Below, in pieces: positions 1 to 64,000 of a stretch of 64,000 nucleotides of DNA. The stretch is from contig JBQCHE010000020.1 in the NCBI GenBank assembly GCA_051954975.1, positions 64,841-128,840 on the forward strand, read 5' to 3'. The translations under genes and the position numbers were made by a program. Within the stretch, counting starts at the first letter, position 1, and each line of letters begins with the position of its first letter. This stretch comes from Ginsengibacter sp. (GTDB taxonomy: Bacteria; Bacteroidota; Bacteroidia; Chitinophagales; Chitinophagaceae). The notes beneath the pieces were generated by a model. That model worked only from the letters and a program-made list of their open reading frames with translations, had not been told where the DNA came from and searched no databases.

Positions 1-9
1 AAAATAGAG

Positions 10-80
10 GGTCTCGTGGCCGAGTGGTGAGGCAGAGCTCTGCAAAAGCTTCCACAGCGGTTCGAATCCGCTCGAGACCT
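10..80 (+). tRNA. tRNA-Cys (anticodon GCA)
   Basis: Hand-folded cloverleaf: acceptor ggtctcg/cgagacc, anticodon stem gagct/agctt with loop cTGCAaa, T arm agcgg-ttcgaat-ccgct. 71 nt, CCA not encoded. Confidence 0.85.
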
Positions 81-86
81 CTGATG

Positions 87-122
87 TAAGGATTACCGGC
101 TGGTAATCCTTATTTATTTTTG
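87..122 (+). terminator. Rho-independent terminator after tRNA-Cys
   Basis: Perfect 10-bp stem aaggattacc/ggtaatcctt (88-111) with loop ggct, followed by the T-rich run tatttatttttg. Confidence 0.7.
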
Positions 123-629
123 TCTATCCTTAGTTTAAGTGCTGATTCTCAGTATTTTGATAACAGGGTTGTTATATCTGGAAAGTAGCTTTACATAGGT
201 ATATCCCATTTAGATTAGACCAAAAAACAGTTGGATATCTTACTAATTCCCTGTTCTATATCTTCCATGTTTTCCTTTTGACTGAATTCAAATGCATTCG
301 AATAGTCTGAAGAACCTTTTTAAAAGGAAAAATTAATCAATATGTGAAACACACAATTCCAGGCGATTTGAATCATGCTATGTTGAGTGAAGTATAAGGT
401 TTAATGAACGGTGATGCCAGCGGACGGATGCAACGGTAAATTAAAAATTTAAGAATTATGAACATAAAACTCATTACCGCCACCATACGTAACATCAAAA
501 CTATCTGCCTGAACAAATCTTTTATTAATCAGGAGTGGATAAACGAAGCATAATTTCTCCAAGGGTTACAACTTTTTTTGCCATGGTCCATTTATTGATT
601 TTTTAATTAACTGAAAGTAGCAAATGAAA

Positions 630-1931
630 TTATTCCACACTTAAACTGAGTGAAGATTTCCTTCGTTCCTTAATTTCTAAAGGATTAAACGGTCTGCTTT
701 TCATGGCGATTATCGTGAGTATTGCAGAAAGGAACAGGGACCCAGCCATAAATATATATGATGCAGCAAATCCTCCTGTTGCTCCTTCAAGGTAGCCAAC
801 AATGTAAGCCCCAACGAATGAACCCAATGCACCCAAACTATTTATCAAAGCTATAGCACCTCCTGCAACATTTTTAGGAAGCATCTCAGTAATTATCGCA
901 AAGAAAGGACCATAAGGAGCGTACATTGCGCCTCCGGCAATAATCAATAAAGTAAAAGACAGCCAGAAATTACTGGTGCCTACCAAATAGGAGCCATAGA
1001 AGGCAAGTGCTCCTATCAAAAGAAACGGCCAGATAAATTCTTTTCTGTTTAGTGTTTTATCTGAGAAATGCGAAGCCGCTAACATCGCTATAATCGCCAA
1101 AATATACGGCACGGACGAGAGCCACCCGGTGGTTACTATATCCATATTGGGCGCTTCGTTGATGATGGATGGCAACCACATTACAAATCCATATACCCCA
1201 ATACTCCACAGTGCATACTGGAGACAGAGTAAAACCACTACCCTTGATTTAAACGCTTCGGCATAGTTCTTCACCGGCTTGATGCTTTGTTGTTCTAATG
1301 CCAATTGCTCTTCCACATCATCTCTCTGCGATTCTGTCAACCATTTGGCATCTTTTACCTTATCGTTTACCAAATACCACCAAAAAAACGCCCAAATGAT
1401 CGCTGGCGCTCCTTCTATGATAAACATCCAGCGCCAACCCATAGAGCCTACCAGGTGTCCTGATACAATGGACATCCACAAAATGGTAACAGGATTGCCC
1501 AAAATCAAAAAAGTATTCGCCCTGGAACGTTCGGCTTTGGTGAACCACCTGCTGAGAAATATCAGCATGGAAGGCATAACTGCACTTTCTACCACCCCCA
1601 GCAAAAACCTGATTACGATCAATAAAGTAATGTCGCTCACCATACCTGTGGCCATGGCGAGTGCTCCCCATAGTATCAATGACCAGAATATTAATTTCTT
1701 GGCACTTTTATTAGCTGCATAGAGGGCTCCCGGTATCTGGAAGAAAAAATAGCCAAGAAAAAACAATGAACCGAGCAACGACGACATTGCCGCTGTTATA
1801 TTCAGATCGTGTGCCATGCCTCCGGCAAGTGCAAATCCAAAGTTGGCCCGGTCGAGATAGGCCAAACTGTAAGTAATAAATACGACTGGGATCAAACGAT
1901 ACCAACGTTTTCTGGACAATGGTCTTAACAT
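630..1931 (-). CDS. MFS transporter, anion:cation symporter (ACS) type, likely acidic-sugar/aldonate permease
   Basis: 433-aa ORF with about 12 hydrophobic helices. The N-terminal YLDRANFGFA motif and overall pattern are typical of hexuronate/galactonate/phthalate-type MFS. It is the last gene of the co-directional locus. Confidence 0.8.
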   Translation of the reverse strand: MLRPLSRKRWYRLIPVVFITYSLAYLDRANFGFALAGGMAHDLNITAAMSSLLGSLFFLGYFFFQIPGALYAANKSAKKLIFWSLILWGALAMATGMVSDITLLIVIRFLLGVVESAVMPSMLIFLSRWFTKAERSRANTFLILGNPVTILWMSIVSGHLVGSMGWRWMFIIEGAPAIIWAFFWWYLVNDKVKDAKWLTESQRDDVEEQLALEQQSIKPVKNYAEAFKSRVVVLLCLQYALWSIGVYGFVMWLPSIINEAPNMDIVTTGWLSSVPYILAIIAMLAASHFSDKTLNRKEFIWPFLLIGALAFYGSYLVGTSNFWLSFTLLIIAGGAMYAPYGPFFAIITEMLPKNVAGGAIALINSLGALGSFVGAYIVGYLEGATGGFAASYIFMAGSLFLSAILTIIAMKSRPFNPLEIKERRKSSLSLSVE

Positions 1932-2001
1932 AATCTATTGGCTTTTTTGTTCTCCTTTTTTAAATAAAAAAAAATCGGTTATTATTTATCCTGTTATACT
2001 A

Positions 2002-2967
2002 TTACCAGGTTCGTTTGCTCATTATCTCATCAAGCTGTGCTTTGCTCATCTTCCCTAATTCCGGATGCTGTTGCAACCATTTGAGAAAACTTTGTTTTAT
2101 GTCTTCTGTCCATTGATTATCTATCTGACCGGTCGAGTACCGGTTGGACCGCACCATCTCAAATCCAAATTTATCTTTGAGCACCACAAATTCTGAAGTA
2201 CTGATTACCAGTTCTGCCAGATGAGCAGGAATAAACAGCACACCTTCTTTTTCCGCTATCACAAGGTCTCCAGGCAACACAATGGCGCCTCCAATTCTAA
2301 TGGGCGTATTGAGTCCCATGAGTACCATTCCTTCCAAAAAGGAGGGATGAAAATCGCGTACAAAAGCATTGAATCCTTTTATTTCTGAAAGCCCTTGCAA
2401 ATCCCGCGCAGCCCCATTGAAAACCACGCCGTTTCCTGATTTGCTGTATATCGAATTTCCAAGTGTGCTTCCCATCAGGGTGCCGGCGTCTATTTTTCCA
2501 AATCCGTCTGCCACATATACATCGCCTTTTGACAGCACATCTATTGGCCATGAATTGGTATTGCCTGATCTCCCCTGCTTTAACCCGCGATCTTTAATGC
2601 TCTTTTCTACATCGGGGCGGCTTGGCATAAACGCTGCTGTAAGGGCGCGCCCAATCACCGGAATACTATCGTTTATCATTTTCCATCCGGACTCAAACTG
2701 ATGGGTATAGCCTAAATTTTTTAATACCGTCCATGCATCGTCTATGCCGATAGCTCTGGCTCGCATCAATAAATCATCAGCAATTTTTGGCCGCCCGTCT
2801 GTGAATCTTTCTCCCTTCCATTCCGAGGTCAAAAAAACAAGCTCACTTCTTGCAATAGTTTGGGACAACAGGAAATGACCATTGAAAAAAAATGTGAATA
2901 AAACTGCAAGTATGAAACATTTCTTCTTCATTTTTTTAAATGTATATTTTAAAAAAAACGCCAGCAT
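2002..2967 (-). CDS. Secreted RraA-fold protein (RraA / HMG-CHA aldolase family), paralog 1
   Basis: Core GDVYVADGFG...GTLMGSTLGNSIYSKSGNGVVFNGAARDL matches the RraA/aldolase fold signature. Hydrophobic signal KKCFILAVLFTFFFNGHFLLSQ; the likely true start is the internal Met at 2931. About 320 aa versus about 160 aa for canonical RraA. Confidence 0.7.
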   Translation of the reverse strand: MLAFFLKYTFKKMKKKCFILAVLFTFFFNGHFLLSQTIARSELVFLTSEWKGERFTDGRPKIADDLLMRARAIGIDDAWTVLKNLGYTHQFESGWKMINDSIPVIGRALTAAFMPSRPDVEKSIKDRGLKQGRSGNTNSWPIDVLSKGDVYVADGFGKIDAGTLMGSTLGNSIYSKSGNGVVFNGAARDLQGLSEIKGFNAFVRDFHPSFLEGMVLMGLNTPIRIGGAIVLPGDLVIAEKEGVLFIPAHLAELVISTSEFVVLKDKFGFEMVRSNRYSTGQIDNQWTEDIKQSFLKWLQQHPELGKMSKAQLDEIMSKRTW

Positions 2968-2979
2968 TAGTCTATATAT

Positions 2980-3636
2980 TTAAGGAACACGAACTTTTAT
3001 TACTATTTTTTTGACACTATCATATCCTTCCATTTTAAAAGCCGGACGATGAATTTCCTGTGGCGAAAAAATAAAAAAAGTACCAGGGCCGGCATCATAA
3101 TATTTGCCGTTTGAAACTGAAAATGCTTCATTGTCATCAGGTGTATAAGAAGTAATTACCTTAACACCAGAATCGGTTATCGGCACAATTCCCATTTCTG
3201 TTTTACCCTGGATAATATATTGAAGATCATTAAAATTCCTGTGGGCTTCCCAATGAGTGCTATCCTTTTCTTTCGGAACGCCAACTGAAACAGTAGCAAT
3301 TACGTTATTGCTGTCTATAACATACCTGCCGGGCTCTAAAGTGTTCAAATCCTTACTTTTTAAAAACCCAAAAGCTTCATTCCACCATTTTGGATTTTTC
3401 TGATATTGTTTTAAAAATTCAGATTTGTTGATGCTTTCATGAGGAGTTATATTGAGCCCTTTATACCAATCCTCGTTTGTGTACCAATCAGCACTATTCT
3501 CATCCTCTTTAACTTTTGGATTATTGGAACAAGCTGTAAAAATCAATGAAATAATTACCAATGAAATAATTACCAACACGGTTGTCATCCTAAATTTTTT
3601 CATAAATAATCTTTTTTTTATCCTCAATAGAGTCAA
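2980..3636 (-). CDS. YhcH/YjgK/YiaL (DUF386) family lipoprotein
   Basis: The cupin-like core ...HWEAHRNFNDLQYIIQGKTEMGI... is typical of DUF386. Lipoprotein-type signal ending IFTAC; the likely start is an internal Met (3603 or 3588). Confidence 0.7.
   Translation of the reverse strand: MTLLRIKKRLFMKKFRMTTVLVIISLVIISLIFTACSNNPKVKEDENSADWYTNEDWYKGLNITPHESINKSEFLKQYQKNPKWWNEAFGFLKSKDLNTLEPGRYVIDSNNVIATVSVGVPKEKDSTHWEAHRNFNDLQYIIQGKTEMGIVPITDSGVKVITSYTPDDNEAFSVSNGKYYDAGPGTFFIFSPQEIHRPAFKMEGYDSVKKIVIKVRVP
3544..3573. repeat. Perfect 15-bp tandem duplication (caatgaaataattac x2) inside the YhcH-family signal-peptide coding region
   Basis: Read directly: 3544-3558 is identical to 3559-3573. On the minus strand it encodes VIISL-VIISL in the hydrophobic core of the signal peptide. 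Confidence 0.95.
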
Positions 3637-3766
3637 ATCCTAACCTTTCACGTTGACGGTTCCAGGCTACTTTATTTAAAAGAAGTTTCTATGCCCCGCA
3701 ACGGTTAGAAATAAATCAATTAAGATAGAATTTTAATAAAAACTTTTCGCCTTCCATATCGGGGGT

Positions 3767-3907
3767 TTATTTTTCATTATCCTCTTTAGCACTTTTAAAT
3801 TCTTTTATTCCTTTTCCGATTCCTTGCATTAAATGAGGAATTTTTCTTCCACCAAAAAATAAGAGGATTACAAGAAATATTAAAATCCATTCTGCCCCGC
3901 CAGGCAT
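3767..3907 (-). CDS. tatA: Twin-arginine translocase subunit TatA/E (small ORF absent from the >=60 aa track)
   Basis: Manual translation of the minus strand gives MPGGAEWILIFLVILLFFGGRKIPHLMQGIGKGIKEFKSAKEDNEK. It has one TM helix, the FGG-(R/K)K-(I/L)P hinge and an amphipathic helix, which are the TatA hallmarks. An alternative upstream ATG at 3946 would give 59 aa. Confidence 0.8.
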   Translation of the reverse strand: MPGGAEWILIFLVILLFFGGRKIPHLMQGIGKGIKEFKSAKEDNEK

Positions 3908-4000
3908 TGTAAACAAAAAGTTGTTTTTTAATAAAATATTATTCATTTGAAATGTATTAAAATAAACCTAATCTTCAGTAAACAAACAAATAAGTAGCTT

Positions 4001-5557
4001 TTATTTTGCATAGGGTTGAGGCCTTGTAATTTCGGTACCTCCTGTTGTCCTTCCACTCCATAAAAAATCACTTGAATTTGAATTATTCCATTCCGGGGTT
4101 GGAGCAAAATAACCAGGATGCCTGGGATCAAGATGCTTCTTAACCACCTCATCATTTAATTCAACGCCTAAGCCCGGAGCACTGAGTGGAACATGGGCAA
4201 ACCCCTTATCGAATATTTTAAATCCACCTTTTGTTTTTACCAGGTCTTCCCACCAGGGATTGTCTAAGGAGCCATTATTGGGCATTTCCAGCGAAAGCAT
4301 GTTGTTAGTTGCAGCAGCACAATGTACGTTTGCCATAAAAGAGACTGGTGAGCCGGCAAAATGCATGATCATCGGAATACCTTTTGATTCGGCATAATCA
4401 CCTATAATTTTTGTTTCTAAAATACCACCAGAAGAGGCAAGATCCGGTTGCACGATATCTACGGCATTGTTATCTATCAGTTTAAAAAATTTTTCTTTAA
4501 GATAAATGTCCTCTCCGGTTAACGTCGGTGTTTCGATTGCGTCTGTAACTGCTTTCCACTGATCAATATAATCCATAGGGAAAAAATCTTCCAGCCATGC
4601 AAGGCGATAAGGATCCAGCGCTTTTCCTACCCGGATTGCATTATTTACATCATAGTTACCAAAGCCATCTGAACCAAGAGGAATATCCCAACCAATGACA
4701 CTTCGAACCATATCAACATATTTGGCAAGTTCATCCAGTCCCTTGTCCGTAATCTGCATTTGATAAAAAGGTTGTTTAATTCTTAAATCACCAGTTAAAA
4801 TGGGAGAATAACTGTTTCTGTATTCAGGAGTGTACCAAAACTTGTCATTTACTGTTGTTCCGGGAATATCGGCGATCCAATCAATTGAAGGATACATTTT
4901 AAACCAGGTAATACCCAGTTTTTCCTTGCGGAAATTTATTTCTTCTTTAAACTTCTCTACATCCATTAGTCTGCCATTATGCCTTGGAACATAAGCGTAC
5001 ATTCTTATCTTATCTCTGTATCTTCCACCTAATAATTGCCATACGGGCACTCCATAAGCCTTCCCGGTTAAATCCCAAAGCGCCATTTCTACTCCTGAAA
5101 CTCCTCCTCCCTGCCTTGATTGTCCGCCAAATTGTTTTATCAGCCTAAACAACATTTCGACGTTGCAGGGATTCTGCCCCAATAAACGGCTTTTCAATAT
5201 CAAAGCGTACCTCCAATCTGCACCGTCTCTTACTTCTCCCAAACCATAAATACCCTGGTTCGTATCAATTCGAATAATAGGTCTTTGATTGGCGACAACA
5301 CAATACCTCATATCTGTAATTTTTAAGTCGGAAGGACTTGAAAACCGTTTCACTTTTGATGTAGTTTGTGCGATGGTATCTCCTATTGGCAGGTTCATTA
5401 AACCTACGAGGGATAAGCCACCTAGCGTCGCTTTTTTCAGAAAGCTACGCCGGTCGTCTGAGGTACCAGGATTATTTTCTTCAATTTTCATTTCTTCCAG
5501 ATATAATCTCTCTTCTTCTTTGCTTTTTTCAATAATTTGATCAATAATTCTTTTCAT
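4001..5557 (-). CDS. Enolase-superfamily enzyme (mandelate racemase/muconate lactonizing family, acid-sugar dehydratase-like) with twin-arginine signal
   Basis: VEMALWDLTGKAYGVPVWQLLGG is the MR/MLE N-domain motif. Candidate metal ligands lie in LGSDGFG, AWLEDFFP and LTGEDIY. The Tat motif DDRRSFLKKATLGGLSLVGL is near consensus; the probable start is the internal Met at 5491. Confidence 0.8.
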   Translation of the reverse strand: MKRIIDQIIEKSKEEERLYLEEMKIEENNPGTSDDRRSFLKKATLGGLSLVGLMNLPIGDTIAQTTSKVKRFSSPSDLKITDMRYCVVANQRPIIRIDTNQGIYGLGEVRDGADWRYALILKSRLLGQNPCNVEMLFRLIKQFGGQSRQGGGVSGVEMALWDLTGKAYGVPVWQLLGGRYRDKIRMYAYVPRHNGRLMDVEKFKEEINFRKEKLGITWFKMYPSIDWIADIPGTTVNDKFWYTPEYRNSYSPILTGDLRIKQPFYQMQITDKGLDELAKYVDMVRSVIGWDIPLGSDGFGNYDVNNAIRVGKALDPYRLAWLEDFFPMDYIDQWKAVTDAIETPTLTGEDIYLKEKFFKLIDNNAVDIVQPDLASSGGILETKIIGDYAESKGIPMIMHFAGSPVSFMANVHCAAATNNMLSLEMPNNGSLDNPWWEDLVKTKGGFKIFDKGFAHVPLSAPGLGVELNDEVVKKHLDPRHPGYFAPTPEWNNSNSSDFLWSGRTTGGTEITRPQPYAK

Positions 5558-5608
5558 AATAATTAATTGTTAGTTTAAAAAATTTGTATCAGTGTTATTT
5601 TATTTAGT

Positions 5609-6571
5609 TTATTTACTCTCCTTATTTAGATATTCTTCAACTTCTTTTGAAGTAATAGCTGTTTTCTTTGAATATTTCAAAAACCATTTTCGAAATTCAT
5701 TTTTCATATTTTCTGACCAGTCACCATGTACTTCACCCGAAGGATATTTTGCTAATTGCAACATATATCTTTCAAATTCATCTTTCAGGGCGATCATTTC
5801 TGAACTGGTAACCAAAGGTTCTACTAAATAAGGCGGTATAAAAGCAACGCCGTAATCATTGGCAAATACCACATCTCCCGGAAACACCGTTGCTTCCCCT
5901 ATCCTTATCGGTGCATTTATCGACACAGGTGTCATATCCTGTATGTATGAGGGATCATTGCCTTTAATCCATGCGTTAAATCCCTTGGTGTCCTTAAGTT
6001 CCTGCATATCTCTTATGGATCCAAAAAATACAACTCCCTGTCCGGTTTTTCCATAAATGGCATTTCCGAGGCTTGAACCTATCAAGGTGCCATTCTTTAT
6101 TTTCCCAAATCCATCAGCAACATAAATATCATTAGTAGTGAGAACATCAATTGGCCAGGTATTAATTCCTCCATGTTGAGATTTGCCTTCTCTTTTACCT
6201 GCATTACGAATAAGGGAATCGAGATCCGGCCTCGACGGCATAAACTGAGTGGTAACTGCACGCCCAACCATGATTTCACCCGGCTTTAAAATTTGCCAGT
6301 TTTTTTCTATTTGGTTGTGAAACCCTCTTCTGTATAAATAGCCCCAAATTTGTTCCAGGGTGCAATTTTTTAGCCTTTGCAAAAGATCGTCAGGAACCTT
6401 CGGTCTTCCGTCTGCAAATCTTTCGCCTTTCCATGTTGAGGTTATTGCAATTATATTTTCAGACGGCGTACTGACGTGTTGAGCATATATACTAAACGGG
6501 AAGACAAAGAAAAATATAATTACAGCAATCAATTTCATCATAAAATTTGCATTTGTTTTTTTAATATTCAA
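5609..6571 (-). CDS. Secreted RraA-fold protein, paralog 2
   Basis: NDIYVADGFGKIKNGTLIGSSLGNAIYGKTGQGVVFFGSIRDM. It is collinear with the 2002-2967 product along its whole length, roughly half the residues identical by eye. Signal peptide LIAVIIFFFVFPFSIYAQ. Confidence 0.7.
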   Translation of the reverse strand: MNIKKTNANFMMKLIAVIIFFFVFPFSIYAQHVSTPSENIIAITSTWKGERFADGRPKVPDDLLQRLKNCTLEQIWGYLYRRGFHNQIEKNWQILKPGEIMVGRAVTTQFMPSRPDLDSLIRNAGKREGKSQHGGINTWPIDVLTTNDIYVADGFGKIKNGTLIGSSLGNAIYGKTGQGVVFFGSIRDMQELKDTKGFNAWIKGNDPSYIQDMTPVSINAPIRIGEATVFPGDVVFANDYGVAFIPPYLVEPLVTSSEMIALKDEFERYMLQLAKYPSGEVHGDWSENMKNEFRKWFLKYSKKTAITSKEVEEYLNKESK

Positions 6572-6596
6572 CCAGGCAGTTATAATCAGATCATAA

Positions 6597-7628
6597 CTAT
6601 TTTGGTACTGCGTTTTTATTTATATATTGCTGCAACTTATTTGCCTCAAGGTCATTCGATGCTAAATCTTTAATATAGTGAAAACGTTCGGCCCATTCGA
6701 GACCATATTGTTTTCCTAATTCTCTATTTGAAATTTGAGTAAAATTCAAGCGACGGGCATCAATATCAAAAACGAAATGTTTTACATAATTAAAATCTGC
6801 TTTGCTATCGTCATCGCCCAAGATTGTCAATTTTTTACCCTCCTTTGCCAATTTCTCTTTTAGTTTTCTTCCGGCCCCTTGTCCGGCTGGACCTTTTGTA
6901 GTATTCAGCATATTTACTTCAACCTTTTTATCAATATAATTGCTGATATCTACTATCCGGTTAACTCGCTGAGGATCCCTGGAGAAATAATATCTTTCTT
7001 TGGGGCTATGAGGTTTCAAACCTGCATCCAAATGTTCAGGATAGTCAGTGGCCATCCCTGCCATCCATCTCGCAGCTTCTACCGCATGTGCTGTTGCAAT
7101 GTGATCGGGATTCTCTTCATAATGTTCCCACGGGTCCCAGGTGATAACTGTATCAACTTTTAATAACCTGAATAAAAAAATCAGCCGGCCCTTAAGATCC
7201 TGGATTTGTATGCTATCCATCCGGTGATGAGGATACATGAAATCATAACCTTTTCCCATGCCGTAATACCTGGCAATTTTTGCGTTATCTTGTTTGTTAC
7301 CCTCCACGTCACCACTGGAATCATCAGAAGTTCGAAGCAGGTAACCAGTGTACCCTTCATCCAAAAGTTTCGCAACAGTGCCACCGGCAAACAATGGAAT
7401 ATCGTCTGAATGCGCCTGAATTGCCAGTAACACCTTGCCTTTATGTGGCTTTCCTGTCACATGTCGCTCTATAACAATTTCTTCCGGATCGCCTACAATG
7501 CCGTTTGGATCTTTTTTTACTAACTTTTCCTGGGTGCTTTTATTAACATCCAGTCCGAGAGTGAATAATGAGCTCCCGACTAGAGCACTGGATAATAAAC
7601 CCTTATGCAAAAAATCTTTCCTTTTCAT
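6597..7628 (-). CDS. PIG-L/LmbE family deacetylase, exported
   Basis: The motif LLAIQAHSDDIPLFAGG(T) corresponds to the AHPDD(E) zinc-deacetylase signature. N-terminal signal-like region KDFLHKGLLSSALVGSSLFTLG. Confidence 0.75.
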   Translation of the reverse strand: MKRKDFLHKGLLSSALVGSSLFTLGLDVNKSTQEKLVKKDPNGIVGDPEEIVIERHVTGKPHKGKVLLAIQAHSDDIPLFAGGTVAKLLDEGYTGYLLRTSDDSSGDVEGNKQDNAKIARYYGMGKGYDFMYPHHRMDSIQIQDLKGRLIFLFRLLKVDTVITWDPWEHYEENPDHIATAHAVEAARWMAGMATDYPEHLDAGLKPHSPKERYYFSRDPQRVNRIVDISNYIDKKVEVNMLNTTKGPAGQGAGRKLKEKLAKEGKKLTILGDDDSKADFNYVKHFVFDIDARRLNFTQISNRELGKQYGLEWAERFHYIKDLASNDLEANKLQQYINKNAVPK

Positions 7629-7667
7629 ATTTCTAAAGTTTTAAATGATTGTTGATTGTTTTCAGTA

Positions 7668-9206
7668 TTATTTCACATCCCAAAAAACTCTTGTTGCCAT
7701 GTTGTCTGCTCCCATACGCGCAACCGCATCTTTATAATTTTCGGCGTTTACCGAAATTTCCCTTGCCGGGTATTGCAGCCGGTGAATAAAATCTCCTTTT
7801 ACTACAGGGTCCGCACCCGGGTATGGGTTTGGTTCTAATTGTGGAAAGCCAGATCTTCTGAAATTAGCCCAGCCTTCAGACCCGTTTAAAAATGACGAGA
7901 TCCAGTATTGTGTATTTATTTGTTCGATAGCGTCAGCGGGATTAAACGGATTTGCATTGAGGTATGCATTTTGTAATGCCTGTGCGATTGCTGCAGACTG
8001 ATCATATTGTAGCATTTGATCCATGTGTGCTTTTACTCCGGCATTGTAATGAATTTCAGGATCCCCGCTAATCCACCCCCGTTGGGCGGCTTCGGCAAGT
8101 AATAGTTGAGTTTGAGAATGCGTTATAAAAAATTCCGGGGCATCTATTTTTGCCAACGTTTTACGATTTAACTGCGAATACTTCCAGGCAGCACCAATTT
8201 TTCCGGGATAGTTAGGTTCACTACTAATCGTAGCGTCATTATATCCATATGGCATTCCTTGCTGATGCTGCGGCTCAGTATCTTCTGATCCGGCAGTACC
8301 TATAGGATTTGCAGGAATTTCATACTTAACCGCAATTACCTTTAAACGTGGATCATCCACACTTTTCAAATAGTCAATGAAAGGCTTTGCCAGGTAAAAA
8401 TTCGCCCGTTCACTTCCCTGGAAAGTGCTTGCATTAGGATGATTAAACACGCTGTTAAAAGGAACAAACGCATTATCTGAATTCGATTCAATCAATCCAC
8501 CCCGGCCTATATCGGTAGCCAGCGTCACATATTGCTTTGCTTTACCAGGATTGACTTTTGTAAATCGCATGGCAACCCTTAATAATAATGAGTTCCCTAA
8601 TTTTTTCCATTTAGAAATATTGCCTTTATAAAAAAGATCATTCGATTCAATTTTTTTACCTGCATCCAACTTATTTGTGGCATCAACCAGTTCCTTTAGC
8701 AAGTCGTCATAAATTTCCTCGTCAGAATCATATTTAGGAAGATTTATTCCTTCAAGATACGCTGCTCCCGCTGTAAAATACGGCACGTAGCCATACGTAT
8801 CCACCAAAACCTGGAATACATGACAACGCCAGATCCGCGCCATATTATACAAATTAGACCTGGACGGGTCATCCTTTGTTTGATGTAATATATTGGTAAG
8901 CGATTTTACTGGTCCTGTATATAGGGACGTAAAAGCAGATCCGACATTGTTTGCAAAAAACCAAACGTTATGATTTCCCCCTTCCAAAACCCCTGTGAAC
9001 GGGGTAATAATTTGTTGAACAATTTCTGCCTGGTATTGAATCGTATAAATTGCAGAAGTTAGCTGGGCGTCCGCAAACAAATAAGATGGATCCAAAGAAG
9101 TCGGTAACACCGGATTTGTATTCACCTTTTCAAACCCTTTGTCACATCCAGACGTGCCAATTAAACAAATAAACAGCACCCAAATGAATTTAGTCATTCT
9201 TTTCAT
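7668..9206 (-). CDS. SusD/RagB family nutrient-binding outer-membrane lipoprotein
   Basis: About 510 aa, lipobox LIGTSGC, immediately downstream of the SusC-like gene (22 bp from the likely start at 9206; the longest ORF starts at 9242). Confidence 0.8.
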   Translation of the reverse strand: MKRMTKFIWVLFICLIGTSGCDKGFEKVNTNPVLPTSLDPSYLFADAQLTSAIYTIQYQAEIVQQIITPFTGVLEGGNHNVWFFANNVGSAFTSLYTGPVKSLTNILHQTKDDPSRSNLYNMARIWRCHVFQVLVDTYGYVPYFTAGAAYLEGINLPKYDSDEEIYDDLLKELVDATNKLDAGKKIESNDLFYKGNISKWKKLGNSLLLRVAMRFTKVNPGKAKQYVTLATDIGRGGLIESNSDNAFVPFNSVFNHPNASTFQGSERANFYLAKPFIDYLKSVDDPRLKVIAVKYEIPANPIGTAGSEDTEPQHQQGMPYGYNDATISSEPNYPGKIGAAWKYSQLNRKTLAKIDAPEFFITHSQTQLLLAEAAQRGWISGDPEIHYNAGVKAHMDQMLQYDQSAAIAQALQNAYLNANPFNPADAIEQINTQYWISSFLNGSEGWANFRRSGFPQLEPNPYPGADPVVKGDFIHRLQYPAREISVNAENYKDAVARMGADNMATRVFWDVK

Positions 9207-9228
9207 TTTGATATTTTTTAAAGCGGTT

Positions 9229-12200
9229 TTAAAATCTTGCATTAAGGTTTATGCCATAGGTACGGGTAGTAGGCAGAGAATGAGTATCAAGCCCCTGGAA
9301 GTTATCCGATACAGAAATTTGTGATTCGGGGTCCAAATTATCCAGATACTTTTTGATCATTAAGGGATTGTTCACAAATGCTGAAACCACTAAAGCTTTT
9401 ACAGGTGTCTTTTTTACAAAAGAAGTCAGATCATAACCCAGTGAAACAGTTCTTAACCGAACAAAACTGGCATTGTAAACAAAAGGCTCACCCAGATTGC
9501 GTAACGAAGCATAAAACTCCTCAGCTGGTACAGCAACCGAATTTGATGTACCATCCGCGTTGTAACCTTTAAATACGACTCCTTCTTCTCTTCCTTCTAA
9601 TGAAGCTTTTGATAAGCCATGTCTTAAGAAATTAAAATTTGAATTTGAAAGTACCACGGCACCAGCCTTAAAATCTATTTGAGTGAAAAGTCTAAAAGCT
9701 TTATAGTTAATACTATTCGTCCAGCCTCCGGTCCATTTTGGAATGGCGCTCCCATAAGTTTTTAATTCGCCTAATAATGGTTTTCCTCCTGCTGTTAAAA
9801 TATTGCCTTTTGCATCTCTTTTATAATCAAAGGCTCTCACAGAAGCAAGCGGCAGTCCAACTTCATGGGAAATAATTCCGAAATATTGACCTACTCCAAC
9901 ATCAAAGGAATTCTGACCATTTGCCAGCGCAAGAACTTCACTTCTATTGTATGCTGCATTAAAACCGCTTTCCCAGTTTATTTTTCCTTTAATAGGAAAA
10001 ACAGTTAGTAATAATTCGACCCCTTCATTTTTTAGCTTCCCGATATTAACCTTTGTCTGGGTATATCCTGATGCTTCTGAGATGTTTACGTCCAAAATTT
10101 CATCAACAGTATTTTTCCGGTAGAGAGAGAAGTTCAAATTAACTCGATTGTTAAACATCCGAAGGTCCATTCCCACTTCTGTTTCCCGAACTTTTAATGG
10201 ACGTAAATTTGAATTGGGACTCACTGATGAGTTAATAGTTCCGAGTGCAATAGTATTTAAAGGATTAGGATTGATTGAATAATAAAGCGCATTGGTATAA
10301 GGGTCCGTATCTCCCCCAACCTCTGCATAAGCAGCGCGCAGCTTCCCATAATTCAACCACGATGGTTTTGTAGAAAAAATATCTGTAAAAACAAAACTAC
10401 CGTTTACGGAAGGGTATAAATAACTATTCGATTTTGGATTTAAGGTAGAGAACCAGTCATTCCGGGCTGTTAAATTGAGGAAAAGAAAATCTTTAAAGGA
10501 GAACTCAGCTGATCCATACAAAGAATTTACCCTCTTTTTACTGAAATCATAATCTGGGTTTTTTATTTGTCCATTACCAATTGTATACAGCCCTCTGACA
10601 TAGAAGTTGGTAACACTCGTACTAAGGCGATCAAATGTCTGCTGCATCTGATTTCCTCCAACCGTTATATCCATGAGGAAATTATTAAACTTATGGTTTG
10701 CTCCAACCAGAAAATCAATATTTCTTTCCCTGAATGTCGTTACATCCTGGTAATAATAGCCATTAAACCCCGAAACTGCAGTACTTAAGTTTCGGGACCC
10801 AGTAGGACGATTAAATTCATAGGGTCGGGTATAATAATCCTGTCCAATCCTGCCCTGCATATAAAGCCAGTCTGATAGTTGATACCGGATAGATGCATTT
10901 CCAAAAATTCTATCTCTTCTAATATTTTCAAAATGTTCATAAGCAACCCAATACGGATTATTTCTGCCTGTGAAACGCGCTAAAGGCATTTCATTTCCAT
11001 TAGAATCTTTGTAATTCTTTAACGAGTTTACATCAATACTATTTGCCATAGTATAAATGGTCGTGTTTACACTGAATCCTTCAATTCCAATCTGAGGAGG
11101 GTTATGATTGTATTCATTTGAATAATTTGCATTTACCTGCGTTGATAATTTAGGAGTCAGGTTATAATTTATGGCCAGGTTCAAAATCTTTTTATGGAAA
11201 TCAGAATTTGGAACAATTCCGATTGCATCTGTATTAGAAAATGAAATGCGGAAATTACCGCGGTCATAGCCGCCTGACAGAGCCACTGAATTAGTGGAAT
11301 TAAATCCCGGTCTATAAAATTCTCTTATACGGTTTTTATGAGGACTATAAGGCTTGAGAGTCCCGTCTGACTGAGGAGTTAACTTATTGTCGAATTTTTC
11401 TCCAAAGCTCCATATACCTGAACTCTGTGCTTCGGCAACCGTTGTAGGTCTTACCCCATTTTCCCCCTGTCCATACTCATATTGAAAGTCGGTAAAATCC
11501 AGTGCGGTTGAAAGCTGATTGTTAGTATTAAATTCAATCCCTATCCCTTTATGTTTGCTACCTGATTTGGTAGTAATAATTATAGCACCATCCTTCGCCC
11601 TGTAACCATAGAGGGCAGCGGCGGCAGCGCCTTTTAAAACAGTCATAGATTCAATATCATCCGGATTGATGCTTTGCAAGCCGTCTCCGCCATCAGAGGA
11701 TCCACCGGTTGGATTATCTGAATTTTTATAACCGGCAGAAATACTGGTGTTATTTATGGGTATTCCATTTACTATAATTAAAGGTGAATTATCGCCACCA
11801 AATGATGATTGGCCTCTAATCCGAATTTTGGCTGAGCCTCCGGGTCCACTTGTTGGAGCAGAAACATTTACTCCCGCCACCTTTCCAACCAAACTATTTC
11901 CCACATTCGTTGCACGGTCTGTTGTAATTTGATCGGTATTTACAACTCCCGTAGAATACCCAAGACTTCTGGCCTCCCTTTTTATTCCTAAAGCAGTTAC
12001 AACAACTTCATTTAATTTTGTGGCTTCTTCCTTTAAAACTATATTTAGTTCTGTACGATTATTTAAACTTATTTCTTGTGTGATAAATCCCACATATGAA
12101 AAGATTAAAAGCCCGTTTGCAGGAACATTGATTGAATATCTTCCTTTCGAATCTGTTGAGGTACCAATATTTGTTCCTTGCAGCGCAACACTTACTCCAA

Positions 12201-12600
12201 CCAATGGTTCTCCTTTTGAATTAGTAACGATACCGGTCACAATATTTAAAGGAACTGTTTGAATTGAAGAAACTGTTTGGTTTTCTTTTCTCTGTCCATA
12301 TTGGACCGGCTTTTCTCTTATTACTACGGTATTATCAAAAATTCTGTAAGTCAAAGGTTGGTTTGTAAAGCAGAGTTTCAAAACTTCATCTACAGGAGCT
12401 TGTGTTACCTGTAACGTAACAGGAGAGGCCTTTTCTAATATGTTCGTTTCATAAAGAAATGTGAAGCCCGTTTGATATTCGATTTTCTTAAGTACTTTCT
12501 CAAGTCTCGTTTTATTTTCATTAAGCGTAACTTTTTGAGCAACTACTTCTGCACTTACCTTGATGCAGGCAAAAAGCATTAAGCATGTTGTCAGTTTCAT
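9229..12600 (-). CDS. SusC-like TonB-dependent receptor with N-terminal STN signalling domain
   Basis: STN-like LEKVLKKIEYQTGFTFLYETNILEKASPVTLQV..., then a CarboxypepD_reg-like IVTGIVTNSKGEPLVGVSV, a plug (VVVTALGIKRE), a long beta-barrel and a C-terminal ...YGINLNARF. The likely start is the Met at 12600 (signal MKLTTCLMLFACIKVSA); the longest ORF reaches 12696. Confidence 0.9.
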   Translation of the reverse strand: MKLTTCLMLFACIKVSAEVVAQKVTLNENKTRLEKVLKKIEYQTGFTFLYETNILEKASPVTLQVTQAPVDEVLKLCFTNQPLTYRIFDNTVVIREKPVQYGQRKENQTVSSIQTVPLNIVTGIVTNSKGEPLVGVSVALQGTNIGTSTDSKGRYSINVPANGLLIFSYVGFITQEISLNNRTELNIVLKEEATKLNEVVVTALGIKREARSLGYSTGVVNTDQITTDRATNVGNSLVGKVAGVNVSAPTSGPGGSAKIRIRGQSSFGGDNSPLIIVNGIPINNTSISAGYKNSDNPTGGSSDGGDGLQSINPDDIESMTVLKGAAAAALYGYRAKDGAIIITTKSGSKHKGIGIEFNTNNQLSTALDFTDFQYEYGQGENGVRPTTVAEAQSSGIWSFGEKFDNKLTPQSDGTLKPYSPHKNRIREFYRPGFNSTNSVALSGGYDRGNFRISFSNTDAIGIVPNSDFHKKILNLAINYNLTPKLSTQVNANYSNEYNHNPPQIGIEGFSVNTTIYTMANSIDVNSLKNYKDSNGNEMPLARFTGRNNPYWVAYEHFENIRRDRIFGNASIRYQLSDWLYMQGRIGQDYYTRPYEFNRPTGSRNLSTAVSGFNGYYYQDVTTFRERNIDFLVGANHKFNNFLMDITVGGNQMQQTFDRLSTSVTNFYVRGLYTIGNGQIKNPDYDFSKKRVNSLYGSAEFSFKDFLFLNLTARNDWFSTLNPKSNSYLYPSVNGSFVFTDIFSTKPSWLNYGKLRAAYAEVGGDTDPYTNALYYSINPNPLNTIALGTINSSVSPNSNLRPLKVRETEVGMDLRMFNNRVNLNFSLYRKNTVDEILDVNISEASGYTQTKVNIGKLKNEGVELLLTVFPIKGKINWESGFNAAYNRSEVLALANGQNSFDVGVGQYFGIISHEVGLPLASVRAFDYKRDAKGNILTAGGKPLLGELKTYGSAIPKWTGGWTNSINYKAFRLFTQIDFKAGAVVLSNSNFNFLRHGLSKASLEGREEGVVFKGYNADGTSNSVAVPAEEFYASLRNLGEPFVYNASFVRLRTVSLGYDLTSFVKKTPVKALVVSAFVNNPLMIKKYLDNLDPESQISVSDNFQGLDTHSLPTTRTYGINLNARF

Positions 12601-12743
12601 GATTAATAAAATTTTGATTAAACAGAGACTCCTCAGGCAAGAGGTTTTGTAGTTAGGAAGCAATTCCATAGCTTTGATTCGTTTTTGGTGAAACAATAAT
12701 GATACTAACGGTTTTATTTTTGAATAGCCTAAACATTTTACGG

Positions 12744-12763
12744 GCCCCGACCCTCATCGGGGC
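12744..12763. other. GC-rich stem-loop between the anti-sigma and SusC-like genes
   Basis: gccccga-ccctca-tcggggc is a perfect 7-bp GC-rich stem in otherwise AT-rich intergenic DNA. There is no clean U-run on the minus strand. Confidence 0.4.
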
Positions 12764-12814
12764 TCGTTTCTTGCTATCCATGCATTAACTTTTTTTCTAG
12801 CTCATAACTTCTAT

Positions 12815-14017
12815 CTAATTTTCTGATATTATAATTTTTTTATCAACAATTTGCATACTTACGCCTGTATATTGCAGCATTGTTATTAACTCGCTTAGCT
12901 TTAGGTTTCTGCTGATTTTGCCTGTGAACCGGCGCTTCGGAATCGAACCTTTATATTCTACCTGCACATCATACCATCTTGAAAGCTGCCGCATAATATT
13001 CTGAACGTCGGCATTATTAAATTCAAAATTGTTATTCTTCCACGCAATTGCTTCATCGGTGTTAGCGTGCTGGTTAATTTTTAAAGTCCCTGATTTACTT
13101 AGGTTTGCTTGTTCACCGGGAGATAATGTGACAGTTTGGTTAACTGCATTTTCCGATGGTGCACTTTTTATTTTTACCGAGCCCTCTAATAATGTAGTTG
13201 CCACAACGCTTTCATCCGCATAGGCATTTACGTTAAAATGTGTTCCCAGTACTTCTATAGTCATATCATTGACCTTTACCTGAAAAGGCATTGATGAATT
13301 TTTCGCAATTTCAAAATATCCCTCACCGGTTAAAGTGACCTCCCTGTGTTTGCCCCGGAAAGATGCCGGATATTTTAATGAGGATTCGGCATTGAGCCAT
13401 ACTCTTGAACCGTCAGATAACACAATCTCATACTTTCCCCCACGAGGTGTGGATATTGTATTTAATCCCCATCCCTCTGCTCTTTTCTGATCTAAATCAT
13501 ACAATATCTGGCCATCTTCTCCTTTTATAATTTTGATATTTCCTTGTCTTGTAAGTATTCCATTTTTTGCTGTGTTCAAATCAATCATAGATCCATCAGC
13601 GAGCGTAAGCGTAGCCTTATTAGAACCGGGAAGCGCATCACTGGAAGAAACACCTATCGTTTGCTTTGGATTTTTCACAACCACAGTATCAATATTTCTA
13701 TTAGACATCCTGGTAAAAACATAAAACACGCTAGAAAAAACAAATGCAATCAAAATTGCCGCAGCCGATACTTTTACATAAACTTTATCCACGAACCTGA
13801 TTTTATTACCACTTCGTTTATTTTCTAAAATATTCCTCCAGATATCGTCCCGAATGTCATGCTTTAAATGTTCCTTTTGTTCTGAGGTAAGCAGTTCCAT
13901 TACATCTGGATTATTTTCAAAAAGGTTGTAATAGCTTATTATTAATTGATCTTCCTCACCGGTAGTTTTTCCTTGTTGATATTTGTTCAATAACTTTAAA
14001 AAATAACCTTTGTCCAT
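12815..14017 (-). CDS. FecR-family transmembrane anti-sigma factor
   Basis: 400 aa with a cytoplasmic N-terminus, a single TM (AAILIAFVFSSVFYVF) and a periplasmic FecR-like domain (...LTGEGYFEIAK...VLGTHFNVNAY...). It lies between an ECF sigma gene and an STN-bearing SusC. Confidence 0.85.
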   Translation of the reverse strand: MDKGYFLKLLNKYQQGKTTGEEDQLIISYYNLFENNPDVMELLTSEQKEHLKHDIRDDIWRNILENKRSGNKIRFVDKVYVKVSAAAILIAFVFSSVFYVFTRMSNRNIDTVVVKNPKQTIGVSSSDALPGSNKATLTLADGSMIDLNTAKNGILTRQGNIKIIKGEDGQILYDLDQKRAEGWGLNTISTPRGGKYEIVLSDGSRVWLNAESSLKYPASFRGKHREVTLTGEGYFEIAKNSSMPFQVKVNDMTIEVLGTHFNVNAYADESVVATTLLEGSVKIKSAPSENAVNQTVTLSPGEQANLSKSGTLKINQHANTDEAIAWKNNNFEFNNADVQNIMRQLSRWYDVQVEYKGSIPKRRFTGKISRNLKLSELITMLQYTGVSMQIVDKKIIISEN

Positions 14018-14338
14018 GTAATTGAGGTTTCCTTATGTTACCTGCTTATATATATGACCCGGATCATTAAAAATGTCCCATTCGTTTAGAAATTTTTTTA
14101 TTAAACAAAAGAATAAGTGAAACCGAAAGCTATGAATCTTCTTATCCCAACTAGTTTCATCTTAAAAAAGCCTGATTAAAAAAAAACAACTACATCAAGG
14201 TATTCTTGTTGTGCCTCCGCCCTTGGCTCAAGGGATTTTACTTAAGAATTGTTTCGATGTTTACGAAGGTTTTAGAAAAAGCAGGAGCAGTAAATAACTG
14301 TGAGAAAAAAGCTTAAATGATAGCGACAACCTGGTCAG

Positions 14339-14926
14339 TTAGGAATTTGCAACGATTATCACTAAATAAAATAAACGCAATAAAGAAACTTTCAGAGTTT
14401 CTATTGCTTTACCCAGTTGGTTTTGGACAGTCTTTATGGTGATTCCCAATTGTTTTGCAATTTCTTTGGTACGCAGATCCTCATGGAAACGTAATTTAAA
14501 AATTTCCTGCCTTTTTGGAGGTAATGACTGCACTATTGCATCATATGACTGGAAAAAATCTTTCCAGAGCAAATTGGAATCGGCTCCGCCGGTTTCAACT
14601 GAAACATTTTCAAGAAGATCGAAAAAAGGGTGGGTAACTTTCTGTTTTGTTACCAACTTGATCACTTTGTTCCGGACAGCTACATGTAAATAAGCAGCCA
14701 GATTGTCAATGTGGGTTGTTTCCCTGTTAAACCAGATATGAGAGAATATATCCTGCACAATATCTTTTGCATCATCATGATTTCCCAAACGCTTATATGC
14801 ATCAGCGTAGGCTTTCTGCCAGTATTTTTCGAACAGCGTATCGAAGGCACGGGTATTCCCTTCCTGCAGTAGCCGAAGTAGTAAAATATCAGAACTTTGA
14901 CTTAATTCATTTTCGTGCATAAGCAA
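14339..14926 (-). CDS. ECF-type RNA polymerase sigma-70 family factor
   Basis: 195 aa with region 2 (AKDIVQDIFSHIW) and a region 4 HTH (TKEIAKQLGITIKTVQNQLGKA). Confidence 0.85.
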   Translation of the reverse strand: MLMHENELSQSSDILLLRLLQEGNTRAFDTLFEKYWQKAYADAYKRLGNHDDAKDIVQDIFSHIWFNRETTHIDNLAAYLHVAVRNKVIKLVTKQKVTHPFFDLLENVSVETGGADSNLLWKDFFQSYDAIVQSLPPKRQEIFKLRFHEDLRTKEIAKQLGITIKTVQNQLGKAIETLKVSLLRLFYLVIIVANS

Positions 14927-15400
14927 AAGGATGTTAAACGAATGTAGAAAAATATTTCAATGAAATTAAATAAAAACATTAAAACATTTTACATCCTTGC
15001 AAAGGGGAAATAATAATTGCCAAAACATAACAGGAAATGGTATTTCGCAATGTCCTTTAAACTCTTATTTTTTGCTCGGCATTTAATGTAAGGATAGATA
15101 AAAGAAATAGGGTTACCAATGCGTTGTTCCAACTGTTCCTAAAATGTCATTGGTAGATTAACTCAATCTAAATAGACTAGATAAACATCTTCCTTATTTT
15201 AGCCGCTACTTTTCTATTCCATCCAATAGCTTAATCGTGATTCTTACGTTGATATCGGTGCTCTCTGGAAATGTATAATTGAAAAACCAAGGGATGTTTT
15301 AATTGTGGTTTAAAGGCATGTAGCGAAGAATGTATTTTACAAAATAAAAATCTTCAATATAAGTTTGTTTGCTGTTCTCTAATTTCCGTTTTCGTGAATT

Positions 15401-17332
15401 TTACCAAACTTTAATCTTTTGTTTCCCCGAATCCTTGATTTCAAAAGGTCCTGGGGAGGGGTTTTCAATGTTACGCTTTTTACCGAGGTAATCTATACCA
15501 ATGCGGAGCGCAGAGCCATCCACATTTTCAAAGGGAAGGCCAGGAACAATCGCTTTAGTTAGCCTTTCAGTGGTTACCAGCTTGCGTTTCTGATTCAACC
15601 AATTTTTTTCAAAAGAAATTTGGAGGTACAAGTCTTTACCCTGCTGCACCAAATTGACGACAGCATCAAAATTATTATCCACCAAAGGATTCGTTTCGGT
15701 AGCTACATGTTCTTTATATTCTTTCATTTGCTTCTCTGCGTTTTTGTTCAGCTCACCAAATTTGTACTGGCTATTGTTTTTCACGGCTCCAACGGCTCCA
15801 TTAGTATAGACATTTCCTTTAAAAATAACGGGCAGCAGCGCATTGTTATACTGGCTGGCATCTGCTCCATTGACAAACAGGTTGTTTATAAATTGAACAT
15901 CTCCACTCGGATTATCATGAAGTGCCACTACATAAGTAGAATGCGGCTTCATATATGGCGTTAGTCTTGCGTCGTAATGAATAACGTCTATTTTGCCCGC
16001 AAATAAATTGTGCACGAAAGCAGCGCCGCTGGAGTTCATTAAAAGATTGTTTTTCGATAATAAAATATTGTTGCATACCAACATCGGCCCATGATCCACT
16101 TCCAAAAAGATGTCTGTGGAATTGTCATTCATTAAATTACCTTTTATCTGTGCACCCTGCGCCATCCAGTCGAGCCATATTCCGGCAACGCCGCCTACAC
16201 GATAAATATGATTGTGCTCAATTTGTACATCTACTGCACCATGAAATTTAATACCTGCCATTTCCGCTCCTGTGAATAAGCGATGCACATAAATATCGTG
16301 TATGGTGTTTCCTTCTATTGTACTGAAAGAACAACCCATACTGCCTACAATGCCGGTTTGTTCGCAATAAGCAATTGTGTTGTTGCGAACAATATGCCCA
16401 CCAATGGTACCTTTGTTCCATCCAAAAGCTAACGCTCTTTTGATGGTGCCTACATATCCTTCGGCTGATTCAGCGCTCGTGTTATCGAATTCATCGCCAT
16501 ATTTACCTAATGCGATACCGGAACATTTGGAATATTCAATGGTATTATTTTCGATAATCCAGCCGCGACTCCAATGGGTGCCAATCAATCCCATTTGTTC
16601 TGCCGTTGGCGGCGCCCAGTTGGTAGCGGCTTGCTCCATGGTAAAGCCACGAACGGTAATGAAATTTATGAATGGCTTGTCGGGATAAAAAACGGTTGGA
16701 CGAACATTAATTTCTACCAGTTCTTTATTAGGATCAGCATCCTTAAATTGTGCCCACATGGTTGTAGTAGCCGAATCCACTTCTGCCCACCAAAGCGGAT
16801 TTTTTTCATCCCCATTAGCCATCACCTCTTGTTTTTTTGCTGCTTCCATCAGCCAATGGCCGTTTAGATAAACGGCTCCCCGGTGGTATTTCCGGCCTTC
16901 CGGCGTAGGCGTGAACCAATCACCCTGAATTAATTCTTTATACGGATTAAAATCCTTAAAAAATGTATTGGGAATTTTTACCGCCCATGTGTCGTTGTCT
17001 AATTTTTTCCAGCCTTTTATAATTTCTGAACCTTTTATTACAACCTTTTCGCGAGCGGCCGCTTCATAAACAATCCGTTCTGAATTGGAATTTCCTCCGC
17101 GTGGTGGCGTGATTTGCTCCCGGTAGGTTCCTGCATGAACAAGCACAGTATCGCCAGGCATAGCCAAATTCGCAGCCGCTGAAATAGTTTTTAGCGGTTT
17201 GGATAAAGAGCCATTATTGTGGTCATCACCATTTACCGAAACGTGGTATTTCGTTTGGGGTAAAGTAGATTTTTGTTGTGCTGAAACGGCCACTGTACTT
17301 AAAACAAACGCGCTGATTAGAAATTTTTTCAT
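15401..17332 (-). CDS. Secreted right-handed parallel beta-helix repeat protein (possible polysaccharide lyase/hydrolase)
   Basis: Signal MKKFLISAFVLSTVAVSAQQ (start at 17332; the longest ORF starts at 17434). N-terminal YHVSVNGDDHNNGSLSKPLKTISAAANLAMPGDTVLVHAGTY, then repeated NNTI/GNTI/HNHI turns typical of beta-helix CAZyme folds. Confidence 0.65.
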   Translation of the reverse strand: MKKFLISAFVLSTVAVSAQQKSTLPQTKYHVSVNGDDHNNGSLSKPLKTISAAANLAMPGDTVLVHAGTYREQITPPRGGNSNSERIVYEAAAREKVVIKGSEIIKGWKKLDNDTWAVKIPNTFFKDFNPYKELIQGDWFTPTPEGRKYHRGAVYLNGHWLMEAAKKQEVMANGDEKNPLWWAEVDSATTTMWAQFKDADPNKELVEINVRPTVFYPDKPFINFITVRGFTMEQAATNWAPPTAEQMGLIGTHWSRGWIIENNTIEYSKCSGIALGKYGDEFDNTSAESAEGYVGTIKRALAFGWNKGTIGGHIVRNNTIAYCEQTGIVGSMGCSFSTIEGNTIHDIYVHRLFTGAEMAGIKFHGAVDVQIEHNHIYRVGGVAGIWLDWMAQGAQIKGNLMNDNSTDIFLEVDHGPMLVCNNILLSKNNLLMNSSGAAFVHNLFAGKIDVIHYDARLTPYMKPHSTYVVALHDNPSGDVQFINNLFVNGADASQYNNALLPVIFKGNVYTNGAVGAVKNNSQYKFGELNKNAEKQMKEYKEHVATETNPLVDNNFDAVVNLVQQGKDLYLQISFEKNWLNQKRKLVTTERLTKAIVPGLPFENVDGSALRIGIDYLGKKRNIENPSPGPFEIKDSGKQKIKVW

Positions 17333-17401
17333 GGTTTCTGACTTGGATATTATCAATAATTCAGTTTTTTGTAACCTCGATGAATTTATTTCTTTTTCCC
17401 C

Positions 17402-17454
17402 AAAACAAAAAAGCTGTTTCGAAAGCGAAAACAAAAATCACTTTTGAAACAGCT
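17402..17454 (-). terminator. Rho-independent terminator of htpG
   Basis: Stem agctgtttcgaaag/cttttgaaacagct (one mismatch). On the minus strand it is followed by TTTTTTGTTTTG. Confidence 0.65.
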
Positions 17455-17476
17455 CCTCTTTTAAAGACGCGAAATA

Positions 17477-19330
17477 TTAGATTTCAGTTATAATCTTGCT
17501 TACCGGCCTTCCTTCCATCATTTCAACACTTCGGTTGATAAAAGAAGTCAATTCATTTCCTTTTAATAATCCCTGCGAAAGCAACGCAAGATCAGTGAGG
17601 CTCTTCACCATTTTTTCCTGCTGGTCTTTATTATTTTCTGCGAGAATTTTTTGAAACACCGGATGGTTGCCGTTCACTGTCAAGGTAACTTCCTCGGGCA
17701 TATTTCCATAAAAACTGCCCATGCCACCTCCGCCGTTCATCGCCATATCTTTCATCCTTCTCATAAATTCGGGACGCGTTGCAATTACCGGGGCAGACTC
17801 TTTCGACAAACCTTTTACTTCAACGGTGGTATGCAATTCAGGAATCTCGACTTTAAACAGTTCTTTCAATTTTTCGTTTTCCTCTTTGCTTAAAACGCTT
17901 TCATCATTTTCGTTTTTGTTGATGAGATTTTCTGTAATGTCGGCATCCACCCTTACGAATTGAACATCGTTCCATTTCATCTCCATGTTGTTGATAAATG
18001 CAGCATCTACCAGCGTTTCAAGTTTCACTACCACATAATTCTTTTGTTGTGCTGCTTTTACAAAGCTGTTTTGCTGAACGGGATCAGTAGTGTAAAGCAT
18101 TATCAGTTTGTCGTCTTTATTTTTTTGCAGCGCTTCTGTGGCTGTACGGTATTCTTCCATTGTGTAAAACCTGCTGCCATCTGCATCTTCAAATAAATTA
18201 AACTTGTTGGCTTTCTCTAAAAATTTATCATCGGTTATCATTCCGTATTTTACAAAAAGTCCGAGGCTGTCCCATTTTTCTTCAAAAGACTTTCTGTTTT
18301 CTTTAAAAAGTTCTTCCAGTTTATCGGCTACTTTGCGCGTGATATACGACCCGATTTTTTTCACATTAGCATCTCCTTGTAAATAGCTTCGGCTCACGTT
18401 GAGAGGAATATCAGGACTGTCAATCACCCCATGTAGCAGCATTAGGAATTCAGGAACGATGTCTTTTACTTCATCCGTAACGTACACCTGGTTGCTGTAA
18501 AGCTGGATTTTATCTTTTTGAATTTCAAAACTGTGTTTGACTTTGGGGAAATACAGAATGCCGGTAAGATTGAAAGGATAATCCACATTAAGATGGATCC
18601 AGAAAAGCGGTGGTTCGCTGAAGGGGTAAAGCTCTTTATAAAAATCCTGGTAATCTTTATCGGTAAGGTCAGATGGCTTTTTAGTCCACGCGGGAGTCGG
18701 ATTGTTGATTTGTTTGTCTTCAAAGAAAATAGGAACAGGTAAAAATCTGCAGAATTTTTCAAGCATATGCCTGATTCTGTCGGGTTCCAGAAATTCTTTG
18801 CTTTCTTCATTGATAAAAAGCACGATGTCTGTGCCGCGCTCTTTCTTTTTAGCAGTTGAAAAGGAATATTCAGGACTGCCGTCGCATTCCCATTTTACGG
18901 GTATTGCGTCTTCTTTATAGCTTTTGGAAATAATCTCAACTTTATCGCTCACCATAAATGACGAATAAAATCCAAGGCCGAAATGACCAATAATATTTGC
19001 CTCATTTTTTCCCTTGTACTTTTCCAAAAATTCTTCGGCGCCACTAAACGCTACCTGGTTAATATATTTATCCACTTCTTCTTCCGTCATGCCGACTCCT
19101 TTATCTGAAATCGTGAGAGTCTTTTTATCCTTGTCTATTTTTACGTGGATGTCTGTGTTGCCTATGTCGCCTTTTACTTCTCCATTCGCCGCAAGCGTTT
19201 TCAGTTTTTGTGTAGCATCCACCGCATTGCTCACCAGTTCACGGATAAAGATTTCATGGTCACTGTATAGAAATTTTTTAATGATGGGAAAAATATTTTC
19301 CGTTTGAACCCTGATATTTCCTTTTTGCAT
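17477..19330 (-). CDS. htpG: Molecular chaperone HtpG (Hsp90)
   Basis: 617 aa. The N-terminal ...IFIRELVSNAVDATQKL... GHKL ATPase motif and GHFGLGFYSSFMV are classic HtpG features. Confidence 0.95.
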   Translation of the reverse strand: MQKGNIRVQTENIFPIIKKFLYSDHEIFIRELVSNAVDATQKLKTLAANGEVKGDIGNTDIHVKIDKDKKTLTISDKGVGMTEEEVDKYINQVAFSGAEEFLEKYKGKNEANIIGHFGLGFYSSFMVSDKVEIISKSYKEDAIPVKWECDGSPEYSFSTAKKKERGTDIVLFINEESKEFLEPDRIRHMLEKFCRFLPVPIFFEDKQINNPTPAWTKKPSDLTDKDYQDFYKELYPFSEPPLFWIHLNVDYPFNLTGILYFPKVKHSFEIQKDKIQLYSNQVYVTDEVKDIVPEFLMLLHGVIDSPDIPLNVSRSYLQGDANVKKIGSYITRKVADKLEELFKENRKSFEEKWDSLGLFVKYGMITDDKFLEKANKFNLFEDADGSRFYTMEEYRTATEALQKNKDDKLIMLYTTDPVQQNSFVKAAQQKNYVVVKLETLVDAAFINNMEMKWNDVQFVRVDADITENLINKNENDESVLSKEENEKLKELFKVEIPELHTTVEVKGLSKESAPVIATRPEFMRRMKDMAMNGGGGMGSFYGNMPEEVTLTVNGNHPVFQKILAENNKDQQEKMVKSLTDLALLSQGLLKGNELTSFINRSVEMMEGRPVSKIITEI

Positions 19331-19488
19331 AACTACTTTTTTTTATTCCGAAGGTTTACAAATGCGGTGCCATTCCTGCTTTTCTGACATCATGACATCA
19401 ATATCAGCGCTCACTTTTCTGGAAAAAACATGAAGACGTTGAAACAAGATTTTTCAATCGAATAATTTTTATTTCGAGGGTGTTTTCG

Positions 19489-19521
19489 TTTTGCCACGAC
19501 AAAATGATTCAGTTATATTTG
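19489..19521 (+). promoter_or_regulatory. Candidate Bacteroidota-type promoter for tRNA-Arg
   Basis: TATATTTG (19514-19521) fits the -7 consensus TAnnTTTG. TTTTG at 19489-19493 is at about the -33 spacing. The box lies about 40 nt upstream of the mature tRNA 5' end. Confidence 0.35.
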
Positions 19522-19559
19522 CAAAACTTTTTTTCGGCCAAATTATATTTACTTAGTGC

Positions 19560-19632
19560 GGCCCCGTAGCTCAGTGGATAGAGCAACAGCCTTCTAAGCT
19601 GTGGGTCGAACGTTCGAGTCGTTCCGGGGTCA
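19560..19632 (+). tRNA. tRNA-Arg (anticodon TCT)
   Basis: Acceptor ggccccg/cggggtc (one G-U pair), D arm gctcagtggatagagc, anticodon stem acagc/gctgt with loop cTTCTaa, T arm gaacg-ttcgagt-cgttc. 73 nt. Confidence 0.85.
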
Positions 19633-19699
19633 CTGATTTTCTCTCAGCTTTTTTCCAATCGATAATAAATCAATTTTTTTTCTTTTCAATATCACTCTG

Positions 19700-20371
19700 A
19701 TGGACGTTCAAATTGAAGAAAGCTGGAAAAAGGTTTTGAAGGAAGAATTTGAAAAACCCTATTTTCAGCATATTATAACTTTTTTAAAAGCAGAAAAAGC
19801 AACGGGAAAAATAATTTATCCGCCGGGGCCTTTAATATTTAACGCTTTTAAACAAACACCTTTTAACAAACTAAAAGTGGTATTGCTCGGCCAGGACCCC
19901 TACCACAATAAGGGCCAGGCGCATGGCTTAAGTTTTTCAGTGCCGGATGGCGTACCAAAGCCGCCTTCACTAGTAAATATTTTTAAGGAGCTGCATAGCG
20001 ACCTGGGAATTAAAATTCCTGCAAGCGGTAATCTTGAAAAATGGGCCAGGCAAGGGGTGCTTTTATTGAATGCGTCCTTAACTGTTCGCAAAAATGAGCC
20101 CGGAAGTCACGCCAAAATCGGCTGGCTACAGTTTACAGACAGCGTTATCAAAAAGATATCTGACGAAAAACAGGGAATTGTATTTTTGTTGTGGGGCAAA
20201 TTTGCGCAGGAAAAGCAGGCTATTATTGATGAGACCAAACATTATGTGTTAAAAGCTGCGCATCCTTCGCCCTACAGCGCCAATAATGGCTTTTTTGGTT
20301 GCAGGCATTTTTCCCTGACAAATGAGCTATTGATGAAGCAGCATAAATCTCCCATCGATTGGAAATTATGA
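19700..20371 (+). CDS. ung: Uracil-DNA glycosylase
   Basis: 223 aa with the GQDPYH catalytic motif, LLLNASLTV and HPSPYSA (HPSPLS-like). Confidence 0.92.
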   Translation: MDVQIEESWKKVLKEEFEKPYFQHIITFLKAEKATGKIIYPPGPLIFNAFKQTPFNKLKVVLLGQDPYHNKGQAHGLSFSVPDGVPKPPSLVNIFKELHSDLGIKIPASGNLEKWARQGVLLLNASLTVRKNEPGSHAKIGWLQFTDSVIKKISDEKQGIVFLLWGKFAQEKQAIIDETKHYVLKAAHPSPYSANNGFFGCRHFSLTNELLMKQHKSPIDWKL

Positions 20372-20390
20372 TCCAGTAAAACGAGAAATT

Positions 20391-21131
20391 TTGAAGAATT
20401 TTATTTTTGGAATAACGGCAGCATGGGCATTGCTAATTTTTGTGGTAACCATGTTGCTTGTTGCTTTACCAATATGGCTGATAGGTGTTTATCCTGAACC
20501 GAAAAGAACAGAATCGTTCAGGCAAATATCAGTCGTGTGGATACGGGTGTTTTTTTTTCTCGCAGGTTGCCGGCTGAAGGTATTTGGTAAAGAAAATTTC
20601 AAATCCGGGGAAGTGTATATTGTAACCTGTAACCACAATTCGCTACTGGATGTACCGGTTTCCACACCATTTATTCCCGGAACAAATAAGACTATTGCGA
20701 AGGCTGAAATGGCGAAAATTCCGCTATTTGGGCTTATCTACAAACGGGGATCTATTTTGGTAGATAGAAGCGATAAGAAGAGCAGGCAGGATAGTTTTAA
20801 AAAAATGAAACAGGTTCTTGAAATGGGAATGCACATGTGTATTTATCCTGAAGGAACCCGAAATAAAACGAATTTGCCCTTAAAAGAATTTCATGATGGA
20901 GCTTTCAGGCTTGCGCGTGAAACGGGAGTGTCTATTATTCCGGCGGTTATCCTTAACACAAAAAAAATATTACCTGCCGGAAAGAAGTTTTATTTCCGGC
21001 CCGGAAAAATCGAAATTCATTTTCTACCAGCAGTTGTGCCGGATGAAGATGGAGATTTTCTGTGGTTAAAGGAAAAAGTATATCGGATAATGAATGATTA
21101 CCTGCTCACCAACGGTAAATGGCAGGTTTAA
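20391..21131 (+). CDS. 1-acyl-sn-glycerol-3-phosphate acyltransferase family protein
   Basis: N-terminal TM, HX4D motif (CNHNSLLD) and IYPEGTRN, typical of PlsC-type acyltransferases. Confidence 0.8.
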   Translation: MKNFIFGITAAWALLIFVVTMLLVALPIWLIGVYPEPKRTESFRQISVVWIRVFFFLAGCRLKVFGKENFKSGEVYIVTCNHNSLLDVPVSTPFIPGTNKTIAKAEMAKIPLFGLIYKRGSILVDRSDKKSRQDSFKKMKQVLEMGMHMCIYPEGTRNKTNLPLKEFHDGAFRLARETGVSIIPAVILNTKKILPAGKKFYFRPGKIEIHFLPAVVPDEDGDFLWLKEKVYRIMNDYLLTNGKWQV

Positions 21132-21137
21132 GAATGG

Positions 21138-21803
21138 TTATTCAATCATTTTATTCCTCATGCCATACATAATCAGGCCCCCGATGGTTTTGGCGCCCAC
21201 TTTATTTTTCATATTTTGCCTGATGGTCTCAATGGTTCTGGGGCTCAGGAAAATAATCTTTGAAATTTCGTCGGTGGTTTTATCTTCTCCTAATAACTGA
21301 AGGATTTTTAACTCTTTTTCATTAAAATTTACAGGAAGCTCGCGGCCATATTGGGTTTTTACATTCCTTTTCTGCATCAGTTTACCCATTACAGCCTTAT
21401 TTACCAGCTGATTAAAATAAAATTCTTCGTTCATGCAGGTAATAATAGCTTCATAAATTTCATCCGGATCGGTAGTTTTGGTCAGGTAGGCATTGGCTCC
21501 CATTTCCATCATTTTACTAATCATTTGCTGATCGTCATACATCGAAACAACAATAATTTTAAGATTATCATATTCTTTCCGGAGCATCTCAATCGCGTTT
21601 ATTCCATCAATTTCAGGCATCCTGATATCCATCAAAATTAAATCTGGCTTTTTAATGGTCATTTTGTGCATCAAATCTTTTCCGTCTTCCGCTTCCCAAA
21701 GTAATTTAAGATTTTCCCTGGGCGTAAGCGCCATTTTAATTCCGTCTCTGAAAATTTTGTGATCGTCTGCAATAGCAAATTTAATAATGGTAGATAGCGA
21801 CAT
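21138..21803 (-). CDS. NarL/LuxR-family response regulator
   Basis: Receiver domain (AIADDHKIFRDG...LILMDIRMPEIDG) plus a C-terminal LuxR HTH (LKILQLLGEDKTTDEISKIIFLSPRTIETIRQNM). Confidence 0.88.
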   Translation of the reverse strand: MSLSTIIKFAIADDHKIFRDGIKMALTPRENLKLLWEAEDGKDLMHKMTIKKPDLILMDIRMPEIDGINAIEMLRKEYDNLKIIVVSMYDDQQMISKMMEMGANAYLTKTTDPDEIYEAIITCMNEEFYFNQLVNKAVMGKLMQKRNVKTQYGRELPVNFNEKELKILQLLGEDKTTDEISKIIFLSPRTIETIRQNMKNKVGAKTIGGLIMYGMRNKMIE

Positions 21804-22473
21804 TGAATTTAAATCTTGGGATAGTGTAAATATAGTGACAATAATGAATATTTAGAAAGTATATTACAGCTTGCTAATCTGATTATTAAGAATTTTATTG
21901 AACAAATTGTATCGTAAAATTTCGGTCTTATTTGCTGGTAATTTTCCCTTTCGGATTTATGTCTTTTTACTATTTGTCCGTATTTTTTCAGGGAAAAAAA
22001 AGCGAAAATGTGCTCTGTTTGTTCTTGGATCACTCCATTATCTTTGCTTGAAATTCGTTGACAGCGTACTTTTGATCCTCGCACCTGCAGCAGATAGCAT
22101 TACCCTCAAAAGCAGGTTCAACCTATTTCTTCGTTTTACAGACTTCACTGGTCAATGAACCTTTGTTACAAATCAAAATCCAGGCAATTCTGCCCGGTAG
22201 CTTTACAAAATACAAACTATCAGGATAATTGCCTGAGTAAAAATCTATTTTTTGAATAGTAAATTTACGGTAAATGTATCGTGATACTACGCATTTTTTC
22301 CGCGTTATTTTACGTTTGATTTTCGCTGAAACCCTTAATGGTACAACGTTTTAGCGAAAATACATCAATTGTGTCATAAAATAAGCCCTTGTTTGAAATT
22401 TTTATTTATATGAAGTTAGCTGTCTGATTACTCAGATAAACCATATTAAAAAACAAACAAAAAACTTACAGTT

Positions 22474-22839
22474 ATGAACACAATCACAACAGCAGCAGAA
22501 ACAAAAAGTCTTGCTCAGGTAGGAGAAGAAATCGGATTAGCAGAAGGAATCCAATTGGTAAATGACTTCAGGGAAGCTAATCCTGATGCTACACCAGGTT
22601 ACTACATTGGCCGTAACATCCTGGACCAGATTTTAAGCCAGCCAGGTTGCGTAGGAATTAACTTCCGCAAATGCCTTTCAAACAGTGAAGAACATCTGGT
22701 TTACTCAGGCGTTGACGCTGATGGCAAAGATATCCTTAGCTTTTCATTAGTTACAAATACCGGTGATATTGAAAAATATGATGGCATTGTAGCTGACAGG
22801 ATTATCATCAACTGGGATCTCCTTGACGATAAAAAATAA
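22474..22839 (+). CDS. Hypothetical soluble protein (121 aa), no family recognised
   Basis: Clean ORF with an ATG start after a long leader and no signal peptide or TM. It is co-directional with the downstream membrane protein/kinase/regulator genes. Confidence 0.55.
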   Translation: MNTITTAAETKSLAQVGEEIGLAEGIQLVNDFREANPDATPGYYIGRNILDQILSQPGCVGINFRKCLSNSEEHLVYSGVDADGKDILSFSLVTNTGDIEKYDGIVADRIIINWDLLDDKK

Positions 22840-22890
22840 TTGGACAATTTTTAAAATGTGAACAATAGATTTTGATTTATGTAGTTATAT

Positions 22891-23628
22891 TTGAAAGAAA
22901 ATGTAACTGCAATTCTGAAATATCTATTATATACAGGAATTTTTTCAACTACACTACCCTTGGTGTTCTATTTGTTGTTTAAAAGAAACAGCAAAGAGAA
23001 ATCACTGAGGGTAATTTTATTTTATATAGCTTATTGTATTTTTAATGAAGGGTTAAGTTTTTATCTTCAAAGCATCAATAGTGAAGCTTTTGTGATGGTA
23101 CTCTATTCTTTCACAATTCTTGAATTTTCTTTTTTCTGCCTATTCATATTTGTAATAATTCCTGATAGCTTTGTTAAACGAATAATTCCATATTTGTGGC
23201 TTAGTTTTATAATATTCTATTTTAGTGACTTAATTTTTATCAATAAGGGCCGGGGCTTCGATTCAATTGCAATGGGGATTGAGTGCATCTTAGTTTTGTT
23301 TTTGTGCAGTTCTTATTTATTTCTTATTCTCCGCAAATCGAATAATTTATTTATTTATTCAACCTTTGAATTCTGGGTTGTAATCACTTTTTTAATTTAC
23401 TTTTCTGGTACTTTCTTTCTTTATATTTTGGTCGAAAGTATGAAAGACAATCTCGCTTTCAGAAAGCAATACTTTATTATTAATATCTCCTTCAACATTC
23501 TGAAAAATGTTTTACTTAGTATTGCTATGACTATGAAGTTAAGCAATGCAGTAAAGCGACAAAAAAACACTCTTCCTGATTTGGATGATGATTTTTTCAT
23601 TTCAGAAAATGTTAACTTTCCGAACTAA
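22891..23628 (+). CDS. Polytopic integral membrane protein (6-7 TM), candidate stand-alone sensor module
   Basis: 245 aa, almost entirely hydrophobic helices. TTG start (no in-frame ATG near the 5' end; an in-frame TAG lies at 22882-22884). Its stop overlaps the kinase ATG (TAATG, 23626-23630). Confidence 0.6.
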   Translation: MKENVTAILKYLLYTGIFSTTLPLVFYLLFKRNSKEKSLRVILFYIAYCIFNEGLSFYLQSINSEAFVMVLYSFTILEFSFFCLFIFVIIPDSFVKRIIPYLWLSFIIFYFSDLIFINKGRGFDSIAMGIECILVLFLCSSYLFLILRKSNNLFIYSTFEFWVVITFLIYFSGTFFLYILVESMKDNLAFRKQYFIINISFNILKNVLLSIAMTMKLSNAVKRQKNTLPDLDDDFFISENVNFPN

Positions 23629-24446
23629 TGTCTTTTTTGCAATCCACTTTAGGCGTTTCGAGTGTGCTCATACTGGGAACTCTTGGTATGTTTTTTATGG
23701 CCATTACGCTGGTCTCAATAGTGGTTTTTCACCAAAGAAGGGTTATCCGGTTTAATAAACAAATTCAAAAAATGGAGGAGGAGCGGCAGCAAATGCTTTT
23801 GCGCGCCTCTATACAATCCCAGGAGGAAGAAAGGCAACGCATTGCTGCCGATTTACATGATGACGCCGGCCCGCTTTTGGCAACCGCCCGCCTTTATCTC
23901 AATGAGAATCTGATTCATCAGGAACCGGCCACGCAACTACAGGCAATTTTCAGCGCTAAACAAATCATTGACGACAGTATCCAGCTAATCAGAAATATTT
24001 CTCATAGCCTTATGCCTCCTACTTTAAAGAATTTCGGATTGGAAGCTGCCATAAAAGACCAGTTTGAAAAAATAAATGCATCGGGTTCTATCAACGCCAG
24101 TGCAAGGTTTCATGATAACCGTCAAAGATTAAGCGATGAGCAGGAATTGTTGGTTTTTCGCGTGATTCAGGAGTTAGTCACTAATATTCTTAAGCACAGC
24201 AGCGCTGGTTTTATTCATTTGACACAAAATGCACAGGGCAATTCAGTATTTTTCAGAGTGCATCATGATGGAAGAGGTATATTGCAACAAGATTTTGAAA
24301 AAATGGAACATGGGGCCACAGGGTTAGGATTAAAAAATATTCAAAGCAGGATAAGAGTATTGAAAGGAAAAATTACTTTTGAGATCGATAATACTCATAC
24401 TTACTATAAAGTAACGATAGAAGTGCCCAGATTACCTTACAAATAA
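23628..24446 (+). CDS. Sensor histidine kinase, HisKA_3 (NarX/DegS-like) class
   Basis: Single N-terminal TM, coiled-coil region, H-box ERQRIAADLHDDAGPLLA and a HATPase_c region with GLGLKNIQSRI. Confidence 0.85.
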   Translation: MSFLQSTLGVSSVLILGTLGMFFMAITLVSIVVFHQRRVIRFNKQIQKMEEERQQMLLRASIQSQEEERQRIAADLHDDAGPLLATARLYLNENLIHQEPATQLQAIFSAKQIIDDSIQLIRNISHSLMPPTLKNFGLEAAIKDQFEKINASGSINASARFHDNRQRLSDEQELLVFRVIQELVTNILKHSSAGFIHLTQNAQGNSVFFRVHHDGRGILQQDFEKMEHGATGLGLKNIQSRIRVLKGKITFEIDNTHTYYKVTIEVPRLPYK

Positions 24447-24500
24447 AATTATTGTGTTTTATCTTTTTTTCTATTATCTTTTCCCTCTAAGCTGGTACAT

Positions 24501-25157
24501 ATGACCCCCGAATCTATAAAAGTAGCTATAGCGGATGATCACCAAATCTTCAGGAAAGGCGTAATCCTTTCCTTAAGATCTTACCATAACTTTAATTTTA
24601 TCCTCGAAGCGGAGAATGGCGAAGAACTGATAAAAGGTATCGAAAAGGAACAGCCCGATATTGTTTTGATGGATCTGAAAATGCCGGTTAAAGATGGCAT
24701 TGAAACCACAAAATATCTTAATAAACATTTTCCCCGCGTAAGAATCCTCATACTTACCATGTTTGAAGATGAAAGGTTTGTCGGCCATTTGATGGAAAGC
24801 GGTGCAAATGGTTATTTACTTAAAAGCACAGAACCGGCAGAAATTAAGCAGGCAATCATGGATGTAATGACTACCGGATTTTACCTGAATAATTTTGTGA
24901 ACCGCGTTTTGATTAAAAAGAATTACGCCAAGCAAAAGTTTAATCCGAACCTGAACAGTGAAATTGTGGTAAGCGACCGGGAAAAAGAGGTGCTCTCGCT
25001 GGTTTGCATGGAATATACCGCCCAGGAAATTGCCCAAAAAATGAACCTAAGCCCGAGAACGGTGGAAGCAATTAAAGACAGGCTGATGGAACGGTTTGGT
25101 GTAAAGAATTCTGTAGGCCTTGTATTTTTTGCAATGAAAAATTCGTTGATAGATTAG
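24501..25157 (+). CDS. NarL/LuxR-family response regulator
   Basis: Receiver domain (AIADDHQIFRKG...IVLMDLKMPVKDG) plus a LuxR HTH (REKEVLSLVCMEYTAQEIAQKMNLSPRTVEAIKDRL). It is a paralog of the 21138-21803 product. Confidence 0.88.
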   Translation: MTPESIKVAIADDHQIFRKGVILSLRSYHNFNFILEAENGEELIKGIEKEQPDIVLMDLKMPVKDGIETTKYLNKHFPRVRILILTMFEDERFVGHLMESGANGYLLKSTEPAEIKQAIMDVMTTGFYLNNFVNRVLIKKNYAKQKFNPNLNSEIVVSDREKEVLSLVCMEYTAQEIAQKMNLSPRTVEAIKDRLMERFGVKNSVGLVFFAMKNSLID

Positions 25158-25168
25158 TTTTTCGGGAT

Positions 25169-25822
25169 TCAGAATTGTATATCCGGAATTTCTCCTTCGA
25201 CAATTACATTCGCTTCTGTTTTACTCTTGATTTCTTCCACAGATACGCCGCTCGCTTTTTCCAACAGCCGAAAGCCATTGCCTGCAACTTCCAATACGGC
25301 AAGATCCGTTACAATTTTTTTTACACAATTAATTCCAGTCAGTGGCAGCCGGCATTTTTTTAATAATTTGGATTCTCCCTTAGAGTTGGTGTGCATCATG
25401 GCAACAATAATATTTTTTGCGCTGGCTACCAGGTCCATTGCGCCGCCCATTCCTTTTACCAATTTTCCGGGAATTTTCCAACTGGCAATATCGCCGTTTT
25501 CACTCACTTCCATTGCACCTAAAACAGTCAAATCCACCTTGCCGGCGCGAATCATTCCAAAGCTCATGGCGCTGTCAAAAAAGGAGGAGCCTGGCAAAGT
25601 GGTAATAGTTTCCTTGCCGGCATTTATCAGGTCGGGATCTTCTTGGCCTTCGAACGGAAATGGACCCATTCCAAGCAAACCGTTCTCAGATTGAAGGGTA
25701 ACATTAATTCCATTAGGGATAAAATTAGCCACAAGTGTGGGAATGCCGATTCCGAGGTTCACATAATATCCATCCTTTAACTCCCTGGCGATTCTTTGCG
25801 CAATTTGATTTTTATCTAACAT
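25169..25822 (-). CDS. scoB: 3-oxoacid CoA-transferase subunit B
   Basis: 217 aa. ...LQSENGLLGMGP... contains the conserved SENG active-site glutamate motif, and the gene is adjacent to subunit A. Confidence 0.88.
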   Translation of the reverse strand: MLDKNQIAQRIARELKDGYYVNLGIGIPTLVANFIPNGINVTLQSENGLLGMGPFPFEGQEDPDLINAGKETITTLPGSSFFDSAMSFGMIRAGKVDLTVLGAMEVSENGDIASWKIPGKLVKGMGGAMDLVASAKNIIVAMMHTNSKGESKLLKKCRLPLTGINCVKKIVTDLAVLEVAGNGFRLLEKASGVSVEEIKSKTEANVIVEGEIPDIQF

Positions 25823-25887
25823 GGCCCGTGAAAATTTTAAAAATGTAAATCTGATATTGCCAATTCCGGAATAAAAAAGCAGGAAAT

Positions 25888-26616
25888 TTATGGGTTTACT
25901 GGTTTTCGCACAGTGCGCTTTTCTATTCTTTTCTCATAAAAGCTTCCTTTAAAAATGCGATGAACGTAAATTCCCGGTGTATGAATCTGATTTGGGTCTA
26001 ATTCTCCGGCTTCGACAAGTTCTTCCACTTCCGCAATGGTTATTTTTCCTGCCATTGCCATAAGCGGATTAAAGTTTCTGGCGGTTTCTTTATAAATAAG
26101 ATTTCCTGCTGTATCTCCTTTCCATGCTTTTACCAGCGCAAAGTCAGGCTCAAATGCATATTCCAGCAAATATTCCTTTCCATTAAATACCCGCGATTCT
26201 TTTCCTTCTGCTACTTCCGTGCCCACACCGGCGGGCGTAAAAATGGCAGGCATCCCATACCCGGTGGCCATACAACGGGTGGCGAGGGTTCCTTGCGGAA
26301 TTAAATCTACCTGCAGTTCGCCTTGCAGCAATTGTCTTTCAAATTCAGCGTTTTCGCCAACATAGGAGGCTATCATTTTTTTTAACTGTTTTTTTTTCAA
26401 AAGCAATCCTATGCCAAAATCATCTATACCTGCATTATTGGAAATGCAGGTTAAATTCGTAACTCCTTTTTTAACCAGCGCGCTGATGCAATTTTCAGGG
26501 ATACCGCAAACACCAAACCCTCCGAGCATGAGCGTGTTTCCATCGCTGATATCTGCAATAGCTTCATCAGCATTTTTATATACTTTTCTCATCTGATGAT
26601 TTTTTTCTGATTTCAA
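25888..26616 (-). CDS. scoA: 3-oxoacid CoA-transferase subunit A
   Basis: KVYKNADEAIADISDGNTLMLGGFGVCGIPEN is the typical N-terminus. The probable start is the Met at 26592. Confidence 0.88.
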   Translation of the reverse strand: MKSEKNHQMRKVYKNADEAIADISDGNTLMLGGFGVCGIPENCISALVKKGVTNLTCISNNAGIDDFGIGLLLKKKQLKKMIASYVGENAEFERQLLQGELQVDLIPQGTLATRCMATGYGMPAIFTPAGVGTEVAEGKESRVFNGKEYLLEYAFEPDFALVKAWKGDTAGNLIYKETARNFNPLMAMAGKITIAEVEELVEAGELDPNQIHTPGIYVHRIFKGSFYEKRIEKRTVRKPVNP

Positions 26617-26661
26617 CTTTGCAATTGTGCCTTTGCAATTATTCCTTCCGAACGTTATTGT

Positions 26662-27063
26662 CTACTTTACGTTCGTCGATTTATTTTCAAGAGGATGGCC
26701 AGCCTGCTTTTCCTTTTGCAATAAATTCAATTCCCTTAATCTTTGTTTTTGCGCATAAAGACTATCAAAGATAAGCTTTAATGTTTCGGGGTGTTTCACA
26801 TACCAGTTATAACTTTGAGCAAAACGCACAGAATCGGTTTTATGAATTTCAAAAACTTTTTGAGAAAGAATTTTTGTCTGAGTAGCCACGCTTAGCGTCG
26901 TATCTTTTGCGGCGGTTTCCTGGGCAAGTGATTGCGCTCTCATTACATCCCACAAGATGCTTTTCATTTTTTCAGGCTTAATAATATTCTTCGGTATTCT
27001 ATCAGAAGACTTGCACGAAAGGAGGCAAATTGCAGTAAAGAAGTAAATGATGGCTTTTCTCAT
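26662..27063 (-). CDS. DUF4296-like lipoprotein
   Basis: 133 aa, lipobox LLSC. Its position downstream of a DUF4835-like gene is a synteny block I recall from Bacteroidota. There is a 4-nt start/stop overlap with the upstream gene. Confidence 0.5.
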   Translation of the reverse strand: MRKAIIYFFTAICLLSCKSSDRIPKNIIKPEKMKSILWDVMRAQSLAQETAAKDTTLSVATQTKILSQKVFEIHKTDSVRFAQSYNWYVKHPETLKLIFDSLYAQKQRLRELNLLQKEKQAGHPLENKSTNVK

Positions 27064-27977
27064 TTTAACTGTTCTTCGTATTGACTGGCAGAACTGATAT
27101 CCAGCTTTTTCAATAAATCCAATGCTTTTGCTTTATCTGCCGGGGTAGCTTTTGAAAAAATCTGAACCAGTTCCTGTGTTTTTGCCTGCATAAAAAATTG
27201 GAGAATCATGGTGTTAGAATTCTGAACATTGAAGGTATTCAGCATATTGAGCACGTTCAAAATATTGCCTCTTGCTGTGGCTTCCTGCTCATACAGCTTG
27301 TCCATGCCCAGCCGGTAATAATCATAAATTGCATCGTGCATGATAGTATACTTGCTATTGAGCAAGTTTTCAGTTAGCCAATAGCGGTTGCGTGTTCCGT
27401 CAAAAGGCTTCCAGCCCGAAATATTTCTTCCTTCTGGCGCATTGTTCACGATATTTTGCGCTTTTTGAAAAAAAGCATTTCCGCCTCTTAGGGAAAAAGA
27501 GTCATAATCAAGGCCGAGGATAATATTTATCCAATAAGCAAATACGGCAGTAAGATTAGATACCTGTGGATCGGTGCCTGAAACCCGGTTATCATTAAAT
27601 TCCAATTGCTGAAAATCGATGTATTTAAAAGTTACATCATTGTCCTGGTAATTGATAACCGGCGATATGTAGGAAGTATTAAAAACCGGCCTGCCGGATT
27701 GGATAGTTAGTGATCCTTTATATACGTTTGACTCGCCGGTGGATTCCAGATTCAAAAGAAAGCTGCAATCAATTTTTTCATTCGTTTTAAAAACATCATT
27801 ACTCCACTTTCGTGTATTTACGAAATCATTGAGCGCGGTTTGTAAATTGGTAAAGGTTTGTTTATCCACCGTATTGTTTACACGGTTGCTTACTACACTC
27901 ACTCTCGCACGCAACTCCTGTGCCTGACCCAGTTCAGCAAAAAATAACAATAGAAAAAACAGGAAATATTTATTCAT
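27060..27977 (-). CDS. DUF4835-family protein (annotated in some genomes as T9SS-associated PorD)
   Basis: 305 aa, signal FLFFLLLFFAELGQAQ, motif ELRARVSVVSNRV near the N-terminus. It sits directly downstream of coaBC with an 8-nt overlap. The family assignment is from memory. Confidence 0.5.
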   Translation of the reverse strand: MNKYFLFFLLLFFAELGQAQELRARVSVVSNRVNNTVDKQTFTNLQTALNDFVNTRKWSNDVFKTNEKIDCSFLLNLESTGESNVYKGSLTIQSGRPVFNTSYISPVINYQDNDVTFKYIDFQQLEFNDNRVSGTDPQVSNLTAVFAYWINIILGLDYDSFSLRGGNAFFQKAQNIVNNAPEGRNISGWKPFDGTRNRYWLTENLLNSKYTIMHDAIYDYYRLGMDKLYEQEATARGNILNVLNMLNTFNVQNSNTMILQFFMQAKTQELVQIFSKATPADKAKALDLLKKLDISSASQYEEQLK

Positions 27978-29169
27978 TTTTATAGTGAATAATGGTGTTT
28001 ACAATATCTTCGGCAACTTCTTTTTTTGATTTGACGGGAAACTTATATTCTTTGTGATTTTTATCAAATATCGTTATCCGGTTTGTGTCCAGGCCAAAAC
28101 CTGCACCTGCATCATTCGTAGAATTTAAGACGATTAAATCTGCATTCTTTTGCTCCAGCTTTTTTAATGCATTTTCTTTCTCATTATTGGTTTCGAGCGC
28201 AAAACCCACCAATACCTGCCCAGGACTTTTTCTTTTTCCTGCTTCCGAAAGTATGTCTTTTGTTTTAACTAATTCCAGCGACAGGGCATCTGATCCTTTT
28301 TTAATTTTTTGATCGCTTTTTACTTTTGGAGAATAATCAGCTACTGCAGCAGCCATCACAATGATATCATAGGATTCAAAATCCTTCATGCATTCCGTGT
28401 ACATATCTTCTGCAGATATTACATTTTCAATTTTTACAGCAGAGGAGGGCTTTATGTTCGAAGGCCCAAGCACAAGATGAACGTCAGCGCCTCTTTGGGC
28501 GAGCTCGTCGGCAATAGCGATGCCCATTTTGCCACTTGAAGCATTACTGATAAACCGCACCGGATCTAACGCTTCGTGAGTCGGTCCGGCAGTGACTAAT
28601 GCTTTTTTCCCTTCAAGATTTTTCTTTTGAATAAAAAAATCTTCGATAAAACTCATTAACTGTTCCGGTTCCGGCATTCTGCCTTCGCCCGAAAGTCCGC
28701 TGGCAAGTTCTCCTTTATGCACCGGCAAAACATATACGCCGTCATCTTTTACATTTTGAATATTCCGTTGCGTAGAAGGATGTAGCCACATATCTTCATC
28801 CATTGCAGGAGCAATCGCTACCGGGCATTTTGAGCTTAGAATTACTGCCTGCAAAAGATTATCACAAATTCCGTTTGCCATTTTTGAAATCGTATTGCAC
28901 GATGCCGGCGCAATTATCATCATATCCGCCCAACGGCCCAGCATTACATGATTGTTCCAATTATCTTCATCGAAAAGATTGAGTAAAACTTTGTTTTTAG
29001 AAAGCGTGCTGAAGGTGAGCGGCGAAACAAAATCCTTTGCACTTTCAGTCATGATGACTTTTACTTCTGCGCCGGCTTTTACCAGCAAACGAACAAATAT
29101 TACAGATTTATATGCTGCTATACTTCCGGTGATTCCTACTAAGATCTTTTTTCCTTTAAGCACAGGCAA
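27970..29169 (-). CDS. coaBC: Bifunctional phosphopantothenoylcysteine decarboxylase/phosphopantothenate-cysteine ligase
   Basis: 399 aa. N-terminal flavoprotein domain (KKILVGITGSIAAYK) and C-terminal CoaB domain (LVTAGPTHEALDPVRFISNASSGKMG). Confidence 0.92.
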   Translation of the reverse strand: MPVLKGKKILVGITGSIAAYKSVIFVRLLVKAGAEVKVIMTESAKDFVSPLTFSTLSKNKVLLNLFDEDNWNNHVMLGRWADMMIIAPASCNTISKMANGICDNLLQAVILSSKCPVAIAPAMDEDMWLHPSTQRNIQNVKDDGVYVLPVHKGELASGLSGEGRMPEPEQLMSFIEDFFIQKKNLEGKKALVTAGPTHEALDPVRFISNASSGKMGIAIADELAQRGADVHLVLGPSNIKPSSAVKIENVISAEDMYTECMKDFESYDIIVMAAAVADYSPKVKSDQKIKKGSDALSLELVKTKDILSEAGKRKSPGQVLVGFALETNNEKENALKKLEQKNADLIVLNSTNDAGAGFGLDTNRITIFDKNHKEYKFPVKSKKEVAEDIVNTIIHYKNE

Positions 29170-29191
29170 GTTTTATTTGGAAAGATACTAT

Positions 29192-29221
29192 TAATTAAAA
29201 ATGGTGGAAATATCCACCATT
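29192..29221 (-). terminator. Rho-independent terminator after the omega-like gene
   Basis: Stem atggtgga/tccaccat with loop aata (29201-29220). On the minus strand it is followed by TTTTTAATTAA. Confidence 0.6.
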
Positions 29222-29260
29222 AAAATTATCATTTCTTATTAAAATAAAGTGTAAAAACGA

Positions 29261-29602
29261 TTAATCAAAGAGATTATCCTCGTTTCTGCGATAGTAAATT
29301 TTGTCTTCCATAAATTCTGCAGTGGCAAGCAGTGCAGGATTTGGCATTCTTTCATACGCGCGTGAAATCTCTATCTGCTCTTTGTTTTCATGAATTTCTT
29401 CAAGACTATCTGTATGGCTTGCAAACTCTTCCAGCTTGTTATGAAGCTCTTCTTTTATCGCAATATTTATCTGGTTGGCCCTTTTTGCAATGATAGTAAT
29501 AGACTCGTATAAATTTCCGGTCTTATTTTTTATGTCAATTAGATTTTGAGTTTCTACCACATTAGCGGTATTACTATTCTGTTGACGCCTTAGTTTGCTC
29601 AT
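29261..29602 (-). CDS. rpoZ: DNA-directed RNA polymerase omega subunit-like protein (Bacteroidota type)
   Basis: 113 aa. NLYESITIIAKRANQI resembles the RpoZ/Rpb6 core, and the gene occupies the conserved position between bamD and coaBC. Confidence 0.6.
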   Translation of the reverse strand: MSKLRRQQNSNTANVVETQNLIDIKNKTGNLYESITIIAKRANQINIAIKEELHNKLEEFASHTDSLEEIHENKEQIEISRAYERMPNPALLATAEFMEDKIYYRRNEDNLFD

Positions 29603-30416
29603 TTTTTATGGTTTTAATATTATTTTGACTCAAATTTTTATATTCTTCGGCTTCCTTCAGAAGGGAGCTTTCGGGATAACGGTCAGCAAAATCAAAATAC
29701 TCTGCAGTAACTTTTGCATATCTTTCCTCTTGCTTATCGGCCACGCTTAATTTTGCAAATTCATAAAAAGATTTTACTGCCATCAGCATGTAGCTATCAC
29801 CTTTTGATGATTCAGGATAAGCGTTTATCAAATTGGAAAATGCAATTCCCGCAGCCTGGTACATTTGAAGATTGAAATACAGTTTTGCAGCCAGGTAATC
29901 TTTTTCTTCCAGCTTAGCCCTGCACTGCTCTATAATCTTATTAGCATCTGCTACTCTTTCAGAATTCGGATAACTATTGATAAATCCCTGCATCATGCCA
30001 ATTGCCTTATGCGTGTTGGTCTGGTCTAATTGCACGTTCGGAGATTGTTTGTAAAAGGTAAGTGCATGCATGTAAGCGATTTCCTGTGCCCGGCTGCTAT
30101 TGGGAAATACGCCGAGAAATCCCTGGAAAAGATTTTCGGCATCTGCATAATTTTTCTGATAATAAGCACAGTATGCATACTTGTAGTATAAGTTCTCAAA
30201 CTTATCAGAGCCTTTAAAAACAGGAAATAATTCTTCATACAATTGCTGGGCAAACCTGTATTTTTTATTATTAAAATACTCATCTGCTTTCTTTAGTTTA
30301 TACTCATAATCGGTGCTTTTAAGAACCTTTGCAAACTGGCTGCTACAACCAGTAAGCATCATAAAGGGTATAATCAATAAAACCAGGATTGTCTTCAACT
30401 TCATAAAGAGCCGCAA
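29574..30416 (-). CDS. bamD: Outer membrane protein assembly factor BamD (TPR lipoprotein)
   Basis: 280 aa, lipobox MLTGC, TPR-like repeats (YEYKLKKADEYFNNKKYRFAQQLYEEL...). Confidence 0.8.
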   Translation of the reverse strand: MRLFMKLKTILVLLIIPFMMLTGCSSQFAKVLKSTDYEYKLKKADEYFNNKKYRFAQQLYEELFPVFKGSDKFENLYYKYAYCAYYQKNYADAENLFQGFLGVFPNSSRAQEIAYMHALTFYKQSPNVQLDQTNTHKAIGMMQGFINSYPNSERVADANKIIEQCRAKLEEKDYLAAKLYFNLQMYQAAGIAFSNLINAYPESSKGDSYMLMAVKSFYEFAKLSVADKQEERYAKVTAEYFDFADRYPESSLLKEAEEYKNLSQNNIKTIKNEQTKASTE

Positions 30417-30493
30417 AATTAAGTGAATTTAGACAAAAATGTGTTTTAAATTAATGCAGGCAAAATCAGCGTAGTTAATATTTTCATAAGGAA

Positions 30494-30528
30494 TTAAAAA
30501 TAAACCCTCGCGAAAATCGTGAGGGTTT
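30494..30528 (-). terminator. Rho-independent terminator after the OmpA-family gene
   Basis: Stem aaaccctc(gcg)/(cgt)gagggttt with loop aaaat. On the minus strand it is followed by ATTTTTAATTCC. Confidence 0.7.
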
Positions 30529-30551
30529 ATGTAAGAATCTATAATTTGCTG

Positions 30552-32099
30552 CTAATCTGCTTTTAAATCTACGGTATTTGCGTCTCCGCCACCAATCTCA
30601 CAATTTTGTGTAATCCGGTCGGCACTGATGCCTTCTTTTTCTGTAAGATAAGTTTTGATCGCTTCCAGCCTTTTATTGCAAACTGCCTGTGAAGCTTTTG
30701 TAGCAGAAGGATATCCGCTCAATGTGATATTACAGTTGGGATTGTTTTTTAACTGGGAAGCTACATTTGAAAGCATTGATTGCGCATCGCCTGACAAGGT
30801 AGTGCTTCTGCCTCTGAATGAAATGCTTGGAAGATTGCCAAGGTTACACATAGTGGCCTGTGCAGCCAAAGTTTTACAACATTCGGGTTCCGGGCATTTT
30901 CCTACGCCGTCGGCATCCACAGGCTGACATTCAGTTGGTGTTATCAATTGTTTGTCTTTGCAATCCGGAACACCATCGCCGTCTGTATCTTTTGAAACGC
31001 CGTGGGTATCAACAGGGCATCCTTCCGGAGTATTTGGCTCCCTGTCAAGGTCATCCACAACGCCATCACCATCAGTATCAATATACTCAGTTTTCCAGTG
31101 TTTCATATGTTTTGGAACGCTGATTTCGCTATAAGCATAGTCAAGCGGATTGACCCACCATAGCGGTTCAACTGCCTTGGCTCCGACATTAAAGTTTAAG
31201 CCAACAGAAAAGTAATTATAACTGTCAAAATCTCTTGTTTGTGCAGGATCAAGCAGGGGATGCTCCTGCCATTGCTGGCCGTCTAATAAATCATCTTTGG
31301 TAAATGTAAATCTGTCTTCAATTGCAAGGTTCACCCTTTTGCTCAGTTTAAACGCGATTCCTGCAAGGCCAGTACCGGTTGGGCGCAACGGGTGTCCGCC
31401 AAGGGTAGGTTTGGTCTTGTTTTCATTTTGAGCTGCGGTATATGGAACACCTTTCAACAAGTCTTTTAATGCATCCCTGGTTTTTTTGCGGTCGCCATAC
31501 TGGTCGGTTACAGCCTGTACACTATTGAAATTATCGGGCACCTGTACTTTTGCATTATAAACGGTTGCCCCAAAACCAACGCCTGCATATAAAACCATAC
31601 CTGATTTCTGTTTGTGGAACCTTACATTATTTAAAGTAAATATTCCCTGCAACGACAAATCGCTAACGGTGGTTTTATAATTATAATATACTTTATCAAG
31701 ATCCGCAGCACTATAGCCAGACCATACTTCATTATTTGAATAGCCGTAAGAAGGTTTCCAGTTGAGGCCACGGGCTACTCCATATACATATTGCGCCCTT
31801 AGCGAAAAGACATATCCAACTGCTTTCCTGATATGAACTGAAAAGCCGCCGGTGGGAAGCTTCGAACTGACATCGCCGCTGATCGCGAACAATCCTCCCG
31901 AAATACCAATTTCCGTCTGGTTTCTTGGCCTGGCAGGGAAATCGTTTGTATAGTTCATAAATGCGTCCTGTTGCTTTTTTGCTTTGCTTGATATGACGCT
32001 GGAATCATAAACATTATAGCGGGCTGAATCCTGGGCAAATGAACTAATTGTAAAAAGGGAAAATATCCCTATAAACAGCAGAGTAATTTTCTTCGGCAT
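30552..32099 (-). CDS. OmpA-family outer membrane protein with thrombospondin type-3 repeats
   Basis: Signal peptide, N-terminal beta-barrel-like region, Ca-binding TSP3 repeats (DTDGDGVVDDLD, DTDGDGVPDCKD) and a C-terminal OmpA-like domain. Confidence 0.8.
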   Translation of the reverse strand: MPKKITLLFIGIFSLFTISSFAQDSARYNVYDSSVISSKAKKQQDAFMNYTNDFPARPRNQTEIGISGGLFAISGDVSSKLPTGGFSVHIRKAVGYVFSLRAQYVYGVARGLNWKPSYGYSNNEVWSGYSAADLDKVYYNYKTTVSDLSLQGIFTLNNVRFHKQKSGMVLYAGVGFGATVYNAKVQVPDNFNSVQAVTDQYGDRKKTRDALKDLLKGVPYTAAQNENKTKPTLGGHPLRPTGTGLAGIAFKLSKRVNLAIEDRFTFTKDDLLDGQQWQEHPLLDPAQTRDFDSYNYFSVGLNFNVGAKAVEPLWWVNPLDYAYSEISVPKHMKHWKTEYIDTDGDGVVDDLDREPNTPEGCPVDTHGVSKDTDGDGVPDCKDKQLITPTECQPVDADGVGKCPEPECCKTLAAQATMCNLGNLPSISFRGRSTTLSGDAQSMLSNVASQLKNNPNCNITLSGYPSATKASQAVCNKRLEAIKTYLTEKEGISADRITQNCEIGGGDANTVDLKAD

Positions 32100-32379
32100 A
32101 GTTTGTAGTTGTGGTTTCTTTTCTTTCTAAACGTTAGTAATGGGTGCAAAAGTATCAAACCAACATGAAAAGTTCAAACTTTTGAATTTTTTTTTATTAT
32201 TTATTTTTTTAATTCTTAACAGAGCCGCGTAGTCAACTGTTTAAATATATATATGTTATCTATTTGAGCACCACATTTGATATTATTTTACGGCTTTGTT
32301 GTTTTGCTGTTTTAAATTCTGAAGGTAAAATCGATTTATTTCATATTCTGTATTAAATTGCCTTTTTCCAAAAAACATC

Positions 32380-33342
32380 ATGCAGTTTCCTAGAAATCTT
32401 ATTGCCACCGAATTAGCCACTTTTGAAGAGAAGTTCGCTGATTCCGTAAAGAGCCAAACGCCTTTGCTGGATAGGATCATGAAGTATATTATCAAAAGAA
32501 AAGGAAAACAATTACGGCCGATGTTCGTTTTTTTGAGCGCTAAACTTCATGGCGATGTGAATGAATCAACCTATCGCGCAGCAGCGCTGGTGGAGCTATT
32601 GCACACAGCTACCCTGGTGCATGATGATGTAGTGGATGAATCGCTGGAAAGAAGAGGCTTTTTTTCCATTAATGCCTTATGGAAAAATAAAATTGCGGTT
32701 TTGGTAGGCGACTATCTGCTTTCAAAGGGATTACTGCTTTCTACAGGCGCCGGCGATTTTAAGCATCTCGACATTCTTTCTGACGCAGTTAAACAAATGA
32801 GCGAAGGAGAATTGCTGCAAATAGAAAAAGCCCGAAACCTCAATTTAAATGAAGACATCTATTTTGAAATCATCCGTAGCAAAACTGCTTCCTTATTATC
32901 TTCCGCATGCGCAGTGGGTGCGTGGAGCACCAGTAAAGATGAAGCGCTGACGGCGCGTATGAAACTTTTTGGAGAAAAAACGGGTATTGCGTTTCAAATT
33001 AAAGACGACCTTTTTGATTATGGGAATGACGATGTTGGCAAGCCAACCGGAAACGATTTAAAGGAAAAGAAACTGACCTTGCCTTTAATATTTACTTTGA
33101 ATAACATTTCCAAAAGTGAAAAACGGAAGATTATTTATATTATAAAAAATCAAAACAAGGAGCCTGATAAAATAAAGTATGTTTTGCAGAAAGTAACAGA
33201 TGCGGGAGGAATCAGCTATGCAAATAAAAAGATGATTCAATACAGGGATGAGGCATTGGCCATACTGTCCGAATATCCTGATAGCGAAATCAGAAAGGGC
33301 CTGGAAGAATTGGTTAGATATACCACTGATAGGAAATATTAA
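32380..33342 (+). CDS. Polyprenyl diphosphate synthase (IspB-like)
   Basis: First Asp-rich motif LVHDDVVDES and second FQIKDDLFD. 320 aa. Confidence 0.9.
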   Translation: MQFPRNLIATELATFEEKFADSVKSQTPLLDRIMKYIIKRKGKQLRPMFVFLSAKLHGDVNESTYRAAALVELLHTATLVHDDVVDESLERRGFFSINALWKNKIAVLVGDYLLSKGLLLSTGAGDFKHLDILSDAVKQMSEGELLQIEKARNLNLNEDIYFEIIRSKTASLLSSACAVGAWSTSKDEALTARMKLFGEKTGIAFQIKDDLFDYGNDDVGKPTGNDLKEKKLTLPLIFTLNNISKSEKRKIIYIIKNQNKEPDKIKYVLQKVTDAGGISYANKKMIQYRDEALAILSEYPDSEIRKGLEELVRYTTDRKY

Positions 33343-33471
33343 AAAATAGATATAAATTCAAAACTGATTTGACAGGAATCATAGTAAACGAACAATTAAT
33401 CCTGTTTTTAATTTTACAAGAAACTGCTACGTCTTTTTGAACTTAGCCGAACCTGCAGAAAAGAGTTATAG

Positions 33472-35184
33472 ATGGAAAAGAGATGGAAAATATTGAAAGC
33501 CGATGAACCAAAAGTATTGTCGTTAAAGAATTCTTTGGGCATCAGTTTACCATTATGCAATATCCTGGTGGAAAGAGGCATTGATAGCTTCCAAAAGGCC
33601 AAAGATTATTTCAGACCACAGCTTTCTCAATTACATGATCCGTTTTTGATGAAGGATATGGAAAAAGCCGTGCAGCGGATATTGCTTGCAATTGACAATG
33701 ATGAAAAAATCCTTGTGTTCGGAGATTACGATGTAGACGGAACTACATCTGTCGCAATCATGTACCGGTTTCTAAAAAGAATCTATAAAGAGGAGAGGAT
33801 TGAATTTTATATTCCGCACCGCTACAAGGAAGGCTATGGCGTGAGCAAACAGGGAATTGATTTTGCAAAAGAAAATAGTTTTGATTTGATTATCTCTCTT
33901 GATTGCGGAATCAAATCAGTGGATCTTATACAGTATGCACGTACATTAGGAATCGATTTTATTGTTTGTGATCATCATCTTCCCGACGAGCAATTGCCTC
34001 CTGCCACAGCTATCTTAAATCCTAAACAAAAAGATTGTACATATCCTTACAAGGAACTCTGCGGTTGCGGAGTAGGATTTAAATTAATTACTGCTCTTTG
34101 CTCACGGTTAGGCTTACACGAAAATGAATACCTGTGTTATCTTGATTTGGTGGTTTCGGCTATCGGCGCTGATATTGTGCCTATGACGGGCGAAAACCGC
34201 ATTCTCGCTTACTATGGTTTGAAGCGTCTCAATACCTCGCCCTGCGCCGGTATAAAGGCATTGATTGAATTAAGCCAGGTCAAACAAAAGTTCTCGATTA
34301 ATAATGTGGTTTTTATTATTGCGCCCCGTGTAAATGCTGCGGGAAGAATGGATGATGCCTCCAAAGCAGTGAGATTGTTTATTGAAGATGATGAAACGAA
34401 GGCGAAAGAATTTGCAGAAATGCTGCATAGCGATAACAGCGACCGCAAAGATGCAGATACGAACATAACAGAAGAGGCCCTGGCAATGATTGAAAATAAC
34501 CCCGAATTCATATCACGAAAAACGACCGTTCTGTTTCAATCTCATTGGCACAAAGGCGTTGTGGGTATTGTAGCCAGCAGGCTGGTAGAAAGCTATTACC
34601 GGCCAACTGTTGTTTTGACTTTGGGAGAAAGTGTCGTCGGAGGAAGTGCCCGCAGCGTACCGGGATTTAATCTGTATGAAGCGGTTCATGCATGCCGTGA
34701 GCACCTGATCGGCTACGGGGGCCATTTTGCCGCCGCCGGAATGTCAATGTATCCCGAAAATGTGGAAGCCTTCAGCCAAAAATTTGAAGAGGTAGTGTCG
34801 ACAAGTATTGATCCTCTCATGTTGATACCGGAACTTATTATCGATGCTGAAATTACCTTTAAAAAGATCACTCCTGGTTTTTATAACATCGTGCAGCAGA
34901 TGGAACCATACGGCCCTGAAAATTTGCGGCCTGTATTCATTACAAAGAATGTGGTGAGTACTCCGTGGACTAAAATTGTGAAAGAAAAGCACATCAGGTT
35001 TGTGGTAAAAAATGAAAATATTACCATGACCGGTATTGGGTTTAATCTTGCTGATAAATTTATTTTGCTTCAGATGAATAAGCCATTGGATATTGTATTT
35101 ACCATAGATGAAAACGAGTGGAACAATACAGTGAATTTCCAATTAAAAGTGGTCGATTTCAGGCTTTCTGACGTTGCCAACTAA
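33472..35184 (+). CDS. recJ: Single-stranded-DNA-specific exonuclease RecJ
   Basis: 570 aa with DHH motifs (VFGDYDVDGTTS, ISLDCG, VCDHH) and a DHHA1 region (GGHFAAAG). Confidence 0.92.
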   Translation: MEKRWKILKADEPKVLSLKNSLGISLPLCNILVERGIDSFQKAKDYFRPQLSQLHDPFLMKDMEKAVQRILLAIDNDEKILVFGDYDVDGTTSVAIMYRFLKRIYKEERIEFYIPHRYKEGYGVSKQGIDFAKENSFDLIISLDCGIKSVDLIQYARTLGIDFIVCDHHLPDEQLPPATAILNPKQKDCTYPYKELCGCGVGFKLITALCSRLGLHENEYLCYLDLVVSAIGADIVPMTGENRILAYYGLKRLNTSPCAGIKALIELSQVKQKFSINNVVFIIAPRVNAAGRMDDASKAVRLFIEDDETKAKEFAEMLHSDNSDRKDADTNITEEALAMIENNPEFISRKTTVLFQSHWHKGVVGIVASRLVESYYRPTVVLTLGESVVGGSARSVPGFNLYEAVHACREHLIGYGGHFAAAGMSMYPENVEAFSQKFEEVVSTSIDPLMLIPELIIDAEITFKKITPGFYNIVQQMEPYGPENLRPVFITKNVVSTPWTKIVKEKHIRFVVKNENITMTGIGFNLADKFILLQMNKPLDIVFTIDENEWNNTVNFQLKVVDFRLSDVAN

Positions 35185-35195
35185 TGCCTGATTGA

Positions 35196-35888
35196 ATGAA
35201 AATTCTTTATTACCTAAAATATTTTTATTTCATTTCTAAAAACTGGAATCCATGGCTGGGTGCATTTACCGTATATCACGAAATGAGAGGCGAAACAAAA
35301 TACGGAATTGATACAATCAAAATCGACCGGCTTCACAATGAAAAAATTGACAGCGAAAATCTTTCACATGCATCCATTTACCAGGCGAGTAATTATTATT
35401 TGCTTGAAAAAGCATTTGACTATCTTAAAAAAGAAAATGCAAATCATGCGCTTGTTGATTTTGGATGCGGAAAGGGAAGAATCCTTGCAGTAGCGGCATA
35501 TTATGGATTTAAACGGATAACCGGGCTTGATTTTTCCATGAGGCTTTGCATTGAAGCAGAAGCTAATGTTGAAAAAATATCAAAATTGTTTCCAGGAACT
35601 GAGTTTGAAGTGATATGCGATGATGCAGCTTTGTATCAAATTCGCAATTACCAGAATTGTTTTTTCTTTTTCAATCCTTTTGATGAAGTTGTATTATTAA
35701 AAGTGGTTAAAAATATTCTTGCTTCATTAAAAGCATTTCCCAGAAAAATCTATGTGATTTATCTCAATCCTGTTCACCAGGAAATTTTTTTAAGTGCCGG
35801 GTTTGAAGAGGAATATTTTTTAAAAAAAATGGAATACCTGGAGTTCGTGATTTTATCAAAGAAGCCAGAAATAAATTACTCATCATAG
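35196..35888 (+). CDS. Class I SAM-dependent methyltransferase
   Basis: Motif I LVDFGCGKGRIL followed by ITGLDFS. Confidence 0.65.
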   Translation: MKILYYLKYFYFISKNWNPWLGAFTVYHEMRGETKYGIDTIKIDRLHNEKIDSENLSHASIYQASNYYLLEKAFDYLKKENANHALVDFGCGKGRILAVAAYYGFKRITGLDFSMRLCIEAEANVEKISKLFPGTEFEVICDDAALYQIRNYQNCFFFFNPFDEVVLLKVVKNILASLKAFPRKIYVIYLNPVHQEIFLSAGFEEEYFLKKMEYLEFVILSKKPEINYSS

Positions 35889-35930
35889 TAAAGAAACAAA
35901 TACAGCGGATTTTTATTTTCTTTTGTGATA

Positions 35931-36551
35931 CTACGCGTTTTGTAAAACACTGGCAATAGTAGGAAAGGTGTTAGAAAGGTATTTTTTTAAATCTTCCTTT
36001 TCCACCCAAAGTATCTCAGAGATGTCTTCTTCGGTCTGTGGAATTAAATTTTCATTTTCATCTGCCTGCATTAAAAACCAGTGGGCCTCTTTTAAATTAT
36101 GCTTCCCAAATAAATTGTAAGTATGATAGGTGATGGCAAGTGGTTTTACGAGCGTAAGATGGTGCAGACCTGTTTCTTCCTCAACTTCTCTTATAGCGCA
36201 TTCTTCAATTGATTCTCCTTCGTCAAGTTTACCTTTTGGCAAATCCCATTTTCCGCGGCGGAACATAAGTAAAATATTGCCTGAACTATTTTTAACCAGC
36301 CCGCCGCCGGCCTTGATTAATTCAAAATGTTTAAAGAAATCGCGCTTCAGTTTTTGAAAATCGTTATCAAAAATTATCCCTGCATGAAACTGTGGTCTTT
36401 GTATCTCATGAAGAAGTGAATTGATTGCGGCGGTTGACGATTCATCAATAAATACCGCGTCGGGATGGTGCCGGTATTCATTAATTTGCGATGTAATTTC
36501 ATCACACAAAAACACGGGTTTGTCGTCAAAGTAAATTGTTATGTAGCTCAT
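35931..36551 (-). CDS. NUDIX hydrolase
   Basis: Nudix box GKWDLPKGKLDEGESIEECAIREVEEETGL. Confidence 0.85.
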   Translation of the reverse strand: MSYITIYFDDKPVFLCDEITSQINEYRHHPDAVFIDESSTAAINSLLHEIQRPQFHAGIIFDNDFQKLKRDFFKHFELIKAGGGLVKNSSGNILLMFRRGKWDLPKGKLDEGESIEECAIREVEEETGLHHLTLVKPLAITYHTYNLFGKHNLKEAHWFLMQADENENLIPQTEEDISEILWVEKEDLKKYLSNTFPTIASVLQNA

Positions 36552-36572
36552 ACTGTTTATTATCTTCGCGCC

Positions 36573-37211
36573 ATGACTGATAAAAAAGTGATTGCCGAAA
36601 AATTGCTACAAGTTAAGGCAATTAAATTAAGCGTTAATGATCCGTTTACATGGGCCAGTGGTTGGAAAAGCCCAATCTACTGTGACAACAGGAAGGTTCT
36701 TTCCTTTCCTTTTGTGCGTGATTTTATCAAATCAGAAATGTGTAATGTGATTTTCCGGGCTTTTGAAAATGCTGACATGATTGCGGGGGTTGCTACAGCC
36801 GGAATTCCGTGGGGTGCGATGGCTGCCGACCAATTAAAGCTTCCCTTTATTTATGTAAGGCCCAAACCCAAAAGCCATGGCCTCGGAAACCAGATAGAGG
36901 GATATTATGAGCCGGGAAAAAAAGTAGTGGTGGTTGAAGATTTAATATCTACCGGTAAGAGCAGTTTGCAGGTGGTTGACGTTTTAAAAGCGGCTGATTT
37001 GCAGGTAGAGGGCATGGTATCAATATTTAATTATGGATTTGACGAAGCAAAGAAAGCGTTTGATGAATCCGGTATCCGGTTGAAGTCCCTGACGGATTAT
37101 CCATCCTTGATTGAACTTGCCATTAATCAAAATTCAATTTCCCAGGACGACCAGGAGCAACTGCTGCAGTGGAGAAAAGACCCCGCAAATTGGCATACAT
37201 CGTCTTTATAA
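36573..37211 (+). CDS. pyrE: Orotate phosphoribosyltransferase
   Basis: PRPP-binding motif KVVVVEDLISTGKSS. I chose the Met at 36573 (MTDKKVIAEKLL) because the longer ORF from 36465 overlaps the divergent NUDIX gene. Confidence 0.88.
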   Translation: MTDKKVIAEKLLQVKAIKLSVNDPFTWASGWKSPIYCDNRKVLSFPFVRDFIKSEMCNVIFRAFENADMIAGVATAGIPWGAMAADQLKLPFIYVRPKPKSHGLGNQIEGYYEPGKKVVVVEDLISTGKSSLQVVDVLKAADLQVEGMVSIFNYGFDEAKKAFDESGIRLKSLTDYPSLIELAINQNSISQDDQEQLLQWRKDPANWHTSSL

Positions 37212-37364
37212 TTCAGAAAACTGCTCGTTAGAAAATGAGACTTAAGCTGCCGTTTGGACATCCATGTCCTTTAAGTTACCTTAGTGACTACCCCAGGGAA
37301 TTTTTCTTATTCTTTTTAAAATTGCAATTCCCCGGGAATAATTCTTCATGCAAGTCAAATAATT

Positions 37365-38438
37365 ATGAACAATTGGTGGCAACAGGTTTTTTTTCACAAT
37401 ACGATACAATCCTGGTTAATCGCAATAGGGATAGTGCTGATAGGTTTTACGGTTCTTAAACTGATCAAAAAAACAGTTATTTCAAGGCTAAAAAAATGGA
37501 CAGACAAGACAACCACCTCGTTTGACGATTTAATAGTTGCTGGTGTTGATAAATCTGTTTTTCCCATTCTATACATTGCTCTTGTTAATGCTGGCATGAG
37601 TTATTTGTCAATCCCTGAAAAGTGGGAGCACAGAATTTCAGTAGCGCTTTGGATTGTCATCATGTTTTTTGTATTGAAAATAATTGCCTCCGGCGTCAGG
37701 TATTTTATTCTTTCAGCCCTTAAAGACAAGGAAAATAGCGAGGTCAGGGAAAAGCAGGCTGGCGGCCTGATTGTGATCCTCAATTTTTGCATTTACATCA
37801 TTGGGTTCATTTTTGTTTTAGACAACCTTGGATATAATATGGCCACGCTCCTTACCGGCCTTGGTATCGGTGGGATTGCCATTGCGCTGGCAGCGCAGGC
37901 AATTTTAGGTGATTTGTTCAGCTATTTTGCTATTTATTTTGATAAGCCATTTGAAGTAGGCGATTTTGTGCAGGTAGATGATAAAGCCGGGGTGATTGAA
38001 TACATCGGGATAAAGACCACAAGAGTGAGAAATTTAGCCGGCGAACAAATTGTCTTTTCAAACAAAGATCTTACAAATTCGCGACTACATAATTTCGGGC
38101 GAATGGAAAAAAGGAGAGTGATTTTTAATTTTGGCGTTATTTATAATACGCCTATAGATACAATAAAACTGATTCCTGAAACAGTAAAAGAGATTATTAG
38201 CCAACAGGAAAATACAACTTTTGACAGGGGCCACTTTACCGGGTTTAATAATTCAAGTATGAATTTCGAATTTGTATATTATGTGCTTACCCCCGATTAC
38301 AATTTTTATATGTCAACCCACCAAACTATCTATCTGGCGATTCTCCGGTCTTTCGAAAAAATGAACGTAAAATTGGCCTATCCAACACAAACTCTTTTTC
38401 TCAATCGGACCTCTGAAAGTGAGGATAAGTTGGGTTAA
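37365..38438 (+). CDS. Mechanosensitive ion channel (MscS) family protein
   Basis: Several N-terminal TMs, then the MscS core ...LTGLGIGGIAIALAAQAILGDLFS...FEVGDFV...GVIEYIGIKTTRVRN. Confidence 0.85.
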   Translation: MNNWWQQVFFHNTIQSWLIAIGIVLIGFTVLKLIKKTVISRLKKWTDKTTTSFDDLIVAGVDKSVFPILYIALVNAGMSYLSIPEKWEHRISVALWIVIMFFVLKIIASGVRYFILSALKDKENSEVREKQAGGLIVILNFCIYIIGFIFVLDNLGYNMATLLTGLGIGGIAIALAAQAILGDLFSYFAIYFDKPFEVGDFVQVDDKAGVIEYIGIKTTRVRNLAGEQIVFSNKDLTNSRLHNFGRMEKRRVIFNFGVIYNTPIDTIKLIPETVKEIISQQENTTFDRGHFTGFNNSSMNFEFVYYVLTPDYNFYMSTHQTIYLAILRSFEKMNVKLAYPTQTLFLNRTSESEDKLG

Positions 38439-38457
38439 TTTTCAGCCGAATCGTTCA

Positions 38458-38907
38458 TCAAAAAAGTGAAAATGTTTCCTTCGATTCGTAGTTCACAGGA
38501 AAATACATAAATACGTTTGCCTTGCCGATTTTTACTTTCCCTGAAACCTTCAGGGTTACCTCCCTTCCCAATAAAGTATTCAGTGCATTTTGATAGAGAC
38601 TTTGCATGTTGACATCAAACATCACGGGTAAGCTAAAAGTATCCCGTTTGGGTATGGGAATAAGGGTATCGGTGGAACTATGGCCGAACAATTTTCCATT
38701 AATAAAAATATCCAAATCTGTATTCCTAAGCTGCATTCTAAAGTTATTCGGGTTGAAATAAACCAGGTCCATTTTGATCGTAGAATTACTATAGCCAAGT
38801 TTTTCTACGGAAAAATTATGGTATTCCCGATATTCCAACGCCTTGGGAGAGGAGCATGACATAAAGGCAAGCACAACCAAAAATGTCCCAATAAATTTCT
38901 TATTCAT
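38458..38907 (-). CDS. LEA_2 (LEA14/NDR1-HIN1-like) lipoprotein
   Basis: 149 aa, lipobox FMSC, all-beta pattern with ...DLVYFNPNNF...LDIFINGKLFG... resembling water-stress/hypersensitive-response (LEA_2) domains. Confidence 0.5.
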   Translation of the reverse strand: MNKKFIGTFLVVLAFMSCSSPKALEYREYHNFSVEKLGYSNSTIKMDLVYFNPNNFRMQLRNTDLDIFINGKLFGHSSTDTLIPIPKRDTFSLPVMFDVNMQSLYQNALNTLLGREVTLKVSGKVKIGKANVFMYFPVNYESKETFSLF

Positions 38908-39305
38908 TTCTCAAATTTTTTCTGTCCGAACCACAAAGATAGAATTCTTACTACTAAGAGCGTTAGCATCACGCTAATTATATAATAAAAATTATTTACT
39001 AATAAAATTAGTATTTTATAATTGAATTAATATATTCTAATTCAAACAATTATGTGACATTGACCAAAATTTAAATAGATGTACATGTTCAGCCTTATCG
39101 CCCATTGTAGTGCTTTAGAGTTAAGGTTTGCCTGTTTTGGGATAAAATAAGGCAATTATTAAATCAACAATCTCATATACATCCATATACATCGTATAAA
39201 TTTAATTTTATTTTATTTACAAGATAAATTTGAATTACAAGTTATATGACTGTACAAAAACGAGCGCAAAACTTACAAACCTGATTAAAAAGCTAAGAAG
39301 GTGCT

Positions 39306-39343
39306 GGGCTAGAATGTGACAGGATGTCACTAGGCCTGTTTTT
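39306..39343 (+). terminator. Terminator-like hairpin inside the ORF-free AT-rich region
   Basis: gggctag-aat-gtgac-aggat-gtcac-taggcc: inner stem gtgac/gtcac, outer stem ctag/ctag plus GC pairs with one mismatch, followed by tgttttta. Confidence 0.4.
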
Positions 39344-39872
39344 AGGAAAACACCAACTGAACTTGTGTATTTTAAATTTGTCTAAAATTTTAAAAATAAA
39401 TTTGAGCGTTGCAGATATATGCCGGTGTTTGATTAAATTATTTCTAAAACAATTCAAGTAGTCGAATAGAAAATATCTAAAATTATGATAACAGTAATTT
39501 TACGGTATTGCATTTTTCGAAAATGCACTCTATGTTTGCACTGTGTTTATGAGTTTTTAAGTTTTTAAAGCTCATTTAGAATAAGCTAATCCTGTTTCCC
39601 TTGAAAGATCTTAGGATCATTAAGATAGAAATTATAAACCTCAAACTCAGGGAATGGATTTAAATTTTACCAAAAGGACTAATATTTTCACTATTCTTTT
39701 TTCTTTCTTAAAACACAATGGTTTTCTTTTAATCAGCCAGAATGATGCTTAACTATTTTGTTTAAATGGCATTCGATTTTTAGAAGTTAGGCGAACAATT
39801 TTATGCTAATCCAAATTTTATAAAATTCTAAATTCTAATATTCATTGTAAATATTGATAAAAAAATTATGCA

Positions 39873-40256
39873 ATGAGATCAAGATATTTTATAGTTAGTT
39901 TTTGGGTAATGTTGTTTTTTGTGTTTGCTCATACAGTAAAAGCACAAACTAATACGGTTGCTAAAATTCGAATGGAAAATTTCCAGGTGATTGAGGCCCA
40001 AAATAAAATAAACATTCACTGGTCAACAAATAGCAAAGCCACCAATTACTTTGAGGTGCAGAAAAGTGTTGATGGAAAAAATTTTAAGACTATCGCCTAC
40101 GTTTTAGGCCCTGACCCAGCCAAACCAGGATGTGAATGTTTCGGTTGTTTTGACAAAAAAGACAGTAAAACGCAAATTTCATACTATCGTTTAAAGCATC
40201 TGGATTTTGATGGGAACGTTCAGTTTAGTGAAATAAAAATGTTTGCATTGAAATAA
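39873..40256 (+). CDS. Small secreted protein with an Fn3-like YYRLK...DGN domain and a CxCxxC motif
   Basis: 127 aa, signal FWVMLFFVFAHTVKAQ. The module NIHWSTNSKATNYFEVQKSVDGKNFKTI...ISYYRLKHLDFDGNVQFSEI is common in Bacteroidota surface proteins. It also has an unusual PGCECFGC. Confidence 0.6.
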   Translation: MRSRYFIVSFWVMLFFVFAHTVKAQTNTVAKIRMENFQVIEAQNKINIHWSTNSKATNYFEVQKSVDGKNFKTIAYVLGPDPAKPGCECFGCFDKKDSKTQISYYRLKHLDFDGNVQFSEIKMFALK

Positions 40257-40312
40257 TTATTATAAACTCGTTTTCTTTGGGGGTTACAGAACCTGATTGG
40301 TTCTTAACAATT

Positions 40313-40340
40313 GCCGCATTTCTATGCGGCTTTTTATTTT
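40313..40340 (+). terminator. Rho-independent terminator
   Basis: gccgca-tttcta-tgcggc followed by tttttatttt. Confidence 0.75.
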
Positions 40341-40452
40341 AAGAAAGTAGAAATTACAAGCGTGGTTCCTTGTTTTGCTTCATTTATTTGTTGGCCGTCC
40401 GTCAACCAATTTATAATTTGTAATAATTTATCTTTATAGCAAATACTGGAAG

Positions 40453-40938
40453 ATGAAGAAAGAACTGTTTGGTTTTAGCTATGTCGTTTATGATTCAATT
40501 GAAGAATTAGAAAAAGAGAAAGCAGAAATACTATGGCAAGCCAGAAAGATAACAGAAAATGCGTATGCGCCTTACTCAAATTTCAAAGTGGGGGCTTTTG
40601 CAAAACTGGTTAATGGAAAAACTGTAAGCGGCACCAATCAGGAAAACGCAGCTTATCCCGCAGGGATTTGTGCAGAACGAACCCTAATGTCCACCGCGTC
40701 GTCGTTATTTCCAGGAGTAGGAATTGAAACGATTGCGATTTCATATAATAATCTGAACGGAAAAAGTGATCATCCAATTAGCCCTTGTGGAATTTGCCGT
40801 CAGTCATTTTTCGAATTCCAGGAGCGCACTCAGAATCCAATCAGAATACTTCTTAGTGGAATGACCGGTAAGGTTTTCGAAATTGATAACACACAGAATT
40901 TGCTACCATTGGTTTTTGGAGCTAGCGATATGAAATGA
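40453..40938 (+). CDS. cdd: Cytidine deaminase
   Basis: Zinc motifs CAERTLM and PCGICRQ. 161 aa. Confidence 0.9.
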   Translation: MKKELFGFSYVVYDSIEELEKEKAEILWQARKITENAYAPYSNFKVGAFAKLVNGKTVSGTNQENAAYPAGICAERTLMSTASSLFPGVGIETIAISYNNLNGKSDHPISPCGICRQSFFEFQERTQNPIRILLSGMTGKVFEIDNTQNLLPLVFGASDMK

Positions 40939-41007
40939 AATCCGGATTCCGAAATATAAATCAGCCTTAAAAGTTGATTTACTGGTACTTACAGTGGTAT
41001 CTGTTAT

Positions 41008-42240
41008 TTAGTCCAGAACTTTCAGGCTTTTGCTGATAATATCCAAACATTCCATTAATTGGTCTTTGGTGATAACCAACGGCGGCGCAAAACGGATAAT
41101 ATCTCCATGGGTTTGTTTGGCTAACAGGCCATTTTCCTTTAATTCCAGACATAATTTCCAGGCCGCTTCTGTGTCCGGATGGCCAATAACGATGGCATTC
41201 AGCAATCCTTTTCCACGAATTTTTAAAATATGTGGGGAATTTACCTTTTTTAGTCCTTCACGAAATATTTCGCCAAGCCGAAATGCATTTTCAGCCATCT
41301 TTTCGTCCTTTAAAACCTGTAAAGCCGTCATCGCTACTTTTGATGCCAACGGATTTCCTCCGTAAGTGCTTCCATGTTCGCCGGGTTTGATCGTCAGCAT
41401 AATTTTGTCGTCGGCTAAAACTGCACTGACCGGTAGTACACCACCACTTAGGGCTTTTCCCAGGATCAAAATATCAGGTCTTACATTTTCATGGTCGCAA
41501 CAAAGAAGCTTGCCCGTCCTGCCTAAACCGGTTTGAATCTCGTCAGCAATAAACAGCACATTCGCATCTTCACAATACTGTTTTGCCTTTGCCAAATATC
41601 CTTCATTGGGAACATTTACCCCGGCCTCGCCCTGGATAGGCTCAACTAAAAATCCCGCTACATTATTATCTTTTAGCGCATTAGCAAGAGCAGGTAAATT
41701 ATTGTAGGGAATGGTTTCAAAACCGGGCAAATAGGGGCCAAAGTTATCCCTGGCAACCGGATCATCGCTGAAAGAAATAATGCCAAGTGTCCTTCCATGA
41801 AAATTACCACTACATACAAGTATTTTAGCTTTATTCTGATCTATTCTTTTTACTCTGTAAGCCCAATGCCTGCAAAGTTTTAAAGCAGTTTCTGCCGCTT
41901 CGGCGCCCGTATTCATAGGCAGCACTTTGTCGTAGCCAAAATACTCAGTAATAAATTGGGAAAAAAGAGCCAATTGTTCGCTATGAAATGCACGACTTGT
42001 AAGCGTCAGTTTTTGCGCTTGTTCAAGTAAAGATTGGATGATAACGGGATGGCAATGACCTTGGTTTACAGCAGAATAAGCACTTAAAAAATCAAAATAT
42101 TTTTTGCCCTCAACATCCCACACGAAAACGCCTTTGCCTTCTTTTAAAACAACCGGCAAAGGATGATAATTGTGCGCTCCATATTGGTTTTCAAGATCAA
42201 TGTAATAATCAGTTTGAGACACAGCAGACTGTACAGGCAT
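41008..42240 (-). CDS. rocD: Ornithine--oxo-acid aminotransferase (class III)
   Basis: [44 protein letters not shown] and ...[12 protein letters not shown]... are typical of OAT/RocD. Confidence 0.88.
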
Positions 42241-42637
42241 AGGAATTAATTTAAAAATGTATTAATAAGAATTAAGAAAGAAGGTAGGAAATGGGCGATA
42301 TGGTCACAGTCTGTGATCCAGAAAATCCAGGTTCATTGAAAGAAAAGATGTCTTATAAGATTGGAATGCCAATTTGTATTATTTGACTTCAAAGGTAAAT
42401 AAAAACGGTATAAATAATTTCAAAAAAAAGCCACCAGGCAGTAAAGCAATAAATAACGCGGGTTTTTATTTGCTGTACTCCTACGGCAACGTTTCCGTAA
42501 AAAAATCCGGAAAAGTTATGTTTATTAAAAATGATTTTGAACCTTTGGATCGGTTGGATGGCGGAACTTAAGTACGACTAAACGGGATTCAGGCCTCCAT
42601 TCACGAACGTATTGACTTAAATTCTAATTGACAAATT

Positions 42638-44602
42638 ATGCTTATCAAATCAAGCTCTTTCTTTAAAAAGGCCTCCTGCTACTTTTTGACAGGCTGTTAC
42701 ATTTTACTCAACGTATCCGCGAAAGCTCAAATCACTCAAAGAATTATTTTACCTGATTTTAGCGATCAGCAGTCGGCTGGCGTTTTAATGTCCGGGGAAG
42801 ATTTTAAACCCTTTCCGCAAACTCCGCAAGAGTGGCGAAAAATATTGCCTGATTCTATAATCAGCTTTTTAGTTGAAAAAGGAGATGAGTCGCTTTCTAA
42901 ACCTTTTGAAGAGATTCCGGCTACGGTAATGCTGGAATTTACACGCAACAACAACCGCACTGATTATGAAAACATTTCTTTTAGAAAAAGAGAACAGTTG
43001 TGGAATATGGTAATGGCCGAATCCGTATCAGGCGACGGAAAATATATTGATCAAATTATCAATGGTATCTGGTCAATTTGTGAAGAAAGCTTTTGGGGAG
43101 TAAGCGCCCATGTTGGTATCCAAAAAGCCGGCCCGGGATTGCCTGACGTAGAAGACCCGATTGTAGACCTGTTTTCTGCAGAAACGGGCGCGATACTGGC
43201 CTGGACTGATTATTTTGTTGGCCCACAGTTAGATAAAGTTTCCAAATTAATCCGCCAGCGGATTCGTTATGAAATTAATCGCCGGATTTTTGAACCCATG
43301 ACTACTGCTCGATATGGCTGGATGGGAGGCGGAAATCCTAACGCCAAAACCAATAATTGGGCGCCCTGGATTGCTTCAAATTATATCACGGCAAATTTGC
43401 TGATTCAAAAAGACAAGACTAAAAGAATTGACGCCCTCAACATTGCCATAAAAATTATTAATCATTACATCAACGGTTTAGGCGATGATGGTGGCTGTGA
43501 TGAGGGCCCCAGCTATTGGACGGCCGCCGGCGCATGTGTTTTTGATGCATTGAATCTTTTGTCCGATGCTACCAGCGGGCACTTTGATGTGTACAAAAAT
43601 CCATTCATCAACAAAATGGGCGATTACATTTATAATACCCATATTGATGGCAAGTATTTTATCAATGTAGCCGATGCGCATCCTACCATGGAGCCGGATG
43701 GTTTATTAATTTTCAGATATGGTAAAGATGTGGGCAATGGAGACATGATGAATATGGGAAGCTGGGCTTTTCACACGTATGATGAAAAAGGCTCAGGGCG
43801 CTTTCACCGCACCCGTGCTCTTTACAATCTTACAGCCGTTAAAGATTGCTCAGCATATCCTTACAAAGAAAATCCCGTGAAGGACGTTTGGTATAGCGAT
43901 GTGCAGCTAATGGGTTCGCGGACTGATAACGGGTTATTTGTTGCTTCCCATGGAGGAAATAATGGTGAAAGCCATAATCATAACGATGTCGGCGATTTTA
44001 TGGTATATGCGGATGGGCATCCTGTGATCATCGATGTGGGCTCCGGAACCTATACCGCCAGAACGTTTTCAAAAGACCGGTATCAACTCTGGTTTAATAC
44101 TTCAGCTTATCATAATTTACCTACCGTTAATAATACAGAACAACAAGAGGGAGGCCGTTTTACAGCCAACGATGTTACCTATCAAAAGACAAAAAGCAGC
44201 TCGCAGCTTACTATGGATATCGCCAATGCTTATACGCCTGAAGCAGGAATTGAGAACTGGAACCGTGATGTAAAATTGAATAAAGCAAAAAATGACATTG
44301 AGATAAAAGACCGGTTTGAATTGAAGAATGAAACGAATAATGTATCGCAAACTTTTATGACTGTTTGTAGAACAGATATTAGTTCGCCTGGCAAAATCAT
44401 ATTTTATCTTCCGGACGAGCGAAAAGTTTTTCTTGATTATGATTTGAAAACCTGGAAAGCCAGTAAAGAAAAAATAGAATTAGTAACGCCGGAAGACCAG
44501 GGTTTGAAGGAATCGTGGGAGGGCCGGGATATTTGGCGGATATTATTACAATTGAAAAAACCTGTGAAAAAAGTTTCAGCGATGTATAAGATCTATAAAT
44601 AG
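42638..44602 (+). CDS. Heparinase II/III family protein (polysaccharide lyase-like)
   Basis: 654 aa, signal peptide, C-terminal HGGNNGESHNHNDVGDFMVY motif typical of Hepar_II_III domains. Confidence 0.8.
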   Translation: MLIKSSSFFKKASCYFLTGCYILLNVSAKAQITQRIILPDFSDQQSAGVLMSGEDFKPFPQTPQEWRKILPDSIISFLVEKGDESLSKPFEEIPATVMLEFTRNNNRTDYENISFRKREQLWNMVMAESVSGDGKYIDQIINGIWSICEESFWGVSAHVGIQKAGPGLPDVEDPIVDLFSAETGAILAWTDYFVGPQLDKVSKLIRQRIRYEINRRIFEPMTTARYGWMGGGNPNAKTNNWAPWIASNYITANLLIQKDKTKRIDALNIAIKIINHYINGLGDDGGCDEGPSYWTAAGACVFDALNLLSDATSGHFDVYKNPFINKMGDYIYNTHIDGKYFINVADAHPTMEPDGLLIFRYGKDVGNGDMMNMGSWAFHTYDEKGSGRFHRTRALYNLTAVKDCSAYPYKENPVKDVWYSDVQLMGSRTDNGLFVASHGGNNGESHNHNDVGDFMVYADGHPVIIDVGSGTYTARTFSKDRYQLWFNTSAYHNLPTVNNTEQQEGGRFTANDVTYQKTKSSSQLTMDIANAYTPEAGIENWNRDVKLNKAKNDIEIKDRFELKNETNNVSQTFMTVCRTDISSPGKIIFYLPDERKVFLDYDLKTWKASKEKIELVTPEDQGLKESWEGRDIWRILLQLKKPVKKVSAMYKIYK

Positions 44603-44798
44603 CAGTTTCACATTTTACCAATTAACTGCGCATGTACCGATTCTTCGAAAAAATAATAGCGAAGCTAAAATTTAACCAGATTCACTATCCGGATTTTACA
44701 CGCCCAACGTTGTCGGCGCCCAATCATTTTAAACAGTGGCTATATTTGCGAAATAAGGATAGTAACCTAAATTGAAATGAATCAAAAAAAATTACAAC

Positions 44799-45566
44799 AT
44801 GAAACTTAATGAGTTATTTGACCTTACCGGGAAAACTGCATTGGTTACAGGCTGCTCGCGGGGTATTGGGGAATCAATGGCAATAGGCCTGGCACAAGCC
44901 GGGGCGGATGTGATTGGCGTGTCCGGAACGCTAAAGCCCGGAAGCCGTGCTGAGCAGGAAGTAAAGCAAGCAGGAAAGAATTTTTCCGCTTATACAGTGG
45001 ACCTGGGCAACCGAAAAGAAGTCTATGATTCAATTTCAAAAATAAAAAGCGCGCATCCGGTTATCGATATCCTTGTAAATAATGCAGGCATCATCAAACG
45101 CAATCCCGCCGCCATTCACAGCGATGAGGATTGGGATGCTGTGCTGGATATTAATCTTGATGCTGCGTTTATTCTTGCCCGTGAGTTTGGGAAAGAAATG
45201 ATAAACCGCGGCAGTGGAAAAATTATTTTTACCTGCTCATTGCTTTCTTTCCAGGGTGGCATTAATGTTCCCGGTTATGCAGCCAGTAAGGGCGCAAATG
45301 CTAGCTTGGTTAAAGCATTATCGAATGAATGGGCCTCCAAAGGAGTAAATGTAAACGGTATTGCACCTGGCTATATCGCTACTGCTAATACAAAGGCTTT
45401 ACGCGAAGATGAAGCAAGAAGCAAATCAATTCTTGACCGCATACCGGCAGGCAGGTGGGGCGTTCCCGAAGATTTTATCGGCCCAACTGTTTTTTTAAGT
45501 TCGCGTGCTTCTGATTATGTAGATGGCGAAATACTTACGGTAGACGGTGGTTGGATGGGCCGATAA
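44799..45566 (+). CDS. kduD: 2-dehydro-3-deoxy-D-gluconate 5-dehydrogenase (SDR)
   Basis: TGCSRGIG Rossmann motif, NNAG, YAASKGA catalytic motif. The length and context next to kduI/GH88 fit KduD. Confidence 0.82.
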   Translation: MKLNELFDLTGKTALVTGCSRGIGESMAIGLAQAGADVIGVSGTLKPGSRAEQEVKQAGKNFSAYTVDLGNRKEVYDSISKIKSAHPVIDILVNNAGIIKRNPAAIHSDEDWDAVLDINLDAAFILAREFGKEMINRGSGKIIFTCSLLSFQGGINVPGYAASKGANASLVKALSNEWASKGVNVNGIAPGYIATANTKALREDEARSKSILDRIPAGRWGVPEDFIGPTVFLSSRASDYVDGEILTVDGGWMGR

Positions 45567-45694
45567 TTATTCCCTTAATAAATGAGAATTTCGAAAAAAA
45601 GAATGTGGGTTATTTATTGTTGTTGCTTTATAATTTTTTTAGAAATGCATTTTTTTTCTCAATCATTTTATTTAAAAAAATCAAATTACCTGTT

Positions 45695-46888
45695 ATGAAG
45701 AAAATTTCATTCGGTTTTCTATTCCTGCTGATGATGGCTACTGCTCATGCACAAACAAGCACGTCAAAGAATGCCATGCGAAACTTAATCAAGGAAAATT
45801 TCGCATTTGCGGATACTCAATATCGTTATATGATGACACTGACTCCGCCAGACAAGCTACCGCAATCTTATGATGAAAAAAATGACAAGTTTATTGCGCG
45901 CAATATTGGCTGGTGGTGCACGGGTTTTTATCCTGGCTCACTATTATATATTTATGAACAAACAAAAGATGAAACATTAAAGCAGGAAGCGGAACGAGCC
46001 CTGAAGCTGATTGAACCAAATAAGTTGGACACCGGCACGCACGATCTTGGCTTCATGATGTTTTGTAGTTTCGGAAATGCCTACCGTCTTTTTAAAGATG
46101 AAAAATATAAGGATGTAATTTTCCGATCCGCACAATCACTTGCTACACGTTACAGGCCTTCTATAAAATCGATTCAAAGCTGGAACACTAATAAATATTT
46201 TAAGTGCCCGGTAATCATTGATAATATGATGAACCTGGAACTGCTTGATTGGGTAACCGATAATGGCGGCGATAAAAAATACAAACAAATTGCCGTTAAT
46301 CATTCCAACACTACTATTAAAAATCATTACAGGCCTGATTACAGTTCTTTTCATGTGGTGGATTATAATTTACAAACCAGCGGCGTTACCCGAAAAGCTA
46401 CCTGGCAAGGGGCTGCTGATTGCTCCTCATGGTCGCGCGGGCAATCGTGGGGCTTGTATGGATTTACCATGATGTACAGGTATACAAAAGATAAAAAATA
46501 CCTTGAGCAGGCAAAGCATATTGCCCATTTTATTTTGAACAATCCAAATCTTCCTAAAGACAAAATTCCTTTCTGGGATTATGATGCGCCTCAGATTCCT
46601 TATACACAAAGAGACGCTTCTGCAGCAGCTATCATGGCTTCAGCGCTTCTTGAATTGGGACAATACACCAATGGCAGCGAAAAACAGAAATTTATCTCTA
46701 ATGCGGAAACAATTCTGCAATCGTTAGCCAGTGATAAATACCGGGCAAAGGCAAAGGAAAATGGCGGCTTTATCATCATGCATTGCACAGGCGCCAAACC
46801 TGAAAATTCCGAAGTTGATGTTCCTTTGATATATGCAGATTATTATTTCTTAGAAGCATTGAAAAGATATAAGGATTGGTATTTGTAG
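45695..46888 (+). CDS. Glycoside hydrolase family 88 (unsaturated glucuronyl hydrolase)
   Basis: WWCTGFYPG, THDLGFMM and SWSRGQSWGLYG motifs. The start at 45695 (MKKISFGFLFLLMMATAHAQ signal) is preferred over the longest ORF at 45551, which overlaps kduD. Confidence 0.85.
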   Translation: MKKISFGFLFLLMMATAHAQTSTSKNAMRNLIKENFAFADTQYRYMMTLTPPDKLPQSYDEKNDKFIARNIGWWCTGFYPGSLLYIYEQTKDETLKQEAERALKLIEPNKLDTGTHDLGFMMFCSFGNAYRLFKDEKYKDVIFRSAQSLATRYRPSIKSIQSWNTNKYFKCPVIIDNMMNLELLDWVTDNGGDKKYKQIAVNHSNTTIKNHYRPDYSSFHVVDYNLQTSGVTRKATWQGAADCSSWSRGQSWGLYGFTMMYRYTKDKKYLEQAKHIAHFILNNPNLPKDKIPFWDYDAPQIPYTQRDASAAAIMASALLELGQYTNGSEKQKFISNAETILQSLASDKYRAKAKENGGFIIMHCTGAKPENSEVDVPLIYADYYFLEALKRYKDWYL

Positions 46889-46900
46889 GAGGTAGGAAGG

Positions 46901-46984
46901 CAAAAGGCAACAGGCAAAAGGCAACAGGCAAAAGGCAAAAGGCAAAAGGTAAAAGACAAAAGACAAAAGGCAAAAGGTAAAAGG
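46901..46984. repeat. Heptanucleotide tandem repeat (CAAAAGG)n, 12 copies with minor variants
   Basis: Read directly in register: caaaagg caacagg caaaagg caacagg caaaagg x3 taaaaga caaaaga caaaagg x2 taaaagg. Degenerate copies extend to about 46887-46998. Confidence 0.95.
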
Positions 46985-47062
46985 TAGAAAGCAGAATACG
47001 ACAGTAAGCAAATAAAAAAGAGGCTTTTTTTTTTATCTTTTTTTGAGGTCAAAAAATAAATT

Positions 47063-48304
47063 ATGAAATTATTTCTATGCATTTTTACTTTATTCGTTAG
47101 TGTCAAAGGACATTCACAGTCGCATAATAGTAAAGTGGAAATGAACGCCATTGAACGTTCTTATCTTGTAAACACACTTGCAAAAATTGCAGACCCTGTA
47201 TTAATTGCGCTAAGTAAAAATGAACTGAAAGCACGAATGCCCGTAGAATCTTCCGGCGAGGGAAGAGCACAGTTCACGCACCTCGAAGCCTTTGGCCGCC
47301 TGCTTTCCGGAATGGCGCCGTGGCTTCAACTCGGGCCTGATGATACAAAAGAAGGTAAACTAAGAAAAAAATATATCGAACTGGCGAGGATGGGTCTTCA
47401 CAACGCAACCGACTCCGCGGCTGCGGATTATATGAATTTCAATTGTTGCGACCAACCCGTAGTGGATGCGGCTTTTCTTGCCCAGGCCTTGCTTCGTGCC
47501 CCTATGCAGTTGTGGTATCCTTTGGATAAATCAACCAAAACCAATGTTATCGCTGCTTTGCGAAAGAGTGGTCAAATTACGCACTACCACAATAATTGGG
47601 TAATGTTTAGTGCCACAATAGAAGCTGCGCTGTATAAATTCAGCGGTAGTTTTCATCGCGATGAAACCATTGCTTATATAAATCAATGCCTGGGCTATTA
47701 TAAAGGAGATGGAGTTTACGGAGACGGTGAAAACTTTCATTGGGATTATTACAACAGCTTCGTGATGCAGCCCATGTTGATTGACGTATTAAAAACGATT
47801 ATTGAACAAGACAGCGTGCGCAGCATTGCAGATTCGGATTTGAAATCCAAATACAAATTGGTATTAAAGCGGGCACAACGATATGCGGAAATCCAGGAGA
47901 TGCTTATTTCTCCTGAAGGCACTTATCCTATAATAGGCCGTTCGTCAGCCTATCGCTTTGGCGCTTTGCAGTTGCTGTCTCAAATCGCGTTGATGCAAAA
48001 GTTACCGGATGTTATTAAACCGCAACAAGTGCGTGCAGCTCTTTATACTCTGATAAAAAGACAAATTGAAGCGCCTGGAACTTTTGATAAAGACGGGTGG
48101 CTGAAAATTGGTGTATATGGCCACCAGCCTGCAATGGGCGAACCCTATATTTCTACCGGAAGTTTATACCTCTGCTCCGAAGCATTTCTGATGTTGGGAT
48201 TGCCGGCAGAAAATATTTTCTGGCAAGGCAAAGATGAGCCGTGGACCTCAAAAAAAATATGGAGTGGACAAAATACAAAACGAGATCATGCGATTGAGTA
48301 TTAA
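47063..48304 (+). CDS. Secreted DUF2264-like protein
   Basis: 413 aa with a signal peptide. The helical-repeat-like composition and motifs (WDYYNSFVMQPML, IGRSSAYRFGALQ) resemble DUF2264 proteins found beside GH88/GH105 genes. The family call is from memory. Confidence 0.5.
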   Translation: MKLFLCIFTLFVSVKGHSQSHNSKVEMNAIERSYLVNTLAKIADPVLIALSKNELKARMPVESSGEGRAQFTHLEAFGRLLSGMAPWLQLGPDDTKEGKLRKKYIELARMGLHNATDSAAADYMNFNCCDQPVVDAAFLAQALLRAPMQLWYPLDKSTKTNVIAALRKSGQITHYHNNWVMFSATIEAALYKFSGSFHRDETIAYINQCLGYYKGDGVYGDGENFHWDYYNSFVMQPMLIDVLKTIIEQDSVRSIADSDLKSKYKLVLKRAQRYAEIQEMLISPEGTYPIIGRSSAYRFGALQLLSQIALMQKLPDVIKPQQVRAALYTLIKRQIEAPGTFDKDGWLKIGVYGHQPAMGEPYISTGSLYLCSEAFLMLGLPAENIFWQGKDEPWTSKKIWSGQNTKRDHAIEY

Positions 48305-48420
48305 AATTTGTAAAAGCCGCTACAGTCCATGATGCGGTTCCAAAAAAAATGAAGATTTGAAAATAAAAACACATGAGTACGGAAAAAGCTTTTATCATCA
48401 CCACAGAAAATAAATAAATT

Positions 48421-49263
48421 ATGAATGAAAGTATTAAAACAAGACATGCACAAAGTCCGGCAGAAACAGCACGAATGGACACTGAACAACTTAGAAAAAA
48501 TTTTCTAATCGAAAGCGTCTTTGAAGAAGACGCTATACACCTTACTTTATCTTTTTATGATCGTTACATCAGCGGGGGTGCCATGCCCGTTAATAAAGCA
48601 ATCGAATTACCCAACCCCGGCAATTTGAAAGCACAATATTTTTTGGAACGAAGAGAAATGGGCATTATCAATGTAGGCGGCAAAGGCACGGTGGAAGCTG
48701 ATGACGAAAAATATGAGCTGGATTTTAAAGAAGCGCTTTACATCAGTAAAGAAACAAAAAAAGTGATTTTTTATTCTGCAGATAAATCGAAGCCCGCAAA
48801 GTTTTATATTAATTCTGCGCCCGCTCACCACAAATTTTCAACTAAAAAAATTACGAAGAAAGAAGCAGAGATTGTAACGCTCGGTTCTCTGGAAAATTCA
48901 AATCACCGGACCATTAATAAATTAATTGTAAACAGCGTGGTGCAAACCTGCCAGTTGCAAATGGGTATGACCGAATTGAAAACAGGAAGTGTGTGGAACA
49001 CAATGCCGGCGCATACGCACGACCGCAGGATGGAAGTTTATTTTTATTTTGAAATTCCCGAAGGCCAGGCCGTTTGTCACTTTATGGGTGAGCCCCAGGA
49101 AAGCCGCCATATCTGGATGAAAAATGATCAGGCAGTTATTTCTCCCAACTGGAGCATCCACGCTGGCGCGGGCACTTCTAATTATACTTTTATTTGGGGA
49201 ATGGCTGGTGAAAATCTGGATTATGGCGATATGGATGTCGCAAAAGTGGAGGACTTGCGCTAA
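48421..49263 (+). CDS. kduI: 5-dehydro-4-deoxy-D-glucuronate isomerase
   Basis: Collinear with E. coli KduI along its full length (...YFLERREMGIINVGG..., ...WNTMPAHTHDRRMEVYFYF..., ...YTFIWGMAGEN...). Confidence 0.93.
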   Translation: MNESIKTRHAQSPAETARMDTEQLRKNFLIESVFEEDAIHLTLSFYDRYISGGAMPVNKAIELPNPGNLKAQYFLERREMGIINVGGKGTVEADDEKYELDFKEALYISKETKKVIFYSADKSKPAKFYINSAPAHHKFSTKKITKKEAEIVTLGSLENSNHRTINKLIVNSVVQTCQLQMGMTELKTGSVWNTMPAHTHDRRMEVYFYFEIPEGQAVCHFMGEPQESRHIWMKNDQAVISPNWSIHAGAGTSNYTFIWGMAGENLDYGDMDVAKVEDLR

Positions 49264-49427
49264 TGAAAAATATAAAGCATTTTAGTAGCTCTTATATAAA
49301 AAAATATTTTCTGCTATCATCTGCTTTCGGTAACGTTTGCATAAAAAATATGCTGAAGTTAGATTGTTAGTATTCAAAAATGGACTACAATTGTAATATA
49401 TCAAATTGAATTTATTACATTAACAAC

Positions 49428-50936
49428 ATGAAATTATCACGCCTTAATCTCAGGAATCTAAACACGGATAACATTTCGCTTCCTGACGGGAAAACATTTG
49501 ACTTGCCTGAAAAGGTTTTACAATTTGGCACCGGCGTTTTGCTGCGTGGCCTTCCGGATTTTTTTATTGATGCCGCCAATAAGGCGGGTATTTTTAATGG
49601 AAGAATTGTCGTAGTTAAATCAACCAAAAAGGGTGATACCGAAGCGTTTGACAGGCAGGACGGTCTTTATACTTTAGGCGAGCGCGGCATACAGAATGGT
49701 AAAAAAGTGGAGCGTAATATTCTTTGTTCTGCAATAAGCCGCGTGTTGGATGCCTCTTCCGAATGGATGGAAATTTTGAAATGCGCACACAATGAAAAAA
49801 TGCAAATCATCATTTCCAATACAACAGAAGTTGGGATACAACTGGTAAAAGAAGACATTCACCAACGCCCGCCTGTTTCGTATCCCGGAAAATTACTTGC
49901 TTTTTTGGATGAAAGATTTAAGGCGTTTAAAGGCAGGGAAGATGCAGGCTTGGTGATTATCCCTACAGAACTGCTTCCTGAAAATGGCGCTATGTTAAAA
50001 TCAATTGTGCTTGAATTAGCGCATCTGAATCTCCTGGAAAATGGTTTTATTGAATGGCTTGAAAACAGTAATACGTTTTGCAATTCGCTGGTGGATAGGA
50101 TTGTGATTGGTATGCCGCCGCAGGAATTGCGAAATAAAATTGAAAGCGAATTAGGATATAAAGATGATTTGTTAATCGTTTCAGAAGTCTATCGTTTGTG
50201 GGCAATAGAAGGAGATGAAAAAATTAAAAAGATTCTTTCTTTTGCAGGTGCAGATGAAGGAATCAAAATAGAACCGTCTATAGATTTATACCGTGAATTG
50301 AAATTGCGTCTGTTAAATGGCACGCATACTTTATGTTGCGGGCTTGCCTTTTATTCGGGCTTTGATACAGTGTACCAGGCGATGAATGATGAAATATTTT
50401 CGTCTTTTCTGGAAAGGCTGATGCGTGAAGAAATTGCTCCGGCTGTGCCCTATCAGATTGACGATGCAGTTAAGCAAAATTATATTTCTCATGTAGTTGA
50501 CCGTTTTCGCAATCCGCACATTCAGCATCGGTGGATAAACATCACGTTGAACTACACTTCAAAAATGAAGACGCGTTGTATTCCCTTACTCGTTGAACAT
50601 TATAACAAAAGCAGTACGGTTCCTCATTTATTTGCGCTCGGTTTTGCTGCCTATCTTTGGTTTATGAAACCGTTCAGGCAAGAGGGCAAAGAGTTTTTCG
50701 GTAAAAAGAATGATGAGGAATACCTGATTGAAGACCCCCTTGCAGAAAAATTATCCGCGCATTGGCAAAAAGATAATATCGAAACGGTGGTAAACGGAGT
50801 TTTAAGTGATATTTCTCTTTGGGAGCGCGACCTGACTCAGTTTGAAGGTTTTTCCGCGGCGGTAACGAATAATTTGAACAGCATCAAAAATGAAGGAATG
50901 AAAAATACATTGAACATTATTCAAAAAAATCGTTAA
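49428..50936 (+). CDS. uxaB: Tagaturonate reductase (altronate oxidoreductase)
   Basis: LQFGTGVLLRGLPDFFID, ISNTTEVGI, FCNSLVDRIV and RFRNPHIQH blocks parallel E. coli UxaB. Confidence 0.9.
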   Translation: MKLSRLNLRNLNTDNISLPDGKTFDLPEKVLQFGTGVLLRGLPDFFIDAANKAGIFNGRIVVVKSTKKGDTEAFDRQDGLYTLGERGIQNGKKVERNILCSAISRVLDASSEWMEILKCAHNEKMQIIISNTTEVGIQLVKEDIHQRPPVSYPGKLLAFLDERFKAFKGREDAGLVIIPTELLPENGAMLKSIVLELAHLNLLENGFIEWLENSNTFCNSLVDRIVIGMPPQELRNKIESELGYKDDLLIVSEVYRLWAIEGDEKIKKILSFAGADEGIKIEPSIDLYRELKLRLLNGTHTLCCGLAFYSGFDTVYQAMNDEIFSSFLERLMREEIAPAVPYQIDDAVKQNYISHVVDRFRNPHIQHRWINITLNYTSKMKTRCIPLLVEHYNKSSTVPHLFALGFAAYLWFMKPFRQEGKEFFGKKNDEEYLIEDPLAEKLSAHWQKDNIETVVNGVLSDISLWERDLTQFEGFSAAVTNNLNSIKNEGMKNTLNIIQKNR

Positions 50937-50943
50937 TGTAATT

Positions 50944-52596
50944 ATGAAACAGAAAGTAATGATGATTCATCCGAAGGATAATGTATTAGTAGCATTGACC
51001 AACCTTGAGGCGAACGAGCAGATAGAGTATAACGGTAATGAGTACACGTTAATAACCAGGGTGCCTGCAAAGCACAAATTTGTAATCAACGATATGAGGC
51101 CTGGCGATGAAATTTATATGTATGGTGTTTTGGTGGGCAAAGCGGAAACGTCAATTCCGCGGGGAAGCAGGATTACTACTACCAATGTAAAGCATGCGGC
51201 CAGTGGCTTTGCGGTGGGCGAACGGAAAACAGAATGGCACATTCCTGATATTTCAAAATTTAAAAACAGAACCTTCAACGGCTTTCACCGTGCTGATGGA
51301 AAGGTAGGTACAGCCAATTACTGGCTGGTGATTCCGATGGTATTTTGTGAAAACAGAAACGTGGAAATCTTAAGAGAAGCTTTGGTAAATGAATTGGGGT
51401 ATGGTAAAAATTTGAGTAAAAAGCTGGAAGTCTCCCGGCTGATTGATCTTTATAAGGAAGGAAAGGGCCCCGACGAAATTTTGAGCGCTGATGTTGACGC
51501 CGATGTTGAAGAAGAAAAAAAGCAAAGGGTTTTCCCAAATGTTGATGGCGTTAAATTTTTATCACACGAAGGCGGCTGCGGTGGAACGCGCGATGACGCA
51601 CAAGCCTTATGTGGTTTACTCGCAGGTTATATTACGCATTCAAACGTGGCAGGGGCAACGGTTTTAAGCCTTGGTTGCCAGAATGCGCAGGTGGGCATTT
51701 TGCAGGAAGAAATAAGAAAGCGCGATAGCAATTTTTCAAAACCCTTGTATATTCTGGAGCAGCAACAAATTGGCAGAGGTGACGATTTAATCTCAAAAGC
51801 CATTAAGCAAACCTTTACCGGCCTGATGGAAGCAGACAAGGTTACGAGAAAGCCTGCACCACTCAGCAAGCTAACCATCGGGCTGGAATGTGGTGGCTCG
51901 GACGGTTTCAGTGGCATTTCTGCCAATCCTGCAATAGGCTACACATCAGATCTGCTGGTGGCGCTTGGAGGCACGGTGGTACTTTCAGAATTTCCGGAAT
52001 TGTGTGGTGTTGAACAGAATTTAAGCGACCGTTGTGTGGATAAAGAAACTGCCATACGATTTGGAACATTGATGAAAACTTATAACGACAGAGCAAAAGC
52101 GGTTGGTTCCGGCTTTGATATGAACCCGTCACCAGGGAATATTAAAGATGGGCTCATCACAGACGCAATCAAATCAGCCGGCGCTGCAAAAAAAGGAGGC
52201 ACATCACCGGTTACAGATGTTTTGGATTATCCTGAAATGGTCACAAATCCGGGATTGAATCTGCTTTGTACTCCGGGCAATGATGTCGAAAGCACTACCG
52301 CTGAAGTAGGTTCAGGAGCCAATATCGTTTTATTCACCACAGGCCTGGGAACTCCTACGGGCAATCCGATAGCGCCGGTAATTAAGTTATCAAGCAATAC
52401 TACGTTGTATAACAAAATGAATGATATTATTGATATCAATACCGGAACGATAATTGACGGGGAAGAAACCGTAGCGCAAGCGGGCGAAAGAATATTGGAT
52501 TATGTAATAAAAGTTGCCAGCGGTGAAATTGAAGTAAGCTCAGTAAGGCATAAGCAAAATGATTTCATTCCCTGGAAAAGAGGAGTGAGTTTGTAA
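50944..52596 (+). CDS. uxaA: Altronate dehydratase
   Basis: N-terminal SAF domain (IHPKDNVLVAL) and a large UxaA/GarD C-domain (GFHRADGKVGTANYWLVIP..., LSHEGGCGG). Confidence 0.9.
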   Translation: MKQKVMMIHPKDNVLVALTNLEANEQIEYNGNEYTLITRVPAKHKFVINDMRPGDEIYMYGVLVGKAETSIPRGSRITTTNVKHAASGFAVGERKTEWHIPDISKFKNRTFNGFHRADGKVGTANYWLVIPMVFCENRNVEILREALVNELGYGKNLSKKLEVSRLIDLYKEGKGPDEILSADVDADVEEEKKQRVFPNVDGVKFLSHEGGCGGTRDDAQALCGLLAGYITHSNVAGATVLSLGCQNAQVGILQEEIRKRDSNFSKPLYILEQQQIGRGDDLISKAIKQTFTGLMEADKVTRKPAPLSKLTIGLECGGSDGFSGISANPAIGYTSDLLVALGGTVVLSEFPELCGVEQNLSDRCVDKETAIRFGTLMKTYNDRAKAVGSGFDMNPSPGNIKDGLITDAIKSAGAAKKGGTSPVTDVLDYPEMVTNPGLNLLCTPGNDVESTTAEVGSGANIVLFTTGLGTPTGNPIAPVIKLSSNTTLYNKMNDIIDINTGTIIDGEETVAQAGERILDYVIKVASGEIEVSSVRHKQNDFIPWKRGVSL

Positions 52597-52613
52597 GTGA
52601 TTAAAATAAAAAA

Positions 52614-52637
52614 ACCCGGACATGATTCCGGGTTTTT
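52614..52637. terminator. Bidirectional-looking intrinsic terminator between convergent uxaA and ferritin-like genes
   Basis: acccgga-catgat-tccgggt flanked by an A-run upstream (aaaaaaa) and tttt downstream. Confidence 0.75.
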
Positions 52638-52659
52638 GGTAGGTTGAATAATTATCAAT

Positions 52660-53514
52660 CTACCCTTTAATAAAAGGTTTTACAATTGCGAGTATTTCAT
52701 CTTTTGAAAGTGGCTCATCAAATGCTTCAGATGCGGCCGCTGCGGAAATATCCATTCCGCCAATATTCGTGATGGTAACTCCTGCCTGCATTGCGTTTTC
52801 TTCACCATCATAGCTCGCCTGTACCGCTGAAGTTCCGATTCCACTTTGATTCAATGTAATCCACGGCTTAACGGTAACGCCCGAAGGAACAAGGAATCCT
52901 GCTGCCTGCCTCATTTCACGGAGATGCGCTGCGTGCCTTGCTTCTACGGAATGGATTTGCAATGCAGCCGTTAAATAATCATTGTTGGAAATCAAATTTG
53001 GCGCCTGGCCTTTATAAGCTCTTACACCGGTATCTTCAAAAGTTTGAGCCACCGCCAGCAGCGTTCCGTAATCTGAAAAAACATTGTTAAAAGCGCCACC
53101 CGCAGTGAAGTCAAAATTATCAGCCGTAAATGATACAGGCGTACCTCCCGCAGCCTTAATAGCCGTTGTAAGAAATTTTACATGTTCATTTTCATGGTCG
53201 CGTATTTGCGTGAGTGCCGTCAATGCATCCCCGGAAGGGATGATTCCGGAACTAACCGCTTTGATGTAAAAATTAGATTCAAGGTATTCAAGTGTAAGTG
53301 CAAAATTCAGCGTATCAAAAATGATATCAGTTGGCGCTGTTGGCGATGAATAGGCCTTTTGAAACATAGACCCCAAAGCAAAAGGGATAGATGCGATGGC
53401 AATTCGCCCCGATGTTTTTGCAAAAGCTTTCATCGCGTTTCTTCGTGTATCCAGCCTGTCGTAAACTTCAGGATCTGTTTTTTCTATTTCGGAAAATATA
53501 TTTTGTAAGTTCAT
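52660..53514 (-). CDS. Ferritin-like domain protein (Ferritin_2 type), Tat-like signal
   Basis: LNFALTLEYLESNFY and HSVEARHAAHLR motifs. N-terminal TRRNAMKAFAKTSGRIAIASIPFALGS. Confidence 0.7.
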   Translation of the reverse strand: MNLQNIFSEIEKTDPEVYDRLDTRRNAMKAFAKTSGRIAIASIPFALGSMFQKAYSSPTAPTDIIFDTLNFALTLEYLESNFYIKAVSSGIIPSGDALTALTQIRDHENEHVKFLTTAIKAAGGTPVSFTADNFDFTAGGAFNNVFSDYGTLLAVAQTFEDTGVRAYKGQAPNLISNNDYLTAALQIHSVEARHAAHLREMRQAAGFLVPSGVTVKPWITLNQSGIGTSAVQASYDGEENAMQAGVTITNIGGMDISAAAASEAFDEPLSKDEILAIVKPFIKG

Positions 53515-53516
53515 AA

Positions 53517-54230
53517 TTATAAATTATAACTGGTGGGTAAATTACTTGCGTTAATTTTTGTTTTCAGAAATGCACCGGCAATGGTTAATACTTCATCCGG
53601 CTTTTTTGCATCGTCCAGGCCATTGATATCCACTACATCCATAGCAGCGAAGGAACCGGCTTTTACCATGTCGCGAACCCACGCCGCATGCCTTGCTTCC
53701 ACCGAGACAATTTTTCCTGCGATGGCTAGATAATCCGGATTTGTAATTAATTTACCTGCGCCGTTGTAGGCCGATACTCCCAAATCTTCAAACGCCATTG
53801 CGGTTCCCAAAACACTGTCCCTGCTTGTGAAATCAATTTTACTAAAATTTACTTCAAGGTCCTGTATGGCCTTCGATGAAAGAGCTGCTTTAAAAAATTC
53901 ACGGTGTGCAATTTCATAATCTCTTATATCTTTCAGATACAACATCTCCATGTCGTTGATTCCGCTAAATGGAGTTTTAATTACCTGGGTATAAAATGCT
54001 GCCTCCAATTGTTCCAGGGCATAAGCATAATTTAAAATGCCGATATCACCGCTTCCCAGGTCAACACCTGAATTGTTGTGCATCGGCGTTGTCTTTCTGC
54101 AGGATGCAGCGGCCACGGCTATTGCAGCGCCTGCTCCTCCCATTATTCCAAAGAATTTTCTCCTTGAAAATGAATTCGCCATTCCTTCAATTTGGGCTGG
54201 CTGAACTTCTTTTTTTTCCTCTTGTAACAT
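53517..54230 (-). CDS. Ferritin-like domain protein (Ferritin_2 type), twin-arginine signal
   Basis: LNYAYALEQLEAAFY and VSVEARHAAWVR motifs. Tat motif SRRKFFGIMGGAGAAIAVAAASC. Confidence 0.72.
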   Translation of the reverse strand: MLQEEKKEVQPAQIEGMANSFSRRKFFGIMGGAGAAIAVAAASCRKTTPMHNNSGVDLGSGDIGILNYAYALEQLEAAFYTQVIKTPFSGINDMEMLYLKDIRDYEIAHREFFKAALSSKAIQDLEVNFSKIDFTSRDSVLGTAMAFEDLGVSAYNGAGKLITNPDYLAIAGKIVSVEARHAAWVRDMVKAGSFAAMDVVDINGLDDAKKPDEVLTIAGAFLKTKINASNLPTSYNL

Positions 54231-54496
54231 AATTTAATTGATTAAGTGATTAATAAGTAGTTGATAATTTTTTATCAATTCATTAATACTTACGAAATAT
54301 GTTTTGCCGCGGATTTAAGAGTTTTTAGAAATAGAAATTTTTTTCTAAAATGGCGGAATCCGTCGAAGAGCAGATTTTGTGGCGTTAATCCTAATATAAA
54401 CCAAGCCTATTTATCCGTCCGCTGGAAATAAATAGTTGAAGTAAGTTTTTAAAAATGTTTTTTGGAAAGAAAAAAAAGAATAAGAGAATTGCTGAG

Positions 54497-55315
54497 TTAC
54501 ATTTTGCCGATAACGACCATTTGGTCCATAGTTGGAGTGGGGCTGCCCCCCGCTTTTTCAAGTGTGATGGCAAATGCATCTACATTGCCGAAAGATTTCA
54601 TTTGCTGAATATGATAAACACCTTTCGAAGTTTGTATCATGCCGCCGCTTACAGGCTTGCCATCTACCATGCCCCAAAGCTGGTATTGCATGCCCTCCGG
54701 CGCTTTAGGGAGATTTGATGGGTCAACATAAACCTGGCCAGTATTTTTTAACCAGAATATTTTCGCTACTGCATCAGGCATTTTTTCAGTACCTTTTAAT
54801 ACCACCGGCATGGCATATTTATCAGTAACTACATCCAGGTCGCGTGTCATTGCTTCATTAGATTTTTCTTTTTCCTGGAGTCGTTGCTCGGCCACTGCCA
54901 ACGCCTTTTGCGTGTTGTGGTATTTATTAAAATAAGAATAATTTAAAATGATGCTGCCAATTAATAATATAATCACGGCTGCAGCAACCCATTTATAAAA
55001 TAGGGGAATCGTATTTCTTTGTAAAGATATTACCGGCGATGAGGAAGAATCCGGGTAGGGAGGAAGCTGATCCAACACAGGTTTGTCTTCTTCAGAAAAT
55101 AACCGGTTCATTAATTTGTCTTTTACAGAAGGAGCAGGCGGTGTCGCATGAAGCTGCGCGTAGTTTTCCAAAGACAATTCAATATTATCCAGTTCCTTTT
55201 TAAGTTCGGGGAACTGTTGCAGGTGCTTTTCCACCACTTGCGATTCTTCTGCGGAACAAGCGCTCATGGCGTAAAGCTCAAGCAAACCAGATGATATGAA
55301 TTCTTCTTTAGTCAA
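54497..55315 (-). CDS. Anti-sigma factor with RskA-type extracytoplasmic domain
   Basis: 272 aa with an N-terminal anti-sigma helix region, one TM (WVAAAVIILLIGSIILN) and a C-terminal ...YQLWGMVDGKPVSGG...FAITLEKAGGSPTPT (RskA-like). Confidence 0.75.
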   Translation of the reverse strand: MTKEEFISSGLLELYAMSACSAEESQVVEKHLQQFPELKKELDNIELSLENYAQLHATPPAPSVKDKLMNRLFSEEDKPVLDQLPPYPDSSSSPVISLQRNTIPLFYKWVAAAVIILLIGSIILNYSYFNKYHNTQKALAVAEQRLQEKEKSNEAMTRDLDVVTDKYAMPVVLKGTEKMPDAVAKIFWLKNTGQVYVDPSNLPKAPEGMQYQLWGMVDGKPVSGGMIQTSKGVYHIQQMKSFGNVDAFAITLEKAGGSPTPTMDQMVVIGKM

Positions 55316-55316
55316 T

Positions 55317-55865
55317 TTATGATTGTAATAATTTTTTCAATATGGAAATCCCCGACCTGATTCTTGTCTTCACCGTGCCCAACGGAATTCCGAGCTTTTT
55401 TGAAATTTCTTCCTGCGTAAATCCCTCGAAATACGCGAGGTCTATCACATTTTTCTGTTCCTCCTTTAGTTGCATAGTCTGCTCCCTCAGGCCTATGGCA
55501 TCAAATTTATCATTTTCAACAGTATTGTTATTGCCTGTAATTACGGCAATATCAGAATTTTGGATTTTTGCCTGGGTTTTGTATCCTTTGCTTCTGATGG
55601 TATCGATGGTCAGGTTACGGGTAATGTTGAGCATCCATGTGAATAGCCTGCCTTTGGTAGCATCATAAGAAGAAAAGTTATTCCAGATTTTTAAAAACGC
55701 TTCCTGGAGGATGTCTTCCGCCAAATGTTGATCGCTTATTAATTTACAAATTACTGTGTTCAGAGCGCCGGCATAATTATCATATAGATAGCTAAAAGCG
55801 GATTGATCTCCTGTTTTTAATAACAAGATCAATTCTTCTTCGCTATATTTTTTTATCGGCGGCAA
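55317..55865 (-). CDS. ECF-type RNA polymerase sigma factor
   Basis: Region 2 (AEDILQEAFLKIW) and region 4 HTH (QEEISKKLGIPLGTVKTRI). Its stop lies 1 nt from the anti-sigma start. Confidence 0.88.
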   Translation of the reverse strand: MPPIKKYSEEELILLLKTGDQSAFSYLYDNYAGALNTVICKLISDQHLAEDILQEAFLKIWNNFSSYDATKGRLFTWMLNITRNLTIDTIRSKGYKTQAKIQNSDIAVITGNNNTVENDKFDAIGLREQTMQLKEEQKNVIDLAYFEGFTQEEISKKLGIPLGTVKTRIRSGISILKKLLQS

Positions 55866-56139
55866 ATGTTATATTATCAGTTTTGTACGATATAAATTGA
55901 AGAAAGAAATTGTTTGGTGAAAGTATATTTTTTACAGTAAATAAAGAAAAACAATAGATTTTTATTTTGTTGTAAAAATGAATAATTCACTAAATCCAAT
56001 ACAATGAGATATTCAGGCAATTTAGTGAAATATCGTTTTCTGAAATGCGCGGATTGAATTTTAAAACTTTCATTTTTGCTGATACCATAGATTTGCAAAA
56101 GCAATTTGACCGCTTCAAAATTGTTTGAATAAATTTTTT

Positions 56140-56442
56140 ATGAAGCAAAATAATACTTCGCCTCACATTCTCAGCACGTCGGCAAACCTGCTTGGCTTCT
56201 GCCTTTTTGTGATTACTTCGCTGCATGTAACCAATCACGCAGGTGGCAGCCATATTGACGAATTCACATCTCTTATAGCGCTTTTTCTAATCCTTTCTTC
56301 TGCCTTTTCTTTTTTTGCAATAAGAACCGTTCATTTGAAAAGAAAAGAATTGCTTGAAAAGATAGCGGATTATCTTTTTGTTTTCTCACTGTTTGGAATT
56401 ATGTTGATTATCCTCTTTATGGCGCTTAATTTTTTAAAATAA
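56140..56442 (+). CDS. Small membrane protein (about 100 aa, 3 TM), unknown family
   Basis: Hydrophobic helices LLGFCLFVITSL, LIALFLILSSAFSFFAI and LFVFSLFGIMLIILFMAL. The ATG at 56140 is preferred over the TTG at 56125. Confidence 0.5.
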   Translation: MKQNNTSPHILSTSANLLGFCLFVITSLHVTNHAGGSHIDEFTSLIALFLILSSAFSFFAIRTVHLKRKELLEKIADYLFVFSLFGIMLIILFMALNFLK

Positions 56443-56543
56443 AAACGACCGGTTAAAAGTTTTCTGCTTTTTGAAATGGAATCGGGGTACAAAGCGCCGG
56501 AAGAAAAACTTAGCTTTGAAATACATTAAACCGGAAACCAATC

Positions 56544-57863
56544 TTGAATAATTTTCTTAACAAGTTTAATCTTAATAAAGAAAGAGAAGAATCGCAAACT
56601 GTGGTTGATGTTATCAGCAATGATCTGGAATTCAGTGGCACCCGTTTATGGATTTTAATCTTTGCCATCTTTGTCGCATCGCTCGGATTGAATGTCAATT
56701 CCACGGCGGTTGTTATCGGCGCAATGTTGATCTCACCCTTAATGAGCCCCATAATGGGAATCGGATTGGGTATTGGAATTAATGATATGTCGTTGTTGCG
56801 CAAAGCAGCGAGCAACTATGTAGTGGCTGCATTGACCGGCCTCGGCACCTCCACCATATTCTTCCTTATTTCGCCTTTAAGCGATGCGCATTCAGAGATT
56901 CTCTCCCGCACTTCTCCAAATATTTATGATGTATTGATTGCGCTTTTTGGAGGATTGGCAGGAATAGTTGCCACTTCGAGCAAACAAAAGGGGAATGTAA
57001 TTCCTGGCGTTGCTATCGCCACAGCTTTAATGCCGCCGCTGTGTACGGCGGGCTATGGATTGGCTACCTTTCAGTGGAGCTTTTTTATAGGCGCCTTTTA
57101 TCTTTTTATTATTAATACGGTTTTCATTGCGGTTGCTACGTTCCTGATGGTTCGGTTTTTACGCTTTCCGGTAAAAACTTTTTTGAGCAAGGAATTGATG
57201 AACCGAAACCATCGCATTCTGTGGATTATTGTGATAGCCACACTGCTGCCCAGCCTATATTTGGGATATAATATAGTGCAGGAAGAAAATTTTTCCAACA
57301 ACGCAGAAAAATTCATTCACTATGAAGCACGCTTTCCGAACGATTATCTTTTATCAAAAAACATTGATCCGAAAAAGAGACTGATCTCTCTTGTGTATGG
57401 CGGAAAAGAAATTACCAGCGAAGAAATAAATCATCTGAAAAGCAAAATGAAACAGTATGGACTTGAAAGAGATTCGCTGGAAATCAAACAGGGCTTTGCT
57501 TACCTGGCTCCTCAAAAGGACAATAGTGGCGATGACCGCTTCACTTTGCTGTCTAATGCGCTGGCGTTAAAAGAAAAGCAGGAAAAGGAAATGCAACAAA
57601 AGTTAGACAGCATTCACAATGAAAAAAAATTATCCGCCCAGGTTTATTCAGAATTAAAAGTGCAATATCCAAAAATTAAGAGCGCTGTTATCGAACCTTC
57701 AACGGCCTATGCTGACAGCGCAAAAGCGAAAAACCTCTACCTGGTGCTGGTAGAAATTTCAGGCCGTGTGTCGTCTGCCGAAAGAAAAAAGATGGAAGAC
57801 TGGTTAAAGGTGCGTTTGCAACAACAACATCCTGACGATAGTCTCAGCCTGATTTTACACTAA
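56544..57863 (+). CDS. DUF389 (TIGR00341-like) membrane protein
   Basis: Repeated motifs ...IGAMLISPLMSPIMG... and ...IATALMPPLCTAGYGL... typical of DUF389. TTG start (no early in-frame ATG). C-terminal soluble extension. Confidence 0.6.
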   Translation: MNNFLNKFNLNKEREESQTVVDVISNDLEFSGTRLWILIFAIFVASLGLNVNSTAVVIGAMLISPLMSPIMGIGLGIGINDMSLLRKAASNYVVAALTGLGTSTIFFLISPLSDAHSEILSRTSPNIYDVLIALFGGLAGIVATSSKQKGNVIPGVAIATALMPPLCTAGYGLATFQWSFFIGAFYLFIINTVFIAVATFLMVRFLRFPVKTFLSKELMNRNHRILWIIVIATLLPSLYLGYNIVQEENFSNNAEKFIHYEARFPNDYLLSKNIDPKKRLISLVYGGKEITSEEINHLKSKMKQYGLERDSLEIKQGFAYLAPQKDNSGDDRFTLLSNALALKEKQEKEMQQKLDSIHNEKKLSAQVYSELKVQYPKIKSAVIEPSTAYADSAKAKNLYLVLVEISGRVSSAERKKMEDWLKVRLQQQHPDDSLSLILH

Positions 57864-58107
57864 TATAATATGCATTCCGTCTCTTTCACCATTTCTTAAT
57901 TTTTAGGATGTGCCGGTTGTTTAATTTTTTTTATTTCAGTAAACAAATAAATAATCGCGATTTTAATTTCCTAATTATAACAGTAATCCGTACACGCTTT
58001 TTTTACATCTGAAATGTTTTTGAGAATTCTAAAAAACAAAAAGGTATCTCAAACTTTATTATTACTTTCATTTCAAAATTATTTTCAAAATTAAAAACCA
58101 TATTCAC

Positions 58108-58830
58108 ATGAAAGTTGTACCTATAATCTGTATAGGATTTCTTCTACTTTTTGCTCCATCCCTCAAAGCTCAAAATGATCCGGTAACTGACAGTTTAAAT
58201 CAAAATAATGACTGGCCGAATTTGCGGCGCTACAGAAGTCAAAATGTAGAAGCAGGATTGCCCGCGCCAGGTGTAAATAGGGTAGTGTTTATGGGAAACT
58301 CAATTACAGATGGCTGGATTAATGCACGCCCGGAATTTTTTTCAAAAAATCCTTATTTGGATCGCGGCATTAGCGGGCAAACTACACCACAAATGCTCAT
58401 AAGGTTTCGCCAGGACGTGATTGACTTGAAACCAAAAGTGGTAGTAATACTTGCGGGCATTAATGATATTGCCGGAAACACAGGCCCATCCAGCGTTCAA
58501 ATGATTGAAAATAATTTGATGTCAATGGCACAGCTCGCCAAAGCCAACGGCATCAAGGTGGTTTTATGTTCAATAACGCCCGCAAACACATTTCCCTGGA
58601 GGCCAGGCATCAACCCCATTGAAAAAATTGCTGCGGTTAATAAATGGATGAAAGATTATGCTGCAAAAAATAATTTCGTATTTGTAAATTATTTTGATGC
58701 GATGGTAGACGATCAAAAAGGATTGCCTGCAAACTTATCCAAAGATGGCGTTCACCCCACGCCGGAAGGTTATAAGATAATGGAATCGCTTGTAGTGCCG
58801 GGGATACAAAAGGCGCTGAAGGGAAAATAA
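58108..58830 (+). CDS. Secreted SGNH/GDSL hydrolase
   Basis: Block I FMGNSITDG, block III GINDI, block V DGVHPT. Signal peptide present. Confidence 0.82.
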   Translation: MKVVPIICIGFLLLFAPSLKAQNDPVTDSLNQNNDWPNLRRYRSQNVEAGLPAPGVNRVVFMGNSITDGWINARPEFFSKNPYLDRGISGQTTPQMLIRFRQDVIDLKPKVVVILAGINDIAGNTGPSSVQMIENNLMSMAQLAKANGIKVVLCSITPANTFPWRPGINPIEKIAAVNKWMKDYAAKNNFVFVNYFDAMVDDQKGLPANLSKDGVHPTPEGYKIMESLVVPGIQKALKGK

Positions 58831-58962
58831 GATTTTAGAGCTGAGAACACTTTCACTGCATTGATTTTACCGCTCATGTAAAATACGTATGCCTGGCACA
58901 GCAAAACTTAACTTTGGATTGTTATTGCTGCAGGAGTTTACTAAATTAACAACTTCTTTTTT

Positions 58963-59721
58963 TTGACCATGCGTGGTATTAAACTGTCACAGATGAAAAT
59001 ATCTCTTTTGGCTCTTATTTTTTCCACCCTGTTTTATTGTGATATTTTCTGCCAGGATTTAAATAAACAAAGTATTGCTGATTTACAGGTAAGCAATGCG
59101 ATTGAACTTTATAATATTCACAATGACAGAAACGCGCCCATATATACCGGCGAAGCCTATATTTTCTACGCGATGAAAATGGAGGGCTCGCCCTATTTTA
59201 AAACCCGCGATTTCACTACCGGGTGGGTAAGTTATAAAGGAAGAAAATATGATTCGCTGAAATTGCTTTATGATGTTACGAGGAATATGTTGGTTGCAAT
59301 GTATCCTAATAATATTTATTTTATTACCATTCAAAATCAGTTTATAGATAGTTTTTTTCTTTCCGGCCATACGTTTATTTCGCTGCGGGAAAATCATAAA
59401 GAAAATTTATATACCTCCGGTTTTTTTGATTTGCTTTACAATGGTAACGTTCAGTTTCTTGGAAAATATTCAGAATCCCTTATGACGGTGATTGAAGGAC
59501 AAGTGATTGTCACAAAATTTTTGAATCATGACCGCTATTACATTCATAAAGATGGACTGTATTACATGGTGAACAATAAAAAAGATGTGTACCGTGTTTA
59601 TGCTGATAAGCTTCACGACTTAAAGAAAATGATGCGACGAAATCATATAAAACTGAAGCGCAAAAATTTTGAAACCGCTATGGTGAAAGCCTCAGCATTT
59701 TATGATCAGCTAACTCATTAA
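58963..59721 (+). CDS. Hypothetical exported protein (252 aa), no family recognised
   Basis: Signal-like ISLLALIFSTLFYCDIFCQ. Its stop is 1 nt before the TonB-dependent receptor start, suggesting an operon. Confidence 0.5.
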   Translation: MTMRGIKLSQMKISLLALIFSTLFYCDIFCQDLNKQSIADLQVSNAIELYNIHNDRNAPIYTGEAYIFYAMKMEGSPYFKTRDFTTGWVSYKGRKYDSLKLLYDVTRNMLVAMYPNNIYFITIQNQFIDSFFLSGHTFISLRENHKENLYTSGFFDLLYNGNVQFLGKYSESLMTVIEGQVIVTKFLNHDRYYIHKDGLYYMVNNKKDVYRVYADKLHDLKKMMRRNHIKLKRKNFETAMVKASAFYDQLTH

Positions 59722-59722
59722 T

Positions 59723-62497
59723 ATGAACAGGTTGTTTTGTTTGTTTTTCTTATTTGCAGGGATATTTTTTTCGTTCGATGGGTTTGCACAAAAAGATAAC
59801 CTCATCACCGCAAATTTTCAGAATGTTAGCTTTAATGAATTTGTTCAGAAAGTAGAAGCTCAAACGGATTATCATTTTTTTTATGAAACAACACAGTTTG
59901 ACAGCACTGCTATCACCATCGATGTAACGAAGGCACACCTTCCTTCTGTTCTTGATAAGATTTTTCACAACACTCAATGGCATTATACAATTGATAAAAA
60001 TAACAACGTCTTTATCACCCAGGGATTTACGCTTGCTGCCCAGCTTCCTTATGGTTTCTTTAATGGTGAAGTAGATACTTCAGCAGTTGCGGCGAACAAC
60101 GAGGCAGATGAAGCCGACTATATCAAACCCAAAAAAGTAAAGCAGGATATTTCGATTGAAAATAAAGTTTTTGATATCGGCATAAAAAGAAATACGATAC
60201 CCAAAGGGAAAGTAAACATTGCAGGTTACGTTCGCGATGGACAAACAGGAGAGGCGCTGTCAGGCGCCGTGATATTTCTTTATCAGCCGGCTGTGCAGGT
60301 GCATACTGACCAGTTTGGATATTACTCGCTAATACTTCCCGCGGGCCGAAATGTGCTTAACATTATCGCCCCCGGAATGTTTGATACAAAAAGACAGGTG
60401 ATGCTTTATTCAGACGGTAAGTTTGATATAGATATGGACCAAAAAGTTTTTCGCCTGAAGGAAGTGGTGGTAGAAGCCGGTAAGGAAAAAAATGTGCGCG
60501 GCACTACGATGGGGATGGACAAACTTGCGATGACGGCGATAAAACAAATTCCGGCAGTGATGGGAGAGGTGGATGTATTGAGGGCAGTGCTCACCTTGCC
60601 GGGCGTTAAATCTGTTGGTGAAGCGAGTACAGGACTGAATGTGCGCGGGGGCGCCACAGATCAAAATTTAATTCTTTTTAATGGTGCTAATATTTATAAT
60701 CCTTCTCATTTGTTTGGATTCTTTTCTGCATTTGACCCTGACGTAATAAAAGATGTTACGTTATATAAAAGTAGCATTCCTGCAAAATACGGCGGGCGCA
60801 TTTCTTCGGTGTTGGACATCACTTCCCTTGACGGAAATGATAAAAAACTATCCGGCACCGCAGGCATAGGCCCTCTTACCGGCAAAATAACTTTGCAGGC
60901 GCCCATCATCAACAGTAAAACCACTTTTATCGGAGGATTACGAACCACTTATTCTGATTGGGTATTAAAGCTGCTGCCAAAAGAATACAGCAAGAGCAAC
61001 GCATCCTTTCGTGATGCAACGATTCACATCAATCACAAAATCAACAGCAAGAATAATGTGTATGTAAATGGATATATAAGTACTGATAAATTTAAATTGA
61101 ACCGCGACACCACTTATCAATATCAAAATGCAAACGCTAATATAAACTGGAAGCACATTTTTAATAATCGCTTTTATGGTGTATTCATGGCCGGAATTGA
61201 CCATTATGATTACCAGGTAGCGTTTAACGGCGATTCAGTAAATGCTTATAAATTAAAATATGCAATCAATCAATATAAATTCAACGCAGATTTCAGTTAT
61301 TTTCTGAACAACAAGCACACCTTAGCTTTCGGGCTAAACAGTTTGCTGTACAACATTCATTCAGGCATCGTAAGTCCTATTGGCAAAGAATCTTTGTTTA
61401 TCCGCGATTCGCTTGAAGCAGAACATGCTCTGGAAAGCGCTTTGTATGTGTCGGATCATTTTAATGTATCTGAAAATCTTTCGCTGGATGGAGGCATCAG
61501 GTATTCAATGTTTAACTATTTGGGCCCAAAGCATGTAAACACTTACGCGCCGGGATTGCCAATTGATCTCAGCAATGTAATTGCTTCTAATTATTACCCT
61601 TCGGGAAAAATTATAAAGACCTACAAGGGGCCGGAGTTCAGGTTTTCGGCGAGATATTCTCTTTCGGACAACAGCTCCATAAAAGCGTCGGCCAATAGTT
61701 TGCGTCAATACATTCATCTGCTTACCAACACCACAACCATTTCGCCCACGGACGTATGGAAATTAAGCGATTCAAATTTGCAGCCACAACTGGGAACGCA
61801 GGTGGCACTTGGTTTCTATAAGAATTTCAAAAATAATACGATTGAAACGTCCGCAGAACTGTATTACAAATGGTTTGACCACTACCTGGATTATCGCAGC
61901 GGTGCCGTGCTGGTGATGAACCACAATATTGAAACCGACGTAATCAATACGAAGGGAACTGCCTATGGCATTGAGTTGCTTTTGAAAAAGTCTTCCGGCA
62001 AATTAAACGGTTGGATGAGCTATACGTATTCGCGCTCACTGCTTCAGCAAGATGATCCTCTTGCTACAGAAAAAATAAATAACGGCGACAGGTATCCCAG
62101 CAATTTTGATCAGCCTCACAATGCTACCATTGCAGCAAATTATAAAATTAATCATCGCTTTAGTATTTCTTTAAATGCAACCTATAGCACCGGGCGGCCA
62201 ATTACTTTGCCGGTGGCCGAATATGATTATGCAGGTTCTGTAAGAGTATTGTATTCTAACCGGAATGAATACCGGATACCTGATTATTTCCGTGCAGACT
62301 TTTCATTAAACATTGAGGGTAATCATAAAATCCACCAGTTAACTCACAATTCCTGGACGCTGGGGGTTTATAATTTTACAGGAAGAAAAAATGCGTATTC
62401 GGTGTATTTTCTTTCACAAAATGGAAGAATACAAGGTTATAAATTATCCATTTTTGGCTCGGCTATTCCTTTTTTAACCTATAACATTAGATTTTAA
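59723..62497 (+). CDS. TonB-dependent receptor with STN-like and CarboxypepD_reg-like N-terminal domains
   Basis: STN-like FQNVSFNEFVQKVEAQTDYHFFYETTQFDSTAITIDV..., VNIAGYVRDGQTGEALSGAVIFL, a plug (VVVEAGKE...), a barrel and a C-terminal ...FLTYNIRF. Confidence 0.85.
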   Translation: MNRLFCLFFLFAGIFFSFDGFAQKDNLITANFQNVSFNEFVQKVEAQTDYHFFYETTQFDSTAITIDVTKAHLPSVLDKIFHNTQWHYTIDKNNNVFITQGFTLAAQLPYGFFNGEVDTSAVAANNEADEADYIKPKKVKQDISIENKVFDIGIKRNTIPKGKVNIAGYVRDGQTGEALSGAVIFLYQPAVQVHTDQFGYYSLILPAGRNVLNIIAPGMFDTKRQVMLYSDGKFDIDMDQKVFRLKEVVVEAGKEKNVRGTTMGMDKLAMTAIKQIPAVMGEVDVLRAVLTLPGVKSVGEASTGLNVRGGATDQNLILFNGANIYNPSHLFGFFSAFDPDVIKDVTLYKSSIPAKYGGRISSVLDITSLDGNDKKLSGTAGIGPLTGKITLQAPIINSKTTFIGGLRTTYSDWVLKLLPKEYSKSNASFRDATIHINHKINSKNNVYVNGYISTDKFKLNRDTTYQYQNANANINWKHIFNNRFYGVFMAGIDHYDYQVAFNGDSVNAYKLKYAINQYKFNADFSYFLNNKHTLAFGLNSLLYNIHSGIVSPIGKESLFIRDSLEAEHALESALYVSDHFNVSENLSLDGGIRYSMFNYLGPKHVNTYAPGLPIDLSNVIASNYYPSGKIIKTYKGPEFRFSARYSLSDNSSIKASANSLRQYIHLLTNTTTISPTDVWKLSDSNLQPQLGTQVALGFYKNFKNNTIETSAELYYKWFDHYLDYRSGAVLVMNHNIETDVINTKGTAYGIELLLKKSSGKLNGWMSYTYSRSLLQQDDPLATEKINNGDRYPSNFDQPHNATIAANYKINHRFSISLNATYSTGRPITLPVAEYDYAGSVRVLYSNRNEYRIPDYFRADFSLNIEGNHKIHQLTHNSWTLGVYNFTGRKNAYSVYFLSQNGRIQGYKLSIFGSAIPFLTYNIRF

Positions 62498-62502
62498 AAA
62501 AG

Positions 62503-63651
62503 ATGAAACGACAATATTTTTATTTATTCATTGTATTGCCCGGAATATTTTTCTTTATGCTATGTGGATGTAAAGATCCATACTATCCGGAACTGAAACC
62601 ATCCACATCGCATTTGTTGGTGGTAGAAGGATTTATCAACCCTGATGGCTTAACCAATATCAGGCTTACCAGAACGAGGGCAATTAGCAAGCGCGATACT
62701 ACAGCCCGTATAAACGAAACAGGAGCGCATGTTTCAATTGAAGACAATAATAATAACATTTATCCGCTGAATGAATCAGGCGATGGAAATTATTCTTCCT
62801 ACTACTTTTTGGACGCCACTAACAAATACAGGTTGCACATCTCTACAAGCGATAATAAAGAATATGTTTCAGAATTTGTGCCATGCAAGAATGCACCTCC
62901 AATTGACTCTCTTGGATGGAAACTGAAAGACGGCAATGTGCAAATGTTTGTGAACACACACGACGATAATAATAAAAGCATTTTTTACCGTTGGGATTTT
63001 GTTCAGACCTGGGAATATCACGCTCAATATTATACTTATTTAATTTATGATCCCGCGAGCAAACAAGTTGTAAACAGGCCATTTCCCGTGTTTGTTTGCT
63101 ACCGCACCAATAATTCCAACAAAATTTTTATTGGCTCGTCTGAAAAATTATCGCAGGATATAATTCATGAAGCGCCGCTGGAACTGATTCCCAATCATGA
63201 TAAAAGAATCAGTGTTTTATACAGCGCTTTAATAACACAATATGCGCTTGATTCGGCCGGATATAATTATTGGAAAGCGATGCGCAGCAATACTGAAGAA
63301 ATGGGTTCAATATTCGGCACGCAACCTAACCAAACAAAAGGCAATATTCATAATGTTGCTGATCCGGATGAAAACGTAATCGGCTATGTCACTGCCGGAA
63401 GCATACAACAAAAAAGAATTTTTATCCGCAATGCTGATCTTCCGGCCGGCTGGAACCTGCTGCCCTATTGTGATGAGAAAAGAGTTACGTTAGACAGCCT
63501 TGAATTTTATTTTGGCAGCGGTGCTTTAATTCCTTACTCTGAAGATCCGCCAGGGGCAGCCCGTCCGAGCGCCTATTTTGGTGCATCGGCTCCTTGCGTG
63601 GATTGCACGGGGGAAGGAGGAACGCTTGTTAAACCTTCCTTTTGGCCCTAA
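62503..63651 (+). CDS. DUF4249-like lipoprotein (usual partner of this receptor class)
   Basis: 382 aa, lipobox-like FFMLCGC. Position directly after the TonB-dependent receptor. The family call is from memory of this gene pair. Confidence 0.55.
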   Translation: MKRQYFYLFIVLPGIFFFMLCGCKDPYYPELKPSTSHLLVVEGFINPDGLTNIRLTRTRAISKRDTTARINETGAHVSIEDNNNNIYPLNESGDGNYSSYYFLDATNKYRLHISTSDNKEYVSEFVPCKNAPPIDSLGWKLKDGNVQMFVNTHDDNNKSIFYRWDFVQTWEYHAQYYTYLIYDPASKQVVNRPFPVFVCYRTNNSNKIFIGSSEKLSQDIIHEAPLELIPNHDKRISVLYSALITQYALDSAGYNYWKAMRSNTEEMGSIFGTQPNQTKGNIHNVADPDENVIGYVTAGSIQQKRIFIRNADLPAGWNLLPYCDEKRVTLDSLEFYFGSGALIPYSEDPPGAARPSAYFGASAPCVDCTGEGGTLVKPSFWP

Positions 63652-63680
63652 ACTATATCTGTATGCAGTTTTTGTGTAAA

Positions 63681-64000
63681 ATGTCAAAATATTTTTTAAG
63701 CTTATTTGTGGGTTTACTATCGTGCGAATGCGGGATGGCGCAAAGCCAATCTCTGCAGGAAATGGTAAAGGCGCTCAATGTGTATTCATCTAACCATCTC
63801 CGCGAAAAAGTATATGTCCACACTGACAAATCTTATTATCTCTGTGGTGAAATTTTATGGTTCAAGGCTTATGTTGAAAATGCAATAAATAACCATCCGC
63901 TTTCTGTAAGTAAAATCGTTTATGTAGAATTGCTGAATAAAGCGCACGACCCTGTAATGCAGGCCAAAATTGGTATTAAAGACGGTAGTGGTAATGGCTC
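63681..64000 (+). CDS. 5' part of an exported protein, truncated by the window end
   Basis: The ORF is open to the window edge: MSKYFLSLFVGLLSCECGMAQ signal, then ...KVYVHTDKSYYLCGEILWFKAYV..., an N-terminus seen in large macroglobulin/MG2-like Bacteroidota proteins. An alternative ATG lies at 63663. Confidence 0.5.
   Translation, partial: MSKYFLSLFVGLLSCECGMAQSQSLQEMVKALNVYSSNHLREKVYVHTDKSYYLCGEILWFKAYVENAINNHPLSVSKIVYVELLNKAHDPVMQAKIGIKDGSGNG

Follow-up and report, generated by a model that had tools for sequence, protein, structure and literature searches.

An exported acid-sugar enzyme set downstream of a signal-gated SusCD module in Ginsengibacter: a putative periplasmic route to a keto-deoxy acid

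Introduction

Which nutrient is taken up by a SusCD system whose downstream genes encode exported acid-sugar enzymes, and on which side of the inner membrane is it processed? The question is raised by a locus in a 64,000-nucleotide stretch of DNA from Ginsengibacter sp. (contig JBQCHE010000020.1, here called the window), which belongs to a nutrient-uptake system of soil Bacteroidota. We compared this locus with 160 related loci (numbered with the prefix L), 80 of them anchored on the enolase-superfamily gene and 80 on SusD. On balance, we favour an uptake system with trans-envelope signalling in which exported enzymes requiring only metal ions would carry out the periplasmic processing of a sugar acid. 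A preceding sequence-only reading had suggested much of this; it was partly supported, since the SusCD gating, the export and the anion permease held, while the upstream depolymerase was not supported, a hint at sialic acid proved weak and the position of tatA turned out to be recent. In the literature we found no prior description of this locus type, nor the characterised orthologous PUL which that reading had named as evidence against itself, and the core enzyme pair is uncharacterised.

Results and Discussion

A SusCD module under predicted trans-envelope control. Open reading frames and domain profiles confirmed the gene order and the shared minus-strand orientation originally described for positions 630-17332 (Table 1). 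The domain content of the sigma factor, FecR and the STN-bearing SusC bears out the gating of the module proposed earlier; the FecR translation contains a hydrophobic segment near residue 85, and the sigma factor of a syntenic locus in a sister taxon (L096) is 81% identical to that of the window. The spacing 3' of SusC, previously put at 12-130 bp, was measured as -14 (or 22), 39, 25, 51, 54, 130, 12 and 70 nt, in agreement with that range; the likely starts of susC and susD are at 12669 (1146 aa in the L001 gene call) and 9206, respectively. No convincing intrinsic terminator was found on the minus strand between the genes of the locus, and this absence, together with the gene spacing, points to a putative operon. 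The hairpin between fecR and susC is not followed by a T-run on the coding strand; its role might be to set the regulator genes apart from a sigma-dependent susC unit.

Table 1. Features of the locus and of its flanks, with positions in the window.
Feature	Positions	Strand	Domains and signals
kdgK relic, inverted C-terminal fragment	344-448	plus	match to L096 KdgK
kdgK relic, N-terminal fragment with frameshift	476-587	minus	PDB 2AFB match
MFS permease (ACS-type)	630-1931	minus	MFS_1; TIGR00893
RraA-like-1 (exported RraA-fold, paralog 1)	2002-2967	minus	S...G type; Sec-type signal
YhcH/DUF386 lipoprotein	2980-3636	minus	DUF386; TIGR00022; lipobox FTAC
TatA	3767-3946	minus	TatA_B_E; TIGR01411
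Enolase-superfamily enzyme (MR_MLE)	4001-5557	minus	MR_MLE_N + MR_MLE_C; Tat motif RRSFLKK
RraA-like-2 (exported RraA-fold, paralog 2)	5609-6571	minus	Pfam RraA-like; S-X20-R-D-X2-E type
PIG-L (CE14) de-N-acetylase	6597-7628	minus	Pfam PIG-L
SusD-like lipoprotein	7668-9242	minus	SusD-like_2, 271 bits; lipobox TSGC
SusC-like TonB-dependent transporter	9229-12696	minus	STN + CarbopepD_reg_2 + Plug
GC-rich hairpin, fecR-susC gap	12740-12767	none	11 pairs, 8 G-C
FecR-type anti-sigma factor	12815-14017	minus	FecR + FecR_C
ECF-type sigma-70 factor	14339-14926	minus	Sigma70_r2 + Sigma70_r4_2
GH120 beta-helix glycosidase	15401-17332	minus	Glyco_hydro_120_ins + Beta_helix; PDB 3VST

Predicted export signals of the enzymes downstream of SusD. 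Export signals were called by explicit sequence rules and by their conservation across related loci rather than with SignalP or TatP. On this basis the enzymes encoded downstream of SusD carry predicted N-terminal signals, as the sequence-only reading had maintained, and these are kept across the families. The RR motif of the enolase-superfamily protein begins at residue 36; R37 and F39 are invariant in the family and R36 is nearly so, the strict motif is present in 109/120 enolases of related loci, and solved cytoplasmic homologs align to the window protein only from residue ~76 onward. Both RraA-fold proteins have strongly hydrophobic Sec-type N-termini, a property found by the same rules in 85 of 88 RraA-like proteins, and in the YhcH protein a hydrophobic segment precedes the lipobox. 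PIG-L has a 60-aa N-terminal extension that starts with MKRKDFLHKG and continues into an h-region rich in Gly, Ser and Ala. Its conserved RK[DE]FL motif, kept in 7/8 paralogs or orthologs, resembles a Tat motif with RK replacing RR; PIG-L is probably exported, by an uncertain route. The partner enzymes in L008 and L009 likewise carry Tat or Sec signals. The metal-only requirement of the locus enzymes is compatible with the periplasm.

The exported enolase-superfamily enzyme is tightly linked to an RraA-fold protein. The best NCBIfam match of the enolase-superfamily protein is galactonate dehydratase (170 bits, cut-off 311), with lower scores for talarate/galactarate dehydratase (86), muconate cycloisomerase (51) and glucarate dehydratase (18), and the protein lies below every equivalog cut-off. 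D297, E323, E349, D372, H399 and K220 are invariant in its family, and the spacing of its metal and acid/base residues matches that of mandelate racemase. It is thus probably an acid-sugar dehydratase of the mandelate racemase subgroup, predicted to be Tat-exported; we know of no enolase-superfamily dehydratase for a 2-amino-2-deoxy-aldonate.

Within 10 kb of the enolase gene, the 80 loci anchored on it contain an RraA-like gene in 61 cases, SusD in 41 and an SBF-family transporter in 32. The Tat-exported enolase and the RraA-fold protein form a widespread, tightly linked gene pair: the two genes are immediately adjacent and co-oriented in 73/119 cases across Bacteroidota, and homologous SusCD genes and an anion permease (SBF or MFS) are frequent neighbours of the pair. 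SusD homologs from other genera (57-68% identity) lie upstream of enolase, RraA or PIG-L genes, and the enolase follows in 7/7 close relatives of SusD for which sufficient sequence is available downstream. Recurrent partners include aldose epimerase, PQQ sugar dehydrogenase, UxuA and KdgK/Eda. The window-type enolase (D-G-x-G-N) is always accompanied by deacylases among its loci, namely PIG-L in L012, L013 and L021, and CN_hydrolase, Amidohydro_2 and AXE1-like proteins in L008 and L009.

The two RraA-fold paralogs differ in the pair of motif positions that covary in the family (D...G / S...E). RraA-like-2, whose top Foldseek matches are 5X15, 3K4I and 3NOJ, keeps the R-D dyad together with a compensating Glu. 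RraA-like-1 has neither acidic motif residue and may therefore be inactive or do something else. The trio of YhcH, RraA-fold and MFS genes is found again in L028, L029 and L066. Both RraA-fold paralogs are 26-27% identical to FlDet, an RraA-family enzyme of a Flavobacterium that acts on 2-keto-3-deoxy-glucarate (PMC8563752).

Deacetylase, candidate ring-opener and permease. The best PDB matches of PIG-L, a member of CAZy family CE14, are diacetylchitobiose deacetylases, to which its AHSDD and PDH motifs align (HxDD and PDH kept). The YhcH lipoprotein matches DUF386 with 107 bits and TIGR00022 above its cut-off, and we regard it as a candidate anomerase that would open the ring of a cyclic 3-deoxy-2-ulosonic acid; a YhcH protein has been described to provide open-chain ulosonate to an aldolase (PMC8141875). 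The earlier hint at sialic acid proved weak, as YhcH reaches only 61 of the 160 bits required by the N-acetylneuraminate anomerase equivalog. The permease scores 17 bits against 604 for a sialate symporter, and a profile search found neither NanA nor a sialidase in the locus. The permease matches the D-galactonate-transporter subfamily TIGR00893 (269 bits, below cut-off), its orthologs in related loci are 75-88% identical, and this ACS-type anion permease probably imports the product formed in the periplasm.

The tatA gene (TIGR01411, 54.5 bits, cut-off 53.9), formerly listed as an operon member, is absent from 80 related loci and lies elsewhere in the sister locus, where the MFS gene is ~2.4 kb upstream of it. 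We conclude that tatA was recently transposed to its place in the operon, which is not conserved.

A kdgK relic points to a cytoplasmic end of the pathway. Just downstream of the MFS gene we found a truncated kdgK relic that had been overlooked. Its N-terminal fragment reads MAKKVVTLGEIMLRLSTPD, then two stop symbols, and KRFVQADSFDVTYGGGNE; it matches the KDG kinase 2AFB with E = 2.8e-11 and is 95-100% identical to the N-terminus of KdgK from the sister locus. The C-terminal fragment is 77% identical to residues 311-341 of the same protein, and its blastn match is inverted. In the sister locus an intact KDG-kinase-like gene comes right after the MFS gene; the order is MFS-KdgK-DUF386(cytoplasmic)-YaaH. 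GPR1/FUN34/YaaH is an acetate permease family, and this gene can be paired with the proposed deacetylation by PIG-L. In L040 (Rubrolithibacter), kdgK-like and eda-like genes are directly followed by ECF-FecR-SusCD-RraA-ENOL-SBF. Such adjacency was observed in only a few loci (L040, L078, L095/L096 and the window relic). Placed in this way, the kinase genes suggest import of the keto-deoxy acid without prior cleavage, and these comparative data fit the earlier proposal of periplasmic de-N-acetylation and dehydration before import of an anion.

The GH120 gene probably lies outside the conserved system. The operon was said to contain no GH family, and the beta-helix protein upstream of the sigma gene was offered as its candidate depolymerase. 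The former statement is wrong for this upstream gene: it encodes a GH120 enzyme with a full-length match to XylC (E = 4e-136), both catalytic residues (D382 and E405 of XylC align to WLDW and LEVDHG) and a Sec-type N-terminus, MKKFLISAFVLSTVAVSAQQ. With this gene and the CE14 protein, the locus is not free of CAZymes. The signal peptide of the GH120, its intact residues and its co-directional position directly upstream would suit a conventional PUL for xylan or xylo-oligosaccharides, with the secreted GH120 as its key enzyme and the other genes incidental or handling side groups. However, none of the 160 related loci contains GH120, nor does the syntenic sister locus, which places it probably outside the conserved system and speaks against its role as depolymerase; moreover, a gap of 474 nt sets it apart from the sigma gene, and the locus encodes neither a xylanase nor an isomerase or kinase for xylose. 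We find the xylan reading hardly credible.

Proposed pathway and alternative readings. In the pathway that we favour, an oligomer or monomer with an N-acetylated aldonic-type acid sugar would enter through SusCD and lose its N-acetyl group to PIG-L. The enolase-superfamily enzyme would then deprotonate the carbon alpha to the carboxylate and eliminate the beta substituent, giving a 2-keto-3-deoxy-hexonate (KDG-like). YhcH may hold this mostly cyclic ulosonic acid open for the RraA-fold enzyme. Working through the C3 enolate, this enzyme could cleave the 2-oxo acid in a retro-aldol reaction, carry out a beta-elimination or decarboxylate it. The anionic keto-deoxy acid would be imported by the MFS permease, and KdgK and Eda would complete the pathway in the cytoplasm. 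Against this stand, besides the enolase scores below every cut-off, the RK in the PIG-L signal, the missing acidic residues of RraA-like-1 and the small number of loci with kdgK or eda nearby, two further points: the conserved gene set holds no enzyme to free an acid-sugar monomer from an oligosaccharide, and import of intact KDG would leave two periplasmic RraA-fold proteins without an explained role.

Alternatively, the RraA-fold proteins may be class II aldolases in a fully periplasmic, non-phosphorylative route, in which they and the YhcH opener would turn the 2-keto-3-deoxy acid made by the dehydratase into pyruvate and an aldehyde, with MFS (SBF in relatives) importing pyruvate or another small 2-oxo acid. 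The fold is nearest to HMG/CHA pyruvate aldolase and yeast YER010Cp, with the essential Arg-Asp dyad retained. YhcH is known to supply a pyruvate aldolase, and in the window its gene lies 12 nt upstream of RraA-like-1; the SBF family, frequent in the related loci, includes pyruvate and 2-oxo-acid carriers. We nevertheless consider this route unlikely, given the KDG-kinase genes beside the permease (sister taxon) and the SusCD genes (L040), the missing acidic residues of RraA-like-1 and the lack of any aldehyde-handling enzyme in the locus. Of the C-C cleavage that had been thought possible in the periplasm, what stands is one of several chemistries open to the RraA fold; the kinase genes argue against it as the main flux. 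Another reading is non-hydrolytic trimming, in which the enolase would dehydrate the aldonic end of an imported C1-oxidised oligosaccharide; by way of the C3 enolate, the RraA-fold enzyme would then split off the 4-O-linked glycan, so that the pair would replace a glycoside hydrolase. SusCD imports oligomers, yet no GH family recurs in related loci; the two genes are tightly coupled, FlDet illustrates that RraA-fold enzymes can eliminate a C4 oxygen substituent from 2-keto-3-deoxy acids, and some loci include PQQ-type and Tat-GFO sugar oxidoreductases among the partners. This proposal draws entirely on chemical plausibility, enolase-superfamily dehydratases are known on monomeric acids, and the trimming could be left to glycoside hydrolases encoded at other sites of the genome; we regard it as improbable.

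In an aldarate or uronate route the enolase would make a keto-deoxy-aldarate, and an RraA-fold enzyme would convert it to alpha-ketoglutaric semialdehyde for import, as the resemblance to FlDet, a KDGR dehydratase/decarboxylase, might suggest. Glucarate and galactarate dehydratases are enolase-superfamily members with weak matches here, and ACS-type MFS proteins include glucarate transporters. Still, those matches score below galactonate dehydratase, FlDet is cytoplasmic and only distantly related, no KGSA dehydrogenase occurs in the locus or among recurrent partners, and the linked cytoplasmic enzymes are KdgK and Eda, all of which makes this reading decidedly improbable. Very unlikely, finally, is a non-carbohydrate substrate such as lignin-derived ring-cleavage acids (the RraA-fold protein as LigK-like CHA aldolase, the enolase as cycloisomerase) or N-acyl amino acids. 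A CHA aldolase is among the RraA-fold enzymes, Amidohydro_2 (LigI/LigJ family) and CN_hydrolase genes adjoin the window-type enolase in L008/L009, and JGI labels the enolase 'L-Ala-DL-Glu epimerase-like'; against this, the enolase scores far better with acid-sugar dehydratases than with muconate cycloisomerase and has the His-Asp dyad typical of the mandelate racemase subgroup, the partner genes encode sugar enzymes, and PIG-L belongs to a carbohydrate esterase family.

Comparison with known systems. For the favoured pathway of periplasmic processing followed by import, we tentatively suggest a 2-acetamido-2-deoxy-aldonate as substrate, for example the GlcNAc1A ends of oxidised chitin. A known route from GlcNAc1A to KDG uses a deacetylase and a deaminase, with KdgK acting next (PMC9537276). 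If GlcNAc1A were indeed the substrate, the locus would be the periplasmic equivalent of the Ong pathway, though not orthologous to it.

The gene run and its uptake and regulatory parts

ORF listing and Pfam/NCBIfam scans bore out the gene run described in the sequence-only reading, including the gaps of 12-130 nt 3' of SusC. HtpG (17477-19330) forms its upstream border. The terminator scan found no convincing coding-strand terminator between the locus genes, and promoter-like sites numbered 64 against 55.5 expected from shuffling, a count based on the sigma-70 consensus, which is unsuited to Bacteroidota.

Genes and gene remnants of the locus and their positions in the window
Feature	Position	Strand	Remarks
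Beta-helix protein, secreted	15401-17332	-	GH120
ECF sigma	14339-14926	-	
FecR anti-sigma	12815-14017	-	
SusC	9229-12696	-	STN, CarbopepD_reg and Plug domains
SusD	7668-9242	-	SusD-like_2, 271 bits
PIG-L	6597-7628	-	PF02585
RraA-like-2	5609-6571	-	
MR/MLE enolase-superfamily protein	4001-5557	-	
TatA	3767-3946	-	
YhcH/DUF386	2980-3636	-	PF04074
RraA-like-1	2002-2967	-	
MFS	630-1931	-	D-galactonate-transporter (ACS) type, score below cut-off
kdgK relic, N-terminal fragment with frameshift	476-587	-	PDB 2AFB match, E = 2.8e-11
kdgK relic, inverted C-terminal fragment	344-448	+	

The susC and susD genes adjoin or overlap and both carry their diagnostic domains, giving the adjacent gene pair expected of a PUL. 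The ECF sigma (regions 2 and 4), FecR and the STN domain of SusC all scored above Pfam cut-offs and together make up a trans-envelope signalling system. Sigma/anti-sigma-gated SusCD uptake and its regulation are textbook parts. PULs are commonly interpreted from the glycoside hydrolases and lyases that they encode. It had been stated that the operon holds no GH family; however, the upstream beta-helix gene encodes a full-length GH120 (XylC, PDB 3VST, E = 4e-136, residues 28-643), with D382 and E405, the catalytic residues of XylC, aligned and conserved. The other CAZyme, inside the locus, is PIG-L, of CAZy family CE14. The GH120 is not kept in related loci, and no GH recurs there.

Two hairpins were observed in this region. 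One (12740-12767), GC-rich in a genome of 38% GC, has 11 pairs, of which 8 are G-C, and occupies the gap from the fecR stop codon to the start of susC; it lacks a T-run on the coding strand and could serve as an attenuator or mark a processing site. At the window edge, a tRNA-Cys (GCA; 10-81, plus strand) is followed by a strong 12-pair hairpin (86-113) with a T-run; this arrangement converges on the locus end and may terminate transcription from either side.

The cargo enzymes carry conserved export signals

Export was called by explicit rules combined with conservation across related loci. By these rules the enolase carries a Tat signal (DDRRSFLKKATLGGLSLVGL), with RRSFLKK at residue 36, in line with the twin-arginine pattern S/T-R-R-x-F-L-K and a moderately hydrophobic h-region behind it. 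In an alignment of 20 homologs, R37 and F39 do not vary and R36 occurs in at least 90% of the sequences, and a strict RR motif was found in 109 of the 120 enolases from 80 related genomic loci. Alignment of its catalytic domain with cytoplasmic structures begins only at residue ~76. A strongly hydrophobic N-terminus is shared by 85 of the 88 RraA-likes in the 80 loci, and YhcH has the lipobox FTAC. PIG-L and its paralogs have in common [KR]RK[ED]FL[KQ]KG and, behind it, a Gly/Ser/Ala-rich segment; this is Tat-like, but because RK stands in place of RR it is uncertain by which route they are exported. Elsewhere, the window-type enolase has partners (Amidohydro_2, CN_hydrolase, GFO, AXE1-like) that also bear Tat or Sec signals. 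The families of the exported locus enzymes use a metal ion only and none requires NAD, ATP or PLP; judged by family knowledge, they should therefore be compatible with the periplasm.

Conservation within the family extends to residues 1-35 of the enolase (window 5452-5557), ahead of the RR motif, with the consensus MKxxLxxIxxxNKxxE (M1, K2 and E16 in at least 90% of sequences in alignment A1). A stretch of ~35 residues is an unusually long Tat n-region, and it might be a binding site for chaperones or proofreading factors. In two related loci, paired Amidohydro_2 genes overlap by 11-17 nt (L009 8209-9952, L008 11566-13324); the first of each pair bears a Tat RR signal, the second is signal-free, and they could be co-exported as hitchhiker heterodimers.

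The enolase resembles acid-sugar dehydratases

In the enolase, the three carboxylate metal ligands on strands 3-5 (D297, E323, E349), the His-Asp dyad on strands 7 and 6 (H399, D372) and the strand-2 Lys (K220) are invariant. Their spacing (26/26/23/27) is that of mandelate racemase, and the protein belongs to the mandelate racemase subgroup of the enolase superfamily. The best NCBIfam match was galactonate dehydratase (170 bits, cut-off 311 bits), with all others lower; none of the galactonate, mannonate, gluconate, rhamnonate or talarate dehydratase equivalogs was reached at NCBIfam cut-offs. Since the best score stays below its cut-off, we regard the protein as acid-sugar-dehydratase-like and outside the characterised equivalogs. 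After the first metal ligand it reads D-G-x-G-N, a rare subtype with deacylases always alongside: PIG-L in L012, L013 (six paralogs) and L021, and CN_hydrolase, Amidohydro_2 and AXE1-like in L008 and L009. The common subtype, D-H-x-G-H, is paired with RraA-like genes. The L013 paralogs, in a Bacteroidales MAG, are six tandem PIG-L genes (11611-18361) behind SusCD and an enolase.

RraA-fold proteins, PIG-L and YhcH

The AlphaFold model of RraA-like-2 has the RraA fold (pLDDT 76; top matches RraAS2, 5X15; 3K4I; and HMG/CHA aldolase, 3NOJ), with low confidence in active-site loops 133-141 and 156-168, so that it supports the fold only. RraA-like-1 and RraA-like-2 are 42% identical, and each retains the Arg-Asp dyad, essential to HMG/CHA aldolase. 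Scores against the CHA aldolase equivalog fell below the cut-offs. Class II pyruvate aldolases/decarboxylases of the HMG/CHA type carry the motif D-X20-R-D or G-X20-R-D-X2-E/D, as reportedly described by Mazurkewich et al. 2014 (cited in PMC5065237). RraA-like-2 (S-X20-R-D-X2-E) resembles the second motif, and RraA-like-1 (S-X20-R-D-X2-G) is without either acidic residue. Across the family, the acidic residues 21 before the Arg and 3 after the Asp covary (D...G 50, S...E 21, S...G 4). The S...G type, 4 of 90 sequences, includes RraA-like-1 and its ortholog (L029 13344-14273). Judging from these residues, RraA-like-1 could be an inactive protein or the subunit of a partner, or its chemistry may differ.

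Another Foldseek match with the RraA fold, PDB 5IR2, is titled 'novel cellulases from microbes associated with the gut ecosystem'. A literature search for 5IR2 returned nothing relevant; cellulase activity, if real, would bear on glycan cleavage by RraA-fold proteins.

PIG-L scored 47 bits against PF02585 (cut-off 28 bits), and its AHSDD and NPDH motifs align to diacetylchitobiose deacetylase 3WL4; diacetylchitobiose deacetylases are its best solved relatives, and the Zn-site motifs (H-x-D-D ... P-D-H) are present. It did not reach the BshB1 and Mca equivalogs. The YhcH protein belongs to DUF386 (PF04074, 107 bits; TIGR00022, 75 bits against a cut-off of 45.5). Its gene lies 12 nt upstream of RraA-like-1, and the YhcH-RraA-MFS trio is also found in related loci L028, L029 and L066.

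The enolase/RraA module is widespread in Bacteroidota

The enolase and RraA-like families each comprise more than 8000 clusters at 90% identity. An enolase-anchored scan with one genome per species gave at least 589 relatives, of which 80 loci were kept.

Gene families within 10 kb of the enolase in the related loci
Family	Loci
RraA-like	61/80
Homologous SusD (up to 68% identity)	41/80
SusC	35/80
SBF-family symporter	32/80
Secreted DUF4440	14/80
PQQ-cytochrome c dehydrogenase	9/80
Tat-signal UxuA	8/80
MFS	6/80
PIG-L	3/80
YhcH	3/80
GH120	0/80
TatA	0/80

No GH family recurred in at least 4 of the 80 loci. The RraA-like gene was directly next to the enolase and co-oriented in 73 of 119 cases, and the typical architecture is ECF-FecR-SusC-SusD-RraA-ENOL-SBF(-DUF4440), ENOL being the enolase. 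When the search was anchored on SusD, an enolase followed in 7 of 7 SusD relatives that were at least 55% identical and had enough downstream sequence, and at ~45% identity other enolase-superfamily genes often came next. SusCD may therefore be linked with sugar-acid enzymes outside this subfamily as well. Such a different enolase-superfamily gene, ~25% identical to the window enzyme, is next in L125, L127, L129, L132, L134, L136, L141, L144, L167 and L169, sometimes with MFS, PQQ dehydrogenase or UxuA. In Adhaeribacter aquaticus (L007, L024, L027) there is an array of 6-7 Tat-enolases and 3 RraA-likes.

We found no description of this gene combination in the literature, and no literature link of RraA-family proteins with SusC, SusD or PULs, or of mandelate-racemase-family or PIG-L genes with SusD. 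A search on exported enolase-superfamily enzymes with Tat gave nothing relevant. PMC5507952 was matched by its reference list only. The exported enolase/RraA module is abundant and uncharacterised, and the locus is one of a large, phylum-wide class of SusCD loci carrying an exported dehydratase-like and an RraA-fold enzyme.

A kdgK relic and a syntenic sister locus suggest a KDG-like product

Downstream of the locus, a decayed KDG-kinase gene begins ~40 nt past the MFS stop. The syntenic sister-taxon locus (L095/L096), whose proteins are 69-93% identical to those of the window, keeps ECF-FecR-SusC-SusD-PIG-L-RraA2-ENOL-YhcH-RraA1-MFS. In L096 the MFS is followed by an intact 341-aa KdgK-like protein (18309-19334), then, at 19407-20600, a cytoplasmic 150-aa DUF386 protein with no signal, besides the periplasmic lipoprotein form, and a GPR1/FUN34/YaaH-family permease, and then TatA. 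Upstream, a LacI regulator stands where the window has GH120. Nucleotide synteny shows that tatA came to lie between ENOL and YhcH in the window lineage. This lineage also lost most of kdgK, whose remaining 3' end is inverted, and all of the cytoplasmic DUF386 and YaaH genes. The tatA gene had been listed as part of the operon; with this relocation, and with 0 of 80 loci having it even at relaxed thresholds, we rejected a dedicated conserved tatA.

In the Rubrolithibacter locus (L040), kdgK-like and eda-like genes lie directly before ECF-FecR-SusCD-RraA-ENOL-SBF on the same strand. Because only L040 and L078 among the 80 enolase-anchored loci show KdgK/Eda linkage, this link rests on few loci and the sister locus. 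Together, the relic and the sister locus give a checkable prediction, namely that the imported product is a KDG-like acid (a 2-keto-3-deoxy-hexonate).

Elsewhere in the window, 42638-52596 (plus strand) is a separate conventional acidic-glycan locus with heparinase II/III-like, GH88-like and DUF2264 genes, a mannitol-dehydrogenase-family reductase and an altronate/galactarate dehydratase (UxaA type), a gene set that points to the classical cytoplasmic uronate pathway in the same organism. At 58108-62497 (plus strand), a second STN-bearing TonB-dependent receptor (59723-62497) is preceded by two unannotated ORFs of ~240-250 aa, and this may be another sigma/anti-sigma-gated uptake system.

A proposed periplasmic pathway and its alternatives

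The gene content and order, the conserved export signals, the linkage of enolase, RraA-like, SusCD and permease genes and the kdgK adjacency are observed. With them, the core idea of the sequence-only reading, that acid sugars are processed in the periplasm before an anion is imported, holds up as a sequence-based proposal. On the best-supported reading, for which we infer catalytic activities, substrate and co-transcription, SusCD under sigma/anti-sigma control would feed a pathway in the periplasm. PIG-L would de-N-acetylate the substrate, and the enolase-type enzyme would take the alpha proton and beta-eliminate, giving a 2-keto-3-deoxy-hexonate. YhcH would then open the ring for the RraA-fold enzyme, which would use C3-enolate chemistry; the anion would be imported by MFS here and by SBF in relatives and pass to cytoplasmic KdgK and Eda. 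Deacetylase and eliminating enzyme, combined with KdgK and an acetate-type permease, would, by analogy, mirror the logic of the oxidised-chitin (Ong) pathway for GlcNAc1A, with unrelated folds and in the periplasm. GlcNAc1A as the specific substrate is a guess that we consider unlikely to be right. If sugar acids are processed in the periplasm, part of the monosaccharide-level catabolism of Bacteroidota sits outside the cytoplasm, two abundant, generically annotated families gain a function, and soil Bacteroidota have a testable route to oxidised or acidic amino-sugar material, e.g., LPMO products.

Periplasmic aldol cleavage to pyruvate would suit the Arg-Asp dyad and the YhcH neighbour, as YhcH supplies a pyruvate aldolase with 3-deoxy-2-ulosonic acids, which are mostly cyclic, in their open form (PMC8141875); the kdgK adjacency points to an acid that is imported and phosphorylated. 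An aldarate route would have the RraA-likes act as FlDet does, a Flavobacterium RraA-family KDGR (2-keto-3-deoxy-glucarate) dehydratase/decarboxylase of the same fold; orthology to FlDet (LC519890) was rejected, at 26-27% identity (E = 9e-13 and 3e-10). Substrates other than carbohydrates would accommodate the Amidohydro_2 and CN_hydrolase partners of the enolase subtype; the acid-sugar-dehydratase-like enolase and PIG-L, a member of a carbohydrate esterase family, speak against them. The hint at sialic acid did not survive: YhcH scored 61 bits against a cut-off of 160 for the Neu5Ac anomerase equivalog NF040884, the MFS 17 against 604 for the sialate symporter, and the nan genes are missing, with no NanA or GH33 found in Pfam/NCBIfam scans of the locus products; on these scores and absences that reading was rejected.

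The GH120 had been put forward as the candidate depolymerase, and one rival reading takes the locus as a xylan PUL centred on it; GH120 was found in 0 of 160 related loci and the synteny with the sister locus is also against it, and on both grounds we rejected it as a member of the system. A different glycan reading takes the enolase/RraA pair as a two-step non-hydrolytic device stripping aldonic-acid ends from SusCD-imported oligosaccharides: the terminal acid would be dehydrated and the 4-O-linked glycan then eliminated through the C3 enolate. If true, the pair would do the work of a glycoside hydrolase, and soil Bacteroidota would have a dedicated way to use chitin, cellulose or xylan damaged by LPMOs or oxidases. 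The tight coupling of enolase and RraA-like genes would suit it; we judge it very improbable. A weaker form would be a full equivalent, in the periplasm, of the Ong pathway for GlcNAc1A with unrelated enzyme folds.

Comparison with known systems

With ECF/anti-sigma PULs that have an STN-bearing SusC, the locus shares sigma, FecR, STN-SusC and SusD in the usual order and co-directional exported enzymes after SusCD. Its conserved cargo sets it apart: in place of glycoside hydrolases or lyases, the exported proteins are an enolase-superfamily enzyme, RraA-fold proteins, a PIG-L deacetylase and a DUF386 protein.

The window enolase has the fold, three metal ligands, His-Asp dyad and strand-2 Lys of cytoplasmic enolase-superfamily dehydratases (DgoD, ManD and others). 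Unlike these, it is extended at the N-terminus by ~75 aa that include the conserved Tat signal, has ~48 aa inserted after strand 2 and before strand 3, and ends in a C-terminal tail; it is also without the His two residues past the first metal ligand. The RraA-likes have the fold and catalytic Arg-Asp dyad in common with HMG/CHA aldolase, FlDet and RraAS2, and the long forms have the C-terminal helical extension of RraAS2 and FlDet. However, they are only 20-27% identical to these proteins and differ from them in a signal peptide (FlDet has none), a conserved ~35-aa N-terminal mature segment and linkage to an enolase-superfamily gene and SusCD; RraA-like-1 also lacks the acidic motif residues. 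Window YhcH shares with the YhcH/NanQ anomerase (PMC8141875) DUF386 membership, the aligned metal-site region and a candidate 2-oxo-acid enzyme as neighbour, but it is a lipoprotein, whereas YhcH/NanQ is cytoplasmic, and it falls short of the anomerase equivalog.

In the Ong pathway of Pseudoalteromonas prydzensis, TonB-dependent uptake is followed by de-N-acetylation of an acid sugar, C2/C3 elimination to KDG and KdgK, with acetate as by-product (PMC9537276). A deacetylase, an alpha-proton-abstracting enzyme, a permease and kdgK (a relic here, intact in L096) are the logic common to both. The OngA (GH20), OngB, OngC, OngD (RidA) and OngIT (SSS) families were not found among the locus products, so the locus is not an Ong cluster. 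OngB is a D-aminoacylase and OngC is PLP-dependent, whereas the window has the non-homologous PIG-L and enolase-superfamily enzyme; GH20 and RidA are missing from the window locus; transport is by SSS and a plain TonB-dependent receptor in Ong, and by MFS and SusCD in the window; and the Ong steps are cytoplasmic, whereas those of the window are predicted to be periplasmic. Only KdgK is shared, and the likeness is one of pathway logic alone.

Follow-up and report, generated by a model that had tools for sequence, protein, structure and literature searches.

Genes at the locus

The window analysed here, a stretch of 64,000 nucleotides of Ginsengibacter sp. DNA, contains an operon on the minus strand that runs from an ECF sigma factor, an anti-sigma factor, SusC, SusD and a PIG-L deacetylase to B, a dehydratase homolog, TatA, a DUF386 lipoprotein, A and an anion transporter of the MFS, where A and B designate the RraA-fold ORFs 2002-2967 and 5609-6571, respectively. 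The ECF sigma factor (14339..14926, minus strand, as are all genes given below; Pfam Sigma70_r2 and Sigma70_r4_2) heads a regulatory pair completed by a FecR-type anti-sigma factor (12815..14017; Pfam FecR and FecR_C), and an ortholog of the sigma factor lies at the equivalent place in two related loci, L003 and L004. The uptake genes encode a SusC-type TonB-dependent transporter with an N-terminal STN signalling domain (9229..12696; Pfam STN, CarboxypepD_reg and Plug), whose orthologs in related loci show 46-90% identity, and a SusD-like outer-membrane lipoprotein (7668..9242; Pfam SusD-like_2, E 2e-80). The PIG-L/LmbE-type de-N-acetylase (6597..7628; Pfam PIG-L, E 3e-12), restricted among related loci to this window, L003 and L004, has an export-like N-terminal segment (KRKDFLHKGLLSSALVGS), but its export route is uncertain because the Tat-like motif reads RK and not RR. 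The operon genes include no glycoside hydrolase, lyase or esterase.

Between A and B, the first-pass annotation had placed a dehydratase-like gene, which is indeed present (4001..5557); it had missed the Tat signal of this gene and two further genes in the same interval. One encodes a TatA/E translocase subunit of 46 aa (3767..3907; Pfam TatA_B_E, E 4e-13), absent at the equivalent position in all related loci. The other encodes a DUF386/YhcH-family lipoprotein (2980..3636; Pfam DUF386, E 9e-31) with a probable start at 3603 and a lipobox, LIFTAC. This protein exceeds the NCBIfam cutoff for the YhcH/YjgK/YiaL family and scores 61 bits, under the cutoff, for N-acetylneuraminate anomerase; its gene occurs in L003, L044 and L055 too, where it adjoins B. 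Downstream of A lies an MFS transporter of the anion:cation symporter type (630..1931; Pfam MFS_1), which is D-galactonate transporter-like (NCBIfam TIGR00893, 269 bits, below the cutoff of 395) and is presumed to import the periplasmic product. Its orthologs (72-91% identity) come after A in about 15 related loci.

The RraA-fold paralogs, the dehydratase homolog and their export signals

That A (2002..2967) and B (5609..6571) are paralogs with an RraA fold, as first proposed, is borne out by their matches to Pfam RraA-like PF03737 (E 1.6e-17 and 1.6e-16), by 44% identity across 280 aligned residues (E 3e-95) and by the AlphaFold model of B (pLDDT 90), for which Foldseek returned RraA-fold structures only. 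The core motif quoted for the pair is correct overall, except that B begins ND and not GD. The length of about 320 aa given to both is reproduced when the most upstream start codons are counted (321 and 320 aa for A and B), but the orthologs and an identical database protein, P0001 (310 aa), argue for shorter starts. More specifically, A probably starts at 2931, giving a precursor of about 309 aa whose Sec signal ends LLS before QT, and B at 6541, giving a 310-aa precursor with the Sec signal MMKLIAVIIFFFVFPFSIYA followed by Q. In the same way, the description of both proteins as double-length applies with respect to the 161-aa RraA only, as their N- and C-terminal extensions are common to the 270-aa RraAS2 (PDB 5x15, profile positions 55-290) and to the 237-aa FlDet of Flavobacterium sp. 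UMI-01 (profile positions 56-290, with which residues 8-236 align at an hhalign probability of 99.8%), a characterised RraA-family dehydratase/decarboxylase of KDGR (2-keto-3-deoxy-D-glucarate; PMC8563752). Three features are specific to the clade of A and B: the signal peptide, a segment in which ~20 residues are conserved (W.GERF.DGRPKV) and a short tail at the C-terminus.

In HMG/CHA aldolase, Arg123 is essential and Asp124 and Glu199 bind the metal (PMC5065237). R187, D188, E191, D264, N137, G165, P207 and S208 are invariant across 81 B orthologs, and R187 and D188, the counterparts of Arg123 and Asp124, show no variation in the 81 B and 70 A sequences, nor does the acidic D264. The Arg and the metal-binding Asp that the aldolase originally suggested would require are thus in place, but the position of Asp-102 is occupied by Ser or Ala in A and B, whereas FlDet, RraAS2 and HMG/CHA aldolase all keep the Asp there (the D of the D-X20-R-D spacing). 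At position 191 (B numbering), Glu is found in 63 of 70 A orthologs but Gly in the A protein of the window.

The gene at 4001..5557 encodes an enolase-superfamily acid-sugar dehydratase homolog, mandelate racemase subgroup-like (Pfam MR_MLE_N and MR_MLE_C), with 2qq6 as its best PDB match and galactonate dehydratase as its best NCBIfam match (170 bits, below the cutoff of 311). All 50 orthologs compared keep the metal ligands D297, E323 and E349 as well as the D372/H399 dyad. Elsewhere the window's protein has Gly and Asn where 47 of these 50 have His; considered together with Gly191 of A, these substitutions suggest that the copy in the window may have diverged in function.

All three proteins are predicted to be exported, consistent with the extracytoplasmic location originally assigned to them. 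Of 69 A orthologs, 67 have a hydrophobic N-terminal segment followed by an invariant junction of A or S to Q, and for B 75 of 80 have it, so that A and B are predicted to pass through Sec. The dehydratase homolog carries a strong Tat signal (DRRSFLKK, within DRRSFLKKATLGGLSLVG) and is predicted to be exported through Tat; the twin arginines are kept in 54 of 55 enolase-type relatives and in 25 of 25 UxuA-type partners. The conserved signal peptides also support the earlier view that A and B have no role in regulating RNase E, as do their scores of 27.8 and 27.7 bits against the NCBIfam RraA equivalog (cutoff 136).

Association with sugar-acid dehydratases in related genomes

Gene neighbourhoods were compared in 80 related genomes. 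B is directly followed by A in 66 of 78 loci, and this tandem is the usual order; the arrangement first described, with A and B separated around the dehydratase, occurs only in this genome and two Ginsengibacter MAGs. About a fifth of the loci have B without A, so that an A/B heteromer cannot be obligatory. In 42 of 53 loci, a Tat-exported sugar-acid dehydratase is encoded no more than 7 kb away (enolase-type in 35, UxuA-type in 9, both in 2), and the same link is seen in relatives with 42% and 27% identity, one Acidobacteriota locus among them. The functional tie between RraA-fold proteins and sugar-acid dehydratases that had been proposed for the window is therefore upheld. Since the coupling recurs with two unrelated dehydratase folds, it suggests a link via the common product, a 2-keto-3-deoxy acid, and not via protein binding.

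Other genes recur in the related loci, among them anion importers of the MFS or SBF families and PQQ-cytochrome c dehydrogenases. In L044, B, A and the DUF386 gene are present with no dehydratase within 10 kb, and, as in L090, a PfkB kinase and an Eda aldolase come after the SBF importer in a conserved SBF-DUF4440-PfkB-Eda string. L085 has a cytoplasmic HpcH aldolase, and L039 an FAH protein and a FlDeg-like alpha-KGSA dehydrogenase (60% identity) beside an enolase-MFS pair. Three-gene modules standing alone, without SusCD, are common in Spirosoma and Larkinella.

Proposed pathway and relation to known systems

Taken together, these observations suggest that the locus is a SusC/SusD uptake operon, controlled by the ECF sigma/anti-sigma pair, which in place of glycoside hydrolases encodes a set of exported enzymes for converting acid sugars. 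A and B would be 2-oxo-acid lyases acting on the dehydratase product, a reading to which we give a probability of roughly 55%. Its firm part is that A and B are putative catalytic lyases of 2-oxo acids in the periplasm, tied in their metabolism to the exported sugar-acid dehydratases; their most likely substrate would be the 2-keto-3-deoxy product. The locus thus points to an undescribed periplasmic acid-sugar conversion pathway in soil Bacteroidota.

In the proposed pathway, SusCD would admit an acidic, possibly N-acetylated sugar or short glycan, from which the PIG-L enzyme would take off an acetyl group. The Tat-exported enolase-superfamily enzyme, in which the catalytic residues are present, would abstract the proton alpha to the carboxylate and eliminate the 3-substituent, giving a 2-keto-3-deoxy acid, while the DUF386 lipoprotein may aid ring-chain or anomer interconversion by analogy with its relative NanQ on sialic acid. 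A and B, possibly as a mixed oligomer, would bind the 2-oxo-acid head group via Mg2+ on Asp188, with Arg187 stabilising the C3 enolate. From this enolate, one outcome would be loss of the 4-hydroxyl, accompanied or not by CO2, as in FlDet, the closest characterised homolog; the product would be a 2,5-dioxo acid, for example alpha-ketoglutaric semialdehyde. The other would be breakage of the C3-C4 bond, as in the more distant HMG/CHA aldolase. The adjacent MFS would import the small oxo-acid anion.

The second of these outcomes is the one favoured in the first-pass annotation, namely that A and B, as pyruvate aldolases of the metal-dependent class II, would convert a periplasmic 2-keto-3-deoxy acid to pyruvate and an aldehyde in a fully non-phosphorylative extracytoplasmic route. 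The coupling to dehydratases yielding 4-hydroxy-2-oxo acids, on which this proposal was built, is robust, and A and B have both the fold and the Arg-Asp pair of HMG/CHA aldolase; the recurrent SBF importers would also fit, as plant relatives of this family transport pyruvate and glycolate, the released aldehyde could be oxidised by the PQQ-cytochrome c dehydrogenases, and a DUF386 protein of the sialic-acid-anomerase type would suit an aldolase requiring the open-chain keto form. However, the aldolase step is doubtful. The family profile scores HMG/CHA aldolase at 70 bits, more remote than FlDet at 126.8 (RraAS2 has 124, RraA proteins 25-56), the NCBIfam aldolase equivalogs (LigK/HMG) are far from reached (35-41 bits for A and B, cutoffs 179 and 304), the Asp102 position is not conserved, and the MFS next to A belongs to the sugar-acid (galactonate/glucarate) type. 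Moreover, the PfkB-Eda strings and HpcH imply import of an intact 2-keto-3-deoxy acid, and a periplasmic terminal aldolase would make these cytoplasmic enzymes, as well as the FAH protein and alpha-KGSA dehydrogenase, redundant. We slightly prefer FlDet-type elimination over aldol cleavage. The cytoplasmic enzymes of the related loci also weigh against our own reading, since they could carry out everything after the dehydratase and would then leave no defined role for an RraA-fold step in the periplasm, and so does the lack of a dehydratase near B and A in L044.

It is unlikely that A and B work instead on glycan-bound or oxidised-sugar substrates, in a hydrolase-free PUL that would cleave non-hydrolytically (oxidise, dehydrate, eliminate), for example by glycosyl elimination from a dehydrated aldonic-acid or unsaturated-uronate end or by aldonolactone opening. 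Such chemistry has no precedent in the RraA fold and the proposal is purely inferential. SusCD loci bearing B and A do have PQQ dehydrogenase, Tat-dehydratases, DUF386 and DUF4440 in place of glycoside hydrolases or lyases, but a hydrolase-free locus need not mean glycan cleavage, since some SusCD pairs, such as NanOU for sialic acid, serve monomeric acid sugars. The composition of L044 and the export of all enzymes, which fits a substrate unable to cross the inner membrane, speak for glycan substrates, and the frequent stand-alone modules speak against them; activity of the RraA-like HLB5 on cellulosic substrates has been reported, weakly documented (bioRxiv 10.1101/516542). We regard as quite improbable that A and B are non-catalytic partners of the exported dehydratase (inhibitors, chaperones or stabilising subunits), comparable to RraA and RraAS2 on RNase E/ES. 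The equally close homolog RraAS2 is described as an inhibitor, the Asp102 equivalent is lost and the window's A lacks Glu191; on the other hand, the Arg-Asp pair and about ten more pocket-region residues are invariant in 151 sequences, enolase and UxuA partners of unrelated fold are hard to square with a specific protein-protein interface, and a dehydratase is missing from some loci with B and A. Scarcely credible is a misprediction of the signal peptides that would leave A and B in the cytoplasm, as ordinary RNase E regulators of the RraA type or as aldolases: the choice of start codon is ambiguous upstream, but the hydrophobic N-terminus and its junction are kept in 142 of 149 orthologs, also in distant members, every co-encoded enzyme has an export signal, and the RraA equivalog scores are well under the cutoff.

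Among known systems, FlDet resembles A and B in its long form and has, as they do, the R-D pair, a P-S motif in the active-site loop and a helical extension at the C-terminus; its source organism and the window genome belong to one phylum, and its substrate, a 2-keto-3-deoxy acid sugar, is of the type that enolase-superfamily aldarate dehydratases produce. It differs in being cytoplasmic (native N-terminus Met1), shorter, Asp-bearing at the 102 position and encoded by a single gene next to alpha-KGSA dehydrogenase and alginate lyase, and its identity of 26-27% to A and B is too low for transferring the reaction. What A and B have beyond FlDet is the signal peptide, the conserved segment, the tail and their occurrence as a conserved pair next to Tat-exported dehydratases.

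To our knowledge, RraAS2 of Streptomyces coelicolor has no dehydratase gene context. It is the best structural match to the B model (Foldseek E 3.7e-14, TM 0.88 on target) and its profile match spans both terminal extensions, but it is cytoplasmic, is described as an RNase ES inhibitor (PDB 5x15 title) and has Asp at the 102-equivalent. HMG/CHA aldolase (LigK/ProA; PDB 3noj), a class II pyruvate aldolase and oxaloacetate decarboxylase, shares the fold, the essential Arg123, Asp124 as a metal ligand and an acidic residue close to Glu199; unlike A and B, it is cytoplasmic, serves aromatic meta-cleavage pathways and has an active-site loop Gly144-Lys147 where they have the P-S loop. E. coli-type RraA shares the Pfam family and the core alpha-beta-beta-alpha sandwich, but it is cytoplasmic, lacks the extensions and has a target absent from the periplasm.

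At the level of pathways, the glucarate/galactarate route (GudD/GarD-type dehydratase, KdgD dehydratase-decarboxylase, alpha-KGSA dehydrogenase) and Weimberg-type pentonate routes resemble the proposed module in two successive acid-sugar eliminations with an enolase-superfamily enzyme first, and an alpha-KGSA dehydrogenase and FAH-family genes are found in related loci. These known routes are cytoplasmic and their second dehydratase is of the DHDPS or FAH family, whereas in the module both initial steps would take place in the periplasm, the second of them on an RraA-fold enzyme. With Bacteroidota PULs the operon shares the SusC/SusD pair, ECF sigma/anti-sigma control and the STN domain; in contrast to them, it is free of glycoside hydrolase, lyase and esterase genes, and its enzymes are of the small-molecule acid-sugar type with export signals.

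A conserved pair of RraA-fold proteins with predicted export

Two minus-strand genes of the window, A (2002-2967) and B (5609-6571), encode paralogs with 44% identity over 280 residues (E 3e-95). The RraA-like fold assigned to them in the first-pass annotation was confirmed by Pfam PF03737, which scored 64.5 and 61.3 bits (cutoff 24.5), and by Foldseek searches with an AlphaFold model of B (pLDDT 90), in which the hits at E <=1e-8 were all RraA-fold entries. The structural matches were, in order, RraAS2 5x15, HMG/CHA aldolase 3noj, 3k4i, 5ir2, Yer010c and then short RraAs. Translation probably starts at 2931 in A and at 6541 in B, giving precursors of 309 and 310 aa. The description of both proteins as double-length RraAs calls for qualification: their N- and C-terminal extensions belong to an existing long-form clade of 237-270 aa, since the family profile aligns over positions 55-290 with S. 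coelicolor RraAS2 (124 bits) and over profile positions 56-290 with residues 8-236 of FlDet, an RraA-family enzyme of Flavobacterium sp. UMI-01 (126.8 bits by hmmsearch). The features new to the secreted clade are its signal peptide, the conserved W.GERF.DGRPKV segment that follows it and a short tail.

The cleavable signals predicted earlier on A and B are well conserved: an N-terminal hydrophobic segment is kept in 67/69 A and 75/80 B orthologs and is followed by an invariant (A/S)-Q junction, and both features recur in distant family members. Bacteroidetes prefer Gln after the signal-peptidase I site, and the junction fits this preference. RraA itself is about 160 aa long and acts in the cytoplasm on an RNase E/degradosome target, a site that A and B, much longer as precursors, are predicted to leave. 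The RraA models remained far below their cutoffs (equivalog NF006875, 27.8 bits for A and 27.7 for B versus 136; TIGR02998, 17 bits versus 241). On the basis of the export signals and the model scores, A and B were excluded as RNase regulators, in agreement with the first reading of the sequence.

Across Chitinophagales, Cytophagales and Sphingobacteriales, a genome scan identified 80 loci that encode a B ortholog (related loci are labelled with L numbers), and the neighbourhoods of distant members were sampled via the contigs encoding them. Where the sequence left room for one, an A ortholog lies directly after B in 66 of 78 loci, which marks the two as an old pair inherited together. An obligatory A-B heteromer was rejected, as B occurs without A in about 15% of loci.

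Association with dehydratases bearing Tat signals

The genes of interest are all on the minus strand and form one apparent operon, running from an ECF sigma factor gene (14339-14926) to the gene of a galactonate-transporter type MFS protein (630-1931). Between them are encoded a FecR anti-sigma factor (12815-14017), a SusC-type TonB-dependent transporter with an STN signalling domain (9229-12696), a SusD-like protein (7668-9242), a PIG-L/LmbE-type de-N-acetylase with an export-like N-terminus (6597-7628), B, an enolase-superfamily protein (4001-5557), a 46-aa TatA/E (3767-3907; Pfam E 4e-13; MPGGAEWILIFLVILLFFGGRKIPHLMQGIGKGIKEFKSAKEDNEK), a DUF386/YhcH-family lipoprotein with a lipobox (2980-3636), and A. 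The TatA/E gene occupies the 364-nt "gap" between the enolase and DUF386 genes and stands directly downstream of the Tat-signal dehydratase gene within the operon; none of the 91 related loci examined has a TatA gene at the corresponding place. Taken together, the signals of A, B and the dehydratase, the lipobox of the DUF386 protein and the N-terminus of PIG-L predict that every enzyme of the operon exits the cytoplasm. The nearest named relatives of the operon proteins are from Ginsengibacter and Segetibacter (Chitinophagaceae). An Rfam scan of the window returned only two tRNA genes, both on the plus strand (10-80, just past the MFS gene at the operon end, and 19560-19632), and promoter and terminator scans were near background. 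Two adjoining CoA-transferase subunit genes (25169-26616, minus strand; Pfam CoA_trans) are unconnected to the finding.

The gene between A and B is dehydratase-like, as first noted, with the N-terminal capping domain (MR_MLE_N) and the C-terminal barrel (MR_MLE_C) of mandelate racemase-type members of the enolase superfamily (Pfam). Across 50 orthologs there is no variation in its metal ligands (D297, E323 and E349) or in the D372/H399 dyad, all of which align with 2qq6. Equivalog models for galactonate, gluconate, mannonate, arabinonate, rhamnonate and talarate/galactarate dehydratases were not reached, the best score being 170 bits versus a cutoff of 311 and the others falling further under theirs, and all 50 orthologs have Phe, Tyr or Gln in place of the D-x-H histidine that is canonical in galactonate-type dehydratases. 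The protein carries a textbook Tat signal that the first-pass annotation did not mention: DRRSFLKK precedes a hydrophobic stretch, in agreement with the S/T-R-R-x-F-L-K motif (DRRSFLKKATLGGLSLVG), and the RR pair is found in 54/55 relatives, so export is predicted. Enolase-superfamily and UxuA-family dehydratases are textbook cytoplasmic enzymes.

The bracketing of the dehydratase gene by A and B is real in the window, but elsewhere this order was found only in two Ginsengibacter MAGs. The coupling proposed between the RraA-fold proteins and the dehydratase recurs in many related loci. Of the 53 loci with sufficient flanking sequence, 42 have a Tat-exported sugar-acid dehydratase <=7 kb away; 35 carry the enolase type and 9 the UxuA type, 2 of these loci carrying both, and the RR motif is present in 25/25 UxuA-type copies. 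Spirosoma and Larkinella have a bare three-gene module in which the dehydratase is divergent from B-A. The association extends to distant members: a 42%-identical one in Terracidiphilus (Acidobacteriota) has as neighbours two Tat-enolases, an MFS gene and Tat-signal genes of the UxuA-like and TIM-barrel kinds, one of each, and a 27%-identical one adjoins an enolase-type gene. Coupling to two unrelated dehydratase folds points to a shared product class, 2-keto-3-deoxy acids, as the link.

Recurrent partners are ACS-type MFS (about 15 loci) and SBF-family (8) transporters, a PQQ-cytochrome c dehydrogenase lipoprotein (11 loci), a DUF4440 lipoprotein and DUF386, with SusC/SusD accompanied by ECF/FecR in about 17 loci. 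The PQQ protein, a beta-propeller dehydrogenase that is about 730 aa long and into which a cytochrome c domain is inserted, is found in L007, L019, L029, L050, L065, L090 and others, where one or two Tat-exported UxuA-like dehydratases also lie beside B/A. Four SusCD loci (L031, L035, L053 and L055) encode a third secreted RraA-fold paralog, C (e.g. L055:4165-6431), whose partner is a second enolase-type gene, Tat-exported and with the canonical DMHG motif; alongside the two lie genes for an SBF transporter and a cytoplasmic FAH-family protein. An uncharacterised secreted protein, about 328 aa long and lacking any Pfam match, recurs in 5 loci (e.g. L017:13505-14491).

Elimination versus aldol cleavage

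In HMG/CHA aldolase, Arg123 is essential and stabilises the pyruvate enolate, while Asp124 and Glu199 are metal ligands (PMC5065237). R187 and D188 of A and B (B numbering) align to Arg123 and Asp124 and are invariant in 81 B and 70 A sequences (151 orthologs), likewise N137, G165, P207-S208, N219 and D264, and both paralogs look catalytic. Position 166, aligned to aldolase Asp102, is invariably Ser in B and either Ala or Ser in A, whereas FlDet, RraAS2, paralog C and HMG/CHA aldolase have Asp there. A role for Asp102, within the D-X20-R-D spacing of HMG/CHA aldolase, is reportedly due to Wang et al. 2010 and Mazurkewich et al. 2014. An alternative R-D-x-x-E is present in all 81 B and in 63/70 A, the seven A without Glu191 being those of the window, L003, L005, L008, L010, L013 and L055; the window's A reads R-D-L-Q-G, with Gly at position 191.

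The first-pass annotation had suggested A and B as candidate periplasmic pyruvate aldolases that would cleave the 2-keto-3-deoxy product of the dehydratase. Conservation upholds much of that interpretation (export, an enzyme rather than a regulator, coupling to a dehydratase), but the aldolase step is not favoured by homology. Terminal periplasmic aldolases are one of at least two chemically plausible readings. Elimination and aldol cleavage both start from one Mg2+-bound C3 enolate, and sequence alone is unable to choose between aldol cleavage and a FlDet-type elimination. The aldolase equivalogs scored 40.1 and 34.9 bits versus 304.5 (TIGR02798) and 41.4 and 35.7 bits versus 179 (NF006731), and the A/B family profile, at 127 bits for FlDet versus 70 bits for HMG/CHA aldolase, is much closer to the former. 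The homology to FlDet is full-length, including the N- and C-terminal extensions (hhalign probability 99.8%), with A and B sharing 26-27% identity with FlDet. The classical aldarate pathway makes KDGR (2-keto-3-deoxy-D-glucarate) with an enolase-superfamily dehydratase, so an enolase-type enzyme followed by a FlDet-like enzyme would make a coherent two-step elimination. Purified and characterised FlDet turns KDGR into alpha-ketoglutaric semialdehyde (alpha-KGSA) by dehydration and decarboxylation, an activity known in the long-form RraA family for FlDet only (PMC8563752).

The company kept by the pair in other genomes bears on the same question. In L044 (Sphingobacteriaceae), B and A precede an SBF-DUF4440-PfkB-Eda series, which supplies an importer, then a kinase of the KDG type and an aldolase of the KDPG type, and in L090 (Flavobacteriaceae) a single RraA-fold gene is followed by the same series; the Terracidiphilus locus has a cytoplasmic HpcH aldolase, and L039, L053 and L055 a cytoplasmic FAH-family enzyme. 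L039 is also the only locus with a homolog of FlDeg, an alpha-KGSA dehydrogenase 60% identical to it, about 6 kb from B and A and, with an IlvD-like dehydratase, beside an enolase-MFS pair. By implication, what passes through the inner membrane is alpha-KGSA or a keto-deoxy acid that is still intact, and the PfkB/Eda, FAH and HpcH genes make a terminal periplasmic aldolase less likely. No dehydratase was found at L044, so B and A would have to handle there a substrate arriving as, or convertible to, a keto-deoxy acid. Glucarate, glucosaminate, oxidised chito-oligosaccharides and nonulosonic acids were considered as substrates; each fits some of the genes (PIG-L, DUF386, MFS type), and none was adopted.

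The window's own operon may have shifted to another substrate. Residues 296-303 of the dehydratase, on the first metal-ligand strand, read ADHFGHFD in 47/50 orthologs and (S/A)DGFGNYD in those of the window and its two closest relatives, L003 and L004, so that in the window two conserved His beside the metal-binding Asp are replaced by Gly and Asn. The extra TatA and PIG-L are restricted, in the comparison of related loci, to the window's small clade or genome. Together with Gly191 in A and Ser/Ala at the Asp102 equivalent, these differences suggest that the Ginsengibacter-type operon may act on a different substrate, perhaps an N-acetylated amino-acid sugar.

SusCD loci without hydrolases, and known systems

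Like a polysaccharide utilisation locus (PUL), the operon has adjoining SusC and SusD homologs, but no co-encoded CAZyme (GH, PL or CE) was found between the ECF sigma and MFS genes; the related SusCD loci are the same in this respect, and none of those with B/A in the 80-locus scan contains a glycoside hydrolase. Only one CAZyme-like gene lies nearby, at 15401-17434 (minus), close upstream of the ECF sigma gene and on its strand; the 677-aa product combines a GH120 insertion domain with a right-handed beta-helix and DUF1565. A separate cluster (42638-48304, plus strand) resembles an unsaturated-uronate locus, with genes for a heparinase II/III-like protein, an SDR, a weak GH88-like protein and DUF2264.

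An unlikely but much more far-reaching possibility is that these hydrolase-free loci constitute a periplasmic non-hydrolytic route for acid-sugar-terminated or oxidised glycans, releasing a small oxo-acid. Oxidation of the reducing or acidic end by the PQQ-cytochrome c dehydrogenase, where present, would be followed by dehydration, the task of a Tat-exported enolase- or UxuA-type enzyme, and the RraA-fold pair would then use enolate chemistry to eliminate the remaining glycosyl or hydroxyl, freeing the small oxo-acid for import. This lower-probability reading, if true, would add an enzymatic function to those known for the RraA fold and define a novel kind of PUL.

Our main verdict remains an exported pair coupled to dehydratases. 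If the clade is such a periplasmic pair, acid-sugar catabolism in Bacteroidota and Acidobacteriota from soil and aquatic habitats would include an extracytoplasmic stage that has gone unrecognised; the finding would also mark out CAZyme-free SusCD loci that current PUL prediction misses or misclassifies, and could bear on the fate of oxidised soil sugars, for example gluconate, aldarates and the aldonic ends left by LPMOs. The routine annotation of RraA-family genes is "regulator of RNase E" or "HMG aldolase", and the at least 8,000 candidates for the secreted clade in our database search all carry these names. Full-text searches of the searchable literature found no description of a secreted RraA-family clade, nor of enolase- or UxuA-type dehydratases exported by Tat, nor of SusCD loci that lack hydrolases and have such a composition.

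Among known proteins, HLB5 (PDB 5ir2), a cytoplasmic 247-aa RraA-like protein from a xylanase/glucuronidase cluster of Parabacteroides johnsonii, was published as a "novel cellulase" (bioRxiv 10.1101/516542); by analogy with FlDet and the A/B family, it may instead be an acid-sugar enzyme. The window's operon has no aldehyde dehydrogenase gene. FlDet, the closest characterised relative, is cytoplasmic and encoded beside an alpha-KGSA dehydrogenase, whereas A and B carry signal peptides.
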